Below, piece by piece: positions 1 to 64,000 of a stretch of 64,000 nucleotides of DNA. The stretch comes from Candidatus Onthoplasma faecipullorum (GTDB taxonomy: Bacteria > Bacillota > Clostridia > Christensenellales > UBA1242). Location of the stretch: the NCBI GenBank assembly GCA_019120295.1, contig DWVI01000002.1:80869-144868 (forward strand), read 5' to 3'. Each line of letters opens with the position of its first letter. Within the stretch, counting starts at the first letter, position 1. The notes below the pieces were generated by a model, which was given only the letters and a program-made list of their open reading frames with translations, searched no databases and had not been told where the DNA came from. The translations under genes and the position numbers were made by a program.

Positions 1-125
1 TTTGAACTAAATTCTTCATAAGCAACATTAATAGAAAGCAAACCAGGGCGTGAAATAGCATTCATATCCTTCGCTCTATCTTTATATAAATTATCGTGAA
101 GATGACTATATAAACTTATATCCAT
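1..125 (-). CDS. Hypothetical protein; only the 5' part is present and the frame runs off the window
   Basis: The ATG at 125 (minus) opens the frame MDISLYSHLHDNLYKDRAKDMNAISRPGLL..., which stays open to position 1. TTGACA (161-156), a 17-nt spacer and TAAAAT (138-133) end 7 nt before the ATG, and there is no SD. No family was recognised. Confidence 0.3.
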   Translation of the reverse strand, partial: MDISLYSHLHDNLYKDRAKDMNAISRPGLLSINVAYEEFSS

Positions 126-289
126 ATCGTATATTTTAAACTAATAGCACGCTTTTGTCAATATTTAACATAATCAGTGTATGTTTGGTTATTTTTTATA
201 AATTGATTCATTGCTTATAGTTTTATAATTTATTTGGTTTAAAATTTTATTGAATTATATGAAAGTTGATTATTTATGTTTAATTTTAT

Positions 290-316
290 AAAAAAAACGC
301 CACTATAAAGTGGCGA
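290..316 (-). terminator. Intrinsic terminator after rplL
   Basis: The stem is cgccac (298-303) with gtggcg (310-315). On the minus strand it is followed by a T-run, seen as the A-run 291-297 on plus. Confidence 0.8.
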
Positions 317-332
317 ATTTAAGCATAAAAGA

Positions 333-704
333 TTATTTAAGTTCAACTGTAGCACCAGCGTCTTCCAAAGACTTTTTAAGTGCTTCTGCGTCTGCTTTTG
401 GAGCATTTTCTTTAACTGTTGCTGGAGCACCTTCAACCATAGCCTTAGCTTCCATAAGACCAAGACCTGTTGCTTCACGAACAGCCTTGATAACAGCGAT
501 TTTGTTTGCGCCAATTTCTTTAAGCACAACATTGAATTCAGTTTTTTCTTCAGCTGCTGGAGCTGCTTCACCTGCAACTGCTGGACCTGCAACAACTGCA
601 GCTGCTGCGCTAACACCAAATTCTTCTTCTAATGCTTTAACTAACTCGTTTAATTCAACGGCAGTTTTAGTTTTGATTTCTTCTACGATTTCTTGTGTTG
701 TCAT
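333..704 (-). CDS. rplL: 50S ribosomal protein L7/L12
   Basis: The 123-aa translation [31 protein letters not shown]...[15 protein letters not shown]...[11 protein letters not shown] is a typical L7/L12. It has the Ala-rich hinge, and an SD (aggag) lies upstream. Confidence 0.97.
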
Positions 705-829
705 AATAATTCTCCTTTTAATTTTTAATTGAATTTTTGTTTTGCCCTATTAAGAACAAACATTATTTTTTATGTTTATTAAATTAGATACAATAAGTGT
801 GTTCAATAAACATAAAACTTGGTCTAAAA

Positions 830-1321
830 TTATTCGGCTTTTTTCTCCGCGATGGCTTTGAATGCACGAGCAAGACCAGATACTGGTGCATTGAGGACAT
901 ACAATAGTTGAGCAACAAGTTGTTCTTTTGATGGTATGCTTGCAAGAGTGATAATTTCTTTATCAGTTGCTGCTTGACCATTAACTAAACCCGCTTTGAT
1001 TGATAAGTTACTGTAATCTTTCATTGCAGATTTAACTAATCTTGGAGCACTTGTTTCGTCTTCCATTCCGAATGCAAAAGCAGTTGTGCCGTTAAGAGCG
1101 TCGTCTAACCCAGTGATGCCAAGTTGTTCACATGCCTTCTTAAAAAGTGTGTTTTTAATAACTTTGTAAACAATGTTATTATTTCTAAAATTCTTTCTAA
1201 GAGCCGTGTCACCAGCAACTGTGATACCGCGATAGTCAACTAAAACAACAGACTTGCTTTCAGTTATTAATTTCTTAATCTCTTCCACCGCATTCTTTTT
1301 GATTTCAAGATTTGCTGACAC
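830..1321 (-). CDS. rplJ: 50S ribosomal protein L10
   Basis: The 163-aa translation contains ...VVLVDYRGITVAGDTALRKNFR...IKAGLVNGQ.... It is L10-like and lies directly upstream of rplL. Confidence 0.97.
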   Translation of the reverse strand: MSANLEIKKNAVEEIKKLITESKSVVLVDYRGITVAGDTALRKNFRNNNIVYKVIKNTLFKKACEQLGITGLDDALNGTTAFAFGMEDETSAPRLVKSAMKDYSNLSIKAGLVNGQAATDKEIITLASIPSKEQLVAQLLYVLNAPVSGLARAFKAIAEKKAE

Positions 1322-1494
1322 TTTGTTTCCTCCTTTATGCTTTTTATTAAATAAAAATTCCTTTTGCCCAAGACAAAAGGAATCAAAATCTACTAAATTT
1401 CTTATCTTTTCTCTTTCCTACACAAGAAAATGCTAAAATATTCAACATTTTTACGTTTAAACTTGTGGTCTAAGGCTTCGAATTCTTATTTAAC
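1322..1494 (-). promoter_or_regulatory. rplJ 5' leader with an attenuator hairpin (L10-leader type)
   Basis: The promoter is TTGACT (1530-1525), a 17-nt spacer and TATACT (1507-1502) on minus. The ~170-nt untranslated leader contains a perfect 9-bp hairpin, ttccttttg (1358-1366) with caaaaggaa (1374-1382). On minus the hairpin is followed by a T-rich run just before the rplJ SD. This is consistent with L10(L12)4-mediated attenuation in Firmicutes. Confidence 0.55.
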
Positions 1495-1810
1495 TAGCGA
1501 AAGTATATACCATAATTTTTAAATAGTCAAGTGTTTCATAAAAATTTATTTAATTTTTTAAATTTTATAACCGCTTTTAATAATAATCACTTCTCATACA
1601 TATTAACATACTATGATAACACCGCAATAACCATAACTATTATCAGTAAACATTAAAATACTGTAATGATTAGAAATAAGTATTAAAATGTTTTGAAATA
1701 TTACAATAATTAATAGCAAATGCTATAAAGCACAATAATAAGTAAATAATAAATGCCAATTTTTGCTTGACGCACGCAAGAATTCTCGACAAATTTTTAT
1801 TTTTCTTCTA

Positions 1811-1839
1811 TTGACAAATAGTAATTATGTTGTTATAAT
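1811..1839 (+). promoter_or_regulatory. Consensus sigma-A promoter
   Basis: TTGACA (1811-1816), a 17-nt spacer and TATAAT (1834-1839) lie upstream of the lipoprotein gene at 1876. Confidence 0.7.
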
Positions 1840-1875
1840 GTTTGGAGATTAAATGTTTAACCAAAGGAGAACATT

Positions 1876-2913
1876 ATGAACCTACTAAAAAAGTTATCAG
1901 AAAAAATTAAAACAAATAATATGGACGTTGAAAAGAAATCTAAAATCAAACGCAGGCTATCAAAGACTGCGATTGCAAGCTTAGTGCTTGCGTCTGTGGT
2001 GGCATTTACTGCTTGCACTTACACCCCATCACCAAACACTCCAATAGACCCAGACCAACCAGGCATCACCACTCCAGTGGATCCAGACAACCCATCAACT
2101 AACCACAGTGAACTCCTTTATGACATTATCAGTAATAGTTATTACAGTACAGTAAAAGATTGCTTTATGCAAGACAATCCTAGATCTGATTCACAATTAT
2201 ATGACCCAATTCCTTATGGTTTTTTAGAAGACAATGGTTATAACATTGAAACTATTAAAAACAATACGCTTGAATGCGATTCTGTTGCTTACATAAAAGA
2301 AGGTGAAAATAGAAATCTCTATATCGCAACAAGAATTGAAAACGAAGGAGATACTCCTTATTACACTTGTTATACACTGAAATATTCTTTATCTGACGAC
2401 GAACTTAATGATTTAATTATGTTGCATAGAAATGGATATTTTGAGGCTCCTTTATTTATTCAAGAATTATCTTATCAAAAAACTCCCATAGTCGTTTCAG
2501 AAGCCAACATAACAGTTTCAGCATTAAATGGTATAGTTGATATGTTTAAAGATGCTGAATCACTTTCAACAGGTTTATTCGGTACAAACAATATCACTGT
2601 TGATTTATTAGATTTTTCAGTTAAAAATCAAACAGTCAATATATCTGTTAGACCGGCTTCTATAAGAAACTTTACTGGTGATGTTGAAATTAGATTTGCT
2701 GAAATAATACCTGGCGGTCCAACTGTTCCTATTACAGCCATAAATAATGGAATGGTGTTATCAGGTCCTGAATCACGCTATGCTTTCGAATCTGATGACA
2801 AACGCAATGAATATAAAAACAATTATGACACAGTTACATATTATGACACACAAATTAAATATTCATTTAATTTTGAATTAGAAAGTAATTTAACTAATAA
2901 TAACAATTTATAA
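1876..2913 (+). CDS. Putative lipoprotein of unknown function
   Basis: The ORF is 345 aa with an SD (aaaggag). A signal peptide and lipobox (VVAFTAC) are followed by a Pro-rich linker (PSPNTPIDPDQPGITTPVDPDNPS). Confidence 0.75.
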   Translation: MNLLKKLSEKIKTNNMDVEKKSKIKRRLSKTAIASLVLASVVAFTACTYTPSPNTPIDPDQPGITTPVDPDNPSTNHSELLYDIISNSYYSTVKDCFMQDNPRSDSQLYDPIPYGFLEDNGYNIETIKNNTLECDSVAYIKEGENRNLYIATRIENEGDTPYYTCYTLKYSLSDDELNDLIMLHRNGYFEAPLFIQELSYQKTPIVVSEANITVSALNGIVDMFKDAESLSTGLFGTNNITVDLLDFSVKNQTVNISVRPASIRNFTGDVEIRFAEIIPGGPTVPITAINNGMVLSGPESRYAFESDDKRNEYKNNYDTVTYYDTQIKYSFNFELESNLTNNNNL

Positions 2914-2918
2914 CAAAC

Positions 2919-2972
2919 AAAAAATGGTACTTGGGTGAACCGAATCGGTTCACCTTTTTTGTACCATTTTTT
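2919..2972. terminator. Bidirectional intrinsic terminator between convergent genes
   Basis: The inner stem is ggtgaacc (2934-2941) with ggttcacc (2947-2954). The outer stem is atggtac with gtaccat. An A-run lies upstream and a T-run downstream. Confidence 0.85.
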
Positions 2973-2973
2973 A

Positions 2974-5900
2974 TTACAAGACATTTATTCCACCTGCTGT
3001 CACTATAACTTGGTCTTCTATATCCGTTCCTTCGTCACCTTCTTTGAAACGTAAGTTTACATTTCCTCCAAGAGAAACACAAACTGATTCTGTTAAATAA
3101 TATAATCTTCCATTATTTCCTGTTGGGAAAGTATACGCAGTAGACGATTCAGACTCAGAATAAGAATTTGATTCGAAAAGATTATCCGCCGTTATATCCT
3201 GACGAGTAAACGCTCTATTGCTATACATGTATCTTGTATATAAACCGATAGACGAATTTGTTAAATATTTATTGTAATTATACATTATTTGTTTATCGTC
3301 ATCTTGGTTTGAAATTATTTGTGATACTACACAAACTCCATCTTGAACAGAATAAGTTGTTGATAAAGTGTATAATCTTCCATTTTCAACGTAGTAATTA
3401 TATCCTACTGTGTAATAATCTAAATTTGTTATTCCTTGGTAATCAGTAGAAGAAATATTTTCTATATAATAATTATCTTTATAATAATCATATCGGTTTA
3501 TTAAATCTCCGAAAGTTATATTCAGTTCAGATCCATTTCTAGTATAGATTGTTATAGAAAGCTCTTCATAATTACCTTCTATTGGTTCGTAAACTGATGT
3601 AACACCTTCGATAAATTCATTTGTTACGTATCCGCCATCATAGTAATAGTAAGTTACTTCATGTGCAATTGATATATCCGAAGTGGCGTTTGCTGTGTAA
3701 TAATTGCTATCTTGAATATTAGGTATCTCGCTATTGTTATAATATGGGTTAGTGAATGAATGTGGATAAATATATAGATAAATTGGATCACCTTCACTTG
3801 TTCCATGAGGTAATTGATCTTGCCCATAGATATAAATCTGATTGCCAGCACTATTTAAAACGACTTCTGCTATAACATAATAACCTGTTCTCGGTTCAAC
3901 TGTTTGCACACCATCTTCACCAGTTACTGTTTCTGTGTAATTAACTTGAATATAATCTATTCCTTCTTCTCCTTCTGGTTGGCTAGTTGTCCACGTAAAT
4001 CTAGCAATTTTTCTAGTGTCATCTTCTTCATTTTGGATACCATTCGCAGTGTAATATGCATTTTTCATATATGAGTAGCCTAAGTGATAATAAACTGATT
4101 GTCTATTTCCTTCTATATATTCAGTAACTTCTATTAGAGTGTCTGCTAACTGATAAACTCCGCTACCATTTATTTGTGTTTCGCTAGTTATTGGTCTAAT
4201 ATTAGTAAATAATGAATTGTAGTTATAGGATACACTTTGAACGACTGATGCTTCCAAGTTATTTGTTACACCAGTTCCCCATGGCACGCCATTTATTGAA
4301 AATTCACCGGTAGTTCTATCTTGTGTCAAATTATTATCTACATCGTTATCATAATTATTATATGTGTTGTCAGATTCTTCGTATTGACCTCTAACATAGA
4401 TGTAACCGTTAATTGTTGTATAATCACCTTGTGTAAAGTTTGATGTATCTACGTGTGCTTGTGCTGGTCTGTTTATAACATCACAGGCATCAGCCAATTT
4501 ATAGTACACACCATTCTTATAAATATAGTAACGATAAATTTCCCAATCTGCACTATTATCCGAAGCCCCAGAACTACCCCTAGTATATTCTGTATCTCCT
4601 ATTACAATACTATCAATCACCATAGGTGAAGAGTTTTCATTTATATTTACAATTCGACCATCATCTCCATTAGTGTTAACACCCGCATTATTTAGCACTA
4701 TTGGATCATTTGCTGGGTTAAGAGGATCTGTATATTGGTAATATTTATTGTAATAATCTGCCGGCCTTTCTGTTGAATAGTAAATATAATATGCCTGATT
4801 TTTATCATCTGCTATTATATGACTATCTTGTACACTTAATTTATCATCATCATAAAGAATTTGTCTATTATAAGTTGATGAGAAGAATCCAAAACTTTGA
4901 TCTAGTTTAGAATAATATGTTGATTTTGCTATTTGATTTGAATTTATGCTAGCAATTAACATACCTCCGAGAGCATATACTAATCCGTGTTTTAATACAG
5001 TTTTACCAATCTGTTTGAAAACATATTTAAGTAGTTTTTTGGCTCCCTGTCTTACTATTGCACCGAAACCGCCTGTAAACACAGTTATTGCAAGATCCAC
5101 AACTATGCTTCCACCGAAAGCAAGCCAATACACCCAAGAATGGCCATTAGATTGCTCTGAAATTATTTCATTTGCTTTAGTTGAGTTTGCACCACTAACA
5201 TTAAATATTGAGCCATCACTAGGTAAGTTATCAGATGTAACACCACTGATTGTCGTGTTGTGGTATATTGTATCAAAATCAAAATAAACATTTCCAGTAG
5301 AATCATAATAACCTACATTATACACAAGAAATACTAGTGTTTCTTCATTTTGACCATTATCGCCCAGTAAACTCTTCCAATCCCCACCTACTGTATTATA
5401 CGCTGTTGTCCAGTTATAATAAGTTAAACCTGCAAGGCTAGAATTGTTGTTTATAGAGATATAATAAACTTCACTTATATCACCAAATCCAATAGTCGCC
5501 CATACAAAATCAATAAAAGTTGTTTTGTCATCGCTAGGTATTGAATATAATCCTTTATTATCATACATTGGTGATGCCATACCAATCGCTGAATAAAGGG
5601 TAGGAGAACCTTCCATGTCTTCATAGATTGTGTAACAGATATAATCATCTGTATAACTATCCGCACTTTTACCAGGTTGAAGTAATAAATTATTCGCATT
5701 TAAATTTAAATTGCCAATAGTTCCTACTTTGGTTATGTTTGCGGCATCGTAAATTACCGCTATTGAATCCCATTCATTGCCTGGATTATCTTCACGTGGA
5801 ATATTTCTTTGTAAGGTTCTAAATGTTGTGTACTCTTTTGCCCAACCTGAAATATTACCGTTTCGCATCCAATTTGCCAAATTTTGTTTTGAAGCATTTG

Positions 5901-8900
5901 GTTGATTTTCCACTGTATATTCGGTTCCATTTATTGCTGTTTTATTTAATGGATTTGAATATGGAACTGTTTGGCTCGCTGAAATATTGAATGTGTCTAA
6001 GTTAACATAATAAGCCTGAGCAATTAAGTTTATATAACTATTACTTGTGTCCGCAGTGTAAGACGATTGACCATCCGCATAGTTAGAGTTTTCAATAGTG
6101 TTAACCGTAAATGGATAATTATGTTCTCCTTCAACGGTCACTGACGTACCATAGTATGCATTATTAGTTCCTTCAACTACTCTATTTAAATTACCGCCTT
6201 TTGCCACTTTTAGCATACCAACAAGTCCGCCAAAATTAATGTCATCATCTCCAAAAACTATCAATCCTGAAACCATGTTGTTTGAATTAGAAGCAACTGT
6301 GTTATCATCATTTCTTAATATAGTTAAATTTCCCTCTAATCTTCCTATCAAACCACCTATATAATATGAAGATACAGTATTGATACTTATGACCGCACGA
6401 TTAATTCCTGATGTTGGCACAATTTGCATTCCTTGTCCATTCATTGTAAGCTTTCCTACCAATCCACCAACATACATACCTGATAAACTTGTATCACTTT
6501 GAACATTAATTACTACAGTATCATTAGAATTATTTACAAGAGCGTCGTTAACCACTATATCAGCGTTGGATAAAGATAAATTATCCTGACCTGACGGACC
6601 ATCAAAATAGCCTACTATACCACCAATATTATAAGCTCCGCTAACATTAACATCGTCTAACAGTTTTGGCAATAATACCATAGGTAATTCGTCATCACCT
6701 GTTGTTACATTGTAATAATAACCATAGAATGTTCCGACATTCACGCCTAAACTTGCATTAATATTAACTTGTATATTATTTGTGCTGGCTAAATTTTCAA
6801 TCTCTGTTCCGTTTTCTGCTTCTGTGTATTTTATTAGTGAACTCATATTCACTGAACCAATGAATCCACCAAATCCACTTGTAATTTCATTAAACTCTTT
6901 TCTTTCACTGGTTAAATCTAAATATGGATTTTCAGCACTAAAATATACACTGTTATCGCTGTTGGAAGTAAATGATAAATCGGCCATATAGTTTTCTATG
7001 GTTGAAATAGTAGAAGCATCATCACTATTATAGGCCATAGCACCTTCTGAGGTAGATGTAATGTATCCGTTTATAACATTGTTATAAGTTATTTCACCAG
7101 CGGTTGACGAACCAATGAATCCGCCAACACTTGTTGGGATTACATATTCCCAAACGGTTGTTCTACCATTGTCTTCGGTTTCGTAACTTGCTAAATATAC
7201 ACCTTTTATTTCTAAACCTGTCGAGCTATTTGCACTGCTTTCGTCTTCACTTGTTCCAGGTAATTCAGCATCCGACAATGCACCTACAATATTATTTCTT
7301 ATAATAGATAGATTGGTTGTGTTTGTGTTATAACCAACTAAACCACCAACGCTTGTGTTACCATAAACGTTTGCTTTTGTCCAAATTGAATCAATTGTTC
7401 CGCCTGTTACTAGTCCTACTGCACCACCAACGTTTATCACACCAGTGATTTGAGCAGTTCTCGAAACGGAAACAGCATAATCATTAAGCGTAAAGTAATT
7501 ATTATTAACATCGTTGCTATTTGTCAATTCGTAATAATTTACTATTTCATCACCCTCTTCAACTTGGTGTTCAGTAAATTTGTAATTGGAAATTTGTTCT
7601 ACTAATGGAGTATAAATGTTATCATCTCCCAAATTATAAACAAGAGAAATTGAATCGGTATCTATTGTTATGGTTTCTGGGATATCACTATGTAATAATC
7701 CAGTGCTCATATAGCCAATTAAACCACCAACATTTTGATAACCTGTAATGTCCGCATTATTTCTCAGTGCAAACATATAGCTTACATTTTCACCCACATT
7801 ACCAATTACGCCACCGACATTTATTGCCTTAAATCCTATTTTTTGTTCACCACCATTTGAATAAGCATACATATCTGTACTAGAATCATAATTATTATAA
7901 CCATATATCCTAGAATTTGACATGTCGTGTGTAATATCACCATTATTAGTTAATTTTATAGCAGTTTGACCTTCAAATAGACCTACAACACCTCCAACAT
8001 TTACGATTTTAATATTTCCACTATCTGCAAAAGTCTCTGCACCGTTTATATTAATAGTATTGTAGTTAACAATCTCTTGAATGTTGCGTGGACCATTTTG
8101 TTCATTTTCCGATTGTGTGGTATACAAATACAAATCATCTGTTTCAACTTTACCAAATAATCCGCCCCAGTTTTCAAGTGTTGTTGCATTATTTGGTGTT
8201 GATAAAGTTGCATACGAACTATTAGAATTTAAGAAATTCCAATAATTGTGCTCTGTATTATAAATATCAACCATTTCGTTAACGTCCGATGTTACTAAAC
8301 CAACCGCGCCACCAACATTTGTTATACCTGCAACATTTACGTTGTAAGCAACGCCATTTGGTCTATCTATGTTTACAGTTCCACCATTATACCAACCTAT
8401 GATTCCACCAACATTTTTACCATTTACAACAGTAAGGTTTGTTGAAATTGAATTACCAAGTGTTATTTCAATGCTTGAATTAGATTCAGTTTTGCCAATT
8501 AGTACACCGAAAGCAGTTTGTTCTTCTTCTGAATTAACAGACGCTGTTATTTGTATTGAGAAAGCATCTTGGCTACTAGCATGTGTAAATCCGCTTACTA
8601 CTGATGCACCACCCGTGAGTTTAGCCGTAATCAAACCAAAATAACTATCAAGATTAACTGCTTGAATTTGTGCAAAGTTATTTGTGTGAATAGCACAATT
8701 ATCTAATGTAACATTACCAGCAATTTCACCAACTAAACCGCCAAAACTGTTTATGTATGATATGCTAGTGTTTGAAGTAGATGGGACAACAACTACATTA
8801 TTCACTATTGATGTTGAGTTTGTTGAACTTAAACCTACAATACCACCTAAAATGTCAACCCCTCTATCGGCGTCAAATGCATATAGATTTATTATAGTAT

Positions 8901-11900
8901 CATTTCCATAGATGGTTCCACCTGAAAGTTGACCAATTAAACCACCGGCATAATTCACATCAGCAAATTGTACTGATAAATTTCCAGCCGCATTATCATT
9001 AGCAGTGACAAATTGCAACGAACCACCACTCATGCTACCAGCAATTAGTCCAGCATAATTTGCGTCTTCTAATGCTATTGAAACATAAGTATTGTTAGTG
9101 TTAATAGCATCAGTTGATGTGGTTTGAAGGTTATCAATTTCTATATTCCCTGAAATAATGTTACCAAACAAGCCACCAATATATGTTGTAACTTCAGTTT
9201 CTCCTGTCCTTGTTCCACCAGTAATGGTATTTAGTTGATCTCGGTTTTCAGTTGCAAAATAAATATTTTGAACGGTAACAGTTATCTCAGTTGATTGTCC
9301 TTCAACATCTGAATCTATGACTGTACCTAACGCTCCACTATTTTGTAAATAAGTGAAATTACCAAGTTTTAAGTAACCAAAGTAGGCATTATCTATATTT
9401 GCAAACAAACCATTATTAGAGAGATTTGTTATTGTGCATAAGTTGTCTAAATTATCTATTTCTAATGGTGAATATGCATAATTCCTATTAGATATGAACA
9501 AGCCATTAAATTCATTTCCACCAAGCATTTTATAATAATCATCTGAAATTGTGATATTTGAATTGCTTGTTCTACCAACAGGCTCCCATTGTGTTTCTTG
9601 TGCATCAATGTCATAAATAAGCATATAATTTAAACTTGTGTTGATAAATCCGGTAACATCTGGTACATTAAAATCTGCCGAATCAATATATGATAATCCT
9701 TGAATACTTGATAAAACTCCCAAATGTGGAATTTTATATGCATGTTCGTAGCTAGAATTATTTAAATTATCAATATTTGGTTCAATATTTACTTGTGAAA
9801 GGTCTGTAATATCAGATGTTGTTGAACCTGTGCCCGTATACAACTGATAAGCAACTGGGCTGTATTGCAAATCTTCTGCGTTGCCAGTTGATGTTATTTG
9901 TTTGTAGTCGTTATATACAGGATAGCCATAGTTATATCCATAACTTGGAGATGTTGGATTAACATAGTAAACTTCGGCTTCACTACTTGGCGATTTGAAT
10001 ATAATATTCCAATTGCCAACCAACCCTGTTCCATTCATAATTTCAAGGGTGGTGGCAAAACTAACGCCTGTGATATTACCAGTTTCAATATTTGCCAAAC
10101 TATCAATAAAGTTATTATTACCATTGAATGGTGCTCCATTTTCACTTTGAGAGTAGAAACTATTGCCATTAGCGCTTAAACCTTCAATGACCCCTGCCAT
10201 ATAAGAGTTGTAAACATAACTATTTTCACTGACAGTACCAATAATACCTGCACTTGGAACAACCGTACTATCAGTTAAAACATTGTTGATATAACCAGTG
10301 AAGTAACTATTTACAATTTTACCTGCATTTTGTGAAACTATACCAGATAAATTACTATTTCCACTAACAGTTACATTTAAGATTTCTGCTGTTGAATATG
10401 CGTTATAAACTAAACCTTCATTTCGACCAGCAATCAAACCAATATCTATGCTGTTGCCAGTTGAAGAAAGTGTAAGACCTGTGCCTTGAACAGAGATGTT
10501 ATACATCACACCCCTATTTAAGCCAACAACCAAACCTACAACGTTGTTTGGAATTTCAACTTCCGTGTTATCTTCCATGCTTGCTAAATTTAAGTGAATA
10601 TTTGAAACTGCTGATTTATTATCAGTTGATGCAAACACACCACTATATTGGTTATTATTAACACTTGATAAATTATTAGTTGTATTTACGCTGTAACTTT
10701 TTTCTCCACCAATAATGAAACCTTTAATTACATCTAAATTATTTTCATGCGCTGTGAATTTAGGAAGTGTTGTTAAGTTTGAACTCAATAAGTAGTAAGC
10801 GTAATTTTCTTGCATTATATACTCATTGACGCTATCTACAACATAAGGTTCAAACACTGTTCCTTGTGTGTAACTATAGCCTGTTGAAGTAATGTTAAGA
10901 ATTGAATGACTAATTAATAACTCTTCTATACTTGCAATATATGGAACGCTTCCAAGGTCACCATTACCAGCAGGAACTGTGCCCCAAATTGTTGTGTTAT
11001 CCGTGTTGAAATTTGGCATATAAATGCTTGGTTGATTGATTAAAAGGTTTGCTGAAAGGTTTGTGCCAACATCTTCACTTTGTGTTACAAGTGCCAAGTC
11101 TGATGAATAATAAACATCAACTATATTAACACCTGTTACGTTACCTTCTGCATCTCCTCTACCGGCACTTGCATACAATGCGCCAGTTTGAGCATGTGGC
11201 AACATATCATTTGCAATTTCATTTAAGAAAATGCTTTCAAGTGATATAGCGCGAGTTATTGTTAGTCCATCTGCTTCACCAACTAAACCTCCAAGCATCA
11301 ACACTGAATTATCATTATAACTATTTGTTATTGGATAAATTCTTCCAGCAGTTAAAGCATCATTTATGCTCAATGAACTTGCTTCACCAACTAAACCGCC
11401 TGCAAACAGACTAGAAGTGCCACCAGAACCAATGTTTACTTCTTGAACATATGCCATGCTTTCAGAAATTGTCAATACAGCGCTTTCAGATTGTGCAACA
11501 ATACCACCATAATGCACACTTGTAATTGTATTTAAACTATCAGTTGTTTCGCCAGTTTCGTCATTAGTTATTGTGGTTGAATTTACATATCCTGTGAATA
11601 AACTGCTTTCTATCCTTGCACTGTTACCACCAATATAAGCAACACCTAATGAAGTGTTTAAGTAGTTGACACTTAGCCCCGTTAAATCAATGTTAGCCGT
11701 TACTCCTGTTGACCTAATTTGAGCATTTTCACTCGCACCAGATTGTTGCATTTCACCAATTGCACCAGCAACAAAAGTGTTGACTGTGGTTGTGCCTGTT
11801 TCATTTGATTGAGTTCCTGAAACTGTTATATTAGTTAAAATTGTTGCAGAAGATAAAATCGAATCTTCAGACCTAGCAATACCACCAGAAACAATAGTGT

Positions 11901-14900
11901 TGCAAGTTCCAGACATTTCCACATTGATATCCACATTTTGATTATCAATATTTTCATTATCAAGTGAACCCAAACGAACAGATGATATAGATGTTTGAAT
12001 TGCTTCACCTACCAAACCGCCAATATATACATTTCCACTGTTTACACTCTCTGGAATTCTAAACGTAAATGTTGTCTTGCTGTTTGTTCTTCCAACGTAT
12101 GAAGAAGAAATCGTCATATTGGTTGTGTTTTCTTCGTTCTGATTATCAGAATTTATATCTCTTGTTGCACTACCGACCAAACCACCAACCATTACATCAT
12201 CTTTTGAATTAACGTTGAGCTTAACATTTAGATTTCCAACATATGAACAATTCAACACGTTACTGTTAGAGGCATTTCCAATAATTCCACCAAAACCAGA
12301 TATAGATGACCTTTCATTATTTGTTGTTGCAATCATGTTTGACTCGCCTGTTTTCGTTGTAACACTTAGATTGCTAAATAATGAGCCGTTATCCGATGAT
12401 GAAATCATACCAACCATATCAACTGTGTTATTAATAACTATTGCACCATTGTTATTAGAATTATTCCACTCAAACTTAATATTTCTTATTGTTGCATTTG
12501 TGGTTTGATTAAAGAAACCTGCATTACCTGTATTTCTTGCATCAATTGTTAACCCAGATAATATTGGAGTGCCTGAGCCATCTGCCATTTCACCAATTAA
12601 AACGCCTTGGAAGTTAATATCTAAAATGAAGTTACCTGATTGTTGATTACACCAATCGGTCATATCAATATTATTTACAATTTTAAAGTTACCAGTTTCA
12701 TTATTTATTATTTTATAAAAATCATCAGCAGTTGCAATTTCTATATAGTTGCTAACGCGTTTATTCAATAGTAATGGATAATATTTCGTGCTATCTAATG
12801 TCCAATACTCTTCACTCCAACCTGAGAACACTTCATAGAATATAGTTTCTTGTTGAATGTTTGTGCCATAAATATCAAACAAATCATCTAAATTGATATT
12901 GCTTGCTATGCTGGTCATACTATTAATAACCGATGAACTTTCACTTGAAAATTTATAATTTACAAGCCCAGCAAAGACATATGCAAGTGTTTCACTTTCA
13001 TTACTTGTTATATATTGTGTTCCATCTCTGTAATCGGCTGAAATATAATCAAACGTTGCATCTAACGGAATTATTTCGTCGTTATCTAAAAGAATTGTTG
13101 AGAATGTGAATTGTAAATCTGTATCTTGCGAAACAATATTATTTAATCTTAAAGCAATTGCTTCATATTCTGGATTGTTTCTTGAAATTACAGTGCCGAT
13201 TTGCCTTACACCATAAGCAGAACCAATTAAACCGCCAACACTTTCATAAATATCAGCATTATAATCAAGGTTTATGTAAGGCACCGCATATGAATATACA
13301 ACTGAACTTGCATAACTTGTACCAATTAAACCACCAACAACTTCACCTGTTCTAATGCTTGCTTTGCTATATGAAGAGTTGATTGTGGTGCCAATGCTTA
13401 TACCAACAAGTCCACCAACATAGCCGTAACCTTCAAGTAAATTTAAGTTTCCGTAATCTCCGTCTAAAACGGCTTCGCTACCATTTCGTAGGTCGGTAAC
13501 ATATTTACCGAATGCTGTGTCGTAATCGTATTGAGTGTCTTCTGGGGCGCTAACTTGTGAAGCGGTTATGCTTCCCCTTGCAACAGCAAATAGTCCACCA
13601 GTTGCACGTTGACCTAAAATTAGGTTATTTGTTCCAACAATAAACTTAACTCGAAGTGCATTAGTTTGATTGTTCATATAACCGGCAACACCACCAGCAT
13701 AGTCTGCTTGAATGTTTCCGTTTGCTTGCGACCTATCATACATTTCGGTACCCAAAACGTTAACATATGATAAGTTGAAATCAATGTTACTGCGTTCAAC
13801 AATATCAATAACACCAGCAACACCACCAGCGTATGATAAGTTTGTTAGATAATCTGAATAATTACCATATGGTAAAATTCCTGCGGCTCTCATTGTGTTG
13901 AAGTCGGCTTCGTTATAATACATATAGTAGTTATAATCAGTGTTAACCGCTTTAACGCTAAGATTTGTGTCTATACCGTAAATCATGCTACTACCGGTTA
14001 TAACACCAGCCAAACCACCAGCAAAGTTTCTACCTGCGATGGTTGTGCTAGAACCATTCAAACTTATGTTGATTATAGCACTATTGTTTATTCTACCAGC
14101 CAAACCACCCGAATATTGCACGCTTACCGAACTGAATTGGTCGTCTGTTAAAGTTGTTGAAACAAAATTCAAATTCAAGTTCTTAATATATGCGTTTTCA
14201 ACACGTGAGAATAGACCAATGTCTGTTGCGCTTGTTGCGTCTAAAACGTCTAGGTAAATTCCGCTTATGTTCATTCCGTTACCATCAATACTTGTAACGG
14301 CTCTGTTGTTTTCGTCACCGAGTGTGAAGTTTACTCTCGTTTGAATTGCACGCGAGTTAGAAGCAAAGTCAATGTCGTCGATAAATCTCACGTAACCAGT
14401 CATACTTCTATTTGTTTCGGTTGAATTACGTGTCATTATTTCGTTGAATTCGTCAACATTTCTAATAATATATGGGTTATTAGCGCTACCTTCGGCGTAA
14501 TTAATAGCATTTGTATAATTGTATGTCACATAATCTTCATTATCAGTAACATCAACTAAATATCTATAACTGTGTGCAACAATGTTTGTGTTTGTAAGTT
14601 CTGGCAAAACAACACTTACGTTACCAGAATAATATGTCCACACACCTTGGTTTCTTTCTGTTTGAGACGTTGAATTTATGAACACAAAACCGGTTAACTT
14701 ATCTGAGTCTATGAAATTCTCAGTATTAAGTGCAATTGCTTGTGCTTTGCCGTCTTGTTCCACAATTTCAGAATAATTATCTGAAATTAAGAAGTAAGAA
14801 TTTTCTATTTGACCGTCGGATAAAAGTGTTCCTGCTTCATCAACACCCACAAATGGTTGTTCGCTCACATCAAGTGAATTATTAGAACCATTTAATGTGC

Positions 14901-17900
14901 ACGCTGCGTAACATTCACTAATTATACCTGCCGAACTATTTTGATATACAAATCCAGCCATAAACGCACTGGTTGTGATAAGTTCGGTGTTAGCAAATGA
15001 ATTCGTGATTGTGCCTGAATTTACGTGTACAAATCCTGCAACATTACCATTTGTTGCTGCTCTAATATATGCACCTGTTGCGCTTGGAGAATTGTATGAA
15101 ATTGTATCTTCACGCGCTTTAACGTAACTATAATTGATTGTGCCACTGTTTGTGCCAACAAAACCTGCTGTGCGTGCCAAACTATTGGCTGTTGATAAGT
15201 TGATTAGGCTTGTGTTTGCCATGTATGAACTTGCAATCACGCCTGAGTTATTTCCAACGAAACCACCAGTTACACCAACAAAGCCGTTAGCCGTTTGAGT
15301 GTCAGTTGAAGTGTTATCACCAACCACAAACATCAATGCTTCACCAGAAACTGTGCGTTCGGTTTGAGTGTTTGCGTCTGCTTCAATTCGGGTGTAATTC
15401 ATTCTACCAACACGTGAATTTGTGATTGTTCCGTTGTTTTCACCAACCAATCCACCAAAGGTTAAATTTTGCATGCTAGCATCTGTAACTAAATTGATAG
15501 TTTTTGTGGTGTTAGATAAATTCATAACGTCGCAGTTATAAATTAGACCGCCATCGTTAACCGCCACCAAACCACCAAATGTTACATTATTTAAGCCTAC
15601 AAGCGACAATATTCCATTGTTATCTGAATTGAAACCGCTGTAATCTACAATGATATTTTTTAGAATGGTTTTTTCTTCTTGGTCATTACGAGTGTACGTT
15701 CCAATGCGAGCAAATAAACCATAATTTGTTTGTTCACTTGAAACGGCAAAACTATTTATTTTTATAACTCTATTGTTACCGTCAAAACTTGCAATAGCCA
15801 CATCAATTGGTTGAACAAGGTCGAGAGTTATATCATTCATAAGAATATAATCTGTGCCTTCAACGAGCCTTGTGTTACCTTCTTCGTCCACCATATCAGA
15901 CGCTGAATAGATAGGAATTGCATTTGTTTCGCTTGTGCTTGGAACAATAATCAAATTGAAACTTGCATCAATTGAATATGCGAGCGAATTTGTATTCATT
16001 GCACCAAATGTCAATTGATATTTGCCATCTTCTGCATTATACACATAACCATAGTGAACGCCAAATTCAATAGTGTTGTTGAATGTTTCTAAACCTGTGA
16101 ACACCAACTGATTATTCACAACCCTAACACTAAATTGTGGGTGATTTGTGCTTGCATCTTCTTCGTTGGTTGTTAAATTAACAACACTACCTGCAGAATT
16201 CACAAACCGGAATTGATTAACAAATGCTTCAACGTTTAGCACATCATTGTTTAACTCATCTTTAGTTGTAAAACCTGCTAATAATCTATTATATATGTAA
16301 TCATTTAAGTCTATTATGTCATTGCTTGTGTTAAATGCAAAGTCAATAGTGTTTGAATGGTTAATAACCAAATTCATAGTGTTGTTATTGAGATTTGCAA
16401 AATACAATTCATTTAACACCGCTCTTACTGGGTGGAAAATTAAACTTTCACTTCTTTCAGTTACAATAACCGACTCGTCAGTTGTTAGAGATTGACTGGC
16501 AGTTATTTTAAAACTTGTTGGAGTGTCAGGTTGAACATTGAATAACACTTGCATAGTGTATGAGCCGTCTGTATTTGGCAATAAGTCGGCATAATTTCCA
16601 TCAACTCTTGCTGTTACATAATTACTTATATAATAAGGGTCGCTATAAGTCGTGTCTGAAACATCATATATTATTCCGCGATTAACTGGTTCATAATATT
16701 CGGTTTCTGAATTGTAAGTGGCATCTGCACTTAATTTTACGTAATTGCCATTACTTAAAATGAACAAATAATCAAATTTATCATTAAATTCTTCTTCTGT
16801 TAACTTACCACCTGTGTAGGTATTAGACGAAGCAAGAGAATAATAAGCATCCCCACTTCCATAAGTAAATTTAGTTGTGTCATTTAAATACCATTCAAGG
16901 TTAACATTTGGTTGGCTGTTGAATTGATAACCATAAACACTAATATCCATTGTGTTTGAGTATGTGTCTTCTTGAATGATGTACTCATTGTCTCTTATTT
17001 CAATGCCGTCGTAACTTAGGCTTGCACCTGGAAGATAACGAGTTAATAGTTGTTTGGTTACACTTACAGTAGGATTTGCAGTGCTTCCTGTTTCAACTGT
17101 TAAGGTGGCGGAAATTGTGCTAGATAAACCGCTAAATCTATCAAGTTGTGTGTGAATATAAATCACACCATTATATGCTTCTCTACCGCTATTGTCTATG
17201 GTTGAAACCAATCTCAACTGAATACCTCCTTCAACTGGTTCAGCACCGGATAAAATGGTTTGATAACTCTTTGTGTCTGTGTTGTAAACCAACTGCTCAA
17301 AGTTAATTCTAACATCTCTATTTAGGCTTGGAACAAATAATGTTGAACTCGTTAAGGTTGCAGAAATAATATTAGAGTATGCTGGCTCTAAGTATATTAA
17401 CATCACACCACCCAATCCGCCAGGAGCGATAATTGATGTTTCGGTGCTACTGCTTGTTATTAAGTTGATGTAACTATTATTTGAACTAATATCTGTTGCT
17501 GTGTAATTTTCAATACGTGCTGAACTTAAAGTGGTTGGGGTGAGCGTTATAAGTAAACTATCACTCACTCCGCTATTGCTCCACGCACTAACAGTTAAGG
17601 TAAATTCAATTTCACTTGTGATGTATCTATAATTAAACTCGTCTTCAAGCGACATTGAAATTGTGTAATTATATCCAACAACTAAACCGCCAGACTCTAT
17701 CACCTGCCAAGCAAAATTATAGTCGAATAACTCTGCAAAATGGTCGACTTCAGTTATAGACATCAATCTATTTGCTTCACTTTCACCACTCGTAATATCA
17801 AAACTTAATGTTATGCTATCTTTATTATCGGTATCGTTATTTAGTGAAACAACGCCTTGTGAAATAGAGCATCCAATATCATATCTATTTTTTGGTGCAT

Positions 17901-20900
17901 CTTCTGCATCTAACACATAACCAGTGTACAAACTTGCATTGAAATTTAAGTTGCCTTCTGTGTTTATAATAAATCCGCTTTCATTAATTTCAACAGCCGT
18001 TGCAGATTTAAACACAATCACCCTTAAAACAACACTATCTATTTCAATTGTTTGGTCAACCCCACCAATTTGTGGATAAACATTTTCACCAAAATATCTA
18101 GTTAGATTAAATATTAATTTGATTGTAATGTTTTCGTCCCATCTGTTGCCGTCAAATTGAGCATTTTCTTGAATACCCAAACGAACAGTGTCAATGGCAA
18201 GTGTTGATTGAATATCTACTACGCTATTTGAAACTTGTTCAAATTCTACGCTAACAAATTCGTCCACTCTATCTAAGTCAAATAGAGTTGAACATTCTTG
18301 ACCTTGATAGATATTTTCAGGCTCTATTGAAATTAAATATGGATTGCTTCCAATAAATGTTGTCAATTCATAGTCTGCTGTGTCGTTTGCGTCGTTTATT
18401 TCTTCAATATTGTTTGCAGAAATATTTAAATCGGTTATACCAAGGTAAGTGTAGAACGCAATGTACGCTTCAACCGTGTCGTCAAACACTGAATATGCAC
18501 GAACAATTATTGGTGTGCCACCACTAACACCTGTGAACACGATTTGTTCATTATTAACAATATAAGCATAACTCATGCCCGAAACAATTTCATAATATAA
18601 TCCTGAACTTGCATCAATTGGAAGAACTGAAACATCAATTAATCCGTTTTCGTCCCCTGCACTACCAGTGTTAACCAAATTATAAGTGTTTAACCTAGCA
18701 TTGTTAAGTGGATTAGTTGAATTGTGATAGTTTATGATAGCAGAATGAGCAAATGTGATTTCGTTTGTGTCAATTTCCTTATCCACATAAATTGAATTAA
18801 TAGTAATAACATAACTTTCATTTATGTTTGCACTAATTTCACTTGGTCTAATAATCATTACAGGAACATTTTGTTCATTTAGCAAATATGGGAAATAATA
18901 ATTCAAACCTTGAATTTGAATGAAATTATTTCTAACAATCACACCTGCACTTTCGTAAGCGTAATTAGATTTTAAAGCGTCACCTTCATAAACATTAGTG
19001 TTATCTTTAATTATATTTATCCACTCTTCTTCATTGAATGTTAAGGTTATAAAGGTGCTTTGAAGATAGGTTAAAAGATTTTCGCCAATATTTTCACTCG
19101 CCTTAATATATCTATTATTTTCTTCTACATATAAATTTTCAAAATTTTGATTTACAACTAGGCTATTATCCACAACCGAAATGTAATCAGCATTTATATT
19201 ATAATAGGTATACGTAGCGTTAAATTGCTGAGCATCGGTTATTAGATATGCATTACTATCTGCATCAACACCAATAAGCCCTTCGCTAATTTCGGCTAAA
19301 ATTGCGTCTTCATTTAATGAATAGTAAGTTGTGCCTTCTTCGAACACACTTGTTTCGTCTAATTTTGTGAAAACTGTGTCATTAAGAATATAAAGACTAC
19401 TCTTTAACTCTTCAAAAGTTTCAGCGGTAACTATGACTTCACTTAACAAACTATCAACAGTTACTTCTGATAAAACGTTAACACTTGTTTCATCAAACAC
19501 ACCATTTGTTAAATCAATTTCAGTTGCTGTGTAATTTGCAATTGAATACATTGCAATATCAGTGTAAACAATATTAAAATCACTATTAGCGTTCGAATTT
19601 ATAGTTGCGCCTTCATAGTTTTGCACTTTACCTAAGAAATATGTGCTTGTTTCAGTTGCGTTTGAAGTTAAGTAAATTGTGCTAGTGTTGTTATTAACTG
19701 CGATGTTTACTTGCACAAATGAGTTAGAAATTGTGCTTGTTGCACCATTTACTAAGCCATAAACTTGGTCAATGCCACTAGATAATGTGTAGAAATCGGA
19801 CACAACGCCATTATTTTCTTCACCAGAAACAAAGTTTTGCAAACTTGCGTATTCAATCGTGTCGTTAGAAGAATTTGCAACAATACCCGCAACAACTCCT
19901 GCACCTTCAATTTTACCAACAGTTGTACGCGCGCTAGTAAATGTTGTGTTTGCACTTATAAATCTAACGTTTGTGATAGTGTAACCACTTGAACTTCCCA
20001 CAATACCTGCAAGGCTAATTCCTGTTGACGAAGATATTAAATCTAAACCTATAACTGTGCAACTATCAATGTATTTAACGTTAACATTTTCACCCGCTTC
20101 AAATATATTTACACCAACCACACCACCAACGTAACCAGTTGACGAATAGTTTGCATTGTTTTGAACTTCTATTGAACCGCCAATAAGTAGGTTTTTAATA
20201 ATACCGTTATAGTTTTCACCAGCAACGCCACCAACGTTGATAACAGCATTATTTGTATTACTATAAATGGTTAAGTTAGAAATAACATTAAACACAATGT
20301 TATTTAAACCATCTTTATCCACATAATTTCCACTTATTTCACCAGCATTTAGACCTGCAACTAAGCCAACATTTAAGCCATCAGCATTAGAATTAGAAGT
20401 TGTTAACACAACATTATCAAATTTAACGCACTCTGCATCTAAACTAATAACGCCATTATTGCTACCAACTAGTCCGCCAAAATATGTTGCAGTTGTTGAT
20501 GTGATGGTGGTTGTGCCATTAGTAACTAGTGAAACGCCACTGATTGTACCACTATTTACACCAGCAAGCGAACCAACATATAAATTTGTGCCATTATTCG
20601 TGTGAGAATACTCGGTTGCATATGATGTTATAAGGTCTAAATTAGAAATTTCAGCATCTGCACCAAGAATTGTAAATAATCCAGCGTAAGCATGGCCATC
20701 TCCGTCTAAAACAGGTGAAGGTAAGGTTAAACTAATTGAATATCTTACGCTTGAAACAATTTGATTATTTGAGCCAACTGTTTGGCGTGTTCCAGACAAT
20801 GTTCCGTTAAATTGAGATGCTAAAATTTGTCCGTTATTATCAGTTGTTCCGATAGGTGTGAAACTACCACTTAAAACTATATTATCACCTAACACATAAC

Positions 20901-23900
20901 TAGCATTTAGGTCATTATTTATGTAATTTAATTCTTCTTCACTTGATATAATGTAAGGGTTTTGCCTTGTTCCATCGCTAATCATAATGAACAAACTTGT
21001 TCCCCTATCTTCGCTGTATGTGTGAGTTTCGTCGTTGTACGCATCTTGTGGCACTATTACAAGTTTAAATAGTCCGCCACCTAAAAGTTTATCAGCACGA
21101 ATTCTAACCGTTCCCTCTTCATTAAATATAACATCTAATCTCTCGGTTTGAACAAGGTCTAATTTGATTTCACCATTTTCCATTATAATTTGACCGTTAT
21201 TATCTAGGTCAACTTGATACAACACATAAGTTAAATCACCAAAACGAAGGCGTCCGTCTTGTGGTTCAGTTGTGTTATATCTAGCCCTTGCGGTAAATGT
21301 TTCTTGGTCGTAGTCTCCGTCTGCAACGTCAATGAAAGACATATAGATGTAGTTACTATCCACACCTTCATTTACTATACTATTTCCTGAAACTACCACA
21401 CCTTCAACATATTCATAATCTGCAAAGTTTATAGTGATAGTTTGCGCAACATTTGAACTCTCGCCAAACCTTAACGCTTCAACAACGAGTGTTAAACTAT
21501 TATAGGTTGGAGTTCCATTTAATCTTACAACAATATTACCATTTAATATATCTTGTTCGTTTCCGTCGGTTAAAATGTAACCATTTTGGCTATTAGATAA
21601 ATCTAATTCTTCAAGCTCACCATTCCTATTTATTAAAACACTTATGTTATCGTAAGCATTCAATTGCCTATTAAATGACAATCTTAACTGTGATGCATGT
21701 TCAACGCTACCGCTAGTGAAGTTGACACCGCTTGAAGGAATTGCACTGCTTGCAGAAGATGCCACACTGATTTGTGCACTACTTGCATCTTCAAATTGTG
21801 AATTGATATAAGTTATATTTGTTTGGTCAGCAGTTAAACTGATTGATTGAATTGGGTCGTAGACCGCAAACTCCAACTGTATATTTTTTGTTGCTTCTTC
21901 AATTAAACCAGTAACAGAATTAGTTGTGTAATAATGAATGGTCAATGTTAAAACTTGCGTTCTACCACCGATGTTCGCAGTAAGTGAGAACACATTTCCT
22001 GACACCACATTATAAGTAATTGCACGTGTGCTGAAATTGCCTGTTGAATAATTTGTGTTGGTGCTAAGAGAAATATCACTAATAACTTGTGCAATATCAA
22101 CTATAGAACCAACCGCCCTACCTAGCACACTCACTTCAAGGTAACCATCTTTAACAACTGCAAAGTATTTTATATCTTCATTTTGTCCGTTAGTTTCGGC
22201 AAGTCCATTATCTTCAGGAATAATTTCCATGCCATTATTGTTAGATAAACTCATTGTAATGCTACTTTCATCTAATAAATACACACTACTTACAGCAAAT
22301 TCCGCGCCAACAGTTATGTTTTCGTCCCCTGCGCTGATGTTAATTTGAGAATTTTCCATTGATGCAACAGGAAGAATTTCCACTCTGTAAATATTGTAAA
22401 CATTTCCCTGTGCATCTCTAACGCTGCTTGCTTCAAGCACTACATTCGGATCATTAAGCGATATAGTGTTAGAACGATTGCTAAATAAAATCGCGTCATT
22501 GTTGCTATGTAAAGTTATTGTGCTTGCATCTAAAACTGTACCTGTATAGTACACTTGCACATAAAAACCGCTTGTTTCACGCGCATTTATCAACAAATTT
22601 GCATTTTGAATAGGATTTGTTAACACCTCATTTGAATAACCAGAATACACATTAATACTATCAGCAGTAATAACTTTGTTCAATATATAAGTTGCACTAA
22701 CGTAAGTTTCGTTAACAGTTTCACCTTCAAAATTGCTTGGTGAAGCGAGAACTTTAATTGAAATTCTTTGCTCTGTTGAAACGTTGTCATTAAATAATAT
22801 CCTAATTGTTTCACCACTGCGCAAACGTAAAGCACTTCCAACATGTTCTAATGAATTACCTGTAATATTCAAGTTGTTTAAACTTCCGTTTATACTTTCA
22901 ATTAACAAATAATCATTTGAAGAATTTTCTGGGAAAGCAGACAAAGTTAACTCTAAACCAGCGTAGTCAGCCCTTGTGCCATAAACTATTCCGTTAGCAG
23001 TGCCTCCATTTGCTATAGTTTCACCATTAATACGAATTGAAGTTGGCAAAATTTCCTTAGTTAGGGTTACTTGTTTTTCATAACGCGGTTCAGTTGACGT
23101 GAAATACTCTACGCCATTAAGTGTTAAAGCAAATCTAATTGTATTGGTTCTTATTTCAGCATCAATGGCGGTTATAAATATCACGCCATCTCTATTTTCA
23201 ACTATTAAACCGTTTATTGTTTCAGTTTCGTCAAAATCAATAAGTCTACCATCAACATAAACAGCAATCCCATATGAAATAGCATCGTCTATTGTCAATC
23301 TTTCGCTATTGTAGAAAGAAGAAAAATCATTATACTCTATTGTTATTTGGCTAGTGTTGTAATTTGAATTGCCAACATAAAGTGTCATATTATCGCCAAC
23401 ATCATTAGCCGTTCTACTATATTTAACGTCCGGCACATATAAAGATTGGTCAGTGTTTACAATTCTATCCACTATATACACGTCAAAATATGCGGAAATT
23501 TCTTCATTGTATAGTGAAGTCGCCTTAATTCTAACGATATATCTACTGTCAGTAAGCACGAAATCATTAGAGACTGTCAACACTCCACCAGCAGTTATGT
23601 TAACGCCAGCGGTTGACGAAGTTGCAACATACACATTTTGATTAGACGCACCGTCATAATTGTATGCACCCACTGAATCTATTGAATATCTAACGCCTGT
23701 TTGGTCAGTTTTATTTGCAGGTAAATATGTTAGATTGTTCACTTGCATCAATGCAAGTCCAACATTATCACCAATAACAACTGCTGGTTTAATAGATGTG
23801 TCCACTTCAATGCCAGTGATACTACGCGAAACACTTAAACCTATATTTGTTGTTTTTTGTGAATTGGTTTCATAAAATCTTAAATTTGATTTAACATTGT

Positions 23901-24264
23901 CTGTGATGCGCAACGCAAACACTTGATTTTGTTCAACAGTGGCGGTTGAGAAATTTAAGCCACTACTTATACCTGAAGTTGTAACGATAATATCATCAAT
24001 ATACCTTTCTCTAACGTTTGCAATTTCAACGCGAACATAAATTACACCGTAACCTAAACTCTCATCAATTTGAAGGGAATCATTTTCTCCACCATATGTA
24101 ACTGAAATACCATTGGTTGCATCCAACCAATTCGAAGAATCTTCACTGAAAGCGTATGAAATACGGAATTCCATGTTTTCATATCTATCCCCGCACGCAC
24201 TTAAAACAAACGGACATAGAAGCAACATAATACTTACAAATACGCTAAATATTCTCTTTTTCAT
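2974..24264 (-). CDS. Giant (7,096 aa) surface protein with a lipoprotein signal, multiple GLUG-motif beta-helix-like blocks, a C-terminal TM hairpin and a Tyr-rich tail
   Basis: There is one uninterrupted 21,291-nt ORF with an SD (gagggg) before the ATG. The N-terminus MKKRIFSVFVSIMLLLCPFVLSAC carries a lipobox. I counted about 50 motifs of the form (V/F/Y)GG(L/V/I)(V/I/A)G....G.I.N by eye. All plus-strand ORFs within it are short antisense shadows. Confidence 0.9.
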   Translation of the reverse strand: MKKRIFSVFVSIMLLLCPFVLSACGDRYENMEFRISYAFSEDSSNWLDATNGISVTYGGENDSLQIDESLGYGVIYVRVEIANVRERYIDDIIVTTSGISSGLNFSTATVEQNQVFALRITDNVKSNLRFYETNSQKTTNIGLSVSRSITGIEVDTSIKPAVVIGDNVGLALMQVNNLTYLPANKTDQTGVRYSIDSVGAYNYDGASNQNVYVATSSTAGVNITAGGVLTVSNDFVLTDSRYIVRIKATSLYNEEISAYFDVYIVDRIVNTDQSLYVPDVKYSRTANDVGDNMTLYVGNSNYNTSQITIEYNDFSSFYNSERLTIDDAISYGIAVYVDGRLIDFDETETINGLIVENRDGVIFITAIDAEIRTNTIRFALTLNGVEYFTSTEPRYEKQVTLTKEILPTSIRINGETIANGGTANGIVYGTRADYAGLELTLSAFPENSSNDYLLIESINGSLNNLNITGNSLEHVGSALRLRSGETIRILFNDNVSTEQRISIKVLASPSNFEGETVNETYVSATYILNKVITADSINVYSGYSNEVLTNPIQNANLLINARETSGFYVQVYYTGTVLDASTITLHSNNDAILFSNRSNTISLNDPNVVLEASSVRDAQGNVYNIYRVEILPVASMENSQINISAGDENITVGAEFAVSSVYLLDESSITMSLSNNNGMEIIPEDNGLAETNGQNEDIKYFAVVKDGYLEVSVLGRAVGSIVDIAQVISDISLSTNTNYSTGNFSTRAITYNVVSGNVFSLTANIGGRTQVLTLTIHYYTTNSVTGLIEEATKNIQLEFAVYDPIQSISLTADQTNITYINSQFEDASSAQISVASSASSAIPSSGVNFTSGSVEHASQLRLSFNRQLNAYDNISVLINRNGELEELDLSNSQNGYILTDGNEQDILNGNIVVRLNGTPTYNSLTLVVEALRFGESSNVAQTITINFADYEYVEGVVVSGNSIVNEGVDSNYIYMSFIDVADGDYDQETFTARARYNTTEPQDGRLRFGDLTYVLYQVDLDNNGQIIMENGEIKLDLVQTERLDVIFNEEGTVRIRADKLLGGGLFKLVIVPQDAYNDETHTYSEDRGTSLFIMISDGTRQNPYIISSEEELNYINNDLNASYVLGDNIVLSGSFTPIGTTDNNGQILASQFNGTLSGTRQTVGSNNQIVSSVRYSISLTLPSPVLDGDGHAYAGLFTILGADAEISNLDLITSYATEYSHTNNGTNLYVGSLAGVNSGTISGVSLVTNGTTTITSTTATYFGGLVGSNNGVISLDAECVKFDNVVLTTSNSNADGLNVGLVAGLNAGEISGNYVDKDGLNNIVFNVISNLTIYSNTNNAVINVGGVAGENYNGIIKNLLIGGSIEVQNNANYSSTGYVGGVVGVNIFEAGENVNVKYIDSCTVIGLDLISSSTGISLAGIVGSSSGYTITNVRFISANTTFTSARTTVGKIEGAGVVAGIVANSSNDTIEYASLQNFVSGEENNGVVSDFYTLSSGIDQVYGLVNGATSTISNSFVQVNIAVNNNTSTIYLTSNATETSTYFLGKVQNYEGATINSNANSDFNIVYTDIAMYSIANYTATEIDLTNGVFDETSVNVLSEVTVDSLLSEVIVTAETFEELKSSLYILNDTVFTKLDETSVFEEGTTYYSLNEDAILAEISEGLIGVDADSNAYLITDAQQFNATYTYYNINADYISVVDNSLVVNQNFENLYVEENNRYIKASENIGENLLTYLQSTFITLTFNEEEWINIIKDNTNVYEGDALKSNYAYESAGVIVRNNFIQIQGLNYYFPYLLNEQNVPVMIIRPSEISANINESYVITINSIYVDKEIDTNEITFAHSAIINYHNSTNPLNNARLNTYNLVNTGSAGDENGLIDVSVLPIDASSGLYYEIVSGMSYAYIVNNEQIVFTGVSGGTPIIVRAYSVFDDTVEAYIAFYTYLGITDLNISANNIEEINDANDTADYELTTFIGSNPYLISIEPENIYQGQECSTLFDLDRVDEFVSVEFEQVSNSVVDIQSTLAIDTVRLGIQENAQFDGNRWDENITIKLIFNLTRYFGENVYPQIGGVDQTIEIDSVVLRVIVFKSATAVEINESGFIINTEGNLNFNASLYTGYVLDAEDAPKNRYDIGCSISQGVVSLNNDTDNKDSITLSFDITSGESEANRLMSITEVDHFAELFDYNFAWQVIESGGLVVGYNYTISMSLEDEFNYRYITSEIEFTLTVSAWSNSGVSDSLLITLTPTTLSSARIENYTATDISSNNSYINLITSSSTETSIIAPGGLGGVMLIYLEPAYSNIISATLTSSTLFVPSLNRDVRINFEQLVYNTDTKSYQTILSGAEPVEGGIQLRLVSTIDNSGREAYNGVIYIHTQLDRFSGLSSTISATLTVETGSTANPTVSVTKQLLTRYLPGASLSYDGIEIRDNEYIIQEDTYSNTMDISVYGYQFNSQPNVNLEWYLNDTTKFTYGSGDAYYSLASSNTYTGGKLTEEEFNDKFDYLFILSNGNYVKLSADATYNSETEYYEPVNRGIIYDVSDTTYSDPYYISNYVTARVDGNYADLLPNTDGSYTMQVLFNVQPDTPTSFKITASQSLTTDESVIVTERSESLIFHPVRAVLNELYFANLNNNTMNLVINHSNTIDFAFNTSNDIIDLNDYIYNRLLAGFTTKDELNNDVLNVEAFVNQFRFVNSAGSVVNLTTNEEDASTNHPQFSVRVVNNQLVFTGLETFNNTIEFGVHYGYVYNAEDGKYQLTFGAMNTNSLAYSIDASFNLIIVPSTSETNAIPIYSASDMVDEEGNTRLVEGTDYILMNDITLDLVQPIDVAIASFDGNNRVIKINSFAVSSEQTNYGLFARIGTYTRNDQEEKTILKNIIVDYSGFNSDNNGILSLVGLNNVTFGGLVAVNDGGLIYNCDVMNLSNTTKTINLVTDASMQNLTFGGLVGENNGTITNSRVGRMNYTRIEADANTQTERTVSGEALMFVVGDNTSTDTQTANGFVGVTGGFVGNNSGVIASSYMANTSLINLSTANSLARTAGFVGTNSGTINYSYVKAREDTISYNSPSATGAYIRAATNGNVAGFVHVNSGTITNSFANTELITTSAFMAGFVYQNSSAGIISECYAACTLNGSNNSLDVSEQPFVGVDEAGTLLSDGQIENSYFLISDNYSEIVEQDGKAQAIALNTENFIDSDKLTGFVFINSTSQTERNQGVWTYYSGNVSVVLPELTNTNIVAHSYRYLVDVTDNEDYVTYNYTNAINYAEGSANNPYIIRNVDEFNEIMTRNSTETNRSMTGYVRFIDDIDFASNSRAIQTRVNFTLGDENNRAVTSIDGNGMNISGIYLDVLDATSATDIGLFSRVENAYIKNLNLNFVSTTLTDDQFSSVSVQYSGGLAGRINNSAIINISLNGSSTTIAGRNFAGGLAGVITGSSMIYGIDTNLSVKAVNTDYNYYMYYNEADFNTMRAAGILPYGNYSDYLTNLSYAGGVAGVIDIVERSNIDFNLSYVNVLGTEMYDRSQANGNIQADYAGGVAGYMNNQTNALRVKFIVGTNNLILGQRATGGLFAVARGSITASQVSAPEDTQYDYDTAFGKYVTDLRNGSEAVLDGDYGNLNLLEGYGYVGGLVGISIGTTINSSYSKASIRTGEVVGGLIGTSYASSVVYSYAVPYINLDYNADIYESVGGLIGSAYGVRQIGTVISRNNPEYEAIALRLNNIVSQDTDLQFTFSTILLDNDEIIPLDATFDYISADYRDGTQYITSNESETLAYVFAGLVNYKFSSESSSVINSMTSIASNINLDDLFDIYGTNIQQETIFYEVFSGWSEEYWTLDSTKYYPLLLNKRVSNYIEIATADDFYKIINNETGNFKIVNNIDMTDWCNQQSGNFILDINFQGVLIGEMADGSGTPILSGLTIDARNTGNAGFFNQTTNATIRNIKFEWNNSNNNGAIVINNTVDMVGMISSSDNGSLFSNLSVTTKTGESNMIATTNNERSSISGFGGIIGNASNSNVLNCSYVGNLNVKLNVNSKDDVMVGGLVGSATRDINSDNQNEENTTNMTISSSYVGRTNSKTTFTFRIPESVNSGNVYIGGLVGEAIQTSISSVRLGSLDNENIDNQNVDINVEMSGTCNTIVSGGIARSEDSILSSATILTNITVSGTQSNETGTTTVNTFVAGAIGEMQQSGASENAQIRSTGVTANIDLTGLSVNYLNTSLGVAYIGGNSARIESSLFTGYVNSTTITNDETGETTDSLNTITSVHYGGIVAQSESAVLTISESMAYVQEVNIGSGGTSSLFAGGLVGEASSLSINDALTAGRIYPITNSYNDNSVLMLGGLVGEADGLTITRAISLESIFLNEIANDMLPHAQTGALYASAGRGDAEGNVTGVNIVDVYYSSDLALVTQSEDVGTNLSANLLINQPSIYMPNFNTDNTTIWGTVPAGNGDLGSVPYIASIEELLISHSILNITSTGYSYTQGTVFEPYVVDSVNEYIMQENYAYYLLSSNLTTLPKFTAHENNLDVIKGFIIGGEKSYSVNTTNNLSSVNNNQYSGVFASTDNKSAVSNIHLNLASMEDNTEVEIPNNVVGLVVGLNRGVMYNISVQGTGLTLSSTGNSIDIGLIAGRNEGLVYNAYSTAEILNVTVSGNSNLSGIVSQNAGKIVNSYFTGYINNVLTDSTVVPSAGIIGTVSENSYVYNSYMAGVIEGLSANGNSFYSQSENGAPFNGNNNFIDSLANIETGNITGVSFATTLEIMNGTGLVGNWNIIFKSPSSEAEVYYVNPTSPSYGYNYGYPVYNDYKQITSTGNAEDLQYSPVAYQLYTGTGSTTSDITDLSQVNIEPNIDNLNNSSYEHAYKIPHLGVLSSIQGLSYIDSADFNVPDVTGFINTSLNYMLIYDIDAQETQWEPVGRTSNSNITISDDYYKMLGGNEFNGLFISNRNYAYSPLEIDNLDNLCTITNLSNNGLFANIDNAYFGYLKLGNFTYLQNSGALGTVIDSDVEGQSTEITVTVQNIYFATENRDQLNTITGGTRTGETEVTTYIGGLFGNIISGNIEIDNLQTTSTDAINTNNTYVSIALEDANYAGLIAGSMSGGSLQFVTANDNAAGNLSVQFADVNYAGGLIGQLSGGTIYGNDTIINLYAFDADRGVDILGGIVGLSSTNSTSIVNNVVVVPSTSNTSISYINSFGGLVGEIAGNVTLDNCAIHTNNFAQIQAVNLDSYFGLITAKLTGGASVVSGFTHASSQDAFSIQITASVNSEEEQTAFGVLIGKTESNSSIEITLGNSISTNLTVVNGKNVGGIIGWYNGGTVNIDRPNGVAYNVNVAGITNVGGAVGLVTSDVNEMVDIYNTEHNYWNFLNSNSSYATLSTPNNATTLENWGGLFGKVETDDLYLYTTQSENEQNGPRNIQEIVNYNTININGAETFADSGNIKIVNVGGVVGLFEGQTAIKLTNNGDITHDMSNSRIYGYNNYDSSTDMYAYSNGGEQKIGFKAINVGGVIGNVGENVSYMFALRNNADITGYQNVGGLIGYMSTGLLHSDIPETITIDTDSISLVYNLGDDNIYTPLVEQISNYKFTEHQVEEGDEIVNYYELTNSNDVNNNYFTLNDYAVSVSRTAQITGVINVGGAVGLVTGGTIDSIWTKANVYGNTSVGGLVGYNTNTTNLSIIRNNIVGALSDAELPGTSEDESSANSSTGLEIKGVYLASYETEDNGRTTVWEYVIPTSVGGFIGSSTAGEITYNNVINGYITSTSEGAMAYNSDDASTISTIENYMADLSFTSNSDNSVYFSAENPYLDLTSERKEFNEITSGFGGFIGSVNMSSLIKYTEAENGTEIENLASTNNIQVNINASLGVNVGTFYGYYYNVTTGDDELPMVLLPKLLDDVNVSGAYNIGGIVGYFDGPSGQDNLSLSNADIVVNDALVNNSNDTVVINVQSDTSLSGMYVGGLVGKLTMNGQGMQIVPTSGINRAVISINTVSSYYIGGLIGRLEGNLTILRNDDNTVASNSNNMVSGLIVFGDDDINFGGLVGMLKVAKGGNLNRVVEGTNNAYYGTSVTVEGEHNYPFTVNTIENSNYADGQSSYTADTSNSYINLIAQAYYVNLDTFNISASQTVPYSNPLNKTAINGTEYTVENQPNASKQNLANWMRNGNISGWAKEYTTFRTLQRNIPREDNPGNEWDSIAVIYDAANITKVGTIGNLNLNANNLLLQPGKSADSYTDDYICYTIYEDMEGSPTLYSAIGMASPMYDNKGLYSIPSDDKTTFIDFVWATIGFGDISEVYYISINNNSSLAGLTYYNWTTAYNTVGGDWKSLLGDNGQNEETLVFLVYNVGYYDSTGNVYFDFDTIYHNTTISGVTSDNLPSDGSIFNVSGANSTKANEIISEQSNGHSWVYWLAFGGSIVVDLAITVFTGGFGAIVRQGAKKLLKYVFKQIGKTVLKHGLVYALGGMLIASINSNQIAKSTYYSKLDQSFGFFSSTYNRQILYDDDKLSVQDSHIIADDKNQAYYIYYSTERPADYYNKYYQYTDPLNPANDPIVLNNAGVNTNGDDGRIVNINENSSPMVIDSIVIGDTEYTRGSSGASDNSADWEIYRYYIYKNGVYYKLADACDVINRPAQAHVDTSNFTQGDYTTINGYIYVRGQYEESDNTYNNYDNDVDNNLTQDRTTGEFSINGVPWGTGVTNNLEASVVQSVSYNYNSLFTNIRPITSETQINGSGVYQLADTLIEVTEYIEGNRQSVYYHLGYSYMKNAYYTANGIQNEEDDTRKIARFTWTTSQPEGEEGIDYIQVNYTETVTGEDGVQTVEPRTGYYVIAEVVLNSAGNQIYIYGQDQLPHGTSEGDPIYLYIYPHSFTNPYYNNSEIPNIQDSNYYTANATSDISIAHEVTYYYYDGGYVTNEFIEGVTSVYEPIEGNYEELSITIYTRNGSELNITFGDLINRYDYYKDNYYIENISSTDYQGITNLDYYTVGYNYYVENGRLYTLSTTYSVQDGVCVVSQIISNQDDDKQIMYNYNKYLTNSSIGLYTRYMYSNRAFTRQDITADNLFESNSYSESESSTAYTFPTGNNGRLYYLTESVCVSLGGNVNLRFKEGDEGTDIEDQVIVTAGGINVL
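4936..5136 (-). other. Predicted transmembrane hairpin of the giant protein (aa ~6377-6443)
   Basis: WVYWLAFGGSIVVDLAITVFTGGFGAIV is followed by the basic loop RQGAKKLLKYVFKQIGKTVLKH and then GLVYALGGMLIASINSN. Confidence 0.6.
6180..20965 (-). other. Region of the giant protein containing six GLUG-motif blocks
   Basis: Each block opens with a head such as RQNPYIISSEEELNYINND (about nt 20965), NAIPIYSASDMVDEEG (about 15925), NNPYIIRNVDEFNEIM (about 14480), YIEIATADDFYKIINN (about 12750), FEPYVVDSVNEYIM (about 10855) or YEHAYKIPHLGVL (about 9750). Runs of GGLVG-type motifs follow each head. The last motif, INFGGLVGMLK, is at about nt 6235. A non-GLUG segment lies at about 15925-19750. Confidence 0.7.
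24193..24264 (-). other. Lipoprotein signal peptide of the giant protein (aa 1-24)
   Basis: A KKR N-region, a hydrophobic core and the lipobox L-S-A-C, with the Cys at residue 24. Confidence 0.75.
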
Positions 24265-24596
24265 AACCCCTCACTTTAACTTGTGTAACTTGCTCGAATT
24301 TATTTATAATTTTATTATATATAAAACAGTTAAAAAAGTCAAAAAAATTTGGCGAAATTTGTAAATTAATTGATTTATAAATAGACGCATAAAATTAAAA
24401 TAAAAAATACCGAAAAAATTAAAAATCACTATTTTGTAGTAATTTTAAAACAAAAATTAAAAAAATTTAAAAATTTATTAAAATTTAATTATTTTTTAAG
24501 TTTTTTTTGATTAGTTTTATTAATTTTTTAAAAATTTTTATTTTTTTTAAGTAAATTTTCTAAATAATATTTTGTTATTTTGATTTGTATAAACTA

Positions 24597-24624
24597 TTGA
24601 AAATTTTAAAAAGTATGTTATAAT
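24597..24624 (+). promoter_or_regulatory. Sigma-A promoter placed for a leaderless transcript
   Basis: TTGAAA (24597-24602), a 16-nt spacer ending in TG, and TATAAT (24619-24624). The ATG at 24631 follows after 6 nt and there is no SD. Confidence 0.6.
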
Positions 24625-24630
24625 TGAAAC

Positions 24631-25353
24631 ATGCAAAAAGTTTTAAGTACAATGCGAAAAGCAATAGAAAAATATAATTTAATTGAAAACGGAGATAAAA
24701 TTGCAATAGGTGTAAGTGGAGGAAAGGATAGTTTGGTTTTATTAAAAGCCTTGTCCGATTTTAAAAAGTTTAACCTTTACAATTTTGAAATAGTCGCCGT
24801 TACTATTGACATATACTCAGGCAAAGTGGACTACTCAAACCTAAAAAAGTTCTGCAAAGATATAAATGTGGAATTACACATTGAAAAAACAGATATAAAT
24901 CAAATTGTTTTTGAAGAAAGAAAAGAAAAAAATCCGTGTTCATTGTGTGCAAAAATGCGAAGGGGCGCGTTAAATTCTGTATGCAAAAGATTGGGCTGTA
25001 ATAAACTAGCACTCGCTCACCACCTTCAAGACGTTGTAACCACGTTCTTTTTATCTCTTTTATACGAAGGAAGATTGTCAACCATGCAACCAAAATCATA
25101 TATGTCTAATTCAGAGATAACCTTAATTCGCCCACTCTATCTAACACATGAAGAGAGAATAATTCACGCAAGCAGAAACTATCCAATACTAAAAAGCGTA
25201 TGCCCCGCAAACGACAATAGCAAACGTAAAGACGTAAAAGAGTTTGTTAACAATTTAGAAAAAAATATTCCGGGAGTTAAAAAGCGTATTGAACACGCAA
25301 TACTATCTGATGAGTCTTACAATCTATTAGATAAAATGAAAGAATGGAAATAA
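24631..25353 (+). CDS. ttcA: PP-loop ATPase, TtcA-like (tRNA 2-thiocytidine biosynthesis family)
   Basis: The 240-aa product has the PP-loop GVSGGKDS and the motif CSLCAKMRRG typical of the TtcA family. Confidence 0.8.
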   Translation: MQKVLSTMRKAIEKYNLIENGDKIAIGVSGGKDSLVLLKALSDFKKFNLYNFEIVAVTIDIYSGKVDYSNLKKFCKDINVELHIEKTDINQIVFEERKEKNPCSLCAKMRRGALNSVCKRLGCNKLALAHHLQDVVTTFFLSLLYEGRLSTMQPKSYMSNSEITLIRPLYLTHEERIIHASRNYPILKSVCPANDNSKRKDVKEFVNNLEKNIPGVKKRIEHAILSDESYNLLDKMKEWK

Positions 25354-25585
25354 AAATTGTATTTAATCTATAAAAAATCACAAAAATTTGCACTTTTTTG
25401 TGATTTTTTTATAATTTTTTAAAGGTTTTTTATTTTTTTATTAAATTTAATTTTAATAAAGTTAATTTTTTAAGCAAAGAAATTAAATGAAATTCAACCC
25501 ATTTTTCTACTAAAACTAATAGAATTTTACAATTTTTGACATAATTCAACAAGCCAAATAATAGGTTATATCAAGGAGTGAAAAT

Positions 25586-25882
25586 ATGAATTATTATGAC
25601 CTTGATAACCGAGCAGTAAATCTAGCCTATTATATACTTGATAATCAAACCACAATACGAGCAACAGCAAAAGCCTTTAGTTTGCCTAAAAGCACAGTGC
25701 ACCACGATTTGTCATACAAACTAAAATATATAGACTATGCACTATATTTAAAAGTTAAAAAATTACTAGAAGAAAATTTTAAAATTAAACACATACATGG
25801 CGGAGAATCAACAAAACATAAATATGAATTATTAAAAATGGAAAATAAATCAAATGAAAACATCGAATATCTTATAAACTAA
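25586..25882 (+). CDS. spoIIID: Sporulation transcriptional regulator SpoIIID
   Basis: The 98-aa product has an HTH (TIRATAKAFSLPKSTVHHDL) and a C-terminal basic region (KHIHGGESTKHKYE). Both parallel B. subtilis SpoIIID (KSTVHKDL ... RHLRGGEATKLKY). An SD (aaggag) is present. Confidence 0.85.
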   Translation: MNYYDLDNRAVNLAYYILDNQTTIRATAKAFSLPKSTVHHDLSYKLKYIDYALYLKVKKLLEENFKIKHIHGGESTKHKYELLKMENKSNENIEYLIN

Positions 25883-26097
25883 ATAACTTTAAAAATGCTA
25901 AAAAATTAAAAGAAAATTTAAAATTTATCTTATTTTTAGCATTTTTTATTGATTTTTAATGAATTTTTAAATATTTTTTATTTTTTTATATTTATATTTT
26001 TTATGATGCTTTTTATTTCTATCAATTCGTATTTTGCCCATTCTAAAAATAATTTGACAAATTCAAATTGCTATGTTAAATTATATTCGGAGTAAAA

Positions 26098-26796
26098 ATG
26101 ATAGAATTAAATAACATAACTTACATAGTTGAAGATAAAGGAATTAAAAAAACAATCCTTGATAATATTTCAATAAAATTTGAAGATAATTGCGTCACTG
26201 CAATTACCGGTCAAAACGGAAGTGGAAAATCAACGCTTACAAAAATTATAATTGGCATAATTAAACCTACAAGTGGACAAATTTTATACAATGGTGTAGA
26301 TATCACAAATTACACAATAGACGAGCGCGTAAAACTTGGCATAAATTACGCATTCCAACAACCAATCACGTTTAAAGGCATGACAGTAAAAGAGTTGATA
26401 GACATTGCATCAAATCAAAACAACAGTATACCAAAAGCGTGCGAATATTTATCACGTGTTGGAATATGCGCCAAAGATTATATTGAGCGTGATTTTGATA
26501 AAACACTTTCAGGTGGTGAGCAAAAACGCATTGAACTTGCCATTGCCCTTGCGCAAAACGGCAACACTGTTATTTTTGACGAACCAGAGGCAGGAATAGA
26601 CATTTGGAGTTTTGAGCGACTTAGCAAAATTTTCGAAAAAAATAAATCATACATCGTAGTAAGTCACCAAACTAAATTTTTGTCGTCTGCTGATAAAATT
26701 ATTGTTATGGAAAATGGAAGAGTTACACAATATGGTCCAGCCAAAGATATTTTGAAAAATTTAAAAAGAATAACTTGCAAAAAGGTGGAAGAATAA
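26098..26796 (+). CDS. sufC: Fe-S cluster assembly ATPase SufC-like (ABC ATPase)
   Basis: Walker A GQNGSGKST, the signature LSGGEQKR and Walker B VIFDEPEAG are present. The gene is directly followed by, and abuts, a SufB/D-like gene. Confidence 0.8.
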   Translation: MIELNNITYIVEDKGIKKTILDNISIKFEDNCVTAITGQNGSGKSTLTKIIIGIIKPTSGQILYNGVDITNYTIDERVKLGINYAFQQPITFKGMTVKELIDIASNQNNSIPKACEYLSRVGICAKDYIERDFDKTLSGGEQKRIELAIALAQNGNTVIFDEPEAGIDIWSFERLSKIFEKNKSYIVVSHQTKFLSSADKIIVMENGRVTQYGPAKDILKNLKRITCKKVEE

Positions 26797-27711
26797 ATGA
26801 AACTAGATAAAATATCGCAAAATTTACTTGAACAAATAGCAAAAATTCATGAAATTCCAAATGGCGCTGTATCTTTTAGAAGAAATGGAAAGGGCGAAAT
26901 TGTTCGCTCTACCCCTAGCATAGAAATATTCAAAAAAGAAGACGGCTCTGGAATTGATATTTTTATTCACTCAACTTGCCAAAATGAAGCGTGTCACATT
27001 CCGGTTGTTGTGAGTGAAGAAGGGCTTTTTGATTTAGTTTACAATGATTTTTATATTGAAGACGGTGCATTTGTTACAATAGTTGCAGGCTGTGGCGTTC
27101 ACTCAAACGGTTCAGGCGGTCATGACGGAATTCACACCTTCCACATAGGTAAAAACGCAACAGTAAATTATATTGAAAACCACATTGCTCTTGGCAATGG
27201 TTCACACAAAATTTTAAACCCAACAACAAACATAACAGTCGGCGAAAATAGCATGATGAACATGGAAACAAATCAGTTAGGCGGAGTTGATTATTCAAAC
27301 AGAATAACAAAAGCAACTTTAAAAGAAAATGCCACATTAAATATCACTGAAAAAATTTTAACCGACCGCTTCAACACCGCTAAAACAGATTTTAAAGTAA
27401 ATCTAACAGGAAAAAACTCAAAATGCAATATTGTTTCAAGAAGCGTTGCACGTGGTGAAAGTGAGCAAGTGTTCAAATCTAATTTAATAGGTAAAAATGA
27501 ATGCTTTGGGCATGTGGAATGTGACGGCATTGTGCTAGACAAAGCGCAAATTAGTTCAATTCCAAGAGTGGATGCAAAATCTAACCTTGCTTCTCTTTCT
27601 CATGAAGCAGCAATAGGAAAAATCGCAAGCGAACAAATTGTTAAACTTATGACCCTTGGTTTAACAGAAAAACAAGCCGAAGATAAAATTATTGAGTGCT
27701 TCCTAAAATAA
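26797..27711 (+). CDS. SufB/SufD-family Fe-S assembly protein (short form)
   Basis: The ORF is 304 aa and its ATG immediately follows the sufC stop codon. The C-terminal ...VDAKSNLASLSHEAAIGKIASEQIVKLMTLGLTEKQAEDKII is typical of SufB/D. Confidence 0.75.
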   Translation: MKLDKISQNLLEQIAKIHEIPNGAVSFRRNGKGEIVRSTPSIEIFKKEDGSGIDIFIHSTCQNEACHIPVVVSEEGLFDLVYNDFYIEDGAFVTIVAGCGVHSNGSGGHDGIHTFHIGKNATVNYIENHIALGNGSHKILNPTTNITVGENSMMNMETNQLGGVDYSNRITKATLKENATLNITEKILTDRFNTAKTDFKVNLTGKNSKCNIVSRSVARGESEQVFKSNLIGKNECFGHVECDGIVLDKAQISSIPRVDAKSNLASLSHEAAIGKIASEQIVKLMTLGLTEKQAEDKIIECFLK

Positions 27712-27744
27712 ATTTAAATTTTTTCATTATTTGCACATTTAACT

Positions 27745-27776
27745 AAAAAAATGAGAAAACTTCTCATTTTTTTAGT
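27745..27776. terminator. Bidirectional terminator between suf and the DMT transporter gene
   Basis: The sequence aaaaaatgagaa-aac-ttctcatttttt is a perfect stem flanked by A- and T-runs. Confidence 0.85.
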
Positions 27777-27829
27777 TTTTATCAATAAAAATATCGTCAA
27801 ATTTATAAATTTATTTGTTACCAGAAATT

Positions 27830-28828
27830 TTAAACAAGCACAATGATTATTCCAACTAATATTATTGCTAAATAAATAAGTTTATATTTTAAGTTAGGCT
27901 CTTTATATAATAAGCCACCAAATATTACCGCAACAATAGTTGATAACTGCTTAATAATAGAAACGCCCGTAACTAAAACGTTTGGCTGTGATAGTGCTGT
28001 AAATAAAAATCTGTCTGCTATTATCAATATAAAAGGAATTATATACATAAGATAATTTTTCCAATCGCTTTTTTGCACTTGCATTTTTCTTTTTTTAGCG
28101 CAAAGAACAAAGAAATATATCCAAATTATAATCGCCACAAACAGCATGAACCAAAATTGCATTTGATTTGTTGACACATGATTTAAAATTATCTTATCTA
28201 AAATTCCAGATGTTTCATTAAAAATACACGAAAAAATGAAAAATATTATCGCTTTTATTCGTCGTTTTTTTAAGGTTTGCATATCTGTTTCAACAATTAC
28301 ATTTTCTGAAACTTTATTACTTTTTTCTATGTATACATTTTCGTTTCCAATATTTTCAAATTTAACAATGTTTTTATTTAAATCAATTTTATTTAAATTA
28401 AAATTATTCGCGTTTTTTAATGTTTTTCTATCATATTGATTAAGCGTTATCAAACCCGCAAAGATTATAACAACCCCAATAAATTTCCACCACACAACCT
28501 GCTCGTTGAATATCAACATATTTGCTATAAACGCTATAACAACTTTAATCGCACTTATTGGTTGCAATGATGAAATGTAATAATTTTTAAGCGCTATAAG
28601 TTCAAACACCCATGCTTGTGAAACAATAATTGATTTTCCAAAGATAAATAAAATATATTGCCAACTAAGTGTAACCGCTTCTGCTGCACTCCAAGAAACA
28701 AGCAAAAAACCAATACTACTAGACACCGCCAACACAAATAATAAATTTGTTTTTTGTGAAGCCTTTTTTCTAAGTACAGTATAAAATCCAATTAAAAGCG
28801 CATAGATAGTTGCAAACAATATCCACAT
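27830..28828 (-). CDS. DMT/EamA-family transporter with an Asn/Lys-rich central insert
   Basis: The 332-aa product has about 10 hydrophobic segments in two halves. They are separated by a hydrophilic segment (NQYDRKTLKNANNFNLNKIDLNKNIVKFENIGNENV...). Confidence 0.7.
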   Translation of the reverse strand: MWILFATIYALLIGFYTVLRKKASQKTNLLFVLAVSSSIGFLLVSWSAAEAVTLSWQYILFIFGKSIIVSQAWVFELIALKNYYISSLQPISAIKVVIAFIANMLIFNEQVVWWKFIGVVIIFAGLITLNQYDRKTLKNANNFNLNKIDLNKNIVKFENIGNENVYIEKSNKVSENVIVETDMQTLKKRRIKAIIFFIFSCIFNETSGILDKIILNHVSTNQMQFWFMLFVAIIIWIYFFVLCAKKRKMQVQKSDWKNYLMYIIPFILIIADRFLFTALSQPNVLVTGVSIIKQLSTIVAVIFGGLLYKEPNLKYKLIYLAIILVGIIIVLV

Positions 28829-28834
28829 GCTTAT

Positions 28835-28863
28835 ATAATATCACTTTGCAAATCAATTTACAA
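28835..28863 (-). promoter_or_regulatory. Promoter placed for a leaderless DMT-transporter mRNA
   Basis: On minus, TTGTAA (28863-28858), a 17-nt spacer containing TG, and TATTAT (28840-28835). The ATG at 28828 follows after 6 nt and there is no SD. Confidence 0.5.
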
Positions 28864-28911
28864 ATTATAAATCACCATATACAAAAATTAAAACAATTTA
28901 AACGCACAAAC

Positions 28912-28937
28912 AAAAAAGCATATTTGCCTATATGCTT
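28912..28937 (-). terminator. Intrinsic terminator closing the CRISPR-array transcript
   Basis: An 8-bp stem, aagcatat (28916-28923) with atatgctt (28930-28937). On the minus strand it is followed by a U-run, seen as the A-run 28912-28917 on plus. Confidence 0.7.
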
Positions 28938-28981
28938 AATTCACTACCAATCTCATTCTCCTTAGCCTTTACACCCTAACC

Positions 28982-29147
28982 CCAAAACCACCAAACTCAA
29001 TAACATAACTCAAACTCTGAAAAAGCAGATAATGAAAATAAATAAGTTTTAGTACTACCTAGAATAACATAACTCTCAAACTAATTTCCAGTCTTAACTT
29101 TTGCAAACGGTGTTTTAGTAGTATCTAGAATAACATAACTCTCAAAC
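28982..29147 (-). CDS. placeholder
   Basis: placeholder. Confidence 0.
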
Positions 29148-29166
29148 AGGGGCATATAATAAAAAC

Positions 29167-29253
29167 AGAATAACATAACGAGTTCAAATAAATGTTTTTC
29201 TAATCATTGTGCAGTGTGCACATAAGGTCAAGGCTGAAGGGTCTTGATTTTTT
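29167..29253 (+). ncRNA. tracrRNA-like small RNA (~87 nt)
   Basis: A perfect TATAAT at 29155-29160 puts the TSS at about 29167. AGAAUAACAUAAC (29167-29179) pairs perfectly with repeat nt 9-21. GAGU forms the bulge. UCAAAU (29184-29189) pairs with repeat nt 1-6 and ends in a G.U pair. Downstream lie the hairpin tgtgca-gtg-tgcaca (29208-29222) and a terminator stem (29228-29247) with a T6 run (29248-29253). Confidence 0.55.
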
Positions 29254-29374
29254 ATTTAAGTTTTACATTTTTATTTTAACATAGTTTACGAATATAAACA
29301 ATATATACTCTAAAAAATTTGTCGAAATATAATAAATTTTTTAAATAAAATAACACCCCTAGATTTTAGGGGTA

Positions 29375-29398
29375 TTAAAAAAAGGCGTAACGCCTTTT
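29375..29398 (-). terminator. Terminator of the TasA-like gene
   Basis: The stem aaggcg-taa-cgcctt (29382-29396) lies 4 nt after the stop codon, with a U-run on minus. A second hairpin, accccta/taggggt, lies just downstream at about 29352-29372. Confidence 0.8.
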
Positions 29399-29399
29399 T

Positions 29400-29996
29400 T
29401 TAACCGCCAGCCACTGGCGAATAAGTTTGAAGCCATTCAGACGGTGCAGTTGTCCAAACTGCATTTGCAGCATTATTTGCTTGTTGAATTGTTTCCACTA
29501 TAACTTCAATTGAATATGTTTTGTTTGCATCCGCATTGGTAAGGCTTGTTGGTATAGTTATGTTTGTAATGAAATCTATGTTATCATTTGCACTAACTGT
29601 ACCATTGTAATAGTAGTAATCGTCGTCACCTTCCACCCAGTCACCGGTTGTTGTTGCATCTACATTCGAAGTTGCACCATCTGTGTTAGTGATGGTAAGT
29701 TTTGCACGCATTAATGCTTCTGTCATTTCTGCTGGTGCTGAAACACCTATCGCTTGGTCATAAACTGTACCAGGAAGTGCATCCCCTGCAAAAGTTAAAG
29801 TGCTAGCAGATGCTCCGCCCTGTGTAATAGAAATTGTAACAGGGTCGCCCAAAGTTATATCACCTGCAACAGTTGCACTCGATGTGAAGTATGCAATGGT
29901 AACTCCAATCGCAATAGATGCAATTAACAAGATTGACAAAACAATAATTGCAATGGTAGATGTGGAAACTCTACGCCTTGTTTTTGTATTTTGCAT
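29400..29996 (-). CDS. Secreted protein with a SipW-dependent-type signal peptide (TasA/camelysin-like N-terminus)
   Basis: The 198-aa product has the N-terminus KTRRRVSTSTIAIIVLSILLIASIAIGVTIAYFTSSATVAGD. The AYFT(S/D) motif after the hydrophobic core is the hallmark of the TasA/CalY signal class. Confidence 0.65.
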   Translation of the reverse strand: MQNTKTRRRVSTSTIAIIVLSILLIASIAIGVTIAYFTSSATVAGDITLGDPVTISITQGGASASTLTFAGDALPGTVYDQAIGVSAPAEMTEALMRAKLTITNTDGATSNVDATTTGDWVEGDDDYYYYNGTVSANDNIDFITNITIPTSLTNADANKTYSIEVIVETIQQANNAANAVWTTAPSEWLQTYSPVAGG

Positions 29997-30164
29997 ATTT
30001 TCTCCTTTTTACACATTCGTATTTTGTGAAAAGAAAAAAATATTATTCACTTTTCAAAGATTTTTCAAATTCTATTTTTTTAATGTATATAAATAAATCA
30101 TTTATCTAGCAATAAGAGTAAAATATTATAAACCCACTAAAACCTTAAAATTAAAACAAAAAAA

Positions 30165-30182
30165 TACGTTTATCTAAACGTA
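30165..30182. terminator. Bidirectional terminator
   Basis: The stem tacgttt-atct-aaacgta is flanked by an A-run and a T-run, directly after the stop codon of the gene at 30195. Confidence 0.8.
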
Positions 30183-30194
30183 CTTTTTTATTTA

Positions 30195-32063
30195 TTAAAT
30201 TCGTGTGCCTTCAATTTTTGATGTGTTTTTAGTAACTTGAACCACGTTTTTATAATTTGTGATTATGCTTTGTTCATAATCTGTGTAACCAGTGTTTGAA
30301 GTGTAATTTTCTTCGTCGCTAGACGCTGGATAAACTTCGTCAAACAACATATCAAAATAGGTTTCACCAGTGAGTGGGTTTATTACTTTGTAATATAAGT
30401 TACTACTTTCAGCACCTACTCTATCATTTTCACTTATATACACACCGTCAATGTTTGTGATAGGAACATCGTACGCATCAACATTGCCTACATAGAATAG
30501 TAAGTGAACGCCATAACTTGTAACACATAAATCGTCTGCACTACCAGTGCTTTCGTCCACAACCTTAGACATTCCGCCACTAACGCCTTCTTCAATAAGC
30601 CTTACTGCTTCGTCTGTGAATGCTTCTTCCATTGCACTATTTCCATTTGTGCCAACCACATATGGCATACCAGCGCTTAATGTTGCAGTGTCACCAGTGT
30701 ATTTGAACATAAACTGAGTAAACGCGGATAAACGGTCTTGATAATTAGAAATTTGCGTTATTGACTTATATTCAGCCATAATATCACTAAATGGCACTGT
30801 GTCACCAGTCAACTCTCCTGTTTCAGGGTCACGAACAGCATATTCTCCTGCGCTTATTATTTCAAGAAGTCGAGCATTGTATTGTTTGTCAGTTAAACCA
30901 ACTTCTTTGTCAAGTGCGGTTTTCATGTTTTGTTGAGTTGTTGAAAAACTTAGTAATGTGTGTGTGAAGTAACCAAACTGTGTGCCGTCTGACAAATTAG
31001 TGTTATGCCATAAAATCGTGTCACCACTTGTGCCTATGTCTTGCATGTCTGTTTTGTAGGTGTCTTCATGATTTCTATATTTAACGTAACTAATTTGTGC
31101 CATTGCTTTGAATTCTTCAAGCAATTCATTTATGCTTAAATCTTCATTGATTAAATAGTCAACTCGGATATTTTCTAAATATTGAGATTCTATTTGAGAC
31201 TCAAAATTTCTTTGTATAAATCTAATTAGTAAATCGTGAGTGTTAGTGTTATATTTATTGCCGTTTTCGTCACGCAAATAATATTCATAATTTATTAAGT
31301 CTTCCGCCAAAAGTGAAATTGCTTTATTTTTAATTTCTTCACTTCTATCTTCATTAACTAGGCTAGACTCAAAGTGTGCCATATACTTAGTTAAAATTTC
31401 TTCTTCAATGCCAGTTAAAGTGTAGTCCGCTAAAAAATTTTGGTCAATTAATGCGTCAAACATGTCACTATCTTCATTGTTTGCAACATATCTAATCTTT
31501 GAAACAACTCGTGAATAGTCGGTTGGTGTTTCAGATATTTCGGTCATATCCGCATCAGTGTAGTACACTATTTCGTCCACAACCACTGCACGTGGAGTGT
31601 AGACATAATCAGAATAAGGTAAAATTTCTTCTTCGTCTGCGGTTGTGTCGTCTTCTTCAACAATGTCTATATTTAAAATAGATTTTGCGTCATTGACATA
31701 AGTTTCCATTTGGCTATCAAAACTATCAAATATCGCTTGCACTGCATCATTAACTTGCTTATCAGTAAGCGCGTATTTTTCGTCACTCAGTGCGTATTGA
31801 TATAAAAGTTCCCTATCAATTAACAAATCAAGTGTGCTTTTTAATGCTTCGTTTGCTTCCTGACCTAATTGCTGAACATAATAACTTTGACCATAACTAG
31901 AATATGCGTTTAGCAGTTCATAACGGGTGATTTCAGTGCTTCCAACTGTTGCCACCACTTCGTTATAATACCTAACGTAATTTATAGAAAAACCTGCACA
32001 ACCTGAAAGTGTGAAGGTAACCATCATAAGTAAACACAAAACTAATGCTGAAAATTTTTTCAC
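30195..32063 (-). CDS. Lipoprotein, PrsA/SurA-like foldase (peptidyl-prolyl isomerase-like)
   Basis: The 622-aa product has the lipobox LSGC and a SurA-N-like start (VVATVGSTEITRYELLNAY). A parvulin-like motif (TSYGVHLLFYVG) lies near the C-terminus. Its position next to mfd matches what is seen in clostridia. Confidence 0.6.
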   Translation of the reverse strand: MKKFSALVLCLLMMVTFTLSGCAGFSINYVRYYNEVVATVGSTEITRYELLNAYSSYGQSYYVQQLGQEANEALKSTLDLLIDRELLYQYALSDEKYALTDKQVNDAVQAIFDSFDSQMETYVNDAKSILNIDIVEEDDTTADEEEILPYSDYVYTPRAVVVDEIVYYTDADMTEISETPTDYSRVVSKIRYVANNEDSDMFDALIDQNFLADYTLTGIEEEILTKYMAHFESSLVNEDRSEEIKNKAISLLAEDLINYEYYLRDENGNKYNTNTHDLLIRFIQRNFESQIESQYLENIRVDYLINEDLSINELLEEFKAMAQISYVKYRNHEDTYKTDMQDIGTSGDTILWHNTNLSDGTQFGYFTHTLLSFSTTQQNMKTALDKEVGLTDKQYNARLLEIISAGEYAVRDPETGELTGDTVPFSDIMAEYKSITQISNYQDRLSAFTQFMFKYTGDTATLSAGMPYVVGTNGNSAMEEAFTDEAVRLIEEGVSGGMSKVVDESTGSADDLCVTSYGVHLLFYVGNVDAYDVPITNIDGVYISENDRVGAESSNLYYKVINPLTGETYFDMLFDEVYPASSDEENYTSNTGYTDYEQSIITNYKNVVQVTKNTSKIEGTRI

Positions 32064-32242
32064 TTTGCTCTCCTAAAATCAGTAAAATTATTGACTATTA
32101 TAATATATTTTATAATAAAAGGCAAGAGATTTATGGTCCAGTTTGATTTTTTTAGAGTTTAGACAATCAAAATTTTAGTTATCCACAGACAAGTAAAATT
32201 AATGTTGAGATCTCACATTTAATTACAAAATTTTTTGTAACA

Positions 32243-35200
32243 TTATTTTTTGTAATTAGACAAAAACTCAATCATATACGTTTGCGCTGTAACCACACTA
32301 AATTCGCTTGGGCTAAGTGTTATCGTTGGAAGGCTAACATTTTCAAACTTAAAGTGGTCATACTTTCTCACTCTCTCCAACAATTCTTTAACGTCCACAT
32401 CTTCATAGAAAGTGATAGCCATTCGCGTTTTGTTGATTGTAATCAACTTTACTTTTTGGCTAATTGCAAGCGAACGCATTAAACCAACTTGCGCCAATTG
32501 ATAAACTTCTTTTGGAAGTCGGTTGTATTTTTTTAGTAGGTCATTTATAACACTGCGCGCACTCTCTTTTGTAGTTATATTTGAAATACGTGCGATAATT
32601 TGTAGTCTTTCGCTTTCGTTGTCCACAAAATCTTGTGGTATTTTAGAACTTATTGCTATATCTAACTTAACTTCGCGCTCAATAGTTACTTTTTCACCTT
32701 TCAGTTTTCTCATGGTTTCGTCTAGAAGTTTGGTGTATAAGTCGTAACCTATTTTTTGCATATGACCATGTTGTACTTTTCCAAGTAACTCACCAGCACC
32801 ACGAATTTGCAGGTCGCGCATGGCAATTTTAAAACCACTACCAAGGTTTGTGTTTTCCGCGATTGCTTGAAGCCTGTTGGACGCTTCTTCGGTTAGCGTC
32901 TTTTCACTTGCATAGGTAAAATACGCATACGCTTGCTCAGTATTTCGCCCAACGCGCCCACGAAGTTGATACATTTGGCTTAAACCCAATTTATCGCTAT
33001 CAATAACAATCAATGTGTTGGCTTTTGGTAGGTCCACGCCATTTTCAATAAGTGTGGTCGAAACAAAAACGTCTGTTTCCCTATCATACAATCGCTTTAT
33101 GGCATTTTCTAGTGCAATTTCGCTCATTTGACCATGCGCCGTGTCAAACCTAGCCCCTGATTTCACTTTTGCCTGCAATCTATTAGATAATTCAGGAAGT
33201 TTCATAACGTTGTTATAGACAATTAGCACTTGTCCGCCCCTATTTAACTCTTCATTTATTGTGTTAACAACAATATCTTCATTGTACGCTAAAACATAAG
33301 TTTTAACAGGCAATCTATCAACAGGCGGTGTGTTTATAATACTGATATCACGAATGTTCATAAGCGACATGCTAAGCGTTCTAGGAATTGGAGTTGCAGA
33401 TAAGGTTAACACATCAACATTTGCCTTCATTTTCTTAATTTGTTCTTTTGCTTTAACTCCAAAACGTTGCTCTTCGTCGAGTATCAATAAACCTAAATCG
33501 TGGAATTTAACGTCGCTAGATAGTAACCTATGCGTGCCACAAATTACGTTAAGTTTGTTTGACGCTAAATCTTCTAAAATCTTCTTTTGTTCTTTACTTG
33601 ACCTAAACCTATTTAACATTTCAACAGTCACGCCAAAATCACCTGTTCTAGATTTTGCCGTCATATAATGTTGAAGGGATAAAATTGTGGTAGGCGCAAG
33701 TATTGCCACCTGTTTTCCATTTTCAACCGCTTTAAATAGGGCGCGCATTGCCACTTCGGTTTTACCAAAGCCCACATCTCCACAAATTAGCCTATCCATA
33801 ACTTTTCCGCTTATCATATCACGCTTAACATCTTGAATTGCTTGAAGTTGGTCGTTTGTTTCGGTGTATGGGAAGGCGTTTTCAAATTCGGTGTATAAAT
33901 AGTCGTCTTCACTATACTTAAAGCCTTTTGTCGCCTTGCGCTTTGCATAGATTTCTAGTAAGTCCTTTGACATATCTTCTATGGACTGCATTGCCTTAAC
34001 TTTCTCACGTGCAAACTCTTTTCCGCCAAGTTTGTTTAGTGTAACATTATCACCACTTGCCATGTATAAGGACAAACAGTCTGCATTTTCAGTTGGGACG
34101 TATAAACTATCTCCACCGCGGTAGACGAGTTTAAAAAATTCTTTTTCCACTCCGCCAACCGTCATGTTCACAACGCCCATACATTTTCCAATACCATGAG
34201 TTGAGTGAACCACATACTCGCCCGCTTTTGGCAAATATTTTATCTTTTTATTTTCAACCGCTTCCGCTTCTTTTTTATGTGCAAAATTGGCTGAACCAAT
34301 ATATAACTTTTCTTCACTTTCAAAACAAATATTGTATGGAATTTTTAAGTCGGTCAAAATTAAACCATGTGCATTTTTATTTAATGAATATGCAATGCCA
34401 TTATCAGAAAAAATTTTCTTTATTGAATTTATCGTGTCCGCATTTTCTAAACATATATAAATTTGCTTGTCTAAATACTTGCTGGTTTCTTTTGGAAGTA
34501 AATTTAAATTGAAAAGATAGGAAGAAAAATTTATTGTGTCATAATTTAGTGACAAAATTTTAGAATTTAATTTATTTTTTAAATCGAGCGTATTTATATC
34601 AAAATTTTCAAAAAATATTAAATTTTTACTAAAATTTGTTAAAAATTCGTCTATATTTTTAATTTTTTGATTATTTTTATAAATATTTATTAAATTTTCG
34701 TCCTTAAACACTAACTCAATTTTGCTAAAAATAGACTCTATATAATTATTTGAAATTGTTTCAAAAGAAAGTTCGTCCGCAATAATTATAGTTTTCCCAG
34801 AATTTAAAACTTGAATTAAATCGCTTGTGAAAGGTGCAATAAATTCGCTTGGAATAAAATCGCCACGCTCAATAGTTTCAACAACATTTAATGCGGTTGT
34901 ATTAATGTTTAAATACTTATTAAATTCATGCGTTACTGCATTTAAACTAGACGGCAAATATATCCAATCTGCTGGAAGAATTGTAAATTCATTCAACTTA
35001 GATAATTTTGTGTAAGACAATGTGTCAAAAGTGTGAATTTCTTCAATTAAATCGTCAAAAAAATCAATACGAGTTGCAGTTTCGTCCTTTATATTAAAAA
35101 TATCTAAAACGTCTCCACGACGAGAAAATTCGCCTTTATTTGTAACGCTTTCAACTTTCCTATATTTAACTTTAATTAGGTACTTTTCAAGTTCGGTTAT

Positions 35201-35587
35201 ATCTAAATTTTCACCGACTTTAATTGACTTTATATTTTCATTGAACACATCAAATTTTTGAATGTGTGAAAACAAAATTCGTGGTGTGGAAATTAGTATT
35301 GTGTCATTTTGAGTTAGAGCATATTCTGCGCAAATTAAATCGTATAAATTATCCTTACTTGAAAATTTTGATATAGTGTAAGGTTTATCAAAATCGTCCA
35401 CAATAACACATTTTTTATTCAATGCGTCTAATTGCAATTTCATTTTTCTAGCATACTCAACATTCGGGCAAATAAAAATACCACTTGGAATTTGAGATAG
35501 CACTGCACCCTGCTCACCTAGCCCCAAGTTTGAACAAAATATTGTGGTTTTATTAATGTTGTCTAATAGTTGTTCTGTATTTTTCAT
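32243..35587 (-). CDS. mfd: Transcription-repair coupling factor Mfd
   Basis: The 1,114-aa product has helicase motifs (GDVGFGKTEVAMRA, LLILDEEQRFG, TLSATPIPRTL, QLRGRVGR) and the CarD-like segment (GEYVVHSTHGIGKC). Confidence 0.95.
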   Translation of the reverse strand: MKNTEQLLDNINKTTIFCSNLGLGEQGAVLSQIPSGIFICPNVEYARKMKLQLDALNKKCVIVDDFDKPYTISKFSSKDNLYDLICAEYALTQNDTILISTPRILFSHIQKFDVFNENIKSIKVGENLDITELEKYLIKVKYRKVESVTNKGEFSRRGDVLDIFNIKDETATRIDFFDDLIEEIHTFDTLSYTKLSKLNEFTILPADWIYLPSSLNAVTHEFNKYLNINTTALNVVETIERGDFIPSEFIAPFTSDLIQVLNSGKTIIIADELSFETISNNYIESIFSKIELVFKDENLINIYKNNQKIKNIDEFLTNFSKNLIFFENFDINTLDLKNKLNSKILSLNYDTINFSSYLFNLNLLPKETSKYLDKQIYICLENADTINSIKKIFSDNGIAYSLNKNAHGLILTDLKIPYNICFESEEKLYIGSANFAHKKEAEAVENKKIKYLPKAGEYVVHSTHGIGKCMGVVNMTVGGVEKEFFKLVYRGGDSLYVPTENADCLSLYMASGDNVTLNKLGGKEFAREKVKAMQSIEDMSKDLLEIYAKRKATKGFKYSEDDYLYTEFENAFPYTETNDQLQAIQDVKRDMISGKVMDRLICGDVGFGKTEVAMRALFKAVENGKQVAILAPTTILSLQHYMTAKSRTGDFGVTVEMLNRFRSSKEQKKILEDLASNKLNVICGTHRLLSSDVKFHDLGLLILDEEQRFGVKAKEQIKKMKANVDVLTLSATPIPRTLSMSLMNIRDISIINTPPVDRLPVKTYVLAYNEDIVVNTINEELNRGGQVLIVYNNVMKLPELSNRLQAKVKSGARFDTAHGQMSEIALENAIKRLYDRETDVFVSTTLIENGVDLPKANTLIVIDSDKLGLSQMYQLRGRVGRNTEQAYAYFTYASEKTLTEEASNRLQAIAENTNLGSGFKIAMRDLQIRGAGELLGKVQHGHMQKIGYDLYTKLLDETMRKLKGEKVTIEREVKLDIAISSKIPQDFVDNESERLQIIARISNITTKESARSVINDLLKKYNRLPKEVYQLAQVGLMRSLAISQKVKLITINKTRMAITFYEDVDVKELLERVRKYDHFKFENVSLPTITLSPSEFSVVTAQTYMIEFLSNYKK

Positions 35588-35695
35588 AATATTTATTTTT
35601 TAAATTATTTAAAAATTTTATTTTTATTTTTTATTTTTATCAATAAAATTAACTATTTTTTAATTTTTTATTTTATTTAAAATTTATAATGTAAT

Positions 35696-36238
35696 TTAAT
35701 TTTTAATATTTATTGTGATATCTTCTTTAATTTCACCAGTTATAAATTTTTCAATTATATCGCAAGCGGTATTGTAACTTTCGTTCATAATTTCTTTACT
35801 TGATAAATCAATTTCACTTAACACATAGTCTGCTAGTTTCATACTTGTATCTTTATCAATTCCAACTCTAAGTCTTGGAGTTATTCCAACCTTGTTTACA
35901 ATATCTCTAAGCCCATTGTGTGTTCCTGCAGAGCCTGTGAACCTAAAACGAATTCTACCTTTTGGCATGTCAATATCGTCAAGCACAATTAAAATATCAC
36001 TGAGTGGCACTTTAAAATATTTTTTCAATTCATACACACTATCACCAGACAAATTCATATAGGTTTGCGGTTTTGCTAAAATATAATCTTCACCCATTGC
36101 AATAAGTGCTTTGCATTTATTTTTGCTAAACTTTAACCCATTTTTCTTAGCAAACATATCCACAACCGAAAAACCAACGTTGTGGTACGTATTTTTATAC
36201 TTTCCATCAGGATTGCCTAACCCTACAATTAATTTCAT
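35696..36238 (-). CDS. pth: Peptidyl-tRNA hydrolase
   Basis: MKLIVGLGNPDGKYKNTYHNVGF... is a canonical Pth N-terminus. The start was moved to the ATG at 36238, which is preceded by a GGAG SD. The 44 upstream codons of the tracked ORF are AT-rich and non-conserved. Confidence 0.92.
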   Translation of the reverse strand: MKLIVGLGNPDGKYKNTYHNVGFSVVDMFAKKNGLKFSKNKCKALIAMGEDYILAKPQTYMNLSGDSVYELKKYFKVPLSDILIVLDDIDMPKGRIRFRFTGSAGTHNGLRDIVNKVGITPRLRVGIDKDTSMKLADYVLSEIDLSSKEIMNESYNTACDIIEKFITGEIKEDITINIKN

Positions 36239-36384
36239 ATATTTCTCCAATCTCCAATTAACGTATTTAAATAAAACAATTAGTAGCATTTGAACTTTAT
36301 ATAATAAAAAAGTATTTATTTTTAACTTAACGATTATAGCATAAAACAAAAACAATTTCAATATATACAAATTAAATTTGCATT

Positions 36385-36416
36385 AAAAAAGAACTTAAAA
36401 TTTACGTTTTAAGTTC
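36385..36416 (-). terminator. Terminator after the COG0523 GTPase gene
   Basis: A 10-bp stem, gaacttaaaa with ttttaagttc, with a U-run on minus. Confidence 0.8.
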
Positions 36417-36453
36417 TAGTTTATTTTTATTCATATTTTTAGAATTTCAATTC

Positions 36454-37800
36454 CTAAATTTTATCTAATTCTTTTTTTATTTTATCTTTATCTAGGTGTT
36501 GGCCAATGAAAACAAGTTTAATCATTCTATCGCCGTACTTTTCGTCCCAATCGTGACGGAATTTTTCGTCGTGTAATAGCATTTGCTCAATTTGATATCT
36601 TGGAAGTGTTGCATACCAAGGACCATTTTCAGTTAAAATCTTTTGTTTGCCGGCTTGTTCGTAGACGTAACTCATTCGATTGTCACCTTTAAAATACACT
36701 AAACCTTTTGTTCTAATTATGCTCTTGCCGAAATCTAAATTTGCCCAATCTTCAAACTTCAATCTATCAAATGGTTCGCGCCTAAAATAAACATACGTGC
36801 CAATACCATACTCTTCAACTTCTCCACCTTTATGGTCGTGGTGGTGATGGTGTGAATGTTTGTGATGTTTTTCTTTTTTCTCATGGTCTTCGTGGTGGTG
36901 ATGTTCTTCGTCGTCTTCGTCGTCATCGTCGTCTTCGTCATCATCGTCTTCATCATCGTCATCGTCGTCGTCTTCGTTGTCTTCGACTTCATCATCGTCA
37001 TGGTGATGTTCTTTCTCGTCTTCATCTTCTTCTGTGTGATTTTTTGAATTACTATCTTCTTCAATATCTTTTTCAATTTCTTGGAACCAACCAGCCGATG
37101 TAATTAGATTTTCCATATCAAATAAGTTGGTATCTAGCACTTCGCTTATATCAACGTTAGAATAATCGGTTTCAATTATCTTTGCTTTTGGTTGAAGATT
37201 TTTAATTATCTTTTTAAGCCTATTTAATTCTTCTTTGCTCACTTCACTAACTTTATTTAGTATTAACACATCACAAAATTCAATTTGCTGAATAACTAAA
37301 TTTTCAATATCCTCTTCTCCAATATCTTGTTTTATAAGTTCGTCGCCACAGCCAAATTCTTGCACCATTCTAAGAGCATCAACCACTGAAATAATAGCAT
37401 CAAGTTTGCAATAAATCGGCATTTTCTTTTGTTTGAAACTTTCGGTTAAGAAATTGATTGTTTGTGCAATTGGAATAGGTTCACATATTCCACTTGCTTC
37501 AATTATTATATGGTCGAATTTTCTTTGCTTGATTATATCATGAATTTGCTCAATCAAATCTTTTCTAAGAGTGCAACAAATACAGCCATTTTGAAGTGCA
37601 ACCAGGCTTTCGTCGCGTTTGCCAACAATACCGCCCTTTTCAATAAGTTCAGCGTCGATATTCACTTCACCGATGTCGTTTACAATTACCGCCACCTTAT
37701 AACCTTTTGTGTTAGTTAAAATATGATTTAAAAGTGTGGTTTTACCACTTCCTAAATAACCTGTTACCAAAGTAATAGGCACAGTTTTAAATTCTTTCAT
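36454..37800 (-). CDS. COG0523/CobW-family metallochaperone GTPase with a long acidic and His-rich insert
   Basis: The P-loop GYLGSGKTTLLN and the metal-binding motif GCICC are present. The insert reads ...EEDEDEKEHHHDDDEVEDNEDDDDDDDEDDDDEDDDDDEDDEEHHHHEDHEKKEKHHKHSHHHHHDHKG. A CobW C-terminal domain follows. Confidence 0.85.
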   Translation of the reverse strand: MKEFKTVPITLVTGYLGSGKTTLLNHILTNTKGYKVAVIVNDIGEVNIDAELIEKGGIVGKRDESLVALQNGCICCTLRKDLIEQIHDIIKQRKFDHIIIEASGICEPIPIAQTINFLTESFKQKKMPIYCKLDAIISVVDALRMVQEFGCGDELIKQDIGEEDIENLVIQQIEFCDVLILNKVSEVSKEELNRLKKIIKNLQPKAKIIETDYSNVDISEVLDTNLFDMENLITSAGWFQEIEKDIEEDSNSKNHTEEDEDEKEHHHDDDEVEDNEDDDDDDDEDDDDEDDDDDEDDEEHHHHEDHEKKEKHHKHSHHHHHDHKGGEVEEYGIGTYVYFRREPFDRLKFEDWANLDFGKSIIRTKGLVYFKGDNRMSYVYEQAGKQKILTENGPWYATLPRYQIEQMLLHDEKFRHDWDEKYGDRMIKLVFIGQHLDKDKIKKELDKI

Positions 37801-37925
37801 TTTTTTCTCCTTATAAACGCACTAATTATACCACAAAAAACATAATTTCAATACTAATTTTCAAAATTTTTTAAAAAACATTGCACCAAAATAAAAAAGC
37901 ACACGTTAGCGCGTGCTTTTTAAAA

Positions 37926-40031
37926 TTATTCAATTTCTGCAAAGTTTCCAAAGTTTCCTGACCCTTCAGCCTCCACGACCACAGGTTCAACATCTGAATT
38001 TGACGTGTATCTTAAATATACATTCAACGCGTCTGCATTGTTTGCAATTTCACATTTAAAATTACCGCTTGATGTGTTAGTTACATCTGAACCTTTCGGG
38101 CCTGTTCCTAAATAAACATTGTTGCAACCACCTTCAAAAGCGTTGGCGTTTATCGTGATTGTTCCAAAAACTATACCTTCTGTGTTTTCCCCATTGTTCC
38201 AACTATCGCTTGGATTATCTGTTTCGCCTAAACGAGTTTTAATTGAAATTGCAACATCTGCGTCGCTACTTATTGTGTTAAACACATTATTTGTTATAAC
38301 AATATTTTCACAAGTTGTTGAATAAAGGTTTAAATCTAGTGCATAACCAGCAGTTGAGGCAGTGCCGGCTGTTGTAGTTCCTGAGAAAGTGCAACCATTA
38401 ACAACTAGATATGTGATAGAAGTTAAATATATGCATTTATATCCACCAATACCAGTGTCTCCAGTAGTGAAGGTACAATTATTAAATGTTAAACCAACTT
38501 TTTTAGTTGAAGAAATTGCAGTAGTAAATGTGCAGTTATCAAACACATAATTACTTCCATCAACTAACAAGCTATCAATATTTGTGTTAAAAGTTTGGTT
38601 GTAAAATTCAGTGGTAGATTCGGTGGCATAAACAATTCTTCCACCAACATACTCTTTACCTTGAACAGGTGAAATTAATGTGTATAATTCGTCGTAACTA
38701 GGGTTACCTTCACCTAATTTGTTGTTTACCATTGAAACCATTAAGTTGCTTATGTTACCAGCCCTATAATACAAACTTGCAGTTGTATCCAAAACATGTG
38801 CAACATATGCTCTAACTATATCGCCACCAGAAACGGTTAATTTTCCAGATGCTACATATAAATTTCTAACACTACCACCATTGATTATAGATGCGTCACT
38901 AGTTGTGTCAATACACAAATCTTTTGAATAATTTTCAGATGTAGATTGAGTGGCTGCTTGCGAATTGGTAATGCTTCCACCATTCATTTCAATTTCAGCA
39001 TTTCCACCAATGTACACACCTCCTGCTTTTAAACCGTCTGTGCAATTACCTTTTGAGATTGTTGCATTGTCAAGCACAAGTTTTCCAGACATTGCACTAA
39101 CGCCACGAGCAACATCGTTGCCGTCTAAAATTAAGTCTTTTAAAGTTAAAGTTATTGTACTCGCACCATCAACCACATGAAAAATTGATTTTACATTAAC
39201 GTCGTTGAAAGTATTTTGTGTAAAAGCAGTATCCGCAACAATATAATATTGTCCGCGACCGTCGATTGTTAATGATTTACTGATATCTATTGTTTCGTTT
39301 GTGAACACATAATTGTTTAAATAAATAGTGTCCCCACTCTGTGCATTTTCAACCGCGTCCTTAATATTTGAATAGTAAGACACGCTTTGGCCTTGCGACT
39401 CAACTTCAACCACATCTTTCATTGTTGCAGTTGCGTTGATAAAGTGTATGTTGTAGTTTTGAGTGGTTTCGTCAAACAAATCTGGTTCAGCCGTCAACGT
39501 ATAAGTTTTGCCAACAACTGCATTTTCTTGCGTGATTGTAACAGGACTATCTATATTAGAATTATCTAACACAATATAATTTAAACTTAAAACGTCGCCG
39601 TCAACAACATCTTCACTAAATTCATAACTAAAACCGCTAAATTCTTGTGATTTATAAAGGTCAACATCATTTAAAATAAGTGTTATTGATTTCTTATTAA
39701 TAGTCATACTCACGGCTCTAGAAGAGATGTAATCATTATATCCGTCCGCCGATATCTTATAATAAACATTATATCTACCAGCATTTTTAATATTTAACTC
39801 AGTGCCAGAAACAAAATTTTGCTTATCTAACGAATATGTAACAGTGGTTGAAACACCTGGATAACTTACATTAAAAATATGGCTACTACCATCATATGTA
39901 AAAGATTGCGCACCCACAACTATTTGATTTGCATTAAATGAAAGCAATTCAGGTTCGTTATTGCAACCTGCAAATAATAAACCAGAGCAGATTAAAACTA
40001 AAGCACAAATACCAATTTTTAATTTTCTCAT
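37926..40031 (-). CDS. Surface lipoprotein with an MBG-like domain and right-handed beta-helix repeats
   Basis: The 701-aa product has the lipobox LFAGC. An MBG-like segment is present (FTYDGSSHIFNVSYPG...NAGRYNVYYKISADGYNDY). A pectin-lyase-like start (SGDTIYLNNYVFTNETIDISKSLTIDGRG) is followed by repeated NCTF/GCTF strands. Confidence 0.7.
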   Translation of the reverse strand: MRKLKIGICALVLICSGLLFAGCNNEPELLSFNANQIVVGAQSFTYDGSSHIFNVSYPGVSTTVTYSLDKQNFVSGTELNIKNAGRYNVYYKISADGYNDYISSRAVSMTINKKSITLILNDVDLYKSQEFSGFSYEFSEDVVDGDVLSLNYIVLDNSNIDSPVTITQENAVVGKTYTLTAEPDLFDETTQNYNIHFINATATMKDVVEVESQGQSVSYYSNIKDAVENAQSGDTIYLNNYVFTNETIDISKSLTIDGRGQYYIVADTAFTQNTFNDVNVKSIFHVVDGASTITLTLKDLILDGNDVARGVSAMSGKLVLDNATISKGNCTDGLKAGGVYIGGNAEIEMNGGSITNSQAATQSTSENYSKDLCIDTTSDASIINGGSVRNLYVASGKLTVSGGDIVRAYVAHVLDTTASLYYRAGNISNLMVSMVNNKLGEGNPSYDELYTLISPVQGKEYVGGRIVYATESTTEFYNQTFNTNIDSLLVDGSNYVFDNCTFTTAISSTKKVGLTFNNCTFTTGDTGIGGYKCIYLTSITYLVVNGCTFSGTTTAGTASTAGYALDLNLYSTTCENIVITNNVFNTISSDADVAISIKTRLGETDNPSDSWNNGENTEGIVFGTITINANAFEGGCNNVYLGTGPKGSDVTNTSSGNFKCEIANNADALNVYLRYTSNSDVEPVVVEAEGSGNFGNFAEIE

Positions 40032-40362
40032 TAAAACCCCCCTTTTAAGTATTCTTATTATACCAATTCAAAAATTAAAAATCAAATAAAAACGAAAGAA
40101 AACACGAAAAAACCCACTATACTTATTTTTTGTTTAATATTTTTAAATATGTGAAAATTTTTTTGGTTTTAATTGAAAAAACTTTATAAATATGTGAAAA
40201 TTTAACAAAAATTATGATTTTTTAACAATTTTTTGATATTTTTTAATTTTTCTTATAATTTTTTTATTTTTTAAAAAAATTTTAAAATTTATTTTTTTAA
40301 AAAGTTAAATTTATTCTTTTGAAATTTTTATTTTTTTGTTATAATCATTTAAAGGAGGATAT

Positions 40363-41004
40363 ATGGCAACACGAAAGAACGCAAGTAAAAGAACAACACG
40401 TGCCAAAATCAATCTTGATTTAGACGAAAGCACTATAAAGAAAAGTAGTAAAAAAGCAAAATCAGCCACTAAAAGTTTAGGCAAAAATATGGCGATTATC
40501 ATTGTACTATTCTTAATAATAGGTATAGGGTTAGGAATTGGCGCAGGGTTTTATGTTTGTAGGAATGATTGTTTTGAAATTGTTGGCGCGGACGAACTCA
40601 CTCTCACAATTGGCGAAAATTATTACGACGAAGGTTGTAAGGTTATTTCACTTGGAAAAGATATATCAAGTGATATTGAAATTGAAACCGATTTGACTAT
40701 AAATCAGGACGGAAGTTTAACAGGCGACGAAACAAAAACTTATTACATATTGTATAAATCAAACGACATAAAGTACGGTAAAATTTTCACTGTTACAAAA
40801 ATTAGGCTTATCACTTTTGTTGAAGAAAGTGAAAGCGAAGAGTTTGAAAGTGCGCAGGATAACACAACCAACAACAACCAAAATGAAACAACAAATTTTG
40901 AAAATGCTAAACTAAGCACACAGTTATTCGATTTAGAAAAAAGCAAAAATACAATTGATAGTTTGTCTATTATTTGCACTAATAAGGGGGAAATAAATGG
41001 CTAG
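40363..41004 (+). CDS. Membrane-anchored protein of unknown function
   Basis: The 213-aa ORF has a strong SD (aaaggagg). It has a basic N-terminus, one TM segment (MAIIIVLFLIIGIGLGIGAGFYV) and an Ig-like extracellular part. It overlaps the next gene by 8 nt. Confidence 0.6.
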   Translation: MATRKNASKRTTRAKINLDLDESTIKKSSKKAKSATKSLGKNMAIIIVLFLIIGIGLGIGAGFYVCRNDCFEIVGADELTLTIGENYYDEGCKVISLGKDISSDIEIETDLTINQDGSLTGDETKTYYILYKSNDIKYGKIFTVTKIRLITFVEESESEEFESAQDNTTNNNQNETTNFENAKLSTQLFDLEKSKNTIDSLSIICTNKGEING

Positions 41005-42220
41005 TAAGAAAAATAAATCTAATGTTGCATTAAATATAGTTGTTTCTATTTTGGTTTTAGTGATTGGCGCGCTAGCAGGTTTTGTTGGATACACATATTT
41101 CACTCTTCCACTAAGTGAAGAACTTATAATTACAGAAGATGTGTTTTATTCGTACAATGATAACGAAGAATTGTCAGCAATACCACTAACCAACGAACCA
41201 GGCGAAGTTAGTGTGCATTTTCTAGAACTTGGAAACAAATACACAGGCGATTGCACATACATAAAAGTTGGAGATGTGGACATTTTAATAGACTGTGGTT
41301 CAAAATCTAACAGCGTTGCAACGGTTAGCGAATATCTAAATCAATATGTTACAGACAACACGCTTGAATACGTTATTATCACTCACGCCCACACCGACCA
41401 CTATGCAGGGTTTGCAACAAGCGAAAAAGTTGAAAGCATATTTGATTTATATGATTGTGAAACAATAATCACATTTTCGCAAACCACAAGCGGTAAAGAA
41501 GACACTGCAACCTATAAAAACTACCTTCGCGAATTAAATGCAGAAATTGTAGCAGGTGCAGAGCACTTTACAGCGCTTGAATGTATTAACGAAACAGAAA
41601 ATGAAAATGGTGTGAAAGCACAAAAAATGTGGCCGCTAAATGAAGAATATGATGTTACACTTGAAATTTTAGATAGTTATTATTATGAAAACAGAGCAAG
41701 CAGTGAAAATGACCATTCAGTTTGCGTTATGGTAAACCAAGGGACGAGAGACGATGCAAAACATTTCCTATTTACAGGCGACTTAGAAGCAGACGGTGAA
41801 GAATATTTAGTTAAATTAAACGACCTTCCGCAAGTTGATTTATACAAAGCAGGTCACCACGGAAGCAAAACTTCTTCAACCGATGTTTTACTAGATGTTA
41901 TTCAACCAAAAACTGTTTGCATTTGTTGTTGTGCTGGAAGCAGTGAGTACACCGATAACCCACTAAATCAATTCCCTACCCAAGAATTTATCGACCGCAT
42001 GGCAATAAGAAATATTGAAAACGTATATGTTACAACATTATGTGTGGATTATAAAAATAATGAATTCACTTCATTCAATGGAAACATTGTTGTTATATCA
42101 CTTCCAGCAAGTTCAACCGCTGAAATAAAATTTGGAATAAATTGTTCAAATAACAACACAATTTTAAAAGACTCAGAATGGTTCAAAAATAACCGCGTTT
42201 GGAATAGTGCGACCACTTGA
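40997..42220 (+). CDS. Membrane-anchored metallo-beta-lactamase-fold protein (ComEC C-terminal-domain-like)
   Basis: The 407-aa product has an N-terminal TM anchor. MBL motifs are present: ILIDCGS, ITHAHTDHYAG, FTGDLE and YKAGHHGSKTS. Confidence 0.8.
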   Translation: MASKKNKSNVALNIVVSILVLVIGALAGFVGYTYFTLPLSEELIITEDVFYSYNDNEELSAIPLTNEPGEVSVHFLELGNKYTGDCTYIKVGDVDILIDCGSKSNSVATVSEYLNQYVTDNTLEYVIITHAHTDHYAGFATSEKVESIFDLYDCETIITFSQTTSGKEDTATYKNYLRELNAEIVAGAEHFTALECINETENENGVKAQKMWPLNEEYDVTLEILDSYYYENRASSENDHSVCVMVNQGTRDDAKHFLFTGDLEADGEEYLVKLNDLPQVDLYKAGHHGSKTSSTDVLLDVIQPKTVCICCCAGSSEYTDNPLNQFPTQEFIDRMAIRNIENVYVTTLCVDYKNNEFTSFNGNIVVISLPASSTAEIKFGINCSNNNTILKDSEWFKNNRVWNSATT

Positions 42221-42391
42221 TAATAAATTATGAAAGCAATTAAATATTGAAATATAAATAAAAAAATAAGGCAAAAATTTACCGCCTTATTTTTTTGTTT
42301 TAAAAAATTTATTAAAATTTTATAAAAAATCATTAAAATTTAGTGAAAATTTATAATTTTTTAGCAAAATATACAAAATTTAGTAAAATTT

Positions 42392-43120
42392 TTAATCTTT
42401 TTTATCTTTACGAGTGAAAATGTTTAGAAATTTTGCAAGGGTTAAAGTTATGCCGTCCGCGTGAACGATTGCGTATCTTTTTAGCGCTGCTTTACCAAAG
42501 ATTGTTAGTCCTGCAATTACAGCGGAAACAACAGCAGATATTAAAACCACGGTAAAATCACCCGCACTTTCAATCACAATTTTTGCAAGTATACTTGCTC
42601 CTGCTGAACCCGATAGAATTCCGCACACATCACCTAACACGTCCGAACAAATGGAACTCACTCTATCTGCATTTTTAACAAGCGCAATCGCCTGTTTGCT
42701 ACCCTTCACTTTTCTTGACGCCATTGCCGTAAACGTTTCTAAATTACTTGTTGCAACGGCTAAGCCAATCATATCCGTTAAAACTGCTATTGAAATAAAC
42801 ACTAAAATTACAATCACAGCCAAAACAATATTTGCATTGGATAATGTTAATTCACTAATAACGCTAAACGAAAAAGATAGCACTAACGCCATGATTAGCA
42901 CTTTAACCGGCCAAACCCAAGCGGACTGCTTTTTAGGTCTGTTTTTTGATTTTTGCTCGGCGTTTTGCTTCGCGTCCTTTACTCGTTTGACACCTTCACC
43001 ATTTTTCGTTTCATTTTCGCTTGTTGTTTTATCGTTTAAACTTTCGTCTGATTGCTCTAAATCAGGTTCTTTTTTATTTAAATCTTCAATTTGTTTGTTA
43101 CTATCAATATCTTCTTTCAA
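42392..43120 (-). CDS. Four-TM membrane protein with a Lys/Glu-rich N-terminus; OapA-like by context
   Basis: Four hydrophobic segments are seen: WVWPVKVLIMALVLSFSFSVI, ANIVLAVIVILVFISIAVLTDMIGLAV, VLGDVCGILSGSAGASILAKIVI and FTVVLISAVVSAVIAGLTIFG. The start is uncertain. The tracked ORF starts at a GTG (43150). The TTG at 43120 has an aagga SD 8 nt upstream. Confidence 0.6.
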   Translation of the reverse strand: MKEDIDSNKQIEDLNKKEPDLEQSDESLNDKTTSENETKNGEGVKRVKDAKQNAEQKSKNRPKKQSAWVWPVKVLIMALVLSFSFSVISELTLSNANIVLAVIVILVFISIAVLTDMIGLAVATSNLETFTAMASRKVKGSKQAIALVKNADRVSSICSDVLGDVCGILSGSAGASILAKIVIESAGDFTVVLISAVVSAVIAGLTIFGKAALKRYAIVHADGITLTLAKFLNIFTRKDKKD

Positions 43121-43175
43121 TTTCTTTTCCTTATAATTATATATAAACACACGTTATGTGATAAATTTTAAAATA

Positions 43176-43741
43176 ACGAAGGCAATTTTCAAGGTAAACC
43201 TTGCGGCATAGGTTCGGTTGGATTTCCCAATTTTGCACTTGTCCGTTACCAGCCAAGCGGTTTCCCTTTACGCAAAACTTGCACCGAATCGCCACTTAGA
43301 CCACACTATAATCCCCTGAAAATCTCTATCGAACAGCCTAGAAGTTTTCCTTAACAACATCAAACAAACTTATCTTTATTTTGCGCTCGTGATTTCAAAA
43401 GCAACTTAAAACGCTCGTGTACTTTGAAACGAATTAAGTTGTCGCTTAATCCCAACACTCACACTCAAAGCAGGCTACACTGCACATAACTTTCGCCATA
43501 TGCAGGTTCAATCCTTAGTGATAGAACATCTCTAAATAGCAACATTTCTACCAGATAAGGTCTCCACGATAATTGGGGGCGAACACATATGCCGTTACGT
43601 ATCTCCCAAAAATCTTAACTCCCAGCACCAGCCCCAGTTTGGGCAACCAAGGCCAGCACCACGAACTTCACAGTTTTGCCAGCGATGCTTATTTCGGCAC
43701 CCTCGTTTGTTCTAGTTGACTAGAATACTGCGCCTTCGTAC
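43176..43741 (-). ncRNA. Large (~565 nt) structured non-coding RNA candidate, OLE-class by size and context
   Basis: No ORF of 60 aa or more occurs in any frame across about 800 bp. G+C is clearly above that of the flanks. The 5' end ACGAAGGC (43739-43732) pairs with the 3' end GCCUUCGU (43183-43176). Internal hairpins include UUCUAG-UCAA-CUAGAA. The RNA has a dedicated consensus promoter. Confidence 0.55.
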
Positions 43742-43747
43742 AATAAT

Positions 43748-43776
43748 ATATTATCATTTTACCACAAATTTGTCAA
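43748..43776 (-). promoter_or_regulatory. Consensus sigma-A promoter of the large ncRNA candidate
   Basis: On minus, TTGACA (43776-43771), a 17-nt spacer and TAATAT (43753-43748). The TSS is predicted at about 43741. Confidence 0.65.
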
Positions 43777-43975
43777 GTAAGGTAAAATTTACAAATTATA
43801 ATTAATCATTATTTATTTCATAAAATTTTTATAAAATAATTAAAAAATTATAATATTTTTAATAAATTTATCTATTTTTTCGTATTTTTATTAAATTTTT
43901 TTTATTTTTAATAATATTTTTTAGTTCGTTTTTTTATTTTTAATAATTTGTAAAATTTGAATATTTAAAATAAAT

Positions 43976-44698
43976 TTACAAACTAAAACCGCCGTCAATT
44001 GTTATAATTTGACCGGTTATAAAACTCGCTTTCTCACTAATTAAAAATTCCACCAAATTTGCACAATCAACCGGTTTTCCAATTCTATTTAGTGGTGTTG
44101 ACGAAACAACTTCTTTAACTGCATCAGGTGATAGGTTGTTATTCATTTTTGTGTCAATGAGCCCTGGACACACAACATTTACATTTATGTTTGACGGACC
44201 CAACTCTTTTGCAAGGGACAATGCAAAAGTGTTTAACGCTCCTTTGCTTGCTGAATACACACTCTCGCAACTTGCACCCACTTTCCCCCACATTGAAGAG
44301 ATGTACGCAATTTTACCATATTTATTTGTAATCATATTTTTAATGGCGCATTTTGTAATGTTGAAATTTGATTTAAAATTTGAATTCATAATATAGTCAA
44401 ATTCTTTTTCGCTGACGTCTTGAACAAGGTTAATTTTACTAACCCCAACGGCTGAAATTAACACATCAATTTTGTTAAATTTTGAAATAATTTCGTCAAA
44501 AAGTTTTTTAACGCTACTAAAATTTGACAAATCACACAAAAAAGTGTGCGACTCGCATTTAATTTTTGCCTGCAAATCACTTAACCCTTTTTCATTTTTA
44601 TAGCCTAGTAAAATTAACCTGTTATTTGCCTTATCTAATACGCGTGCTATCATAGAGCCAATTTCACCAGACGCTCCTGCAATGATAATTGTTTTCAT
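43976..44698 (-). CDS. Short-chain dehydrogenase/reductase (FabG-like)
   Basis: MKTIIIAGASGEIGS is a Rossmann motif. The catalytic YSASKGA and PGLIDT motifs are present. The start was set at the ATG at 44698. An extended -10 (TGTTAGAAT, 44714-44706) ends 7 nt before the ATG and there is no SD. Confidence 0.85.
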   Translation of the reverse strand: MKTIIIAGASGEIGSMIARVLDKANNRLILLGYKNEKGLSDLQAKIKCESHTFLCDLSNFSSVKKLFDEIISKFNKIDVLISAVGVSKINLVQDVSEKEFDYIMNSNFKSNFNITKCAIKNMITNKYGKIAYISSMWGKVGASCESVYSASKGALNTFALSLAKELGPSNINVNVVCPGLIDTKMNNNLSPDAVKEVVSSTPLNRIGKPVDCANLVEFLISEKASFITGQIITIDGGFSL

Positions 44699-44955
44699 AT
44701 TTAGTATTCTAACAAAAAAATAAAAAAAATAAAATAAATTTAACACATATAACTAAAAACAATGAATAATAAATCATTTTTTTACTAAATTGCCATGATT
44801 TTGTGTTTAATAACAAATATTTAATAAATTATTTTCTAGCACTTCTTAACTTTTATGTTTTATAAATTATTTTACTGCTTTATAAAACAACAAATATTTA
44901 TAATAACTAAAAAAAACACAATAAATAAAAATTGAACAATCAAAGCGGTTTTGCC

Positions 44956-44984
44956 TTGACAAAATTATTTGTAGATTATATAAT
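44956..44984 (+). promoter_or_regulatory. Consensus promoter placed for a leaderless transcript
   Basis: TTGACA (44956-44961), a 17-nt spacer and TATAAT (44979-44984). The ATG at 44991 follows after 6 nt and there is no SD. Confidence 0.6.
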
Positions 44985-44990
44985 CTAAAT

Positions 44991-45842
44991 ATGAAGAAAT
45001 TTTTTAAATACCTTGTGATTATTTTGCTAGTGTTCGCAAGTGTTGGCGGAACTTGTTATTTCTTTTATAGGCATTTAACCAGAAGGCAAGATAGCCAAGC
45101 GTACATCTCCAATTATTTATATTCAAGTTCACGTGTTGAATTTAACGCACAAGTTGAAGATTTAATATCTGCAACTGGGGATAGATTTGTTAGTTTAAAC
45201 ACAACCAAAAGCAATTTAGACGAAATTTTATCCACCTTCAATAGTTATTTAATAAATGCAAAAAATTATGACGTTGAAGAAAATTCTATAATTGAAAGAA
45301 TGGATAATTACCTAAACCTTCAAAACGAAGTTAGTGGCATGATAACATCATATATGAACAGATTGTCTAGCCCTAGTTTCAACCCTGTTACAGGTGCAAA
45401 TGAAATTCTTCTTCAATTTAGCAATATGAATGTTGCGTTTGCAGACGCATTGATGTATATAGACGGCGAATTAGATAAAATGGAAATTGTTAAAAATGCG
45501 GACGTAAAATTTAGCATGATAGACTTATATCTAAATGTTGTTGTCACCACATTTGATAACACAGAAATAAATTCAAGTGGTGTTCGTGAAATAAGCAATA
45601 CAGATAGTATAAATCTAATCAACAACCATTTTAGATTGGAAAATTCAATGTTGGTAGTACCTAGCGACACAACATACTTTACAAGTTACAACAATAATTT
45701 TATTCTTCACTATGCTAATGTTGATAAAGCAAATTACGCAGAAAACTTAGCATTCAACTTAAATCAAGTTAGTGATTATAACGACAATTTAAGTGAAGTT
45801 CAAAAAACAAGTTATTATTTTAAAATGATATATAGGATTTAA
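44991..45842 (+). CDS. Membrane-anchored hypothetical protein
   Basis: The 283-aa product has an N-terminal signal anchor (KYLVIILLVFASVGGTCYFFY). No family was recognised. Confidence 0.6.
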   Translation: MKKFFKYLVIILLVFASVGGTCYFFYRHLTRRQDSQAYISNYLYSSSRVEFNAQVEDLISATGDRFVSLNTTKSNLDEILSTFNSYLINAKNYDVEENSIIERMDNYLNLQNEVSGMITSYMNRLSSPSFNPVTGANEILLQFSNMNVAFADALMYIDGELDKMEIVKNADVKFSMIDLYLNVVVTTFDNTEINSSGVREISNTDSINLINNHFRLENSMLVVPSDTTYFTSYNNNFILHYANVDKANYAENLAFNLNQVSDYNDNLSEVQKTSYYFKMIYRI

Positions 45843-45844
45843 TT

Positions 45845-46951
45845 ATGAAAATAAAGAGAGTTGTTTTGAGTATAATATTGTGTTTAGTCCTAGTGCCGGG
45901 ATTGTTCGTTTTTGCCGCCTGTGGTGACGACGAAAGTTATTCTCTCTCAAACCTATACACAGAATATTCAAACCTAGTTAATAAACATCAATACTTGTCA
46001 ACTAATGAAGACAATGAAATTGTGTTTAATTACGACGAAATAACATATCAAAACAACCAGTATTTCTCAAATGCTCTACTAACTGAACCATATATCAACC
46101 TAACAAGGTTTTATAACCCACTATTGAACAATTCTCTTTCATTCTTTTCAAGTTATGTGGAAAATTGTTCAACGGATAGGTTAATTGTTCCAGCAGAAGA
46201 TAGAAATTCGCTAAAAACTGCACTTGACGAGTTTGATAGCGCACTAACAACAACATATAACCAAACAATCAATATGGCGGACCTGCTCAGAACAGGCACA
46301 GATATTGAATCTAACGTACACATGATAAGGCTAAGCAATTTATTTGAATCATATGAAAATTTGTATGTTAAAGCATTCAATTTAAGCCATGAATTATCTA
46401 ACATCTACTTTAACTATGCCATAACAGATGCTAACCCTAACTATTCAGAACAAACACTTGAACAATTTGACGCATCGCGTGTTGTGGTAAATTTAAGAAG
46501 CAGGATCGAAAACCAGATTGTGAATTTAACGCAGTCTTATATTGAACAAAACGTTAGAGGGCTTAAACTATATTCAAGTTTTACAACTAAAGAAAATGGT
46601 AGTTATACAAGTATCCCAACATCTTTTAGTTCGTATCTATCTGATATTCAATCAATAGACGTAGAATTTAGTTCGAGCCTTGGTCAAACTATAAACACAA
46701 ATCCAACTAAAAGAGAAAAATTTTATCATGTTTCAATTGAATTATACAACATACAAGAAAGTTTAAATAATTTATTAGACGCATACCGAGTTGCCTGCAA
46801 TGAAATTGTGTACACAAGTATTATTTCAGATAGCAACGCAACCGATTATCAAAAAACATGTGCAAAAATTATTTCGGACTACTCTTCTCTAATAGACCAA
46901 AACACAACAGCATTACAAAACGCACTAGCAATTTTAACGGAGAACATTTAA
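45845..46951 (+). CDS. Hypothetical lipoprotein
   Basis: The 368-aa product has the lipobox FVFAAC. It starts 2 nt after the previous stop codon, and its own stop overlaps the gltX ATG (TAATG). Confidence 0.65.
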   Translation: MKIKRVVLSIILCLVLVPGLFVFAACGDDESYSLSNLYTEYSNLVNKHQYLSTNEDNEIVFNYDEITYQNNQYFSNALLTEPYINLTRFYNPLLNNSLSFFSSYVENCSTDRLIVPAEDRNSLKTALDEFDSALTTTYNQTINMADLLRTGTDIESNVHMIRLSNLFESYENLYVKAFNLSHELSNIYFNYAITDANPNYSEQTLEQFDASRVVVNLRSRIENQIVNLTQSYIEQNVRGLKLYSSFTTKENGSYTSIPTSFSSYLSDIQSIDVEFSSSLGQTINTNPTKREKFYHVSIELYNIQESLNNLLDAYRVACNEIVYTSIISDSNATDYQKTCAKIISDYSSLIDQNTTALQNALAILTENI

Positions 46952-48603
46952 TGACTGAAAAAGAATTCACTGAACTTGCAAATCTCTTATATCCTGGCAC
47001 TCAGGATATAAGTTTTTATTTAAACAAATATCCTAACAGACATGTTGCAGGAGAAGTAACACGCCTTGGCCCTAGCCCAACTGGATATTTGCATATTGGT
47101 CAAGTTTATCAATCTTTAATTCATAGAATGCTTGCAAATTCAACTAATGGAATTTTTTATTTGCGCTTAGAAGATACAGATAATAAACGTGAAGTTGAAA
47201 ACGCGGGCGTTATCGCCTATGATATGTTGGTTAATCTAGGATTAACGCCAGATGAAGGTTACCGCGGAAAACTTCCTGAAATTGGCAATTACGGACCATA
47301 CAAGCAATCTGAACGTATTGAAATTTACAATGCTTTTGCGCGAGAATTAGTTAAACGCGGGCGCGCTTTTCCATGTTTTTGCAAAGATAGTGAAAATTTA
47401 GAAGAAATCAAACGAAAACGCGAAGAAGAATTAAATGAAAATGATAGTTTAACTGATTATGACCCGTGCAGGACCTTAACCCTTGAAGAGATAAAAGAAA
47501 ATTTAAAGCAAGGAAAAAAGTTTGCGCTTCGCTTGCTTTCAATAGGTGATAGCACTAAAACACACGAGTTTGTGGACGCAATTAAAGGCAAAAAAGAGTT
47601 GAGAGAAAATGCTCGCGACGACGTGCTTATAAAATCAAACGGTATTCCAGTTTATGCTTTTGCCCATGTTGTGGACGACACACTTATGCACACTACAATC
47701 ATAGTTCGCGGTCAAGAATGGTACCAGTCTTTACCTGTTCACATTGAATTGTCACGTGCGTTTGGTTTTAAACCATTCAAATATGCACACACTCCAAACA
47801 TTTGCGTGTTAGACGAAAATGGAAACAAACGAAAAATTAGTAAACGTAAAGATAGTTTCGCAGACGTTCGTTTCTTCTTAAACAAAGGTTACCCTATTAA
47901 TGCAATTATTGAATATTTATTAACCTTACTTAATAGCGATTTTGAGTTGTGGCGAAAAAATAATCCAGATTTACCTTACACCAAGTTCCCATTTAGCCTT
48001 AAAAAAATAGGTGTAACTAACCCATTGTTTGATTTTATGAAGTTGGACAACATCTCAAAAACAATAATTTCACGTTACACCGCTGGAGATGTATATGATA
48101 GCGCAATTAATTGGGCGCACGAATGGAACAAAGAAGATTTAAAAGTTTTGGAAGAAAACAAAGATGTTTTACTAAAAGTTTTATCAATTGACCGCGGTGG
48201 AGACAGACCGAGAAAAGACATAACATATTTTAGTGAAATATTATCCTTATACGATTATGTTTTACCTAATTTTAAATTAGCCGAAGCAAATATTGATAAT
48301 TTAGATAAAGACAATGTAAAAAACTTTATAAATGAATACTCAAAACAATTTACACAATTTGCAGATAACAGCGAATGGTTTGAAAATTTAAAGCAAGTTG
48401 CAAGTAAATTTAATTTTGTGGATAATAAAACTTACAAGCAAAATCCTGAAATGTTTGCCGGAAATATAACAGACGCATCAAAACTTGTCCGACTTGCAAT
48501 AACCGGTAGAACTGATAGCCCAAATCTATTCGAAATAATGAAAATATTGGGCGTAAATGAGTGCGAAACTAGATTAAATGATTTTATTATAAAAATTTAT
48601 TGA
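46951..48603 (+). CDS. gltX: Glutamate--tRNA ligase
   Basis: The class I HIGH motif PSPTGYLHIG and the KMSKS-type KISKRK are present. The start was set at MTEKEF (46951), because the upstream part of the tracked ORF overlaps the preceding gene. Confidence 0.88.
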   Translation: MTEKEFTELANLLYPGTQDISFYLNKYPNRHVAGEVTRLGPSPTGYLHIGQVYQSLIHRMLANSTNGIFYLRLEDTDNKREVENAGVIAYDMLVNLGLTPDEGYRGKLPEIGNYGPYKQSERIEIYNAFARELVKRGRAFPCFCKDSENLEEIKRKREEELNENDSLTDYDPCRTLTLEEIKENLKQGKKFALRLLSIGDSTKTHEFVDAIKGKKELRENARDDVLIKSNGIPVYAFAHVVDDTLMHTTIIVRGQEWYQSLPVHIELSRAFGFKPFKYAHTPNICVLDENGNKRKISKRKDSFADVRFFLNKGYPINAIIEYLLTLLNSDFELWRKNNPDLPYTKFPFSLKKIGVTNPLFDFMKLDNISKTIISRYTAGDVYDSAINWAHEWNKEDLKVLEENKDVLLKVLSIDRGGDRPRKDITYFSEILSLYDYVLPNFKLAEANIDNLDKDNVKNFINEYSKQFTQFADNSEWFENLKQVASKFNFVDNKTYKQNPEMFAGNITDASKLVRLAITGRTDSPNLFEIMKILGVNECETRLNDFIIKIY

Positions 48604-48748
48604 TATTATGATATTATTGTATTGAAAAAATCTTTAAACATAATTTAATAAAAAACTTTTATAAATCGTTTGACTAAATCTGTCAAAAAAGGTTAAACTA
48701 TTCATATATAAAAATTATTTTTTATATAAATCAAATTAGGAGGAAAAA

Positions 48749-49477
48749 ATGAAATTAACAAAAACTAAAAACATTATTATCACTTTAATTACTGCTGTTA
48801 TGTTACTTGCTTCTGTGTTCGTTTTATCCGCTTGTGGAAATGACGAACCAAAACCTAAAACAATTGAAGTTTCAACTGAAGAACAATTAGTAAGCGCTAT
48901 TTCAGGTGATGCTGATATAGTTAAACTTACAGATAATATTGTTGTTGAAAACACTCTTCAAGTATCAAGAACTTTTACACTTGACTTAAATGGCAAAACT
49001 ATCTCAAACGAAACAAACATTTACAATTTAGATACAAATTCTTGGTCTATAATTTCTGTTAGAGCAAATGGTAACTTAACTGTTACAGGTAACGGAACTA
49101 TCCATGCGCTTGAAAATGACTGCTATGCTTGTGACGTAATTGACGGTGGCAAACTAGTTATAGAAAACGGAAGATTTATTGGTAATATTAGTGCTGTGTA
49201 TGTTTACGAAGGAACTGCTGAAATTAAAGGCGGAGAATATTCCATTCAACAACTTAGCGATGACGGAAATAGTGATTATAGATTTACTTTAAATATCCGA
49301 GGTTCAAATCTTGAAAATTCAAAGATAACAGTAACTGGTGGAACATTCCATAACTTTGACCCAGCAAACAATTTAGCTGAAGGTCCTAACACTAGTTTCG
49401 TACCAGAAGGTTACACAACTCAATTAAAAGTCAACACTAGTGATGTTTATGAAGTTGTTGTAGCACCACAAGAATAA
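48749..49477 (+). CDS. Lipoprotein with beta-helix-like repeats
   Basis: The 242-aa ORF has an SD (aggagg) and the lipobox LSAC. The segment EEQLVSAISGDADIVKLTDNIVVENTLQVSRTFTLDLNGKTI resembles the start of the beta-helix in the protein encoded at 37926. Confidence 0.65.
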   Translation: MKLTKTKNIIITLITAVMLLASVFVLSACGNDEPKPKTIEVSTEEQLVSAISGDADIVKLTDNIVVENTLQVSRTFTLDLNGKTISNETNIYNLDTNSWSIISVRANGNLTVTGNGTIHALENDCYACDVIDGGKLVIENGRFIGNISAVYVYEGTAEIKGGEYSIQQLSDDGNSDYRFTLNIRGSNLENSKITVTGGTFHNFDPANNLAEGPNTSFVPEGYTTQLKVNTSDVYEVVVAPQE

Positions 49478-49630
49478 TAAAATAAAAAGAAGTGAGCTAA
49501 ATAGAAGTGAACCCCAAAGGTATCCACTTCAAATTCACTTCTTTTTTTATTTTTGTTATTTTTATTTCTTAAATTGTAATAAAATTGTTTATTAAAAATT
49601 TTTAATATGTTTTTTCTTTGAATTAAAAAA

Positions 49631-49651
49631 GCCCTAATTAAATATTAGGAC
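49631..49651 (-). terminator. Terminator after rplA
   Basis: On minus the sequence reads gtcctaat-attta-attagggc followed by a T-run. Confidence 0.8.
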
Positions 49652-49662
49652 TTTTTATTTTA

Positions 49663-50355
49663 TTATTTGTTTTCGCTGTAATTTATTTTTATGCTTGGTC
49701 CCATAGTGGTTGAAGTGTAAACAGATTTGATATAAGTACCTTTTGCTGCTGCTGGTTTAGCTTTAATAATAGCACCCATAACAGTGGTTAAGTTATTAAA
49801 CAATCTATCTGCTCCGAAACTTACTTTACCAATACGAACGTGAATAATGTTTTGTTTATCAAGACGATATTCAACTTTACCTGCTTTAACATCATTAACA
49901 GCCTTAGTAACGTCCATAGTAACAGTACCGCTCTTTGGATTTGGCATTAAACCTTTTGGTCCAAGGATACGTGCGCAACGACCAAGTGCACCCATCATAT
50001 CAGGTGTTGTGATACAGACGTCAAAGTCTAACCAGTTACCAGACATAATTTTTGCAATAATATCGTCGTCACCAACAATATCCGCACCTGCTTTTTTTGC
50101 TTCTTCTGCTTTGTCGCCTTTTGCAATTACCAAAACGCGCACGGTTTTACCTGTTCCTTCTGGAAGAACAACCACACCACGCACTTGTTGGTCTGCGTTA
50201 CGACCGTCAACGCCAAGTTTAACGTGCAATTCAACTGTTTCGTCAAACTTTGCTTTGCTGGTAGCCACAACTGTTTCCATGGCTTCTTTTGCATCATACA
50301 TTTTGGTTTTATCAACTAGTTTTGCGCTCTCAATATAATTCTTACTTCTTTTCAT
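49663..50355 (-). CDS. rplA: 50S ribosomal protein L1
   Basis: The 230-aa product begins [21 protein letters not shown] and contains ...[20 protein letters not shown]..., typical of L1. Confidence 0.97.
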
Positions 50356-50779
50356 TGTAGCCCTCCACTGTTACACCCATGCTTCTGCAAGTTCCAGCAA
50401 TCATGCTCATAGCAGTTTCAATACTGCTTGCGTTTAAATCTTGCATCTTTGTTTCAGCAATCTTTCTAAGTTGTTCGACTGTTATTTTTCCAACTTTATT
50501 GCGGGATTTATCGCTTCCCTTTTCAATTCCTGCTTCCTTCATAATAAGGTCCGCTGCAGGTGGCGCTTTAAGGATAAATGTGAAAGACCTATCCTCAAAA
50601 ATTGTGATAACACAAGGGATCATGTAACCCACTTGGTTAGCAGTTCTGTCGTTAAATTCTTTCACGAAACCTGGAAGGTTAATACCATGTGGACCAAGTG
50701 AAGAACCTACTGGTGGTCCTGGAGTTGCCTTGCCGGCTGGAAGTTGAATTTTAACAACGGCTTTGATTTTCTTTGCCAT
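50342..50779 (-). CDS. rplK: 50S ribosomal protein L11
   Basis: [34 protein letters not shown]... is a canonical L11. The start was set at the second Met (50779). The gene overlaps rplA by 14 nt. Confidence 0.95.
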
Positions 50780-50987
50780 AAATTCTCCTTTTCTTACGGC
50801 GTGGTTAAATTGAGTTCGACTATACTCTCCCACGTAAAATCTTTCTCTCTTTAAGGCTGATGAATTTCCTAATTTTTTTAACTACACTCAAACTGAATTT
50901 ATAATTTATTACTTATTTAAAATTTAATTTATCTTAAAATTTAATTTTATTTAAATTTAATCGTTTCTTAATTTTAGGTTAATTTAA

Positions 50988-51545
50988 TTACTTTTTAACT
51001 CTAATTTGGTTGAAACCAAGTTCAACGTCGCTCTCTCTACCAAACATTTCAACAACGGCGGTAACTTTTTTATTTTCATTATCAACCGCTTTAACTGTTC
51101 CAACGAAACTTGAAAGTGAGCCTTCAATGATTTCAATCATATCACCAACTTTAACGTCAAGGTCAAGTTTGGCTTCCGTGTTAGCGCTTGTGTCCACACT
51201 AAGGCGCCTTGCTTCTTCGTCTGTGATATTAATAGGGCGACCTTTTGGTCCAACAAAACCAGTGATGTACATAGTACGAGTAACGGCGTGCCAAATATCG
51301 TCGCCATAAATCATTTTAACAAGCATGTAACCTGGCATAATCTTCTTTGGAACAAGCACTTTTTTGCCACGTTTTTCAACCAATTCGTCTTCCATAGGGA
51401 TAACAATTTGCAAAATGCGGTTTTCCAAACCATATTTTTCAATAGTGTTTTCCAAATTTTGTTTAGCCACGTTTTCATAACCTGAATACACTTTTAAAGC
51501 GTACCACTTTGGTTCTGTATCAATATTTTTATCAACTATTGCCAT
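50988..51545 (-). CDS. nusG: Transcription termination/antitermination factor NusG
   Basis: The 185-aa product has KWYALKVYSGYENVAKQNLE..., and a KOW motif lies near the C-terminus (GDMIEIIEGSLSSFVGTVKAVD). Confidence 0.95.
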   Translation of the reverse strand: MAIVDKNIDTEPKWYALKVYSGYENVAKQNLENTIEKYGLENRILQIVIPMEDELVEKRGKKVLVPKKIMPGYMLVKMIYGDDIWHAVTRTMYITGFVGPKGRPINITDEEARRLSVDTSANTEAKLDLDVKVGDMIEIIEGSLSSFVGTVKAVDNENKKVTAVVEMFGRESDVELGFNQIRVKK

Positions 51546-51557
51546 TTTCTCTCCTTA

Positions 51558-51968
51558 CTACACCAAAAGACTTGTTAACCATGAGCAAAGCCTATCGAAA
51601 CCGAACAACACTAATGCAAACACAATAACAAAAACCAATACCACACTAGTTTGCTTTACAACTTGCTTAAATGACGGCCATTCAACACGTTTTAATTCGT
51701 TACCAGTGTCCTTCATAGCTTTAGCAACCTTGTTTGGTTTTTTAGGTTTGTCTTTATCTTTTTTCTTTTTAACGTCCTTAGCCTTTACTTCAACAACCTT
51801 TTCTTTTTTTGTATCTTTCTTTTCTGTTTCGGTTGATTGTGTTTCGCTCACATTTTCAACCACATTTTCATTTTCTAGAACGTCCACGTTATTTTCAACA
51901 ACGCTTTCTTCAACCTTTGCTACGTTTTTATTAACTTTCTTTTGTGAATTTTTCTTCTTTTTAGACAT
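51558..51968 (-). CDS. secE: Preprotein translocase subunit SecE with a long Lys/Glu-rich N-terminal extension
   Basis: The C-terminal 55 aa (ELKRVEWPSFKQVVKQTSVVLVFVIVFALVLFGFD) are SecE-like. The frame is open from the ATG at 51968, which has an agggg SD only 6 nt after the rpmG stop codon. This gives an ~85-aa charged extension. Confidence 0.75.
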   Translation of the reverse strand: MSKKKKNSQKKVNKNVAKVEESVVENNVDVLENENVVENVSETQSTETEKKDTKKEKVVEVKAKDVKKKKDKDKPKKPNKVAKAMKDTGNELKRVEWPSFKQVVKQTSVVLVFVIVFALVLFGFDRLCSWLTSLLV

Positions 51969-51979
51969 ATTCACCCCTA

Positions 51980-52150
51980 TTATTTAGTTTCTTTGTGTGC
52001 GGTTGTTTTTCTGCAAGTAGGACAAAATTTCTTAACTTCTAATCTTTCAGGATTGTTAGCTTTATTTTTAGATGTGTTGTAATTTCTATTCTTGCATTCA
52101 GTACATTCTAAAATGATATTTTCTCTTTTAGTTTTTGCCTTTTTAGCCAT
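51980..52150 (-). CDS. rpmG: 50S ribosomal protein L33
   Basis: I translated the frame by hand as [56 protein letters not shown] (56 aa, with CxxC...CxxC). It is below the length cutoff of the ORF track. Confidence 0.85.
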
Positions 52151-52337
52151 TTTTCTCTCCTTTTAACAAAAACAAATTTAAATTTGTTTTAAAAGTGCTT
52201 TTAAACCCAAAAAACAGATTTAAAAAACACCCCGAACCTGGTGTTATGTTTAGGTTAACACAAAAAACTCAAATTGTCAACACAAATTCAAATATTTTTT
52301 AAATATTTATTATAAATAATAAAAAAGAGTAGGTGGA

Positions 52338-52922
52338 CTACTCTTCTGTTATTTCGCTTTCGTCTAAGACTTCGGTTTCTTTAACTTCTTCGCTTTCAGA
52401 TTGGTTTAAGTCTTTTTCAGATTTTTCTTCGATTTTTTCTTCTTGCTTTTTGTTTGGTTTTTCTTCTAGGCTTCCATTGGTTAATTCTTTTGCTTTTTTA
52501 GGTGTTTTGTTACGTTTTTCGTTACCAAGCATTACTTCTATAAAACCAATTTTGATGCCTTTTAAATCGGTGAACAAGCGCATAAACACATAGCATAAGA
52601 AAATTAAGCCAAGTGCAGTTAAAACATTTTGCAAAATCAAAAATGCATTTAACACGCGAACGTTTGAAACGCCAAATTCAAACACAATGTAAATCATAAA
52701 TTCAAATAACACAAAGAAACAAACTACGCAAAACATATCTTTAATTCTGTTTTTTACAAATTCGTCTGTTAAAAGGAAAAACAAAAGTACTGCAAAAATA
52801 GTGAGCATTGCAACAAAACTAATTCCAACCCCGCCAAAGAAATTAAGCAAGGTTCTAAAACTTACAACTATTGCAGAAAAGATAAGCAAAAGAATGTAGG
52901 ACAATTTTAAATTTTTAGACAT
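52338..52922 (-). CDS. Hypothetical membrane protein with an acidic C-terminal tail
   Basis: The product has about 5 hydrophobic segments and a tail rich in E, K and S. The start was taken at the ATG at 52922, which follows an aggag SD. A terminator hairpin overlaps the stop codon (52320-52346). Confidence 0.6.
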   Translation of the reverse strand: MSKNLKLSYILLLIFSAIVVSFRTLLNFFGGVGISFVAMLTIFAVLLFFLLTDEFVKNRIKDMFCVVCFFVLFEFMIYIVFEFGVSNVRVLNAFLILQNVLTALGLIFLCYVFMRLFTDLKGIKIGFIEVMLGNEKRNKTPKKAKELTNGSLEEKPNKKQEEKIEEKSEKDLNQSESEEVKETEVLDESEITEE

Positions 52923-53094
52923 ATTCACTCCTAATCAAATAAACGTCTCTTTCGAAACTTATAAACTCGTATATTTTATTATATCATTACAAATCACATT
53001 TTGCAACCTAATTTTTAAGATTTTGGCACGTTTTAGACGAATTTAAACCTAAATATTGTATATTTAACGAAAAATATAACCATTAGGAGTAAGT

Positions 53095-53259
53095 ATGAAT
53101 GAAGAGATGTTAGACCTTGCCCTGCAAAGAATTGCAACGCTTGAACAAAAGTTGGAAAAATATTACCAGTTATTAAACGTTGAAAACGAACTAGGTTTTA
53201 TCTTAAAAGGCACATACATATTAGAGAGTGATATTGAAAACATTTTAGAAGGAGAATAA
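53095..53259 (+). CDS. Small (54 aa) coiled-coil-like hypothetical protein
   Basis: An aggag SD (53085-53089) lies 5 nt before the ATG. The translation is MNEEMLDLALQRIATLEQKLEKYYQLLNVENELGFILKGTYILESDIENILEGE. The stop codon is 3 nt before the next ATG. It is below the ORF-track cutoff. Confidence 0.35.
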   Translation: MNEEMLDLALQRIATLEQKLEKYYQLLNVENELGFILKGTYILESDIENILEGE

Positions 53260-53262
53260 AAA

Positions 53263-53763
53263 ATGACAGCATTAGAAGAATTAAAACAGGAACTTATCAA
53301 TCAAAAAAATGCAATAGAGGATAAAGGCGGAACAGTGATTGTTGCAAACACCTACCCAAGCCCAGCAGAAATCACAGCAGGAATTAAAACAATACCGACA
53401 ACATCAACCAGTTCAAGTGGACCAAGCGTCACAGTTGCTTCAACCACTTCTCAAAATCAAAATTATACCCAAAATTTGGACTTTTCCACAACATCAACTA
53501 ATTTATCAACAGATAACTCTTCAAACATTAGTGAATATATTGAAAGTGGCAAAACGCTTGATACTAAAACAGACCAATCCCTTGAAACAACTGAAAATTT
53601 AACAGACGAAAATAAACAAAATATAACCCAAAATTTAAGCGAAATTTCTATAAATGAAACAAATGAAAATTTAATTCCAGATAGTGGCGAAACGGTTGAG
53701 TTAGAACCAATCACAATAGAAAATCAAAGCACTGTGTTTTCTTCAAATATTGTAAATAGTTAA
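53263..53763 (+). CDS. Hypothetical Ser/Thr/Asn-rich protein
   Basis: The 166-aa ORF is coupled to the preceding small ORF. The C-terminal two thirds are low complexity. The stop codon overlaps the convergent vanW-family stop codon. Confidence 0.45.
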   Translation: MTALEELKQELINQKNAIEDKGGTVIVANTYPSPAEITAGIKTIPTTSTSSSGPSVTVASTTSQNQNYTQNLDFSTTSTNLSTDNSSNISEYIESGKTLDTKTDQSLETTENLTDENKQNITQNLSEISINETNENLIPDSGETVELEPITIENQSTVFSSNIVNS

Positions 53764-55127
53764 GCCACATTTTCATTTAAACCCAATAAATCCCCTAAAA
53801 GAGCGGAATTGTCCGTTCTTTTTTTAGTGCCATAAACTTTAATTGCGTTTTGCACTTTAAATTTATCGTCGCGAAGAAGTTCACGCGAAACGAGTTTTCC
53901 ACCGTCATACTTTTCACGATATGATTTTACTTCCATGCCACGACCACCACGGCGAAGATAAAAATATTCGTCGTCGTACTCCACTTTGTCTAGGTATTCT
54001 TGCGCATTATCGTACTTTATTTCAACTTTTGGTTCGGTTATTGAAACAATTTCATTGGTAAGTTTATAGTTCACTCCGCCTAAACTTTCTCCAAAAATTC
54101 GAATACGTGCCGACTTTGACGAATAATTTGTTATAATTGTGATTTTTTCGTTTGTGTTATTTCTAAACTTTAAATCACTGCTTCCAAAATTGACCATGGC
54201 ATCAAACCCATATTTAACATAACCTATTTGCTTTGAATGTTTGTTTGCTTCGATTATTTCAAGCCCTGAAAGTAGCGCGCTGTTATAAAGTGTAGTTGAA
54301 ACTTGGCAAACTCCGCCACCAATACCATCAACAAATTCATTGTTCACTATAATTTTTGCCGTTCTATAACCATTGCTTTTTGTTCTTCTTCCAACCGTTT
54401 TATTAAATGAAAAAACTTGATTTGGTGCTATTTCCACCCTATTTAGCGAATTAAGCGCGTTTTTTATGTTGTGTTTTCTATCCGCGGACGAGTTTGATAT
54501 ATCTGTTGAAAAATCGGCACGCAAATTTGTGAATTTTTTTAAGTCTGCACCAATCACACTTGGCAACAACTTTTTAATAGGCACTTCAATTTTCAAGTCT
54601 TCGCCATTTAAAAATCTGTTGGATAAACGCGAATACAATTCAACTCTATCAAGTTCAATTCCAACCACTTCGTTTTGAATAATAAACACTTTATTTGTGT
54701 TTTCGTTTATTTTTAAACTAGCATTGCGCGGTTTTACTTGGATATTTTTTTCAAGTTTTTTTATCACCGCATCTAAATTTGGATAAATATAGTTTAGTGC
54801 AACGCTTTTATCAAAACCAGCGCCTAGCATATGTTTAAATAACTTTTTTCTTTCTTCTTTACTTGAAAATCTATTATATTTGTTTATTTCATAATTTAAA
54901 TCAAACTGCGGGCTAGATTTAATGTTATCTATTAGTTCATAACCAAACACGCGCCCATTATATGTAAATTCCACTTTTTCATTATCTAGGCAATAAACTT
55001 TTCCAACACTTACACACAGAAAACTTAGCATTACCGCAACCAAAAAACAAAAAATGACCAAAACTTTAAGTTTATTTTTACCATTGTTTAAAAGGAAAAT
55101 TTTGTTATGAATACTTTTATTTACCAT
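53760..55127 (-). CDS. VanW-family protein (YoaR-like)
   Basis: The 455-aa product has an N-terminal TM anchor and the VanW core (GGGVCQVSTTLYNSALLSGLEI). A G5-like C-terminal segment is also present. Confidence 0.85.
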   Translation of the reverse strand: MVNKSIHNKIFLLNNGKNKLKVLVIFCFLVAVMLSFLCVSVGKVYCLDNEKVEFTYNGRVFGYELIDNIKSSPQFDLNYEINKYNRFSSKEERKKLFKHMLGAGFDKSVALNYIYPNLDAVIKKLEKNIQVKPRNASLKINENTNKVFIIQNEVVGIELDRVELYSRLSNRFLNGEDLKIEVPIKKLLPSVIGADLKKFTNLRADFSTDISNSSADRKHNIKNALNSLNRVEIAPNQVFSFNKTVGRRTKSNGYRTAKIIVNNEFVDGIGGGVCQVSTTLYNSALLSGLEIIEANKHSKQIGYVKYGFDAMVNFGSSDLKFRNNTNEKITIITNYSSKSARIRIFGESLGGVNYKLTNEIVSITEPKVEIKYDNAQEYLDKVEYDDEYFYLRRGGRGMEVKSYREKYDGGKLVSRELLRDDKFKVQNAIKVYGTKKRTDNSALLGDLLGLNENVA

Positions 55128-55234
55128 TTAACTAAACCTTTCTTATTATGTGCTAAAAGTTAAAAAAAATGTAGAATTTTGTAATAACAAAAAATCTACA
55201 TTTAAATCTTAAAAACACAGATAATTTTAGTATT

Positions 55235-56578
55235 TTATTCTGTTTCTTCTGAATTGTCGCTATCTTCAATGTATGAACTGTCGCCAATTTGACCCGCTCC
55301 TGCGCCATTATCTTCATCTTCGTCGTATTCAATACCAACCACTTGCGAAACATCGCCAAGTTTTTTAGCAATTTTTTTGCTTGATTTAGTGGCAAGTTCA
55401 ATGGTTGAATTGGCTTCGCCGAGTTTATTTTGAGTTTTTAAAAGGAGTTGAACAAACTTTTCAAACTCTTGCTTAAAGGTGGATAACACTTGCCAAAGTT
55501 CACTGCTTCGTTTTTCAATATATAAGGTTTTAAATCCAAGTTGCAGGCTATTAAGAAGCGCCGTTAAAGTGGTTGGACCACAAACAACAACTTTATATTG
55601 ACTTTGAAGTGTATCCATAAGTTCAACATCTCTAACCACTTCTGCATACAGCCCTTCAACTGGTAAAAACATCACGGCAAAATCGGTGGTTTCAGGCACG
55701 TTTATATACTTTTCATGAATAGATTTTGCTTCTTCTTTTATGCGCTTTACAAGTTGTTTTTGGCATTTATCTATCAATTCTTTATCAAGCGTTTCACTCG
55801 CTTCAACGAGTTTGTTGTAATCTTCAAGCGGAAATTTGCTATCTATTGGAAGCATAACTTCATGGCCGTCTTTACCAGGCATACTAATCACAAAGTCAAC
55901 ACGTTCTTTGCTGTTTTTCTTAACCTGCACTTGTGCTTTATATTGATTTGGTGCAAGCATTTGTTCAAGCAAGGTGGACAACATAACTTCGCCCCAACCA
56001 CCGCGCACTTTAACGTTGCTTAACACCTTTTTAATATCTCCAACGCCGTGTGCAAGCGAGCGCATTTCACCAATACCAAGATTGACGCTTTCCAAACTTT
56101 GCTGAATTTTTGAAAAACTATCATTTAACCTTTGAGATAGTGAATTGCTTAGTTTTTCGTCCACCGTTTCACGCATCTTTTCAATGGCTTTATCGTTTTC
56201 TTGACGCATGTTGTTTAGTGATAAATTCACGTCAAAAGTCAACTTTTCAATACGTTGTTCGTTTCTAGTGGTAAGTTCGTCCACACGCTTTGAAATGGAC
56301 TCAAATTCCTGCTTTTGCAAAACTGTTAAATTGTTGATAGTATTTTGAGTTGCAACTTCGTTATTTTTAAGTGCATTCATTAACATGTTGTTTAATAGTA
56401 TGTTTTGCTCTTTTTGGTTATCTAAAATCGGTTTTATATCTGTTGAACCTGCGCCGGTTGACTTCTTTTTATACATCACAACAAAAGTTATAGTTGTAAT
56501 GAGCCAAATCGCGCCAAACACGCACGAAATAATAATTAAATCCATATTTTTTCCTTTTATAGTTTTAAAAATTCGCAC
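55235..56578 (-). CDS. rmuC: DNA recombination protein RmuC
   Basis: The 447-aa product has an N-terminal TM segment and a long coiled coil. The RmuC nuclease-like core is present (VDFVISMPGKDGHEVMLPIDSKFPLEDY, DFAVMFLPVEGLY). Confidence 0.9.
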   Translation of the reverse strand: MRIFKTIKGKNMDLIIISCVFGAIWLITTITFVVMYKKKSTGAGSTDIKPILDNQKEQNILLNNMLMNALKNNEVATQNTINNLTVLQKQEFESISKRVDELTTRNEQRIEKLTFDVNLSLNNMRQENDKAIEKMRETVDEKLSNSLSQRLNDSFSKIQQSLESVNLGIGEMRSLAHGVGDIKKVLSNVKVRGGWGEVMLSTLLEQMLAPNQYKAQVQVKKNSKERVDFVISMPGKDGHEVMLPIDSKFPLEDYNKLVEASETLDKELIDKCQKQLVKRIKEEAKSIHEKYINVPETTDFAVMFLPVEGLYAEVVRDVELMDTLQSQYKVVVCGPTTLTALLNSLQLGFKTLYIEKRSSELWQVLSTFKQEFEKFVQLLLKTQNKLGEANSTIELATKSSKKIAKKLGDVSQVVGIEYDEDEDNGAGAGQIGDSSYIEDSDNSEETE

Positions 56579-56597
56579 TCGGCGAATTTTTTATATT

Positions 56598-57164
56598 TTA
56601 ATTAATTCCTACCATTATATTAACGGCTTCAACACCTGTAATATTAGCATATTGTATTGCATGAGCGACTACACTAACTGTTATAGGTTGGTTCATATAT
56701 GTATTATCATAATTTTGGTTTAAAGTGTACGTCAATGTAAACGGAGAGTTACTGCTTTCATTTATTTGTGTGGCACTTGTTGTGTACGCTCCATCATTTC
56801 GTTCAAGGACCGCGCCAGTTGCTGTGTAATAAGATTGTTCAACAATGTTACCACCAACCGACACTCTCAACTCTAAAATTGCCCAAATGATATATGTGCC
56901 TGTGTTTTGCACTGCTCCACTAACTGTTATAGTGCTTCCAGGATAAACTCGCTCTGAAATTATGTACGGACTTGAAACATTTTGAATGGTGGTGTTACTT
57001 GTAAAACCAACGCGAATAATAGCAGTATTAACACTATCTTGCTGTTGATTTGTGGTTGCCGTAAAATATGCATATGCACAACCCATTGATAGCAAAAATG
57101 TGGCAACGATAACCCCCACCAACGCTAAAAATGATTTTAAGTTTATAGAGTTATATTTTTTCAA
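56598..57164 (-). CDS. Secreted protein with a SipW-dependent-type signal peptide (TasA/camelysin-like N-terminus)
   Basis: The 188-aa product has the N-terminus SFLALVGVIVATFLLSMGCAYAYFTATTNQ, of the same signal class as the product of 29400..29996. Confidence 0.65.
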   Translation of the reverse strand: MKKYNSINLKSFLALVGVIVATFLLSMGCAYAYFTATTNQQQDSVNTAIIRVGFTSNTTIQNVSSPYIISERVYPGSTITVSGAVQNTGTYIIWAILELRVSVGGNIVEQSYYTATGAVLERNDGAYTTSATQINESSNSPFTLTYTLNQNYDNTYMNQPITVSVVAHAIQYANITGVEAVNIMVGIN

Positions 57165-57344
57165 ACCGCCACCTAATGCGAATAAATTATTTTCTTCGCT
57201 ATATATAGATTAAAGAATTAAAAAAATTTTGTCAAATAAAATAGAATAAAATTGTAATTTTAGTGCTTTAATTAAAATATTTAATGAAAATACTATTAAA
57301 TCTATTTAATAGGCAATTAAAATTTGTAAAAATTAACAATTTAT

Positions 57345-57372
57345 TTGCAATTTTTTAATATTTGGTTATAAT
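57345..57372 (+). promoter_or_regulatory. Promoter placed for a leaderless transcript
   Basis: TTGCAA (57345-57350), a 16-nt spacer and TATAAT (57367-57372). The ATG at 57379 follows after 6 nt and there is no SD. Confidence 0.6.
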
Positions 57373-57378
57373 AATTAT

Positions 57379-58254
57379 ATGTTAAACATTATTGTTGCTC
57401 CGTACGATGTTTGTGATAAAGGCGAAAGTTACACAAAAAAGATAGTATCTTACTTAAAATCTGAAAAGGTTGAATTTTCAGTTTATTTTTCAAAAACTTT
57501 GGACGATGTTGTTACAAGCGTACAGGAAGTGTTGGCTTTGGGTGAAACTGAATTTGTTGTTGTTGGAAATGACATTGTGCTAAATAAATTCCTTAATGCT
57601 GTGAAAGATGTTTCAAAAATAAAACTCGGAATTGTTCCAACAAGCAGGCATGACGATTTTTCTGAGTTTTTGGGTGTATCTTCTAACCCAATTCAAGCAA
57701 TAAAAGACATTCTAACAAAGCACATCGAAAATATCGACTATCTAATTTTAAACGACCAAATAGTTTTAAATAACATTTTAGTTGGTGCAAGTGCAGAAAT
57801 TTTTGAAGTGTATAACCAGTACAAAATGAAAAACGCCTTCACTCAAAAACTTGCCACCATGCAATACGGAGATAAATTTGAAGGTATCAGTTTAAATTTG
57901 GACTATAAATCAAGCAAAGCAAAAAATGAAAATATATTTGAATTGTCAATAGCAAATGGTGGAATTTCAAGGAAAAACCACATAAACCCACTTGCAAATG
58001 TGAAAGACGGCCTGTTTAATTTAAACTATGCAACAGTGCTTCAAAAAAATGAGAGAAAAAAATACTTAAATCTCTTTAAATCTGGCAAACAAATTTATGA
58101 TAACAAAACCAAACAATTTTGGCTAAATCAAATAAAAATAACGAATGAAGAAAATCACATTAAAGCAATTGTGGACGGCACTCTTCAAAACCTAGAAGAG
58201 TTAAACGTTAGAGTTGTTGAAGGTGGTTTAAAGTTATATAAAAAAGAAAATTAA
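57379..58254 (+). CDS. Diacylglycerol/lipid kinase-fold protein (YegS/DagK-like) with degenerate catalytic motifs
   Basis: The 291-aa product shows overall DAGK_cat-like colinearity. The expected GGDGT reads GNDIV (VVVGNDIVLNKFLNAV). The expected P.GTGNDFA reads PTSRHDDFSEF. Confidence 0.65.
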   Translation: MLNIIVAPYDVCDKGESYTKKIVSYLKSEKVEFSVYFSKTLDDVVTSVQEVLALGETEFVVVGNDIVLNKFLNAVKDVSKIKLGIVPTSRHDDFSEFLGVSSNPIQAIKDILTKHIENIDYLILNDQIVLNNILVGASAEIFEVYNQYKMKNAFTQKLATMQYGDKFEGISLNLDYKSSKAKNENIFELSIANGGISRKNHINPLANVKDGLFNLNYATVLQKNERKKYLNLFKSGKQIYDNKTKQFWLNQIKITNEENHIKAIVDGTLQNLEELNVRVVEGGLKLYKKEN

Positions 58255-58501
58255 ATATGAAAATTAGAAATATTTTCATATAAAAAGATAGTGAACACAA
58301 TTTTTACCACTATTTTTTATTGATTATACAAACGCCATGAATTTAGCGTTTTTTTATTTGCTTGTATCTGAAACTAAAAAAAAAATTTATAGTTTATCCA
58401 CAAAATATACACAAAAACAACAAAATATTAAATTTACGAAAAACTATCTACTTAACTTGACAATTTTATCCAATATGCTATAATGGTATAGCGAGGTGAA
58501 T

Positions 58502-58795
58502 ATGGTTGTTGAAGAGATGATGAATTCGGACTTTTGCATGTTTGTTGAAGCGCTGAATGAAGAAATCCCATTAGGCACAAATTATAAGGTTTTTAACACT
58601 ATTGACGATAATTACCATAAAGTTATTTGTTTCTATTCAAACCCGCGCGATTTTCACCCAATAGCAATTTTAAAAATTGGCAATCATGGTTGTGAATTTT
58701 CAGATGAATATCCAAACTTTGATAGTATGCTCGCTAGTAACGTGCTTAAATCGTTTTTATCTAATCATAATGCAGACGCTAGTTTAGGCGTTTAA
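58502..58795 (+). CDS. Hypothetical small protein
   Basis: A TTGACA, 17-nt spacer, TATAAT promoter lies at about 58456-58484. A gaggtg SD precedes the ATG at 58502. A terminator lies at 58799-58826. No family was recognised. Confidence 0.45.
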   Translation: MVVEEMMNSDFCMFVEALNEEIPLGTNYKVFNTIDDNYHKVICFYSNPRDFHPIAILKIGNHGCEFSDEYPNFDSMLASNVLKSFLSNHNADASLGV

Positions 58796-58798
58796 AAA

Positions 58799-58826
58799 AT
58801 AGGAATTTTGCTTCCTATTTTTTTTA
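58799..58826 (+). terminator. Intrinsic terminator
   Basis: The stem ataggaa-ttttgc-ttcctat is followed by a T8 run. Confidence 0.8.
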
Positions 58827-58889
58827 AAACTTAAAACCTTATAATTAAAGCCAATGCGCTCACTAAATAACTTATAATCTCTAATTTAA

Positions 58890-60233
58890 CTAAATTAGGT
58901 CTTTTTCGTAATTGATTTTGTAGAAGTGAATTGTGTCGTCCGTAACTTTGATTTCGTCGGCAATTTCAATGTCTGCAACAATCAATATATTGTTGTCAAC
59001 AGCCAAAACTGGAATGGTATCACGTAAACGTTTTGGAACTTTTTTATCAATGAAATAATCGTTTAATTTCTTTGTGCCATTTAAGCCAAGTGGTGAGAAC
59101 ACATCGCCATCACGTCTAAATCTCCACTCTGCTGTGGTTGGTATTCTATCTGAATCTACAATATGTTGATGTGGTTTAGGTTCAGTTAACACCTTGCTAG
59201 ATGTTGAACGAATTGTTCCGTAACCTTCAATTCTAAGTTTCCCACTTCTAAATGGATAATTTGAAGAAACATCTTTTTTCTTTATTTTACCGATTGCAAT
59301 GTAATCATATTCCTTCATAACTTTTAATTTGTTTGGAAGGCTAATAACATTTCCATTTCTTGCTTCCAAGGCAAATTGCTGTACCATTTTTATGTGTTTA
59401 GACTCAATATCTTGTTTAACAAACTTACTAAACACCTTCATTAACATTCTAACCACTATTGACTCATTTTGATAAAAGTAACTAAGTGGTATTCTAATAA
59501 TATCTTTTCCGGTTAACACTCCGTCCATATTAACTTGTGAAGTGATAAAATCGTCGTCCTTTGCGCAAAGGGATGCAAAATTCACAATGTTTTTATCAAC
59601 TGATTTAAAATGCTTTCTAAATGCAGGCATAATGATGTTGCGAATGTAGTTGCGTGAATATGTAGTGTCCTGATTAGTTTCATCTTCCACGTATTCCAAA
59701 TTATTTTCATCAAGGTAGGCCATAATTTCTTCTCTTGGAGTGTTTAAAAGTGGACGAATATAAATTCCATTTCTAACAGGTTCCATTCCACGTGCACCAT
59801 GAATTCCAGCACCGCGCAAAATGTTTAAAATTACAGTTTCTGCTTGGTCATTTAGGTGATGTGCAAGCGCAATTTTGTCAACTAAACCTTTGTTAACAAG
59901 TGTTTCAAACACACCGTAACGAACTTTTCTTGCAGCCTGTTCAACTGTCAAACCTTCTTCCTTTGCAACCTTTAATGCTTCACCTTTAAATTTGTATGCT
60001 CGAATATTGTTTTTCTTGCAATAGTCCATAACGAATTCAGTGTCTAACGCGCTATTTGGTCTTATACCGTGGTCAATGTTTACAGCAACCACTTCAAAAT
60101 CGTTATCAGCCTTAATTGAGTTTAAATAGTGCAATAGGCACATGCTATCTCTTCCGCCTGAACAAGCAACACCAACAATCTCACCTGGTTTAATCATATT
60201 GTTGCTTTTTATAAACTCTAAAACATTATCCAT
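58890..60233 (-). CDS. tilS: tRNA(Ile)-lysidine synthase
   Basis: The 447-aa product has the PP-loop VACSGGRDSMCLLH, the motif LAHHLNDQAETVILN and a TilS C-terminal domain. An SD (aggag) is present. Confidence 0.9.
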   Translation of the reverse strand: MDNVLEFIKSNNMIKPGEIVGVACSGGRDSMCLLHYLNSIKADNDFEVVAVNIDHGIRPNSALDTEFVMDYCKKNNIRAYKFKGEALKVAKEEGLTVEQAARKVRYGVFETLVNKGLVDKIALAHHLNDQAETVILNILRGAGIHGARGMEPVRNGIYIRPLLNTPREEIMAYLDENNLEYVEDETNQDTTYSRNYIRNIIMPAFRKHFKSVDKNIVNFASLCAKDDDFITSQVNMDGVLTGKDIIRIPLSYFYQNESIVVRMLMKVFSKFVKQDIESKHIKMVQQFALEARNGNVISLPNKLKVMKEYDYIAIGKIKKKDVSSNYPFRSGKLRIEGYGTIRSTSSKVLTEPKPHQHIVDSDRIPTTAEWRFRRDGDVFSPLGLNGTKKLNDYFIDKKVPKRLRDTIPVLAVDNNILIVADIEIADEIKVTDDTIHFYKINYEKDLI

Positions 60234-60436
60234 AATCTTTCTCCTAAGTTAACTTAATTATACAATACAATCTAAATAATTGCAATACCAATTTTTAAAT
60301 TTAACTAAAAAATTTTCATAAAAACAATTTAATATTTGAAAAAATTTTTTAAAATTTGTAAAAATTTGATATATTTTTAAGTTTTTTATTAAAAAATGTT
60401 CAGATTTTTAAGTTTTTTTTAATTTTTTAACAAAAT

Positions 60437-62719
60437 TTACTTTAAATATGTTCTAGCCACAAGCACGGTCATATCATCACGCGCTTGCATTTCGTTTAGC
60501 CTTAGTGCTTCATTTAATATACTTTCAGCAATTGTCTGCGGATTGTTTGATGCAAGTTTACTAACATATTCAATCATATTTTCTTGACTTACAAACGCGT
60601 CTGTTATTCCATCAGTTGCTAAAATAACTATATCTTTTGTGGTGATTGCACAGTTTTTCGTACTTGGCTTAATATTATCTAATGCGCCTATTGGAAGTGC
60701 TCCACCTTCAACTATCTCTACTCCATTTTCGCGTTTAATAAGCCCAAACGGAGCACCAACTTTTATAAAGTCACCAATCTCTCTATCAAGGTCTAATATG
60801 CACACGTCCAAAGTGGAATAATTTTCTTGATTGTTAATCGCAAGCAGTTTATTCACGCTTTCTAAAATTGTTGCATTATCAAAACCAGCTTTGTAAAAAT
60901 TTTCAATTAGTCCAAGCGTCATTGCGCTCATCATATGTGCAGATTTCCCACTTCCCATACCGTCGCACAGTGCAAGCAAAAATCTATTTTTATTTAACCT
61001 AATAATGCTATGGCAATCTCCACACTCAATGTTACCTGCTTTGTTAACACTGCTTAACCCAAACACACAATCATATTTAGGTCTTGCTTTCATTGAAACT
61101 GAAATAAAATTGCCGTCTTCAAGTGGCTCAGCTTTTTCAATTTGCATATTTACTCTTAAGCATTCACCAACAACACGCTCTAAAATAGGATAAATCTCAG
61201 CCCCACCTTTAACAACCACTATGACGGACACATCTTTGTCCTTCTCATTATATAATAACACTTCTTTGCACTCAATGTTTGAAGACAAAAGTTTAGATAT
61301 TATTTTATTTTCTTTTGCGATGTCAAAACTTATGTTTGCGTCTATTTCTTCACCCATATCGAGTAGTAACCTACTAACCGCACCCATTTGGTCGGCAAGT
61401 AAAATTTTAACATTATTTACGTCTGCAAGCATAGACTTATATTGCCTATATTCGTCTACCAGGCGATTGATAAGTGTAATCAAATTGTTAACTTTTGCGC
61501 ATCTATTTGAAAGTGAACTTGGAATATCAAGTAAGGTAATTTTTCCCTTTGTAACAGCAAGTTCAATTAGCATTTCGAGATTGGATTTATTCATTGTGCC
61601 AAGCGAACGCGCACACCTATTTTTATCTAAACAATCTTTGCAACAATTATTCATAACTTCACGCTCTAAAATAGCAACTAATTCTTCTTTGTTTAACTCT
61701 TTTTTAACCATGTTGAGATGTATTTGTTTCATATCTAAAAATACATTGCTAAGTTCACTCATTCGCTTGCGTATATTTTTTCTCGATTGATTTATTAAAT
61801 TTCTAGTTGAAATCTCACTTTTTTTAACATAAACAAAATCTGCAATGTTATTTAATAGTTTTTTAGGAATACACAAAAATATCAAAGCGCTCACAACAAT
61901 CGGAAGAAGCGCATACAAACAGTTCCAACTCATATCCATAAAGAAATATTGAATAAAAACGTCTGTTAAAATTACAACCAAACAAATTTTCCATTTATGT
62001 GGAAGCGCAAACAAACTAGACAGTAACGTTAAAATTGCAAACTCCGCCACCACTATTAAGGACATATCATATAACGCCACTCCAAGCGAAAATGAAATAG
62101 TCACGGCAAGAACAAGTGTTGGGTTATTAACGGCAAGCATTAAAAAAATCAAAGTCATTAACACTAGCCTATAAACAGAAAAATTAACGATGTTGACAGG
62201 TGCTAACCCCAACCCTAAAATCGCTATGAAAAATAAAAAACATATGCTTTCGTCAAGCGTAAGTTTAAAACAATTTTTCTTTAAATCAACACTTTGAAAC
62301 ACCACAATAAAAACATACAAACATATAAGCCCTAAAATTATATAAATTAAAAGGTCTTTTGTGTTTTTGTAGTTATAATATATGTAAGTTACAAGTGATA
62401 ACAAATAAAAACAAAAAACAGTTATTAAATTTATTTTCTTTTTGGCAAACTTGAAAATATAAAACATAATTAACCCAACCGCAACAGATGTGATAGAAAC
62501 ATATAAATTATTTAGGCTCATGTTGATTAACATTGACGCACAAAGCGTGAAGATAGCGAGCAACTTTTCTTCCATTCCAACATAAATTCCAGCGAAGAAA
62601 AAAGCAAACAAAAACGGACTAACCGAACTAACGCGAGCATTTGCAAGTAGTATACAAATTAAAAACAACACTAAATACTTTAAAATAAATTTATAACTAA
62701 TCTTTTTTGTTTTTTGCAT
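60437..62719 (-). CDS. spoIIE: Stage II sporulation protein E (membrane PP2C phosphatase)
   Basis: The 760-aa product has about 10 N-terminal TM segments. A C-terminal PP2C domain is present (GDCHSI...LCDGMGSGKSAH...ILATDGITDAF...RDDMTVLV). The position next to tilS is the same as in bacilli and clostridia. Confidence 0.9.
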   Translation of the reverse strand: MQKTKKISYKFILKYLVLFLICILLANARVSSVSPFLFAFFFAGIYVGMEEKLLAIFTLCASMLINMSLNNLYVSITSVAVGLIMFYIFKFAKKKINLITVFCFYLLSLVTYIYYNYKNTKDLLIYIILGLICLYVFIVVFQSVDLKKNCFKLTLDESICFLFFIAILGLGLAPVNIVNFSVYRLVLMTLIFLMLAVNNPTLVLAVTISFSLGVALYDMSLIVVAEFAILTLLSSLFALPHKWKICLVVILTDVFIQYFFMDMSWNCLYALLPIVVSALIFLCIPKKLLNNIADFVYVKKSEISTRNLINQSRKNIRKRMSELSNVFLDMKQIHLNMVKKELNKEELVAILEREVMNNCCKDCLDKNRCARSLGTMNKSNLEMLIELAVTKGKITLLDIPSSLSNRCAKVNNLITLINRLVDEYRQYKSMLADVNNVKILLADQMGAVSRLLLDMGEEIDANISFDIAKENKIISKLLSSNIECKEVLLYNEKDKDVSVIVVVKGGAEIYPILERVVGECLRVNMQIEKAEPLEDGNFISVSMKARPKYDCVFGLSSVNKAGNIECGDCHSIIRLNKNRFLLALCDGMGSGKSAHMMSAMTLGLIENFYKAGFDNATILESVNKLLAINNQENYSTLDVCILDLDREIGDFIKVGAPFGLIKRENGVEIVEGGALPIGALDNIKPSTKNCAITTKDIVILATDGITDAFVSQENMIEYVSKLASNNPQTIAESILNEALRLNEMQARDDMTVLVARTYLK

Positions 62720-62934
62720 ATTTATACCCTAGAACAATATAACACACAAAAATTTTTGAAAATATTAAAAAAATTCACGAATAATCACGATTTTTAACAA
62801 TTTTCAACGACTTTTTAATAATTTTTTCGAATTTTTAATTTTGTTTTGTCTTTTTATTTTTTATTATTTTAATATTACCTATTGACAACTATTATTTTTT
62901 ATGATAATCTTGACGCAAACAAAAGGAGGAACCT

Positions 62935-63207
62935 ATGACTATGCCAAAAATCACTATTGAACACAGAAAATATTACGGCGGTGTGTGTAAAATCACTGAA
63001 GATGTTTATGAAATCCCTAAATCCATATTTTGCCCTAACACCAATTGCAGAACTGATGATGGTCATTATAATGTTATGGAATATAATTCAGATAAAAAAG
63101 CATACATTTGCCCTTGTTGCGGCAACTATATTGCAGCCCGCGATTATCTTAAAAAAGAACTTAGAGCAAGCGTGGAAAATTTAATAGATGCAAACATTAA
63201 TTTATAA
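62935..63207 (+). CDS. Small zinc-ribbon protein
   Basis: The 90-aa ORF has a strong SD (aaaggagg). It has CPNTNC ... CPCCGNY, two CxxC-type pairs. A terminator lies at about 63217-63245. Confidence 0.55.
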   Translation: MTMPKITIEHRKYYGGVCKITEDVYEIPKSIFCPNTNCRTDDGHYNVMEYNSDKKAYICPCCGNYIAARDYLKKELRASVENLIDANINL

Positions 63208-63483
63208 TATTTTTTAAAGTGTAACTTAGGTTATACTTTTTTATTGCGTTTTTATTCTAACATAGTCTATATTATCGGAAGGATTTGTCTAGAAGCGCTC
63301 AAGCAAAGCGCGAGTGGTTAAAAGCAAATCCGATGTTAATTCAAACGTAATGCCACAATTTATTGTGGTAAATGTGTCAACATTTATAAAATTTTATGTT
63401 AGTAAAATTTTAACATTACATAGTTTATTCATGTTTTTATTTGATAAAACACGATAAATTGCATTTTAATTTTAAAATAGTGT

Positions 63484-63512
63484 TTGACAAATTAATTTGA
63501 TTGTTATATAAT
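63484..63512 (+). promoter_or_regulatory. Consensus sigma-A promoter of the pheS T-box leader
   Basis: TTGACA (63484-63489), a 17-nt spacer and TATAAT (63507-63512). Confidence 0.75.
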
Positions 63513-63518
63513 AAGGTA

Positions 63519-63767
63519 TCGTAATAAAAACTATGACGGTGTGTGCAGTAGTGTGTGCGTTTCATATAGAGAAGTTGCCCTTGGCTGGAAGGTGACTATG
63601 TTCAGCGCCCATATGAATTTCAGCGCCTGAGTTGCGTGGGCGAACTCGCGCCAGACAAAACTGTGAAAATGATAATGAGACAATAACTATTGCAAAAAGT
63701 TATTGTGAACATAGGTGGTACCACGAAGTCTATTCGTCCTATTGAAGAAATTCAATAGGATTTTTTT
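63519..63767 (+). promoter_or_regulatory. T-box riboswitch leader (Phe specifier)
   Basis: An AGAGA element occurs in stem I (about 63568). UUC-A appears twice within a duplicated ttcagcgcc (63601-63609 and 63619-63627). The T-box core is aggtggtaccacg (63712-63724). The terminator is tcctattgaa-gaa-ttcaatagga (63738-63760) with a T7 run. pheS lies downstream. Confidence 0.8.
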
Positions 63768-63805
63768 ATTTTCATAGTTTATTAGTTAAGATTAAAGGAG
63801 AATTT

Positions 63806-64000
63806 ATGCAAGATAGAATTAAGGAAATTTTAAGTTATGCGCGTGAAAAATTAGAAAAAATCAATTCAAGTGCAGAATGTCAATCATTAAGAGTTGAATT
63901 GTTAGGAAAATCTGGAAAAATCACTGAATTGTTCCGCTTTATGAAAGAAGTGCCAAATGAGAAAAAAGGCGAAGTTGGAAAAATGCTAAATGACGCAAAA
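63806..64000 (+). CDS. pheS: Phenylalanine--tRNA ligase alpha subunit; only the N-terminal part is present and the frame runs off the window
   Basis: An SD (aaaggag) is present. MQDRIKEILSYAREKLEKINSSAECQSLRVELLGKSGKITELFRFMKEVPNEKKGEVGKMLN is a typical PheS N-terminus. Confidence 0.9.
   Translation, partial: MQDRIKEILSYAREKLEKINSSAECQSLRVELLGKSGKITELFRFMKEVPNEKKGEVGKMLNDAK

Follow-up and report, generated by a model that had tools for sequence, protein, structure and literature searches.

Organization of the locus

The window, i.e., the whole 64,000-nucleotide stretch of DNA analysed, contains a single open reading frame of 21.3 kb and 7,096 codons, as a sequence-only reading had proposed; it lies on the minus strand, which that reading left unstated. 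The SD sequence (GAGGGG, directly upstream of the ATG) and the lipoprotein signal claimed at the same time are also found, the protein starting with MKKRIFSVFVSIMLLLCPFVLSAC and possessing the lipobox LSAC at residues 21–24. Reading the gene with code 4 (Mollicutes) was considered and is superfluous, since table 11 already gives an open frame with a TAA stop. The gene, its putative expression signals and its convergent neighbour are as follows:

24342..24314, minus strand: promoter-like site TTGACT-17-TATAAT upstream of the giant gene, assigned by consensus match only
2974..24264, minus strand: giant coding sequence, 7,096 amino acids plus TAA stop, an uninterrupted frame called as the same gene in independent assemblies
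24193..24264, minus strand: predicted signal peptide with lipobox LSA/C, aa 1–24 (KD peak 2.49; FAGAC at the same place in the orthologue P0001)
2933..2955, no strand: GC-rich hairpin between the convergent genes, a shared terminator-like site
1876..2913, plus strand: convergent gene for a predicted lipoprotein of 345 amino acids (AFTAC, Pro-rich linker), identified from its sequence and from synteny in 9 related loci
1811..1839, plus strand: promoter-like site TTGACA-17-TATAAT of the lipoprotein gene, a perfect consensus with TG

The N-terminus of the giant protein shows the n-region (MKKR), h-region (IFSVFVSIMLLLCPFV) and Cys-ended lipobox (LSAC24) that characterize bacterial lipoproteins (Lgt/LspA substrates), in which the Cys lies within some 15–35 residues of the start, suggesting that Cys24 is lipid-anchored.

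The giant gene is intact and conserved

The giant gene is real, intact and selectively maintained. It is present in more than 20 independent metagenome assemblies, at 7,095–7,125 amino acids, with in-frame indels only and under purifying selection, in agreement with the earlier view that it is no assembly artefact. The stretch is 100% identical to NODE_2 of ERZ4883056. Thirteen other assemblies show 97.3–99.3% nucleotide identity over the parts covered, with no stop codon and every indel a multiple of 3; this comparison covered the DNA on both sides of positions ∼12914–14627 (aa ∼3213–3784), across which continuity is given by the called gene lengths. Among assemblies, pN/pS is 0.11–0.35 for the giant gene, and 0.05–0.58 for its extracellular parts taken by region. 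An alternative allele from the same species encodes 7,097 amino acids.

All assemblies compared are short-read metagenome assemblies, and repeat proteins are prone to collapse, so that an assembly artefact, or a decaying pseudogene, had to be considered. The probability of this is practically negligible, and it is already largely refuted: the independent contigs come from several assemblers and give the same length, the indels preserve the frame, pN/pS is well below 1, and orthologues of similar length exist in another species (see below). There is also nothing to collapse, since long DNA repeats are absent. The lack of long exact repeats had been noted before, and TRF indeed identified only trivial arrays, the longest direct repeats being 25–45 nt at 62–88% identity. 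Self-BLAST of 250-residue tiles of the protein produced four weak matches.

Both the size and the synteny of the gene are conserved. A search for orthologues, suggested earlier as a check on size, identified in each case one gene, either of 7,132 and 7,161 amino acids (second species), or with a frame open to around or beyond 4,300 amino acids (seven GTDB species, at least 4,278–4,411, filling the entire flank examined). The gene order in relatives, one of which is Ca. Onthoplasma faecigallinarum (locus L026), is likewise conserved, with the giant gene followed by the convergent lipoprotein gene and rplJ.

GLUG blocks and predicted beta-helix fold

Following the signal peptide, the larger part of the protein is divided as follows, all on the minus strand:

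20977..24192, minus strand: N-terminal region, aa 25–1096, with no GLUG motif or assigned family (nothing significant in Pfam, NCBIfam, PDB or PHROGs)
19585..20976, minus strand: GLUG block 1, aa 1097–1560, with its head at aa 1100–1211 (head HMM 21–36 bits; GGxxG at 1263–1459)
15958..19584, minus strand: unassigned spacer, aa 1561–2769, with no motif and no family match
14497..15957, minus strand: GLUG block 2, aa 2770–3256 (marginal head, i-E 0.018; motifs at 2897–3033; covered by the homologue P0003)
12763..14496, minus strand: GLUG block 3, aa 3257–3834, the block with the strongest support (head 35 bits with an independent profile, 103 with an iterated one; beta-solenoid in AF2)
10870..12762, minus strand: GLUG block 4, aa 3835–4465 (head 96 bits after iteration), a second strain-variable region
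9691..10869, minus strand: block 5, aa 4466–4858, with degenerate GLUG-like strands (marginal head, i-E 0.017; no strict GGxxG)
5995..9690, minus strand: GLUG block 6, aa 4859–6090 (head 42–51 bits; 16 strict motifs)

The pattern GG[LIVFM][LIVAFT]G occurs 33 times in the protein, versus 0.54 expected (2,000 shuffles, maximum 4), and a relaxed GLUG pattern occurs 42 times. The number of about 50 counted by eye is of the right order only if degenerate non-GG units (e.g., aa 4570–4700) are included. An HMM of the GLUG unit narrowed to a small subset upon iteration, and was left out of these counts. The motifs are found only within aa 1260–1460 and 2890–6020, with none in aa 25–1100. Six block heads had been proposed, and four of these are statistically supported (aa 1100, 3261, 3837 and 4859; 36–103 bits, the best shuffled score being 8.3); the remaining two (aa 2770–2860 and 4472–4558) sit at the positions claimed, but are marginal (i-E ∼0.02).

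Pfam and NCBIfam searches with the two halves of the protein gave no match, and scanning in 710-residue tiles was needed to see weak matches to Pfam Glug (PF07581). Five of the ten tiles scored 8–20 bits, and the best (aa 3551–4260, blocks 3 and 4) reached 20.2 bits (E 7.6e-4), missing the gathering score of 20.5 by 0.3. A phmmer search with aa 3255–4454 against 5.8 billion sequences identified P0004 (Pfam M26_N, Por_Secre_tail and Glug; E 3.8e-8) and P0005 (Glug and He_PIG; E 8.4e-4), and a profile of the head, or cap, derived from these two proteins matched the giant protein with 44.6 bits (E 7.8e-16; shuffled maximum 8.8).

I also modeled aa 3255–3835 (block 3) with AF2. The model is of moderate confidence (mean pLDDT 59, from a shallow alignment of 5 sequences, with the last 150 residues unmodelled), and in its residues 1–430 short strands wind into a regular solenoid (pLDDT mostly 60–90, pTM 0.66). 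In Foldseek, its closest structures are 3n6z (E 6.7e-5) and 6xjb (E 5.9e-3), both with a probability of 1.00, followed at ranks 3–8 by SRRP (5nxk, 5ny0) and PfbA (4mr0, 3zpp). The giant protein is thus related to GLUG and beta-helix proteins: its homology to Glug/M26_N proteins is significant and the modeled block best matches IgA1-protease-type beta-helices, so that the GLUG reading made from the sequence is supported, indirectly, despite a Pfam Glug score just below threshold.

The structures 6xjb and 3n6z correspond to the M26 IgA1 protease of Streptococcus pneumoniae (ZmpA/Iga) and to the “putative IgA1 protease” BACOVA_03286 of Bacteroides ovatus, which share with the giant protein the GGLxG strand, the capping head and the right-handed beta-helix; both Glug (PF07581) and Peptidase_M26_N (PF05342) are present in the homologous protein P0004. 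However, the giant protein lacks the HExxH metalloprotease domain (Peptidase_M26_C) and LPXTG signal of the M26 proteases, and combines 4–6 beta-helix modules in one chain with a lipobox, a predicted membrane hairpin and a C-terminal domain of a new family. The Limosilactobacillus reuteri SRRP binding region and S. pneumoniae PfbA display a right-handed beta-helix at the surface for adhesion, as is proposed for the giant protein. These are single solenoids, sortase-anchored through LPXTG and exported by SecA2 or Sec, whereas the giant protein has no LPXTG and is 10–20 times larger.

As had been stated before, no catalytic domain is evident: HExxH is not found anywhere in the protein, and no Pfam enzyme family is matched, even at E 10. 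Lower-ranked Foldseek matches do include pectate lyases, a fucoidan lyase, polygalacturonases and tailspike depolymerases, and giant proteins of other small-genome bacteria have been proposed to process cell-surface polymers (bioRxiv 10.1101/2023.11.21.568195). The modules could accordingly be imagined as tethered polysaccharide lyases or hydrolases, acting on host or partner glycans. I consider this improbable, as those matches are weak (E 0.06–0.7, probability 0.1–0.5) and generic to the fold, and the top structural matches are non-catalytic beta-helix domains.

For the N-terminal region, the only homologue found was P0001 (33% identity). Its proposed Ig-like character was not borne out, the sole match being to Big_8 and below threshold (15.8 vs. 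22.9 bits); a search for internal repeats in the non-GLUG regions returned only noise, so no Ig-domain array can be demonstrated there. The gap of ∼1,275 residues described between blocks 1 and 2 is confirmed, with no motif in aa 1561–2790. Searches of PHROGs and PADLOC with the N-terminus, the spacer, the C-terminal module and the lipoprotein gave no match. A PDB sequence search with the giant protein gave no credible match either; across the PDB sequence searches, 3ctr (E 0.02) and 1ev1 (E 0.54) were judged to be chance.

Predicted membrane hairpin and C-terminal domain

Beyond block 6, three further regions were identified:

5134..5994, minus strand: pre-membrane domain, aa 6091–6377, conserved in an alignment of 13 loci (A3) and of no known family
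4900..5133, minus strand: two hydrophobic segments and a Lys-rich loop, aa ∼6378–6455, a predicted transmembrane hairpin (KD peak 1.92; aligned in A3)
2977..4899, minus strand: C-terminal domain, aa 6456–7096, 12% Tyr, family-specific and hypervariable, with shared motifs in A3

The pre-membrane domain is marked by the motifs GWAKEYT..QRxIP, DDYICYTIYEE, LTYxNW and SGSIFxVNG. Paired hydrophobic peaks are present in at least 12 homologues in addition to this protein. Only the hydropathy plot and the positive-inside rule underlie the topology of the putative hairpin; its second hydrophobic segment is short in this allele, and in species 2 the loop lacks a basic character.

A genome scan for relatives employed a 4-sequence alignment, a 12-sequence one being too diverse. 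The C-terminal domain has 31 relatives among 1.84 billion representatives, and the 13 domains in A3 can be aligned over their full length, throughout which they share motifs. Searches with this domain found no match in Pfam, PDB, PHROGs or PADLOC: a profile of 13 sequences covering the last 1,000 residues gave no credible match in the PDB, and Pfam searches with all 13 sequences gave scattered single-member matches only. It contains no invariant His or Cys. The sorting signal LP.[TSA]G is absent from the giant protein, which ends with ...TAGGINVL. A 280-residue relative, P0023, matches the last ∼190 residues and possesses its own signal peptide, supporting a surface location. The lipobox conserved in P0001, and the Lys-rich loop between the hydrophobic segments, also point to the surface.

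The same order, i.e., GLUG blocks, conserved pre-membrane domain, two hydrophobic segments and a C-terminal domain ending in ...GGIxVL, is found in this protein, in P0006, P0009, P0010, P0013, P0014, P0017, P0018, P0021 and P0022, and in loci L017–L024 and L026. By its sequence features, the giant GLUG protein with a predicted membrane hairpin and a Tyr-rich C-terminal domain would represent a new family, defined here.

The hairpin, the C-terminal domain and the strain-variable cassette described below were all missed in the sequence-only reading, and carry most of the biological interest of the locus.

A hypervariable cassette

Comparison of alleles revealed one further feature:

1900..10000, no strand: hypervariable cassette, most of whose 500-nt windows are 54–73% identical at the nucleotide level to a conspecific strain

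The cassette encompasses the 3′ ∼7 kb of the giant gene and the convergent lipoprotein gene. The adjacent flanks are 99–100% identical, and its interior includes one island of 87% identity (5501–6000). A narrower version is found in locus L032 and in a second species, with breakpoints that vary between allele pairs, and block 4 also contains a divergent patch in L032. Within the same species (rplJ 100% identical at the nucleotide level), amino-acid identity is 60% for the lipoprotein and 48% for the C-terminal domain; the values for the second species (rplJ 98%) are 63% and 46%, and those between species 45–47% and 41–45%. Within-species alleles are therefore about as different as between-species ones. 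In the divergent patches, dS is 0.4–2.0 and dN/dS is 0.3–0.7, which argues that they are imported old alleles. A hypervariable cassette thus exists at this locus, and is exchanged by recombination.

The lipoprotein has 37 homologue clusters, none of which carries a Pfam domain, and its AF2 model (pLDDT 80) has no fold match among PDB and viral structures. In the allele table, its C-terminal half co-varies with the C-terminal domain of the giant protein. Where the lipoprotein is identical between assemblies, the C-terminal domain is nearly so (pS 0.002), yet block 4 differs (pS 0.20). This co-variation can be explained by physical linkage alone.

A giant beta-helical filament with a variable C-terminus, adjoining a small gene that varies with it, is reminiscent of CdiA/CdiI and other polymorphic toxins (PMC6336857), and one could propose contact-dependent toxin delivery of the CdiA, Rhs or WapA type, with the C-terminal domain as the toxin and the lipoprotein as its immunity protein; the pairing of identical lipoproteins with identical C-terminal domains would fit. 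Such a role is nonetheless highly improbable. All 13 C-terminal domains compared are homologous and form one conserved family rather than unrelated toxin modules; they match no toxin family and lack an invariant His or Cys. A pre-toxin demarcation of the VENN or DLYN type is absent, and different allele pairs have different breakpoints. The neighbour, a predicted surface lipoprotein, is encoded convergently rather than downstream in the same orientation, and has homologues in the absence of any giant gene. The organism also differs, being a member of the Bacillota, whereas CdiA is found in CdiB-bearing Gram-negative bacteria.

Discussion

On balance, I favor the interpretation that this intact gene encodes a giant cell-surface fibre for adhesion or recognition, whose variable end is a determinant of specificity or evasion. 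The gene would be transcribed from the near-consensus sigma-A-type promoter, and the protein exported by Sec through its lipoprotein signal, and probably anchored by a lipid at Cys24. Some 6,350 residues would then lie outside the cell, with the ∼1,070-residue unassigned region followed by at least four, probably six, right-handed beta-helix modules of the GLUG type, each capped at its start by “NPYxI...DIDF...DGNG”, and a 1,200-residue unassigned spacer after the first. Near the C-terminus the conserved two-helix hairpin may re-enter the membrane, placing the last 640 residues, Tyr/Gly-rich and of a new family, presumably outside again. The fibre may serve in adhesion or recognition, with partner cells, glycans or material of the host as conceivable targets. 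The C-terminal third and the adjacent surface lipoprotein would form a recombining cassette, with very divergent alleles kept within a species, and may be the exposed determinant of specificity or evasion. Anchoring at both ends would force the fibre into a loop, for which it is hard to explain that variation is greatest in the C-terminal domain, close to the membrane; this counts against the interpretation.

Two membrane anchor points, and the lack of a catalytic or known binding domain, would also suit a structural envelope scaffold or armour, S-layer- or Ebh-like, in which cassette variation reflects phage or host-immune pressure and no specific ligand is involved. Ebh, of Staphylococcus aureus, is a surface protein of ∼1.1 MDa that carries a signal at its N-terminus and a membrane anchor at its C-terminus, and consists of alpha-helical FIVAR/GA repeats with near-identical DNA sequences. 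The giant protein resembles it as a giant Firmicute envelope protein with a signal and a C-terminal anchor, but is predicted to be beta-helical, with highly degenerate repeats. Allele replacement is also cassette-like in the S-layer cassette of Clostridioides difficile, which undergoes recombinational switching of deeply divergent alleles. In both cases a multi-kb surface-gene cassette is swapped between otherwise near-identical genomes; the proteins are however unrelated, and the boundary here lies inside one giant gene and differs between allele pairs. I regard a scaffold as rather unlikely, since Pfam scans identified no S-layer or cell-wall-binding domain (SLH, CWB2), a single 7,096-residue chain is an unlikely lattice subunit, and the structures nearest to the modeled block are IgA1-protease-type beta-helices and adhesins.

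Within the favored interpretation of an adhesion or recognition fibre, a more specific role can be suggested. Judging from its relatives, the organism, an uncultured gut member of the Clostridia (Christensenellales), is probably close to the genome-reduced family UBA1242. Genomes of Onthoplasma, in UBA1242, are under 1 Mbp and lack biosyntheses and transporters, and a partner-dependent lifestyle has been proposed (PMC12306168). If the genome is as small as those of its relatives, the 21.3-kb gene would represent about 2–3% of it, and such a share of the DNA in one gene argues for a central role in lifestyle. Giant genes are also known in the Omnitrophota, encoding 30,000–85,000 residues with many transmembrane regions and SecA-like domains, for which attachment has been proposed (bioRxiv 10.1101/2023.11.21.568195). 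Those proteins are similarly very large, mostly extracellular and membrane-associated, in small-genome bacteria dependent on partners or prey, but no sequence relationship to the giant protein was found. It is conceivable, as a tentative proposal, that the protein is the attachment and recognition organelle of genome-reduced, partner-dependent gut Christensenellales (UBA1242-like), its beta-helical fibre latching on to the surface of a host or to a partner cell. The C-terminal domain and lipoprotein would then be a matched two-component module that sets partner or kin recognition, kept diverse by frequency-dependent selection. If true, bacteria would here possess a new kind of locus for allorecognition or host range.

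Few proteins exceed 7,000 amino acids, and in a clade of uncultured animal-gut bacteria this one keeps both its size and its position. No described family accounts for about 3,300 of its residues, namely those of the N-terminal region, of the spacer and of the C-terminal 1,000. The sharp variation within species of its C-terminal third and of the neighbouring lipoprotein offers a testable handle on partner recognition, or on escape from phages and immunity.

A single giant reading frame

A six-frame scan of the window returned one minus-strand open reading frame at 2974..24264, which starts with ATG, encodes 7,096 amino acids without an internal stop and ends in TAA. Its signals are as follows:

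Protein N-terminus: MKKRIFSVFVSIMLLLCPFVLSAC, followed by GD; basic n-region, hydrophobic core and lipobox LSAC
5' of the ATG: GAGGGG
About 50 nt upstream of the gene: TTGACT-17-TATAAT site

The hydrophobic core of the signal peptide peaks at 2.49 on the Kyte-Doolittle scale. Scan, translation, lipobox and GAGGGG bear out the claim, made in an earlier sequence-only reading, of an uninterrupted 21.3-kb frame with an SD and a lipoprotein signal. The G+C content of the gene (32-37%) is similar to that of the remaining window (25-37%). A DNA repeat search found no tandem arrays of note in it; the longest direct repeats measure 25-45 nt, with an identity of 62-88%, and are mostly CCACC(A/C)A, the reverse complement of the GG-coding motif. 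Between 250-aa tiles of the protein there are only four mutual matches (E 3e-4 to 5e-3). The repeats are thus old and degenerate, in line with the earlier reading.

I then compared the gene between assemblies of the same species. The neighbouring 345-aa gene and a TilS-like neighbour are each present on 21-22 contigs from independent assemblies (ENA, NCBI, Logan), and ERZ4883056 NODE_2_length_506461 is 100% identical to the window. On other contigs the giant gene is called at 7,095 aa in three cases and otherwise at 7,100 or 7,125 aa, unless the contig end cuts it. The nucleotide comparison between copies spans ~9.6-9.9 kb per end; aa ~3213-3784 lie outside it, and the full-length calls imply that this stretch is open. 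Across the compared ends, the other copies are 97.3-99.3% identical to the window, with no internal stops, indels of only 3, 6 or 9 nt, and a pN/pS of 0.11-0.35 (by region, 0.14 in the N-terminal region, 0.19 in the spacer, and 0.05-0.27 in blocks 1, 2, 4 and 6). The concordant lengths, in-frame indels, absence of stops and pN/pS values refute an assembly artefact or a pseudogene.

GLUG-type blocks

The six blocks span aa 1097-1560, 2770-3256, 3257-3834, 3835-4465, 4466-4858 and 4859-6090. When the protein was queried as two halves, no match was found in Pfam or NCBIfam; in tiles of 710 aa, Pfam Glug (PF07581) appears in 5 of 10, the best at 20.2 bits against a gathering score of 20.5. A count of the strict motif GG[LIVFM][LIVAFT]G gave 33, where 0.54 would be expected. 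Residues 3255-4454 match two Glug-annotated proteins, P0004 (E 3.8e-8; Glug and Peptidase_M26_N in precomputed Pfam) and P0005 (E 8.4e-4; Glug and He_PIG). From the five cap modules of these two proteins, the cap being the head that opens each block, I built a profile to which the giant protein scores 44.6 bits (E 7.8e-16), the maximum over 200 shuffles being 8.8, and which places heads at aa 1097, 3258 and 3841. After iteration with orthologues, strong heads are found at aa 1100, 3261, 3837 and 4859; of the six heads read previously these four hold, and the other two (aa ~2770-2860 and ~4472-4558) are marginal.

The AlphaFold2 model of block 3, obtained from a 5-sequence alignment, has a mean pLDDT of 59 and a pTM of 0.66, and its residues 1-430 form a regular short-strand solenoid (pLDDT mostly 60-90). 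Its top PDB match is 3n6z, a Bacteroides ovatus 'putative IgA1 protease' (E 6.7e-5); it also matches 6xjb, the pneumococcal IgA1 protease (E 5.9e-3), and the beta-solenoid adhesins SRRP and PfbA are among its best matches. Motif count, homology to Glug proteins, head profile and model matches together indicate that the blocks are divergent GLUG-type right-handed beta-helices, as predicted from sequence and model; beta-helical rods of GLUG type had been proposed before.

The fold also lends support, of a generic kind only, to a tethered glycan-active enzyme. The giant protein contains neither HExxH nor LPXTG, and no further motif for catalysis or sorting was found, consistent with the earlier statement that no catalytic domain is evident. 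An enzyme of this kind appears improbable.

For aa 25-1096 and 1561-2769, no family, PDB relative or detectable internal repeat was found. The only N-terminal homologue found, P0001 (33% identity), keeps the lipobox.

The C-terminal module

Two elements precede the final domain:

aa 6091-6377: conserved domain, directly before the hydrophobic segments
aa ~6378-6455: two hydrophobic segments, with the Lys-rich loop RQGAKKLLKYVFKQIGKTVLKHG between them

Paired hydrophobic peaks between the GLUG repeats and the C-terminal domain are present in at least 12 homologues. The final domain (640 aa) is 12% Tyr, and the motifs YYSSxRPxDYY, GYSYMKNAYYTA, IYPxSFTNPY, TYYYYEGGY, LYTRYKY and terminal GGIxVL are kept in 13 loci. 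PDB and Pfam profile searches with the module gave no match. Across the 13 loci the domain has no invariant His or Cys, a finding that speaks for binding or a structural role and against an enzyme. Its last ~190 aa are matched by P0023, a 280-aa protein whose own signal peptide supports an extracellular location for the domain.

In the best-supported reading, the giant protein would be an extracellular fibre of serial beta-helices for adhesion or recognition. In the predicted topology, it would be tethered both by lipid, at the N-terminal lipobox, and by the membrane hairpin.

Conservation in other species

With the last 996 aa as query, a full HMMER scan returned only 31 relatives among 1.84 billion representative proteins. 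In 185,579 species genomes, scanned with a degenerate pattern, there were 10 loci, all from uncultured Clostridia MAGs, 'uncultured Christensenella sp.' and Candidatus Onthoplasma faecigallinarum (Christensenellaceae in NCBI). Where the contig allows, the frame is open across the entire 10-kb upstream flank (at least 4,278-4,411 aa, seven species). A convergent homologue of the 345-aa ORF follows the giant gene in nine loci, and rplJ comes next in all seven whose contigs reach far enough. In a second species, reached via neighbour orthologues, the called lengths are 7,132 and 7,161 aa, and rplJ is 84-85% identical to that of the window in nucleotides; the window rplJ protein is 78% identical to that of Onthoplasma. 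The open frames, these calls and the shared gene order indicate that size, architecture and position are conserved, and related genomes do not show the locus as several separate genes.

The neighbouring predicted lipoprotein gene

Between the giant gene and its convergent neighbour lies a GC-rich hairpin that would act as terminator for both. The neighbour is as follows:

1876..2913, plus strand: 345-aa ORF, preceded by a perfect TTGACA-17-TATAAT promoter-like site

Its product (...ASLVLASVVAFTAC, then a Pro-rich linker) is a predicted surface lipoprotein. None of its 37 homologue clusters has a Pfam domain. The structural model is confident (pLDDT > 90 for most of aa 75-340), and has no structural neighbours in PDB or BFVD; the N-terminal subdomain is conserved and the C-terminal half variable. 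Homologues (28-49% identity) are also present at loci without the giant gene (L029-L031, L035-L037, L039-L040), in unrelated contexts including Sel1/AAA ATPase genes, a GH43 gene and an HTH regulator. The pairing is therefore not obligatory, and the 345-aa family is wider than the cassette described below.

A strain-variable cassette

P0006, a 7,097-aa alternative allele of the giant protein, shares 94-100% identity with the window protein over aa 1-4000 (250-aa windows), 86-98% over 4001-4750, 56-80% over 4751-6250, and 38-48% over 6251-7096. The genes that flank it at locus L027 are the same, and rplJ there is 100% identical in nucleotides. Across ~1900-10000 of the window, which take in the 345-aa gene and 7 kb at the 3' end of the giant gene, most 500-nt windows reach only 54-73% identity. 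Two genomes of the second species agree at 96-99% in their flanks and at 50-72% across the cassette, which here extends from the small gene over the final ~1,100 aa of the giant protein.

Identity of rplJ (nucleotide), the 345-aa protein and the C-terminal domain (both amino acid) between alleles
Same species, window vs L027: 100%; 60%; 48%
Second species, L028 vs L034: 98%; 63%; 46%
Between the two species: 84-85%; 45-47%; 41-45%

In a third allele, L032, differences fall in discrete patches. One covers the 345-aa gene's 3' half (amino-acid identity 36-38% at aa 201-299, 65% at 300-345), and the others lie in the C-terminal domain (aa 6669-6868) and in block 4 (aa 3779-4068). A dS of 0.4-2.0 and a dN/dS of 0.04-0.7 (0.3-0.7 in the two cassette patches) mark the patches as old alleles that were imported, and not as products of recent positive selection.

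Block 4 (window 10870-12900, aa ~3780-4470) is a second, independent strain-variable region, with dS 0.7-1.0 and dN/dS 0.04-0.27 in the L032 patch and 86-94% identity in P0006. Where assemblies were chosen because their 345-aa proteins are identical, the C-terminal domain hardly differs between them (pS 0.002) and block 4 differs strongly (pS 0.20).

Breakpoints vary among allele pairs, so the cassette has no fixed demarcation, and the two genes may co-vary simply through linkage. A CDI-like toxin/immunity system is very unlikely, as several of its defining features were looked for and not found. A scaffold or armour of the envelope, exposed to pressure from phages or immunity, is a less doubtful alternative, though still an unlikely one. 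In the preferred reading, an adhesion or recognition fibre, the C-terminal third and the lipoprotein would be the exposed, selectively diversified part.

Genome context and implications

Other features of the window are:

60437..62719, minus strand: SpoIIE (Pfam)
~25586-25882, plus strand: SpoIIID (Pfam annotation of the identical contig)
43163-43752, minus strand: full-length OLE (ornate large extremophilic) RNA, 354.6 bits, E 1.5e-100

The OLE RNA may merit attention in a gut Christensenellales-like bacterium with a possibly reduced genome. No Pfam match was found for the 252-aa ORF immediately downstream of it (42392-43150, minus strand), for a 701-aa ORF (37926-40031, minus strand) or for a 198-aa ORF (29400-29996, minus strand), the last conserved in other assemblies.

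A second large surface-type gene lies ~8 kb past the window's left end (3-2789, minus strand, of locus L004). It encodes 1,068-1,091 aa (1,082 aa in the second species), is present in L001-L006, L027, L028 and L034, and passes Pfam Peptidase_M26_N (33.1 vs 27.7 bits) with weak Glug matches; its sequence marks it as a smaller paralogue of GLUG type, situated close to the giant gene. Also outside the window, overlapping genes for 525-aa and 107-aa proteins (L004 6372-8250, minus strand) are conserved between rplL and a ComF-like gene. The 525-aa protein has a sub-threshold HipA_C match (27.3 vs 30.5 bits), and the two are possibly a HipBA-like toxin-antitoxin or kinase pair.

A 2025 study placed Ca. 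Onthoplasma in family UBA1242 (Christensenellales), whose genomes are < 1 Mbp, retain sporulation genes, and have no ATP synthase, no standard transporters and no biosynthesis of amino acids, nucleotides or lipids; a partner-dependent lifestyle was proposed (PMC12306168). SpoIIE and SpoIIID are consistent with such retained sporulation (PMC12306168). UBA1242 is common in chicken caeca (PMC13155120). To judge by the rplJ protein, 78% identical to its Onthoplasma counterpart, the bacterium from which the window comes would be a member of UBA1242. An attachment role has been proposed for giant surface proteins in other small-genome bacteria (bioRxiv 10.1101/2023.11.21.568195), and a literature search found no description of the present family.

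The finding is real, and the sequence-only interpretation was essentially right. The locus encodes a giant surface protein of the GLUG beta-helix type, in which ~3,300 residues are of a sequence not described before, with an unusual, predicted double membrane tether, and it includes a strain-variable cassette common to the giant gene and the neighbouring lipoprotein gene. If the genome is < 1 Mbp, the giant gene takes up 2-3% of it. The locus may shed light on the interactions of genome-reduced gut Clostridia with their partners, with phages or with hosts.

Follow-up and report, generated by a model that had tools for sequence, protein, structure and literature searches.

Annotation of the window, i.e., the whole stretch of 64 kb analysed here, which lies on a 506-kb contig of assembly ERZ4883056 and has a GC content of about 29–34%, revealed a very short CRISPR array and a divergently oriented tracrRNA gene located 19 nt from its first repeat. 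Both lie between a transporter gene and a gene for a small secreted protein. In window coordinates, the features of this region are:

27830–28828, minus strand: EamA/DMT transporter gene (right flank; Pfam EamA), belonging to the deletion-linked haplotype block
28912–28937, minus strand: weak AU-rich hairpin with a U-run, a possible terminator separating the array from the EamA gene
28982–29015, minus strand: terminal degenerate repeat with a strain-specific 2-nt deletion, compared with GTTTGAGAGTTATGTTATTGAGTTTGGTGGTTTTGG in cas-less and cas+ strains
29016–29045, minus strand: spacer 2, 30 nt, TTATTTATTTTCATTATCTGCTTTTTCAGA
29046–29081, minus strand: repeat 2, with two substitutions (…CTAGGTAGTAC…) private to the window strain
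29082–29111, minus strand: spacer 1, 30 nt, ACCGTTTGCAAAAGTTAAGACTGGAAATTA
29112–29147, minus strand: repeat 1, carrying the family consensus sequence and 36/36 identical to the 17 repeats of the type II-A locus L050
29148–29153, minus strand: deletion junction GCCCCT, the 6 nt between the end of cas+ homology and repeat 1
29155–29160, plus strand: -10 box TATAAT of the tracrRNA promoter, with the native -35 missing
29167–29253, plus strand: tracrRNA gene, comprising the anti-repeat, a linker of about 19 nt, hairpin 1 (GUGCA/UGCAC), a terminator hairpin, and a U-run
29167–29189, plus strand: anti-repeat, pairing with the repeat
29400–29996, minus strand: 198-aa secreted protein with a SipW-dependent signal peptide (left flank; NCBIfam TIGR04088, 22.9 bits, cut-off 19)

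The neighbouring genes have housekeeping functions, namely EamA/DMT, SufC/SufD, SpoIIID, the 198-aa protein, a SurA-like protein, Mfd, Pth, and a CobW-family protein. A 1114-aa ORF was considered as a Cas9 candidate and rejected, as it encodes Mfd. Elsewhere in the window, a full-length OLE RNA was detected at 43163–43752 (minus strand; Rfam RF01071, 354.6 bits, E = 1.5e-100), immediately followed downstream by a 252-aa ORF (42392–43150, minus strand) with weak membrane-protein-like NCBIfam matches only. A single ORF of 7096 aa (about 21 kb; 2974–24264, minus strand) is conserved in conspecifics, with 7096–7100 aa in contigs L001 and L069.

On the minus strand, the repeat reads GTTTGAGAGTTATGTTATTCTAG[A/G]TA[C/G]TACTAAAAC, and the two full repeats, identical at 34 of 36 positions, form an array with a period of 66 bp together with the degenerate terminal repeat. 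A search of the 64 kb for further copies with up to 3 mismatches resulted in no hits, the shuffle expectation being 0.00. The terminal unit of seven other strains has the sequence GTTTGAGAGTTATGTTATTGAGTTTGG..., which makes the 2-nt deletion specific to the window strain and the diverged 3' half that of a normal terminal repeat. The first-pass annotation had described two 36-bp units with 34/36 identity and a spacing of 30 bp, followed by a third, degenerate unit at 28982–29015 with a 2-nt deletion and a diverged half; repeat coordinates and the comparison of terminal units agree with this layout, the unit is not dispersed in the 64 kb, and our own count reproduced the 25/36 matches to the S. 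pyogenes repeat in the form given there. Searches against Rfam at gathering thresholds revealed no match in the region and no match to a tracrRNA family, and CRISPR-DR22 reached a sub-threshold 24.7 bits against the window repeats (gathering score 50). The terminator proposed at 28912–28937 (minus strand) is plausible as a hairpin with a U-run but weak, since the AU-rich stem of 8 bp yielded a fold z of -2.0 and was not called by the terminator scan. Between the terminal repeat and this putative terminator, the trailer displays a 10-nt indel (GGTAGTGAAT, window about 28941–28950), which the window has and L002 lacks.

On the opposite strand, the fold of segment 29167–29256 has two hairpins and a terminal U-run (z = -3.18), and the terminator scan called the second hairpin with its U-run at 29224–29253. 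The plus-strand sequence AGAATAACATAACGAGTTCAAAT is predicted to pair with the repeat via two helices, of 13 bp and 6–7 bp, separated by an asymmetric internal loop. With -20.2 kcal/mol, this duplex lay below the mean of shuffled controls (z about -2.6), but some eight unrelated 100-nt windows in the 64 kb pair equally well or better, so that the shuffling check proposed earlier was not passed convincingly. As duplex energy is thus not decisive, homology was used in its place.

Over 90 nt, the tracrRNA shares 90% identity with its counterpart upstream of the L050 cas9, and it is near-identical to those of the conspecific cas+ strains L062 and L067. Homologs located directly upstream of cas9 were identified in L050, L062, L065, L067, L013, L029, L032, L035, L054, L026, and L077. 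These 11 distinct sequences share one architecture, consisting of an anti-repeat, a conserved linker of about 19 nt, a hairpin of 3–6 bp, and a terminator hairpin. In individual folds, hairpin 1 appeared at the same position in each homolog, with covarying stems (GUGC/GCAC, CUUCA/UGAAG, GUUGC/GCAAC, UCGC/GCGA, and CCACA/UGUGG), and the sequences of the terminator hairpins are unrelated. RNAalifold on a MAFFT alignment of the 11 homologs returned no pairs because MAFFT misaligned the short hairpins, and the individual folds were used in its place. The tracrRNA call of the first-pass annotation is thus confirmed by homologs beside cas9; its anti-repeat geometry (13 bp and 6 bp with an asymmetric loop) was reproduced with a second helix of 6–7 bp, and TATAAT at 29155–29160, the two hairpins, and the terminator were recovered by sequence, fold, and terminator scan, respectively.

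In the cas+ strains L062 and L067, the tracrRNA promoter has the form TTGACT-17 nt-TATAAT, with the -35 overlapping the region of the cas9 ribosome binding site (RBS). At the -35 position, the window carries the repeat sequence AACATA with 2/6 matches. The native tracrRNA promoter has kept its -10, TATAAT, and lost its -35 (TTGACT). In cas+ strains (L067 3680–3725; L062 7790–7845), only some 45 nt separate this -35, which is on the opposite strand, from the cas9 ATG, and its location in the cas9 RBS region implies that a cas9 promoter, if any, must be situated within the tracrRNA gene in antisense orientation. There, at window positions 29231–29203, the minus strand has a weak promoter-like motif (TTGACC-17 nt-AATGAT), which in the deletion allele would point into the array.

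When a single genome of each species was scanned with the initial 19 nt of the repeat, 58 loci were obtained from Clostridia, Erysipelotrichaceae, and Peptostreptococcaceae, mostly long arrays with a 66-bp period; the majority of these loci adjoin cas9-cas1-cas2-csn2. None of these 58 loci displayed the window flanks, and no copy of the repeat was found in viral contigs. One of them, L050 from a Clostridia MAG, has 17 repeats, all 36/36 identical to window repeat 1. Its layout comprises a tracrRNA gene on the opposite strand, cas9 (1417 aa), cas1, cas2, csn2 (220 aa), an 88-nt leader, and the array, and Pfam confirmed Cas9, Cas1, Cas2, and Csn2; it is an active type II-A array of a related MAG. 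The type II-A assignment made earlier is therefore correct by homology to cas9-linked loci, beyond mere resemblance. Like type II-A systems of the 'Group 1' class, the window locus has a 36-nt repeat of the form GTTT...AAAAC, 30-nt spacers, and an anti-repeat with an asymmetric bulge. Conspecific or related strains of this class possess tracrRNA-cas9-cas1-cas2-csn2 (220 aa) and a leader ending in ATTTGAG, whereas the window has lost the four cas genes, the leader, and the tracrRNA -35, so that only the two RNA-coding parts are left. ATTTGAG/GTTT is the conserved leader-repeat junction of 'Group 1' type II-A systems (S. thermophilus CRISPR1-type) and was shown experimentally to be required for adaptation (PMC5382924).

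Apart from L050's own, the Cas9 closest to that of L050 was P0002 (82% identical), encoded on L062, where the gene order is Pth, Mfd, SurA-like, 198-aa protein, tracrRNA, cas9, and cas1. Compared with the window, Mfd is identical at 1109/1114 and the 198-aa protein at 196/198 positions, and in the cas+ strains L062, L067, and L068 the tracrRNA gene and cas9 directly follow the 198-aa gene. Contig L067, from another sample, harbors the full operon with a leader ending in ...CAAATTTGAG|GTTTGAGAG (also given as ...AAATTTGAG|GTTTGAGAG). On L074–L076 the EamA side is present and the contigs break inside the array, all three having the trailer spacer ATTAAAATCGCCTACGACTTGAACACCTTT in common; L075 stems from the same sample as L062. 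In the cas+ conspecific L068 (1658–3716), cas9 displays a 1-nt deletion in an A-run (GTAGAAAAG to GTAG-AAAT) with a stop at codon 523, which is either a second, independent route of Cas9 loss in the species or a homopolymer assembly error.

In minus-strand alignments, the homology of the window to L062 and L067 extends from the 198-aa gene across the tracrRNA gene as far as ...GTTATGTTATTCT-N6-ATTATAT. Beyond this point, the cas+ strains continue with CATAAAAAAATAAAGGAGTCAAG...ATG, i.e., the cas9 RBS and start codon, whereas the window continues with GCCCCT and then repeat 1. The missing segment comprises at least 6,214 bp (L067 3694–9907) plus further repeat-spacer units. A tblastn search with Cas9, Cas1, Cas2, and Csn2 of the closest relative against the 64 kb detected no cas-related sequence (best E = 2.7), as the first-pass annotation had stated. 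Its remark that there is essentially no leader was also right, as the leader with the ATTTGAG end was deleted together with the cas genes, and of its three alternatives for the module (a remnant of a deleted locus, service in trans by a distant cas9, or a role other than canonical immunity) the first is borne out by conspecifics that hold the full cas operon at the exact site.

The sequence abutting the first repeat reads GCCCCT|GTTTGAGAG in the window and ATTTGAG|GTTTGAGAG in L067 and L050. GCCCCT was rejected as a leader end, given the ATTTGAG end of the intact L067 leader; the right breakpoint therefore most likely falls inside a spacer, and repeat 1 would originally have been an internal repeat. 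GCCCCT itself is probably the 3' end of a truncated internal spacer, and no spacer ending in GCCCCT was found among the recovered cas+ arrays. Recombination between anti-repeat and repeat was considered as a mechanism of the deletion and rejected, since both are intact and the junction does not contain the 3' half of the repeat.

The identical 19-nt junction (GTTTTTATTATATGCCCCT) followed by repeat 1 was recovered from 7–8 other contigs, each from another sample (e.g., L066, L069–L073, and L079). Altogether, the cas-less allele was seen in at least 9 samples, compared to 5 samples with cas+ strains. Among cas-less strains, the segment of tracrRNA and junction revealed 0–1 differences per 109 nt, and EamA at most 9/999 differences, as against about 50/999 to the cas+ strains. 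This block of low diversity spans about 1.5 kb including EamA, and the more distant flanks are mosaic. The identical junction together with one trailer/EamA haplotype indicates that the deletion arose once. Comparing the window with L069, we counted 45/1258 differences in mfd, 11/1869 in the gene for the SurA-like protein, and 0/109 in tracrRNA plus junction. For SufC, the window differs at 2 positions from L074 and at 24 from L069, EamA showing the opposite pattern (window 26098–35587 versus L062, L067, and L069–L076). Such discordant distances between segments point to frequent homologous recombination in the species. The tracrRNA is intact and identical in all cas-less strains but one. This identity could reflect constraint rather than recency, yet just 0.3–1 differences would be expected per 109 nt; by these counts, the low diversity of the block is enough to account for how well the tracrRNA is conserved across cas-less strains.

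The arrays themselves differ between strains as follows:

window: spacers S1-S2, cas-less
L066: spacers A-B, cas-less
L072: spacers D-E-F, cas-less
L079: spacers E-C, cas-less
L069, L070, L071, and L073: spacer C, cas-less
L002: ends in spacer C, cas-less, contig stops inside the array

Thus, cas-less arrays carry 1–3 spacers, with E and C common to several arrays in a consistent order, and no spacer gain was seen in the cas-less arrays compared. These ordered, overlapping subsets argue for different deletions from one longer array and not for new acquisition. The window spacers S1-S2 and A-B of L066 have no spacer in common with the other arrays, and for them one long ancestral array is assumed. 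As more repeat pairs mean more opportunities for deletion, an array lacking a leader would be expected to shrink fast at first and then to persist with a few repeats, in line with the 1–3 spacers observed. Further changes, namely the two substitutions in repeat 2 and the 2-nt deletion in the terminal repeat, are private to the window strain.

Searches against GenBank phages, PLSDB plasmids, and, with exact cores, IMG/VR resulted in no match for window spacer 1 and in chance-level matches only for window spacer 2, and the exact cores of four spacers were absent from IMG/VR. BLAST analysis of nine spacers against phages and plasmids revealed one coherent lead, for L066 spacer B, and none for the window spacers. 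On the minus strand of L066, spacer B (TTCGTATGTCAACGCCAATTTATCCGGTAA) aligns at 87–92% identity with the major capsid gene (VP1) in five Microviridae records from the gut; the records derive from rodent, moose, capybara, and yak hosts, and each match is weak by itself (E about 5), but all lie in the same gene. This similarity suggests microviruses as targets of the ancestral system.

Based on these data, the locus is very probably what an in-situ deletion has left of a type II-A CRISPR-Cas system. The ancestral state would be the one displayed by the conspecifics, i.e., the 198-aa gene, a divergent tracrRNA gene, cas9-cas1-cas2-csn2, a leader ending in ATTTGAG, the array, a degenerate terminal repeat, and EamA. 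According to the alignments, one deletion of at least 6.2 kb would have had one end immediately upstream of the tracrRNA -10 and the other 6 nt short of an internal repeat, placing a tracrRNA gene with its -10 but without its -35 directly beside a leaderless array. Subsequent deletions between repeats may then have reduced the array to 1–3 spacers, as the ordered, overlapping subsets imply, and point decay has begun in repeat 2 and the terminal repeat of the window strain. In type II-A systems, crRNA maturation needs Cas9 and RNase III, interference needs Cas9, and adaptation needs Cas1, Cas2, Csn2, Cas9, and the leader end. By this general biology, loss of Cas9 would abolish crRNA maturation and interference, and loss of Cas1, Cas2, Csn2, and the leader motif would abolish acquisition. 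As the cas-encoded parts are absent from the window, what remains there is most likely an inert relic in decay.

Assemblies frequently break or collapse at CRISPR arrays, and the contigs L002 and L074–L076 indeed end inside the array. An assembly artefact by collapse of the CRISPR locus, or a chance repeat, is nevertheless barely conceivable here: the same unique junction including the non-repeat GCCCCT occurs in 8–9 independent assemblies from different samples and pipelines, collapse of repeats cannot remove 6.2 kb of unique cas sequence, and the chance expectation of the repeat is 0.00. Another reading concerns use in trans, in which a compatible type II-A Cas9, possibly with an adaptation module, would service the tracrRNA and mini-array from another site in the genome or from a mobile element. 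Intact sequence and fold of the tracrRNA, the variable spacer content among cas-less strains, and the precedent of the orphan type II-A array CRISPR2 of E. faecalis, which works with the CRISPR1 cas9 (PMC4894674), would be in line with it. We consider it quite unlikely, though, given that the leader, the ATTTGAG motif, and the tracrRNA -35 are gone, that ordered loss accounts for the spacer differences with no gains seen, and that repeat 2 and the terminal repeat carry strain-specific mutations. Moreover, the conspecific Cas9 cluster at 90% consists of three members, all from other samples, and the next-closest Cas9s examined are from other organisms. Two proteins were considered as a second Cas9 of the source assembly and rejected: P0079, on an 823-kb contig, belongs to another assembly, and P0004 is the Cas9 of a different MAG.

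Retention for a non-immune purpose, e.g., as regulatory RNAs, or as homology arms for regaining the cas operon, with a selected deletion allele spread by recombination, would account for the occurrence of this allele in diverged, mosaic backgrounds (window versus L069: mfd 45/1258, tracrRNA and junction 0/109) and in at least 9 samples versus 5 with cas+ strains. Regulatory roles have also been discussed for the orphan arrays rliB of Listeria and CRISPR2 of E. faecalis, according to PMC4894674. However, low diversity extends over the whole block of about 1.5 kb including EamA and is not specific to the RNAs, the spacers differ between strains, so that there is no fixed target, and the promoters are damaged or absent; we therefore regard this reading as very unlikely. 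The wider proposal that the cas-less allele is a selected, recombination-spread state of a locus flipping between cas+ and cas-, in which tracrRNA and repeats serve as homology arms or are used by a Cas9 acting in trans, is likewise unlikely. Loss of the system in situ, leaving an inert relic, is the reading we prefer.

The closest known case is the orphan CRISPR2 of E. faecalis, also a type II-A array without cas genes that occurs in many strains of a gut species mixing cas+ and cas- members, with spacer content varying between strains as at the window locus. The window array, however, occupies the former cas site, has a tracrRNA gene of its own beside it, and has become leaderless, whereas CRISPR2 stands apart from the CRISPR1-cas locus, and in the experiment with CRISPR2, cas9 and the predicted tracrRNA had to come from CRISPR1 (PMC4894674). 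A short cas-less array is likewise kept in the chromosome of another Firmicute, Listeria monocytogenes, as rliB. Its transcript is processed by PNPase and a regulatory role was proposed, as cited in PMC4894674; nothing points to such a role for the window locus.

Altogether, the locus does not reveal a new mechanism but is a well-resolved new case of a known phenomenon, in which loss of cas genes leaves an orphan type II array. It provides a clean natural snapshot of type II-A loss, with breakpoints placed within a few nt and with intact and deleted alleles in one uncultured gut species, and the series of strains shows an orphaned array collapsing through ordered spacer loss. It also demonstrates that tracrRNA genes can outlive cas9, which matters for annotation pipelines that read tracrRNA genes or arrays as evidence of an active system. 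The locus also offers a natural experiment for the costs and benefits of CRISPR-Cas in gut anaerobes.

What the first reader, a model, noticed from the sequence alone, without database searches (positions are those of the whole stretch)
42392..43776. A ~565-nt structured RNA candidate with its own promoter, immediately upstream of a 4-TM protein gene (OLE/OapA-like arrangement)
**Seen directly.**
- Positions 43151-43975 contain no ORF of 60 aa or more in any frame.
- Positions 43176-43741 are much more GC-rich than the surrounding intergenic DNA, which is more than 85% A+T.
- A TTGACA, 17-nt spacer, TAATAT promoter (minus) predicts a TSS at about 43741.
- The first transcribed nucleotides, ACGAAGGC, are perfectly complementary to GCCUUCGU at 43183-43176. 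The two ends of the RNA therefore close a helix, which is a hallmark of large folded RNAs.
- Several local hairpins and duplicated words (CACGAGCG twice, GCUGGUGCUGG twice) occur inside.

**Context.** The next gene on the same strand (42392-43120/43150) encodes a protein with exactly four hydrophobic helices.

**Established knowledge.** OLE RNA is about 600 nt. It occurs in anaerobic or extremophilic Firmicutes and is characteristically followed by oapA, which encodes a small 4-TM protein that tethers the RNA to the membrane.

**Inference.** This locus is an OLE-class ribonucleoprotein, or an unnamed large RNA with a similar layout. I could not recall enough of the OLE consensus to verify it at the sequence level.
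Basis: partly seen in the sequence, partly recalled or inferred. Interest (0 to 1): 0.7.

Follow-up and report, generated by a model that had tools for sequence, protein, structure and literature searches.

The report
OLE RNA with its oapA gene

Summary
Window 43163-43752 (-) matches Rfam RF01071 (OLE RNA) over all 616 model positions at 354.6 bits (gathering score 50, E 1e-100), and no other RNA family matches. The next gene (42392-43120, -) is OapA. It has four hydrophobic helices and an invariant DxxxD motif. It gives only a sub-threshold CNNM match. Its best solved-structure matches are CorB. Its homologues sit directly downstream of an OLE gene in 76 of 78 assessable loci. The terminal helix it spotted covaries strongly (95.5% paired, 5 of 8 pairs with double changes, 0 of 500 shuffles). 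In a chicken-gut metatranscriptome a 528-nt contig covers just the RNA at about 60 times the depth of the only oapA contig. One deviation: the P13 hairpin, which is the OapB-binding site, is missing. It is also missing in 37 of 39 relatives. This reduced form has already been published for gut Clostridia with small genomes. Verdict: already known, low interest.

The parts
43748..43776 (-). Sigma-70-type promoter of the ole-oapA unit: TTGACA (43776-43771), 17-nt spacer ending in TG, TAATAT (43753-43748). The predicted start is about 43741-43739.
   Evidence: One search found the motif. The strict motif recurs in 19 of 39 related loci, 17 with the extended TG, and 12 at the window's spacing from the RNA. 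The transcription start was not mapped.
43176..43741 (-). OLE RNA gene, about 566 nt from the predicted start to the end of the terminal helix. The Rfam match, which includes unpaired flanks, is 43163-43752.
   Evidence: RF01071 at 354.6 bits against a gathering score of 50, E 1.5e-100, model positions 1-616. G+C is 0.44. Metatranscriptome contigs cover 43205-43732 and 43182-43726.
43732..43739 (-). 5' strand of the terminal closing helix (ACGAAGGC).
   Evidence: It pairs with 43176-43183. Across 39 homologues 95.5% of cells are paired and 5 of 8 pairs show compensatory changes.
43176..43183 (-). 3' strand of the terminal closing helix (GCCUUCGU).
43280..43281 (-). Two-nucleotide linker (CA) at the place where the Rfam model has a 21-position element that I assign to the P13 hairpin, the primary OapB-binding site. 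The hairpin is deleted here.
   Evidence: The cmscan alignment shows *[21]* in the model against *[2]* in the sequence. The same short linker is in 37 of 39 related OLE RNAs. The role of P13 is from PMC7936274. Loss of the OapB site in variant OLE RNAs is from PMC11332333.
43143..43160 (-). Weak hairpin (CACAU-AAC-GUGUG, 43160-43148) followed by UUUAU, between OLE and the oapA ribosome-binding site. It may be a leaky terminator.
   Evidence: RNAfold gives -2.6 kcal/mol. Similar 3-5-bp hairpins followed by U or A/U-rich sequence are seen at this position in about 9 of the closer relatives. At least 13 of the more distant loci have a strong intrinsic terminator here. Function is inferred, not shown.
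42392..43120 (-). oapA, 242 aa, starting at TTG 43120 with AAGGA (43132-43128) 7 nt upstream. Residues 1-66 are a charged, disordered N-terminal extension, followed by four transmembrane helices. The DxxxD motif is at residues 160-164.
   Evidence: TTG is the only in-frame start codon in the first 68 codons. Public gene callers used GTG 43150 (252 aa; P0001), which has no ribosome-binding site.
42260..42296 (-). Intrinsic terminator ending the ole-oapA unit (15-pair stem followed by a T-run).

Best explanation
The locus is an ole-oapA operon.

**What is shown here.**
- A promoter-like motif that recurs in related loci lies just upstream of the RNA.
- The roughly 566-nt sequence matches the OLE architecture end to end.
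- A covarying helix joins its 5' and 3' ends.
- The OLE stretch is assembled as metatranscriptome contigs at far higher depth than the one oapA contig.
- The downstream gene encodes OapA: a small four-helix membrane protein distantly related to the transmembrane (CNNM) domain of CorB/MpfA Mg2+ transporters, with the OapA-specific DxxxD motif.

**What is inferred from published work on other species.** By analogy with Halalkalibacterium halodurans and the Clostridium acetobutylicum cryo-EM structure, OapA dimers bind the RNA near P2 and P4a and hold an RNA dimer at or in the membrane. The resulting particle helps the cell cope with stresses such as excess Mg2+, short-chain alcohols, cold and poor carbon sources. 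It may do this by regulating ion transport through OapA.

**Lineage-specific feature.** In this lineage the RNA lacks the P13 hairpin that binds OapB. The particle is therefore probably the reduced version already described for gut Clostridia with small genomes.
For: - **RNA identity.** Rfam RF01071 matches at 354.6 bits, full length, and is the only family matching at E up to 1.
- **Related loci.** 38 of 40 related loci scanned with Rfam have a full-length OLE match, upstream of the oapA homologue. With a profile built from these, 76 of 78 assessable loci have one.
- **Terminal helix.** It covaries.
- **Promoter.** The motif is present and recurs in relatives.
- **Expression.** In metatranscriptome run X24, a 528-nt contig equals 43205-43732 with 1 mismatch at depth 158.6. 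The only oapA contig has depth 2.7. In run X30, a 546-nt contig from a close variant spans 43182-43726.
- **OapA.**
  - It has four hydrophobic helices.
  - D160 and D164 are invariant in 28 homologues.
  - The CNNM match is sub-threshold (17.9 bits against a cut-off of 28.4), as published for OapA (PMC11332333).
  - The top three PDB fold matches are MtCorB 7m1t and 7m1u at probability 1.00. 7M1U is the same structure reported as the best match for H. halodurans OapA (PMC11332333).
- **Mechanism.** The functional statements come from PMC12265935, PMC11332333, PMC12286853 and PMC7936274.
Against: - Nothing here contradicts the identification.
- All functional statements are transferred from H. 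halodurans and C. acetobutylicum. No experiment exists for this lineage.
- The RNA evidence comes from assembled contigs of mixed communities, so exact ends and true abundance are not established.
- One low-depth contig from a run of uncertain type extends to 43757, past the predicted start.
- The P13/OapB site is absent, so the particle's composition must differ from the model organism's.
- The biochemical activity of any OLE RNP is still unknown in the literature.
Confidence: 0.96

Rival explanations
1. The structured region is only a long cis-acting 5' leader of the oapA mRNA, a regulatory UTR rather than a stable stand-alone RNA.
For: OLE and oapA share one promoter and one strong terminator. 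Only a weak hairpin separates them in the window.
Against: - The sequence is a full-length member of a family known to act as a stable trans-acting RNP component (PMC12265935).
- The OLE contig depth is about 60 times that of the oapA contig.
- In at least 13 of the more distant relatives a strong intrinsic terminator lies between OLE and oapA, so the RNA is made as a separate product there.
Confidence: 0.02
2. The gene is a decaying, non-functional OLE remnant in a reduced genome. The loss of the P13 hairpin would be a sign of this.
For: P13, the primary OapB site, is deleted. The literature notes rare defective OLE genes, and that reduced-genome gut clades carry trimmed OLE RNAs (PMC11332333).
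Against: - The bit score (354.6) is within the range of its relatives (330-417).
- The same P13-less form is kept in 37 of 39 relatives spanning 60-92% identity, with compensatory changes.
- oapA is intact, with all invariant residues.
- The RNA is represented in metatranscriptome assemblies.
Confidence: 0.02
3. It is a different large structured RNA (ROOL, GOLLD, raiA, RNase P, tmRNA, group II intron) or an unnamed class that merely resembles OLE in layout.
For: None found.
Against: A permissive cmscan of 43000-43950 against all 4227 Rfam families at E up to 1 returns OLE only. The whole 64-kb window has no other match above a gathering score.
Confidence: 0

Closest known systems
OLE RNA (Rfam RF01071), as characterised in Halalkalibacterium halodurans and Clostridium acetobutylicum
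   Same: - End-to-end match to the covariance model.
- Similar length: about 566 nt here, 577 nt for the C. acetobutylicum RNA used for cryo-EM (PMC12286853).
- The conserved sequence blocks are present, for example GCAGUAUUCUAGUCA, GUGUAGCCU, GGGAUUAUAGUG and GGGAAAUCC.
- oapA lies immediately downstream on the same strand.
- The nearest relatives are Clostridia (Bacillota).
- Metatranscriptome contigs of the RNA have high depth.
   Different: - It lacks the P13 hairpin (GNRA loop plus bulge) that binds OapB.
- It appears to have its own promoter directly at the 5' end, whereas the H. halodurans gene cluster is transcribed as one polycistronic RNA (PMC12265935).
- The neighbours (ymfI, a ComEC-like MBL gene) are not the classical OLE neighbourhood.
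- The host is a gut commensal known only from metagenomes.
OLE 'variant 1' of Fernando & Breaker 2024 (PMC11332333), common in the TANB77 clade of uncultured gut Clostridia
   Same: [quoted passage not shown]
- The host is an uncultured gut Clostridia lineage known only from metagenome assemblies.
   Different: - Variant 1 is also described as having shortened P7, P8 and P9. Here the region I take to be P7-P8 aligns to the Rfam model without a large deletion.
- I could not compare it with the 2024 consensus because figures are not held.
- I could not confirm that the host belongs to the GTDB order TANB77.
OapA (OLE-associated protein A) and its distant relatives, the CNNM domains of MpfA/CorB/CorC Mg2+ transporters
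   Same: - Four transmembrane helices.
- The DxxxD motif.
- A sub-threshold PF01595 match.
- The CorB structures 7m1t and 7m1u are the best solved-structure matches.
- No CBS or CorC/HlyC domains.
- Linkage to ole.
   Different: It carries an N-terminal extension of about 60 aa that is charged and predicted to be disordered (pLDDT below 50). Most homologues, at about 185 aa, lack it. Only the closest relatives (P0001-P0003, L001) share it, and a few other lineages have unrelated extensions.

Membership tests
OLE RNA (RF01071) | Scores above the curated gathering threshold of the family covariance model, over the full model | tested here: met
   354.6 bits against 50, model positions 1-616, E 1.5e-100.
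OLE RNA (RF01071) | About 600 nt with many highly conserved nucleotides and helices supported by covariation | tested here: met
   The RNA is about 566 nt. There are 154 invariant columns among 39 homologues at 60-92% identity. The terminal helix was tested explicitly and covaries. The other helices were judged only through the covariance-model score.
OLE RNA (RF01071) | oapA immediately downstream on the same strand | tested here: met
   oapA starts 56 nt after the terminal helix. The same arrangement holds in most of the 76 (of 78 assessable) related loci that carry OLE, with a median gap of 77 nt.
OLE RNA (RF01071) | Host is a Bacillota species, typically anaerobic or extremophilic | tested here: inconclusive
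The nearest loci are Clostridia and 'Candidatus Onthoplasma' MAGs from animal guts. The sequence occurs in chicken gut metagenomes.
OLE RNA (RF01071) | P13 hairpin with GNRA tetraloop and single-nucleotide bulge (primary OapB site) | tested here: not met
   The 21 model positions are replaced by 2 nt at 43281-43280. The literature already recognises OLE variants without this site (PMC11332333), so this defines a subtype and does not exclude membership.
OLE RNA (RF01071) | K-turn near P5 that binds OapC or bS21 | not tested
   The P5/P6 region aligns to the model, but I did not evaluate the alternative k-turn pairing.
OLE RNA (RF01071) | Abundant cellular RNA | tested here: inconclusive
   Metatranscriptome contig depth is 158.6 for OLE against 2.7 for oapA. 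Contig depth in a mixed community is a poor measure of abundance.
OLE RNA (RF01071) | Forms a membrane-localised ribonucleoprotein and an RNA dimer | not testable with these tools
   This needs biochemistry or imaging. It is known only for H. halodurans and C. acetobutylicum (PMC12265935, PMC12286853).
OapA | Small membrane protein with four transmembrane helices | tested here: met
   Hydrophobic stretches at about 66-94, 96-125, 160-183 and 188-214. AlphaFold helices at 69-95, 98-124, 151-184 and 189-219, with block-mean pLDDT 72-91.
OapA | DxxxD motif, which CNNM domains lack | tested here: met
   D160-V-L-G-D164. Both aspartates are invariant in 28 homologues. The criterion is from PMC11332333.
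OapA | Distant similarity to the CNNM domain (PF01595), and a CorB-like fold | tested here: met
   PF01595 at 17.9 bits, below the cut-off of 28.4. Foldseek's top three hits are MtCorB 7m1t_B, 7m1t_A and 7m1u_A at probability 1.00, and CorC 7cfg is at rank 5. The Foldseek E-values are weak (0.02-0.4), and sequence searches of the PDB find nothing.
OapA | No CBS-pair or CorC/HlyC domains, which separates it from MpfA | tested here: met
   The protein is 242 aa with no such Pfam match.
OapA | Lacks the conserved proline characteristic of CNNM domains | not tested
   I made no alignment to CNNM domains.
OapA | Gene linked to ole | tested here: met
   76 of 78 assessable homologue loci carry OLE, directly upstream in most of them.
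OapA | Binds OLE RNA cooperatively as a dimer | not testable with these tools
   This needs binding assays.
OLE variant 1 (PMC11332333) | OapB-binding nucleotides at the end of P13 are missing | tested here: met
OLE variant 1 (PMC11332333) | Shortened P7, P8 and P9 stems | tested here: inconclusive
   The region I take to be P7-P8 aligns to the Rfam model without a large deletion. The distance from the GUGUAGCCU block to the GGAAAACU block is about 120 nt across most of the clade and about 90 nt in L031 and L042. The 2024 full-length consensus figure was not available for comparison.
OLE variant 1 (PMC11332333) | Host in the TANB77 clade, with a genome lacking OapB and OapC | not testable with these tools
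   Only 64 kb of the genome is available. The GTDB order of the related MAGs could not be retrieved.

The most novel reading that the evidence does not exclude
In this sub-lineage the reduced OLE particle has been rewired.
- The RNA is made as a primary transcript from its own promoter, with the closing helix starting a few nucleotides after +1.
- A leaky hairpin sets a high RNA-to-OapA ratio.
- The charged N-terminal extension of about 60 aa, found only on OapA of the window and its nearest relatives, takes over a role otherwise supplied by OapB and P13. That role could be chaperoning or tethering domain 2 of the RNA.

If true, this would be a naturally minimised two-component OLE RNP.
Probability: 0.08. 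Interest if true: 0.35.

Novelty: already known. Interest (0 to 1): 0.12.

Why it matters
It matters little beyond correct annotation. OLE RNA and oapA have been known since 2006 and 2011. Their presence in uncultured gut Clostridia, including forms without the OapB site, was catalogued in 2024 (2,822 Bacillota hits; PMC11332333).

The modest value is threefold:
- It confirms that a sequence-only reader can recognise an OLE locus from first principles.
- It gives metatranscriptome evidence that this trimmed OLE is present as RNA at high depth in the chicken gut.
- It adds a compact, P13-less example with an apparently dedicated promoter. That could be useful to groups trying to define the minimal OLE RNP, whose biochemical function is still unsolved.

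Tried and rejected
- **PDB sequence searches.** Searches with the protein alone and with a 28-sequence profile found nothing. The CorB relationship appears only at the fold level.
- **NCBIfam.** It has no OapA model; there were only chance-level hits.
- **First read-laying run.** It worked after I shortened the stretch.
- **P13 and P7-P9 spacing by regular expressions.** This failed for most loci, so I replaced it with a MAFFT alignment.
- **Published name of the terminal helix.** I could not confirm that the published consensus calls it P1. The 2006 and 2011 papers are not held, and the text of the held papers does not say. The Rfam structure line leaves both ends unpaired.
- **GTDB placement of 'Candidatus Onthoplasma'.** I tried to place it in TANB77 from the naming paper, but neither the held text nor the supplement contains the name.
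- **Functional link to neighbours.** I considered a link to ymfI upstream or to the ComEC-like MBL gene downstream. They accompany ole-oapA in only 7 and 16 of 80 loci, so I dropped the idea.
- **MpfA in the window.** I looked for an MpfA-type CNNM transporter among 21 of the larger window ORFs scanned with Pfam and found none. A 64-kb window says nothing about the whole genome.
Full report
**1. What is at the coordinates.**
The minus strand of 42200-44200 reads, in order:
- the end of an upstream gene (43976-44746);
- about 230 nt of extremely AT-rich spacer;
- a promoter-like motif;
- a stretch of about 566 nt with normal base composition and no long ORF;
- a short AT-rich spacer with a ribosome-binding site;
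- a 242-codon ORF (42392-43120);
- a strong intrinsic terminator (42296-42260).

- The only ORFs in 43151-43975 are 52 and 48 aa.
- G+C is 0.44 in 43176-43741, against 0.085 upstream and 0.164 downstream.
- The promoter is TTGACA, 17 nt, TAATAT at 43776-43748, and it also has an extended -10 TG.
- ACGAAGGC at 43739-43732 is the exact complement of GCCUUCGU at 43183-43176.

One small correction: the 11-mer GCUGGUGCUGG occurs once. Only GGUGCUGG occurs twice.

**2. Identity of the RNA.**
A scan of the whole window against Rfam 15 gives a single match above a gathering score. It is RF01071, OLE RNA, at 43163-43752 (-), 354.6 bits against a threshold of 50, E 1.5e-100, covering model positions 1-616 without truncation. 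A permissive scan of 43000-43950 at E up to 1 returns nothing else. That excludes ROOL, GOLLD, raiA, RNase P, tmRNA and group II introns.

The alignment shows the characteristic conserved blocks and stems of the family. One clear difference is that a 21-position element of the model is replaced by 2 nt (43281-43280). I assign that element to the P13 hairpin because it lies between the model's conserved GUGGUAAUCCAGU and UAAAGGGAAACC blocks. P13, with its GNRA loop and bulged nucleotide, is the primary binding site of the protein OapB (PMC7936274).

**3. Identity of the protein.**
The ORF most plausibly starts at TTG 43120. AAGGA lies 7 nt upstream, and TTG is the only in-frame start codon in the first 68 codons. 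The published hallmarks of OapA are all met.
- *Four transmembrane helices.* Hydropathy and an AlphaFold model (block-mean pLDDT 72-91 over residues 71-230) both show four.
- *DxxxD motif.* The motif is D160-VLG-D164, and both aspartates are invariant in an alignment of 28 homologues.
- *Weak CNNM similarity.* Pfam gives only PF01595 at 17.9 bits, below its cut-off of 28.4. The literature describes exactly this behaviour for OapA (PMC11332333).
- *CorB-like fold.* The three best solved-structure matches to the model are the archaeal CNNM protein MtCorB (7m1t_B, 7m1t_A, 7m1u_A; probability 1.00), with the CorC transmembrane domain at rank 5. 7M1U is the structure reported as the best match for H. 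halodurans OapA (PMC11332333).
- *No MpfA-type domains.* There are no CBS or CorC domains, so it is not an MpfA-type transporter.

**4. Comparative evidence.**
A search of one genome per species found 494 oapA relatives, and the 80 best loci were fetched.
- *OLE beside oapA.* Rfam finds a full-length OLE in 38 of the 40 loci scanned. A profile built from these sequences finds OLE in 76 of the 80 loci: 72 full length and 4 cut off by a contig end. Two of the four negatives have no upstream sequence at all. So 76 of 78 assessable loci carry the pair, with a median gap of 77 nt between the OLE match and the aligned part of oapA. Only L027 and L071 lack OLE within 3 kb.
- *Nearest relative.* This is L001, an uncultured Clostridia MAG. 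It is 92% identical in OLE and 82% in OapA, and it shares the flanking genes.

**5. The terminal helix.**
Across the 39 aligned OLE sequences the eight pairs are 95.5% paired, and five of them change on both sides. Examples are ACGAAGG/CCUUCGU, UAGAAGG/CCUUCUA, AUGAAGG/CCUUCAU, UUAAGAC/GUCUUAA and GUGGAGA/UCUCCAC. None of 500 column shuffles reaches the observed pairing, covariation score or number of double changes. Sliding the 3' strand by 1-3 columns drops pairing to 34-57%.

The Rfam consensus itself reads GUGGU...ACCAC at these positions but leaves them unpaired in its structure line. From memory, the published consensus draws a P1 at the termini. I could not verify that here. This is a real, conserved helix and is most likely already known.

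**6. Transcription.**
- *Promoter conservation.* The strict motif TTGACA (at most 1 mismatch), 16-18 nt, TAnnnT is found upstream of OLE in 19 of 39 loci. In 17 of these it has the extended TG, and in 12 the -10 element ends 14-15 nt before the conserved GCAG, as in the window. Most of the remaining loci show a TATAAT-like -10 hexamer, often with a TTGCA-type -35, at a similar distance by eye. In such AT-rich DNA a loose -10 match means little. The transcription start is inferred, not mapped.
- *RNA evidence.* In chicken-gut metatranscriptome X24, a 528-nt contig equals 43205-43732 with one mismatch at depth 158.6. The only oapA contig (42766-42968) has depth 2.7. In X30, a 546-nt contig from a close variant spans 43182-43726. 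The other high-depth pieces are conserved OLE segments from other species in the community. These are assembled contigs from mixed communities, so they show presence and rough extent. They do not give exact ends or true abundance.
- *Spacer between OLE and oapA.* The window has only a weak hairpin (43160-43148, -2.6 kcal/mol) followed by UUUAU. About nine of the closer relatives have a similar 3-5-bp hairpin, and at least 13 of the more distant loci have a strong intrinsic terminator at this position. A leaky stop that makes far more RNA than oapA message is a reasonable inference, but it is untested.

**7. Which kind of OLE.**
The P13 hairpin is absent in 37 of the 39 aligned sequences. Only L051 and L064 keep a hairpin there, and neither has a GNRA loop. 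Fernando and Breaker (PMC11332333) describe two reduced forms:
- "variant 1", common in the uncultured gut clade TANB77, with shorter P7-P9 and often no OapB site;
- "variant 2", common in RF39, lacking P7 and P8.

They also report that both clades largely lack OapB and OapC. The window's RNA fits variant 1 on the P13 criterion. On stem lengths I cannot decide, because its P7-P8 region aligns to the Rfam model without a large deletion.

For the host:
- the sequence occurs almost only in chicken gut metagenomes;
- the related MAGs are labelled Clostridia or 'Candidatus Onthoplasma', which NCBI places in Christensenellales incertae sedis;
- the GTDB order could not be confirmed.

**8. How it most likely works.**
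- *Shown here:* the sequence is an OLE RNA, it is present as RNA in gut samples, and an intact OapA gene follows it.
- *Inferred from the literature:*
  - OapA dimers bind palindromic sites in or near P2 and P4a and bring the RNA to the membrane.
  - The RNA forms a dimer whose long P3 stem may span the bilayer.
  - The particle protects cells against excess Mg2+, short-chain alcohols, cold and poor carbon sources.
  - OapA may be a divalent-cation transporter regulated by the RNA, which would play the role of the CBS and CorC domains of MpfA.

  These points come from PMC12265935, PMC11332333 and PMC12286853.
- *Inferred for this lineage:* the particle works without the P13-OapB contact.

The precise biochemical activity of any OLE RNP is unknown, and this window adds nothing to that question.

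**9. Context and side observations.**
The upstream gene is a YmfI-type EF-P 5-aminopentanone reductase (243.4 bits against a cut-off of 238). The convergent downstream gene is a ComEC-like metallo-beta-lactamase domain protein. They accompany ole-oapA in only 7 and 16 of 80 loci, so I do not infer a functional link.

OapA of the window and its nearest relatives carries a charged N-terminal extension of about 60 aa that is predicted to be disordered. Most homologues, at about 185 aa, lack it.

Elsewhere the window encodes Mfd, a CobW-like GTPase, GltX, TilS, RmuC, VanW, SpoIIE, and an uninterrupted 7,096-aa ORF with no Pfam match at all.

**10. Verdict.**
It is an instance of a long-known RNA-protein pair, in a form (no OapB site, gut Clostridia) that was already catalogued in 2024. 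Novelty: already known. Interest: low.

Noticed in passing
window 2974-24264 (-): A single uninterrupted ORF of 7,096 aa. Pfam scans of both parts (5,000 and 2,096 aa) return no family at E up to 1e-4. This is a giant orphan protein in what appears to be a gut Clostridia genome.
   Followed up: partly
window 42923-43120 (-), OapA residues 1-66: OapA has a charged N-terminal extension (15 K+R, 16 D+E) that is predicted to be disordered (pLDDT below 50). It is shared only with the closest relatives (P0001-P0003, L001). Most OapA homologues are about 185 aa and start just before the basic patch that precedes the first transmembrane helix.
   Followed up: partly
window 43143-43160 (-); the same position in L001, L006, L009, L010, L015, L016, L017, L025, L026: A small 3-5-bp hairpin followed by U or A/U-rich sequence recurs between OLE and the oapA ribosome-binding site in the close relatives. 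At least 13 of the more distant loci (for example L039, L054, L062, L079) have a strong intrinsic terminator there instead. This suggests that read-through into oapA is tuned differently between lineages.
   Followed up: partly
window 43976-44746 (-): The gene upstream of OLE passes the NCBIfam equivalog cut-off for YmfI, the EF-P 5-aminopentanone reductase (243.4 bits against 238). It lies near ole-oapA in only 7 of 80 related loci, sometimes on the other side.
   Followed up: yes
L064 (contig JBFXFT010000004.1), OLE at 2380-2996: A MAG labelled Spirochaetales carries ole-oapA and is one of only two loci that keep a hairpin at the P13 position. The literature reports a few non-Bacillota OLE hits and attributes them to gene transfer or assembly errors (PMC11332333).
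   Followed up: no
L027 and L071: Two oapA homologues with 3 kb of upstream sequence have no detectable OLE, by Rfam or by a clade-specific profile. They could be rearranged loci, or cases of oapA without an adjacent ole.
   Followed up: no
L020, L013 and L026, upstream of OLE: In these loci the promoter motif lies 33-39 nt from the conserved GCAG instead of 14-15 nt. The extra sequence contains a short inverted repeat (for example AUAUUCCUCGUUGGAAUAAU). This may be a lineage-specific 5' hairpin added to OLE.
   Followed up: no
window 1-64000: Apart from OLE, no Rfam family reaches its gathering score anywhere in the 64 kb: no tRNA, riboswitch or leader. A spoIIE sporulation gene is present at 60437-62719 (-). 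The 2024 profiling study reports that sporulation genes correlate with OLE.
   Followed up: no
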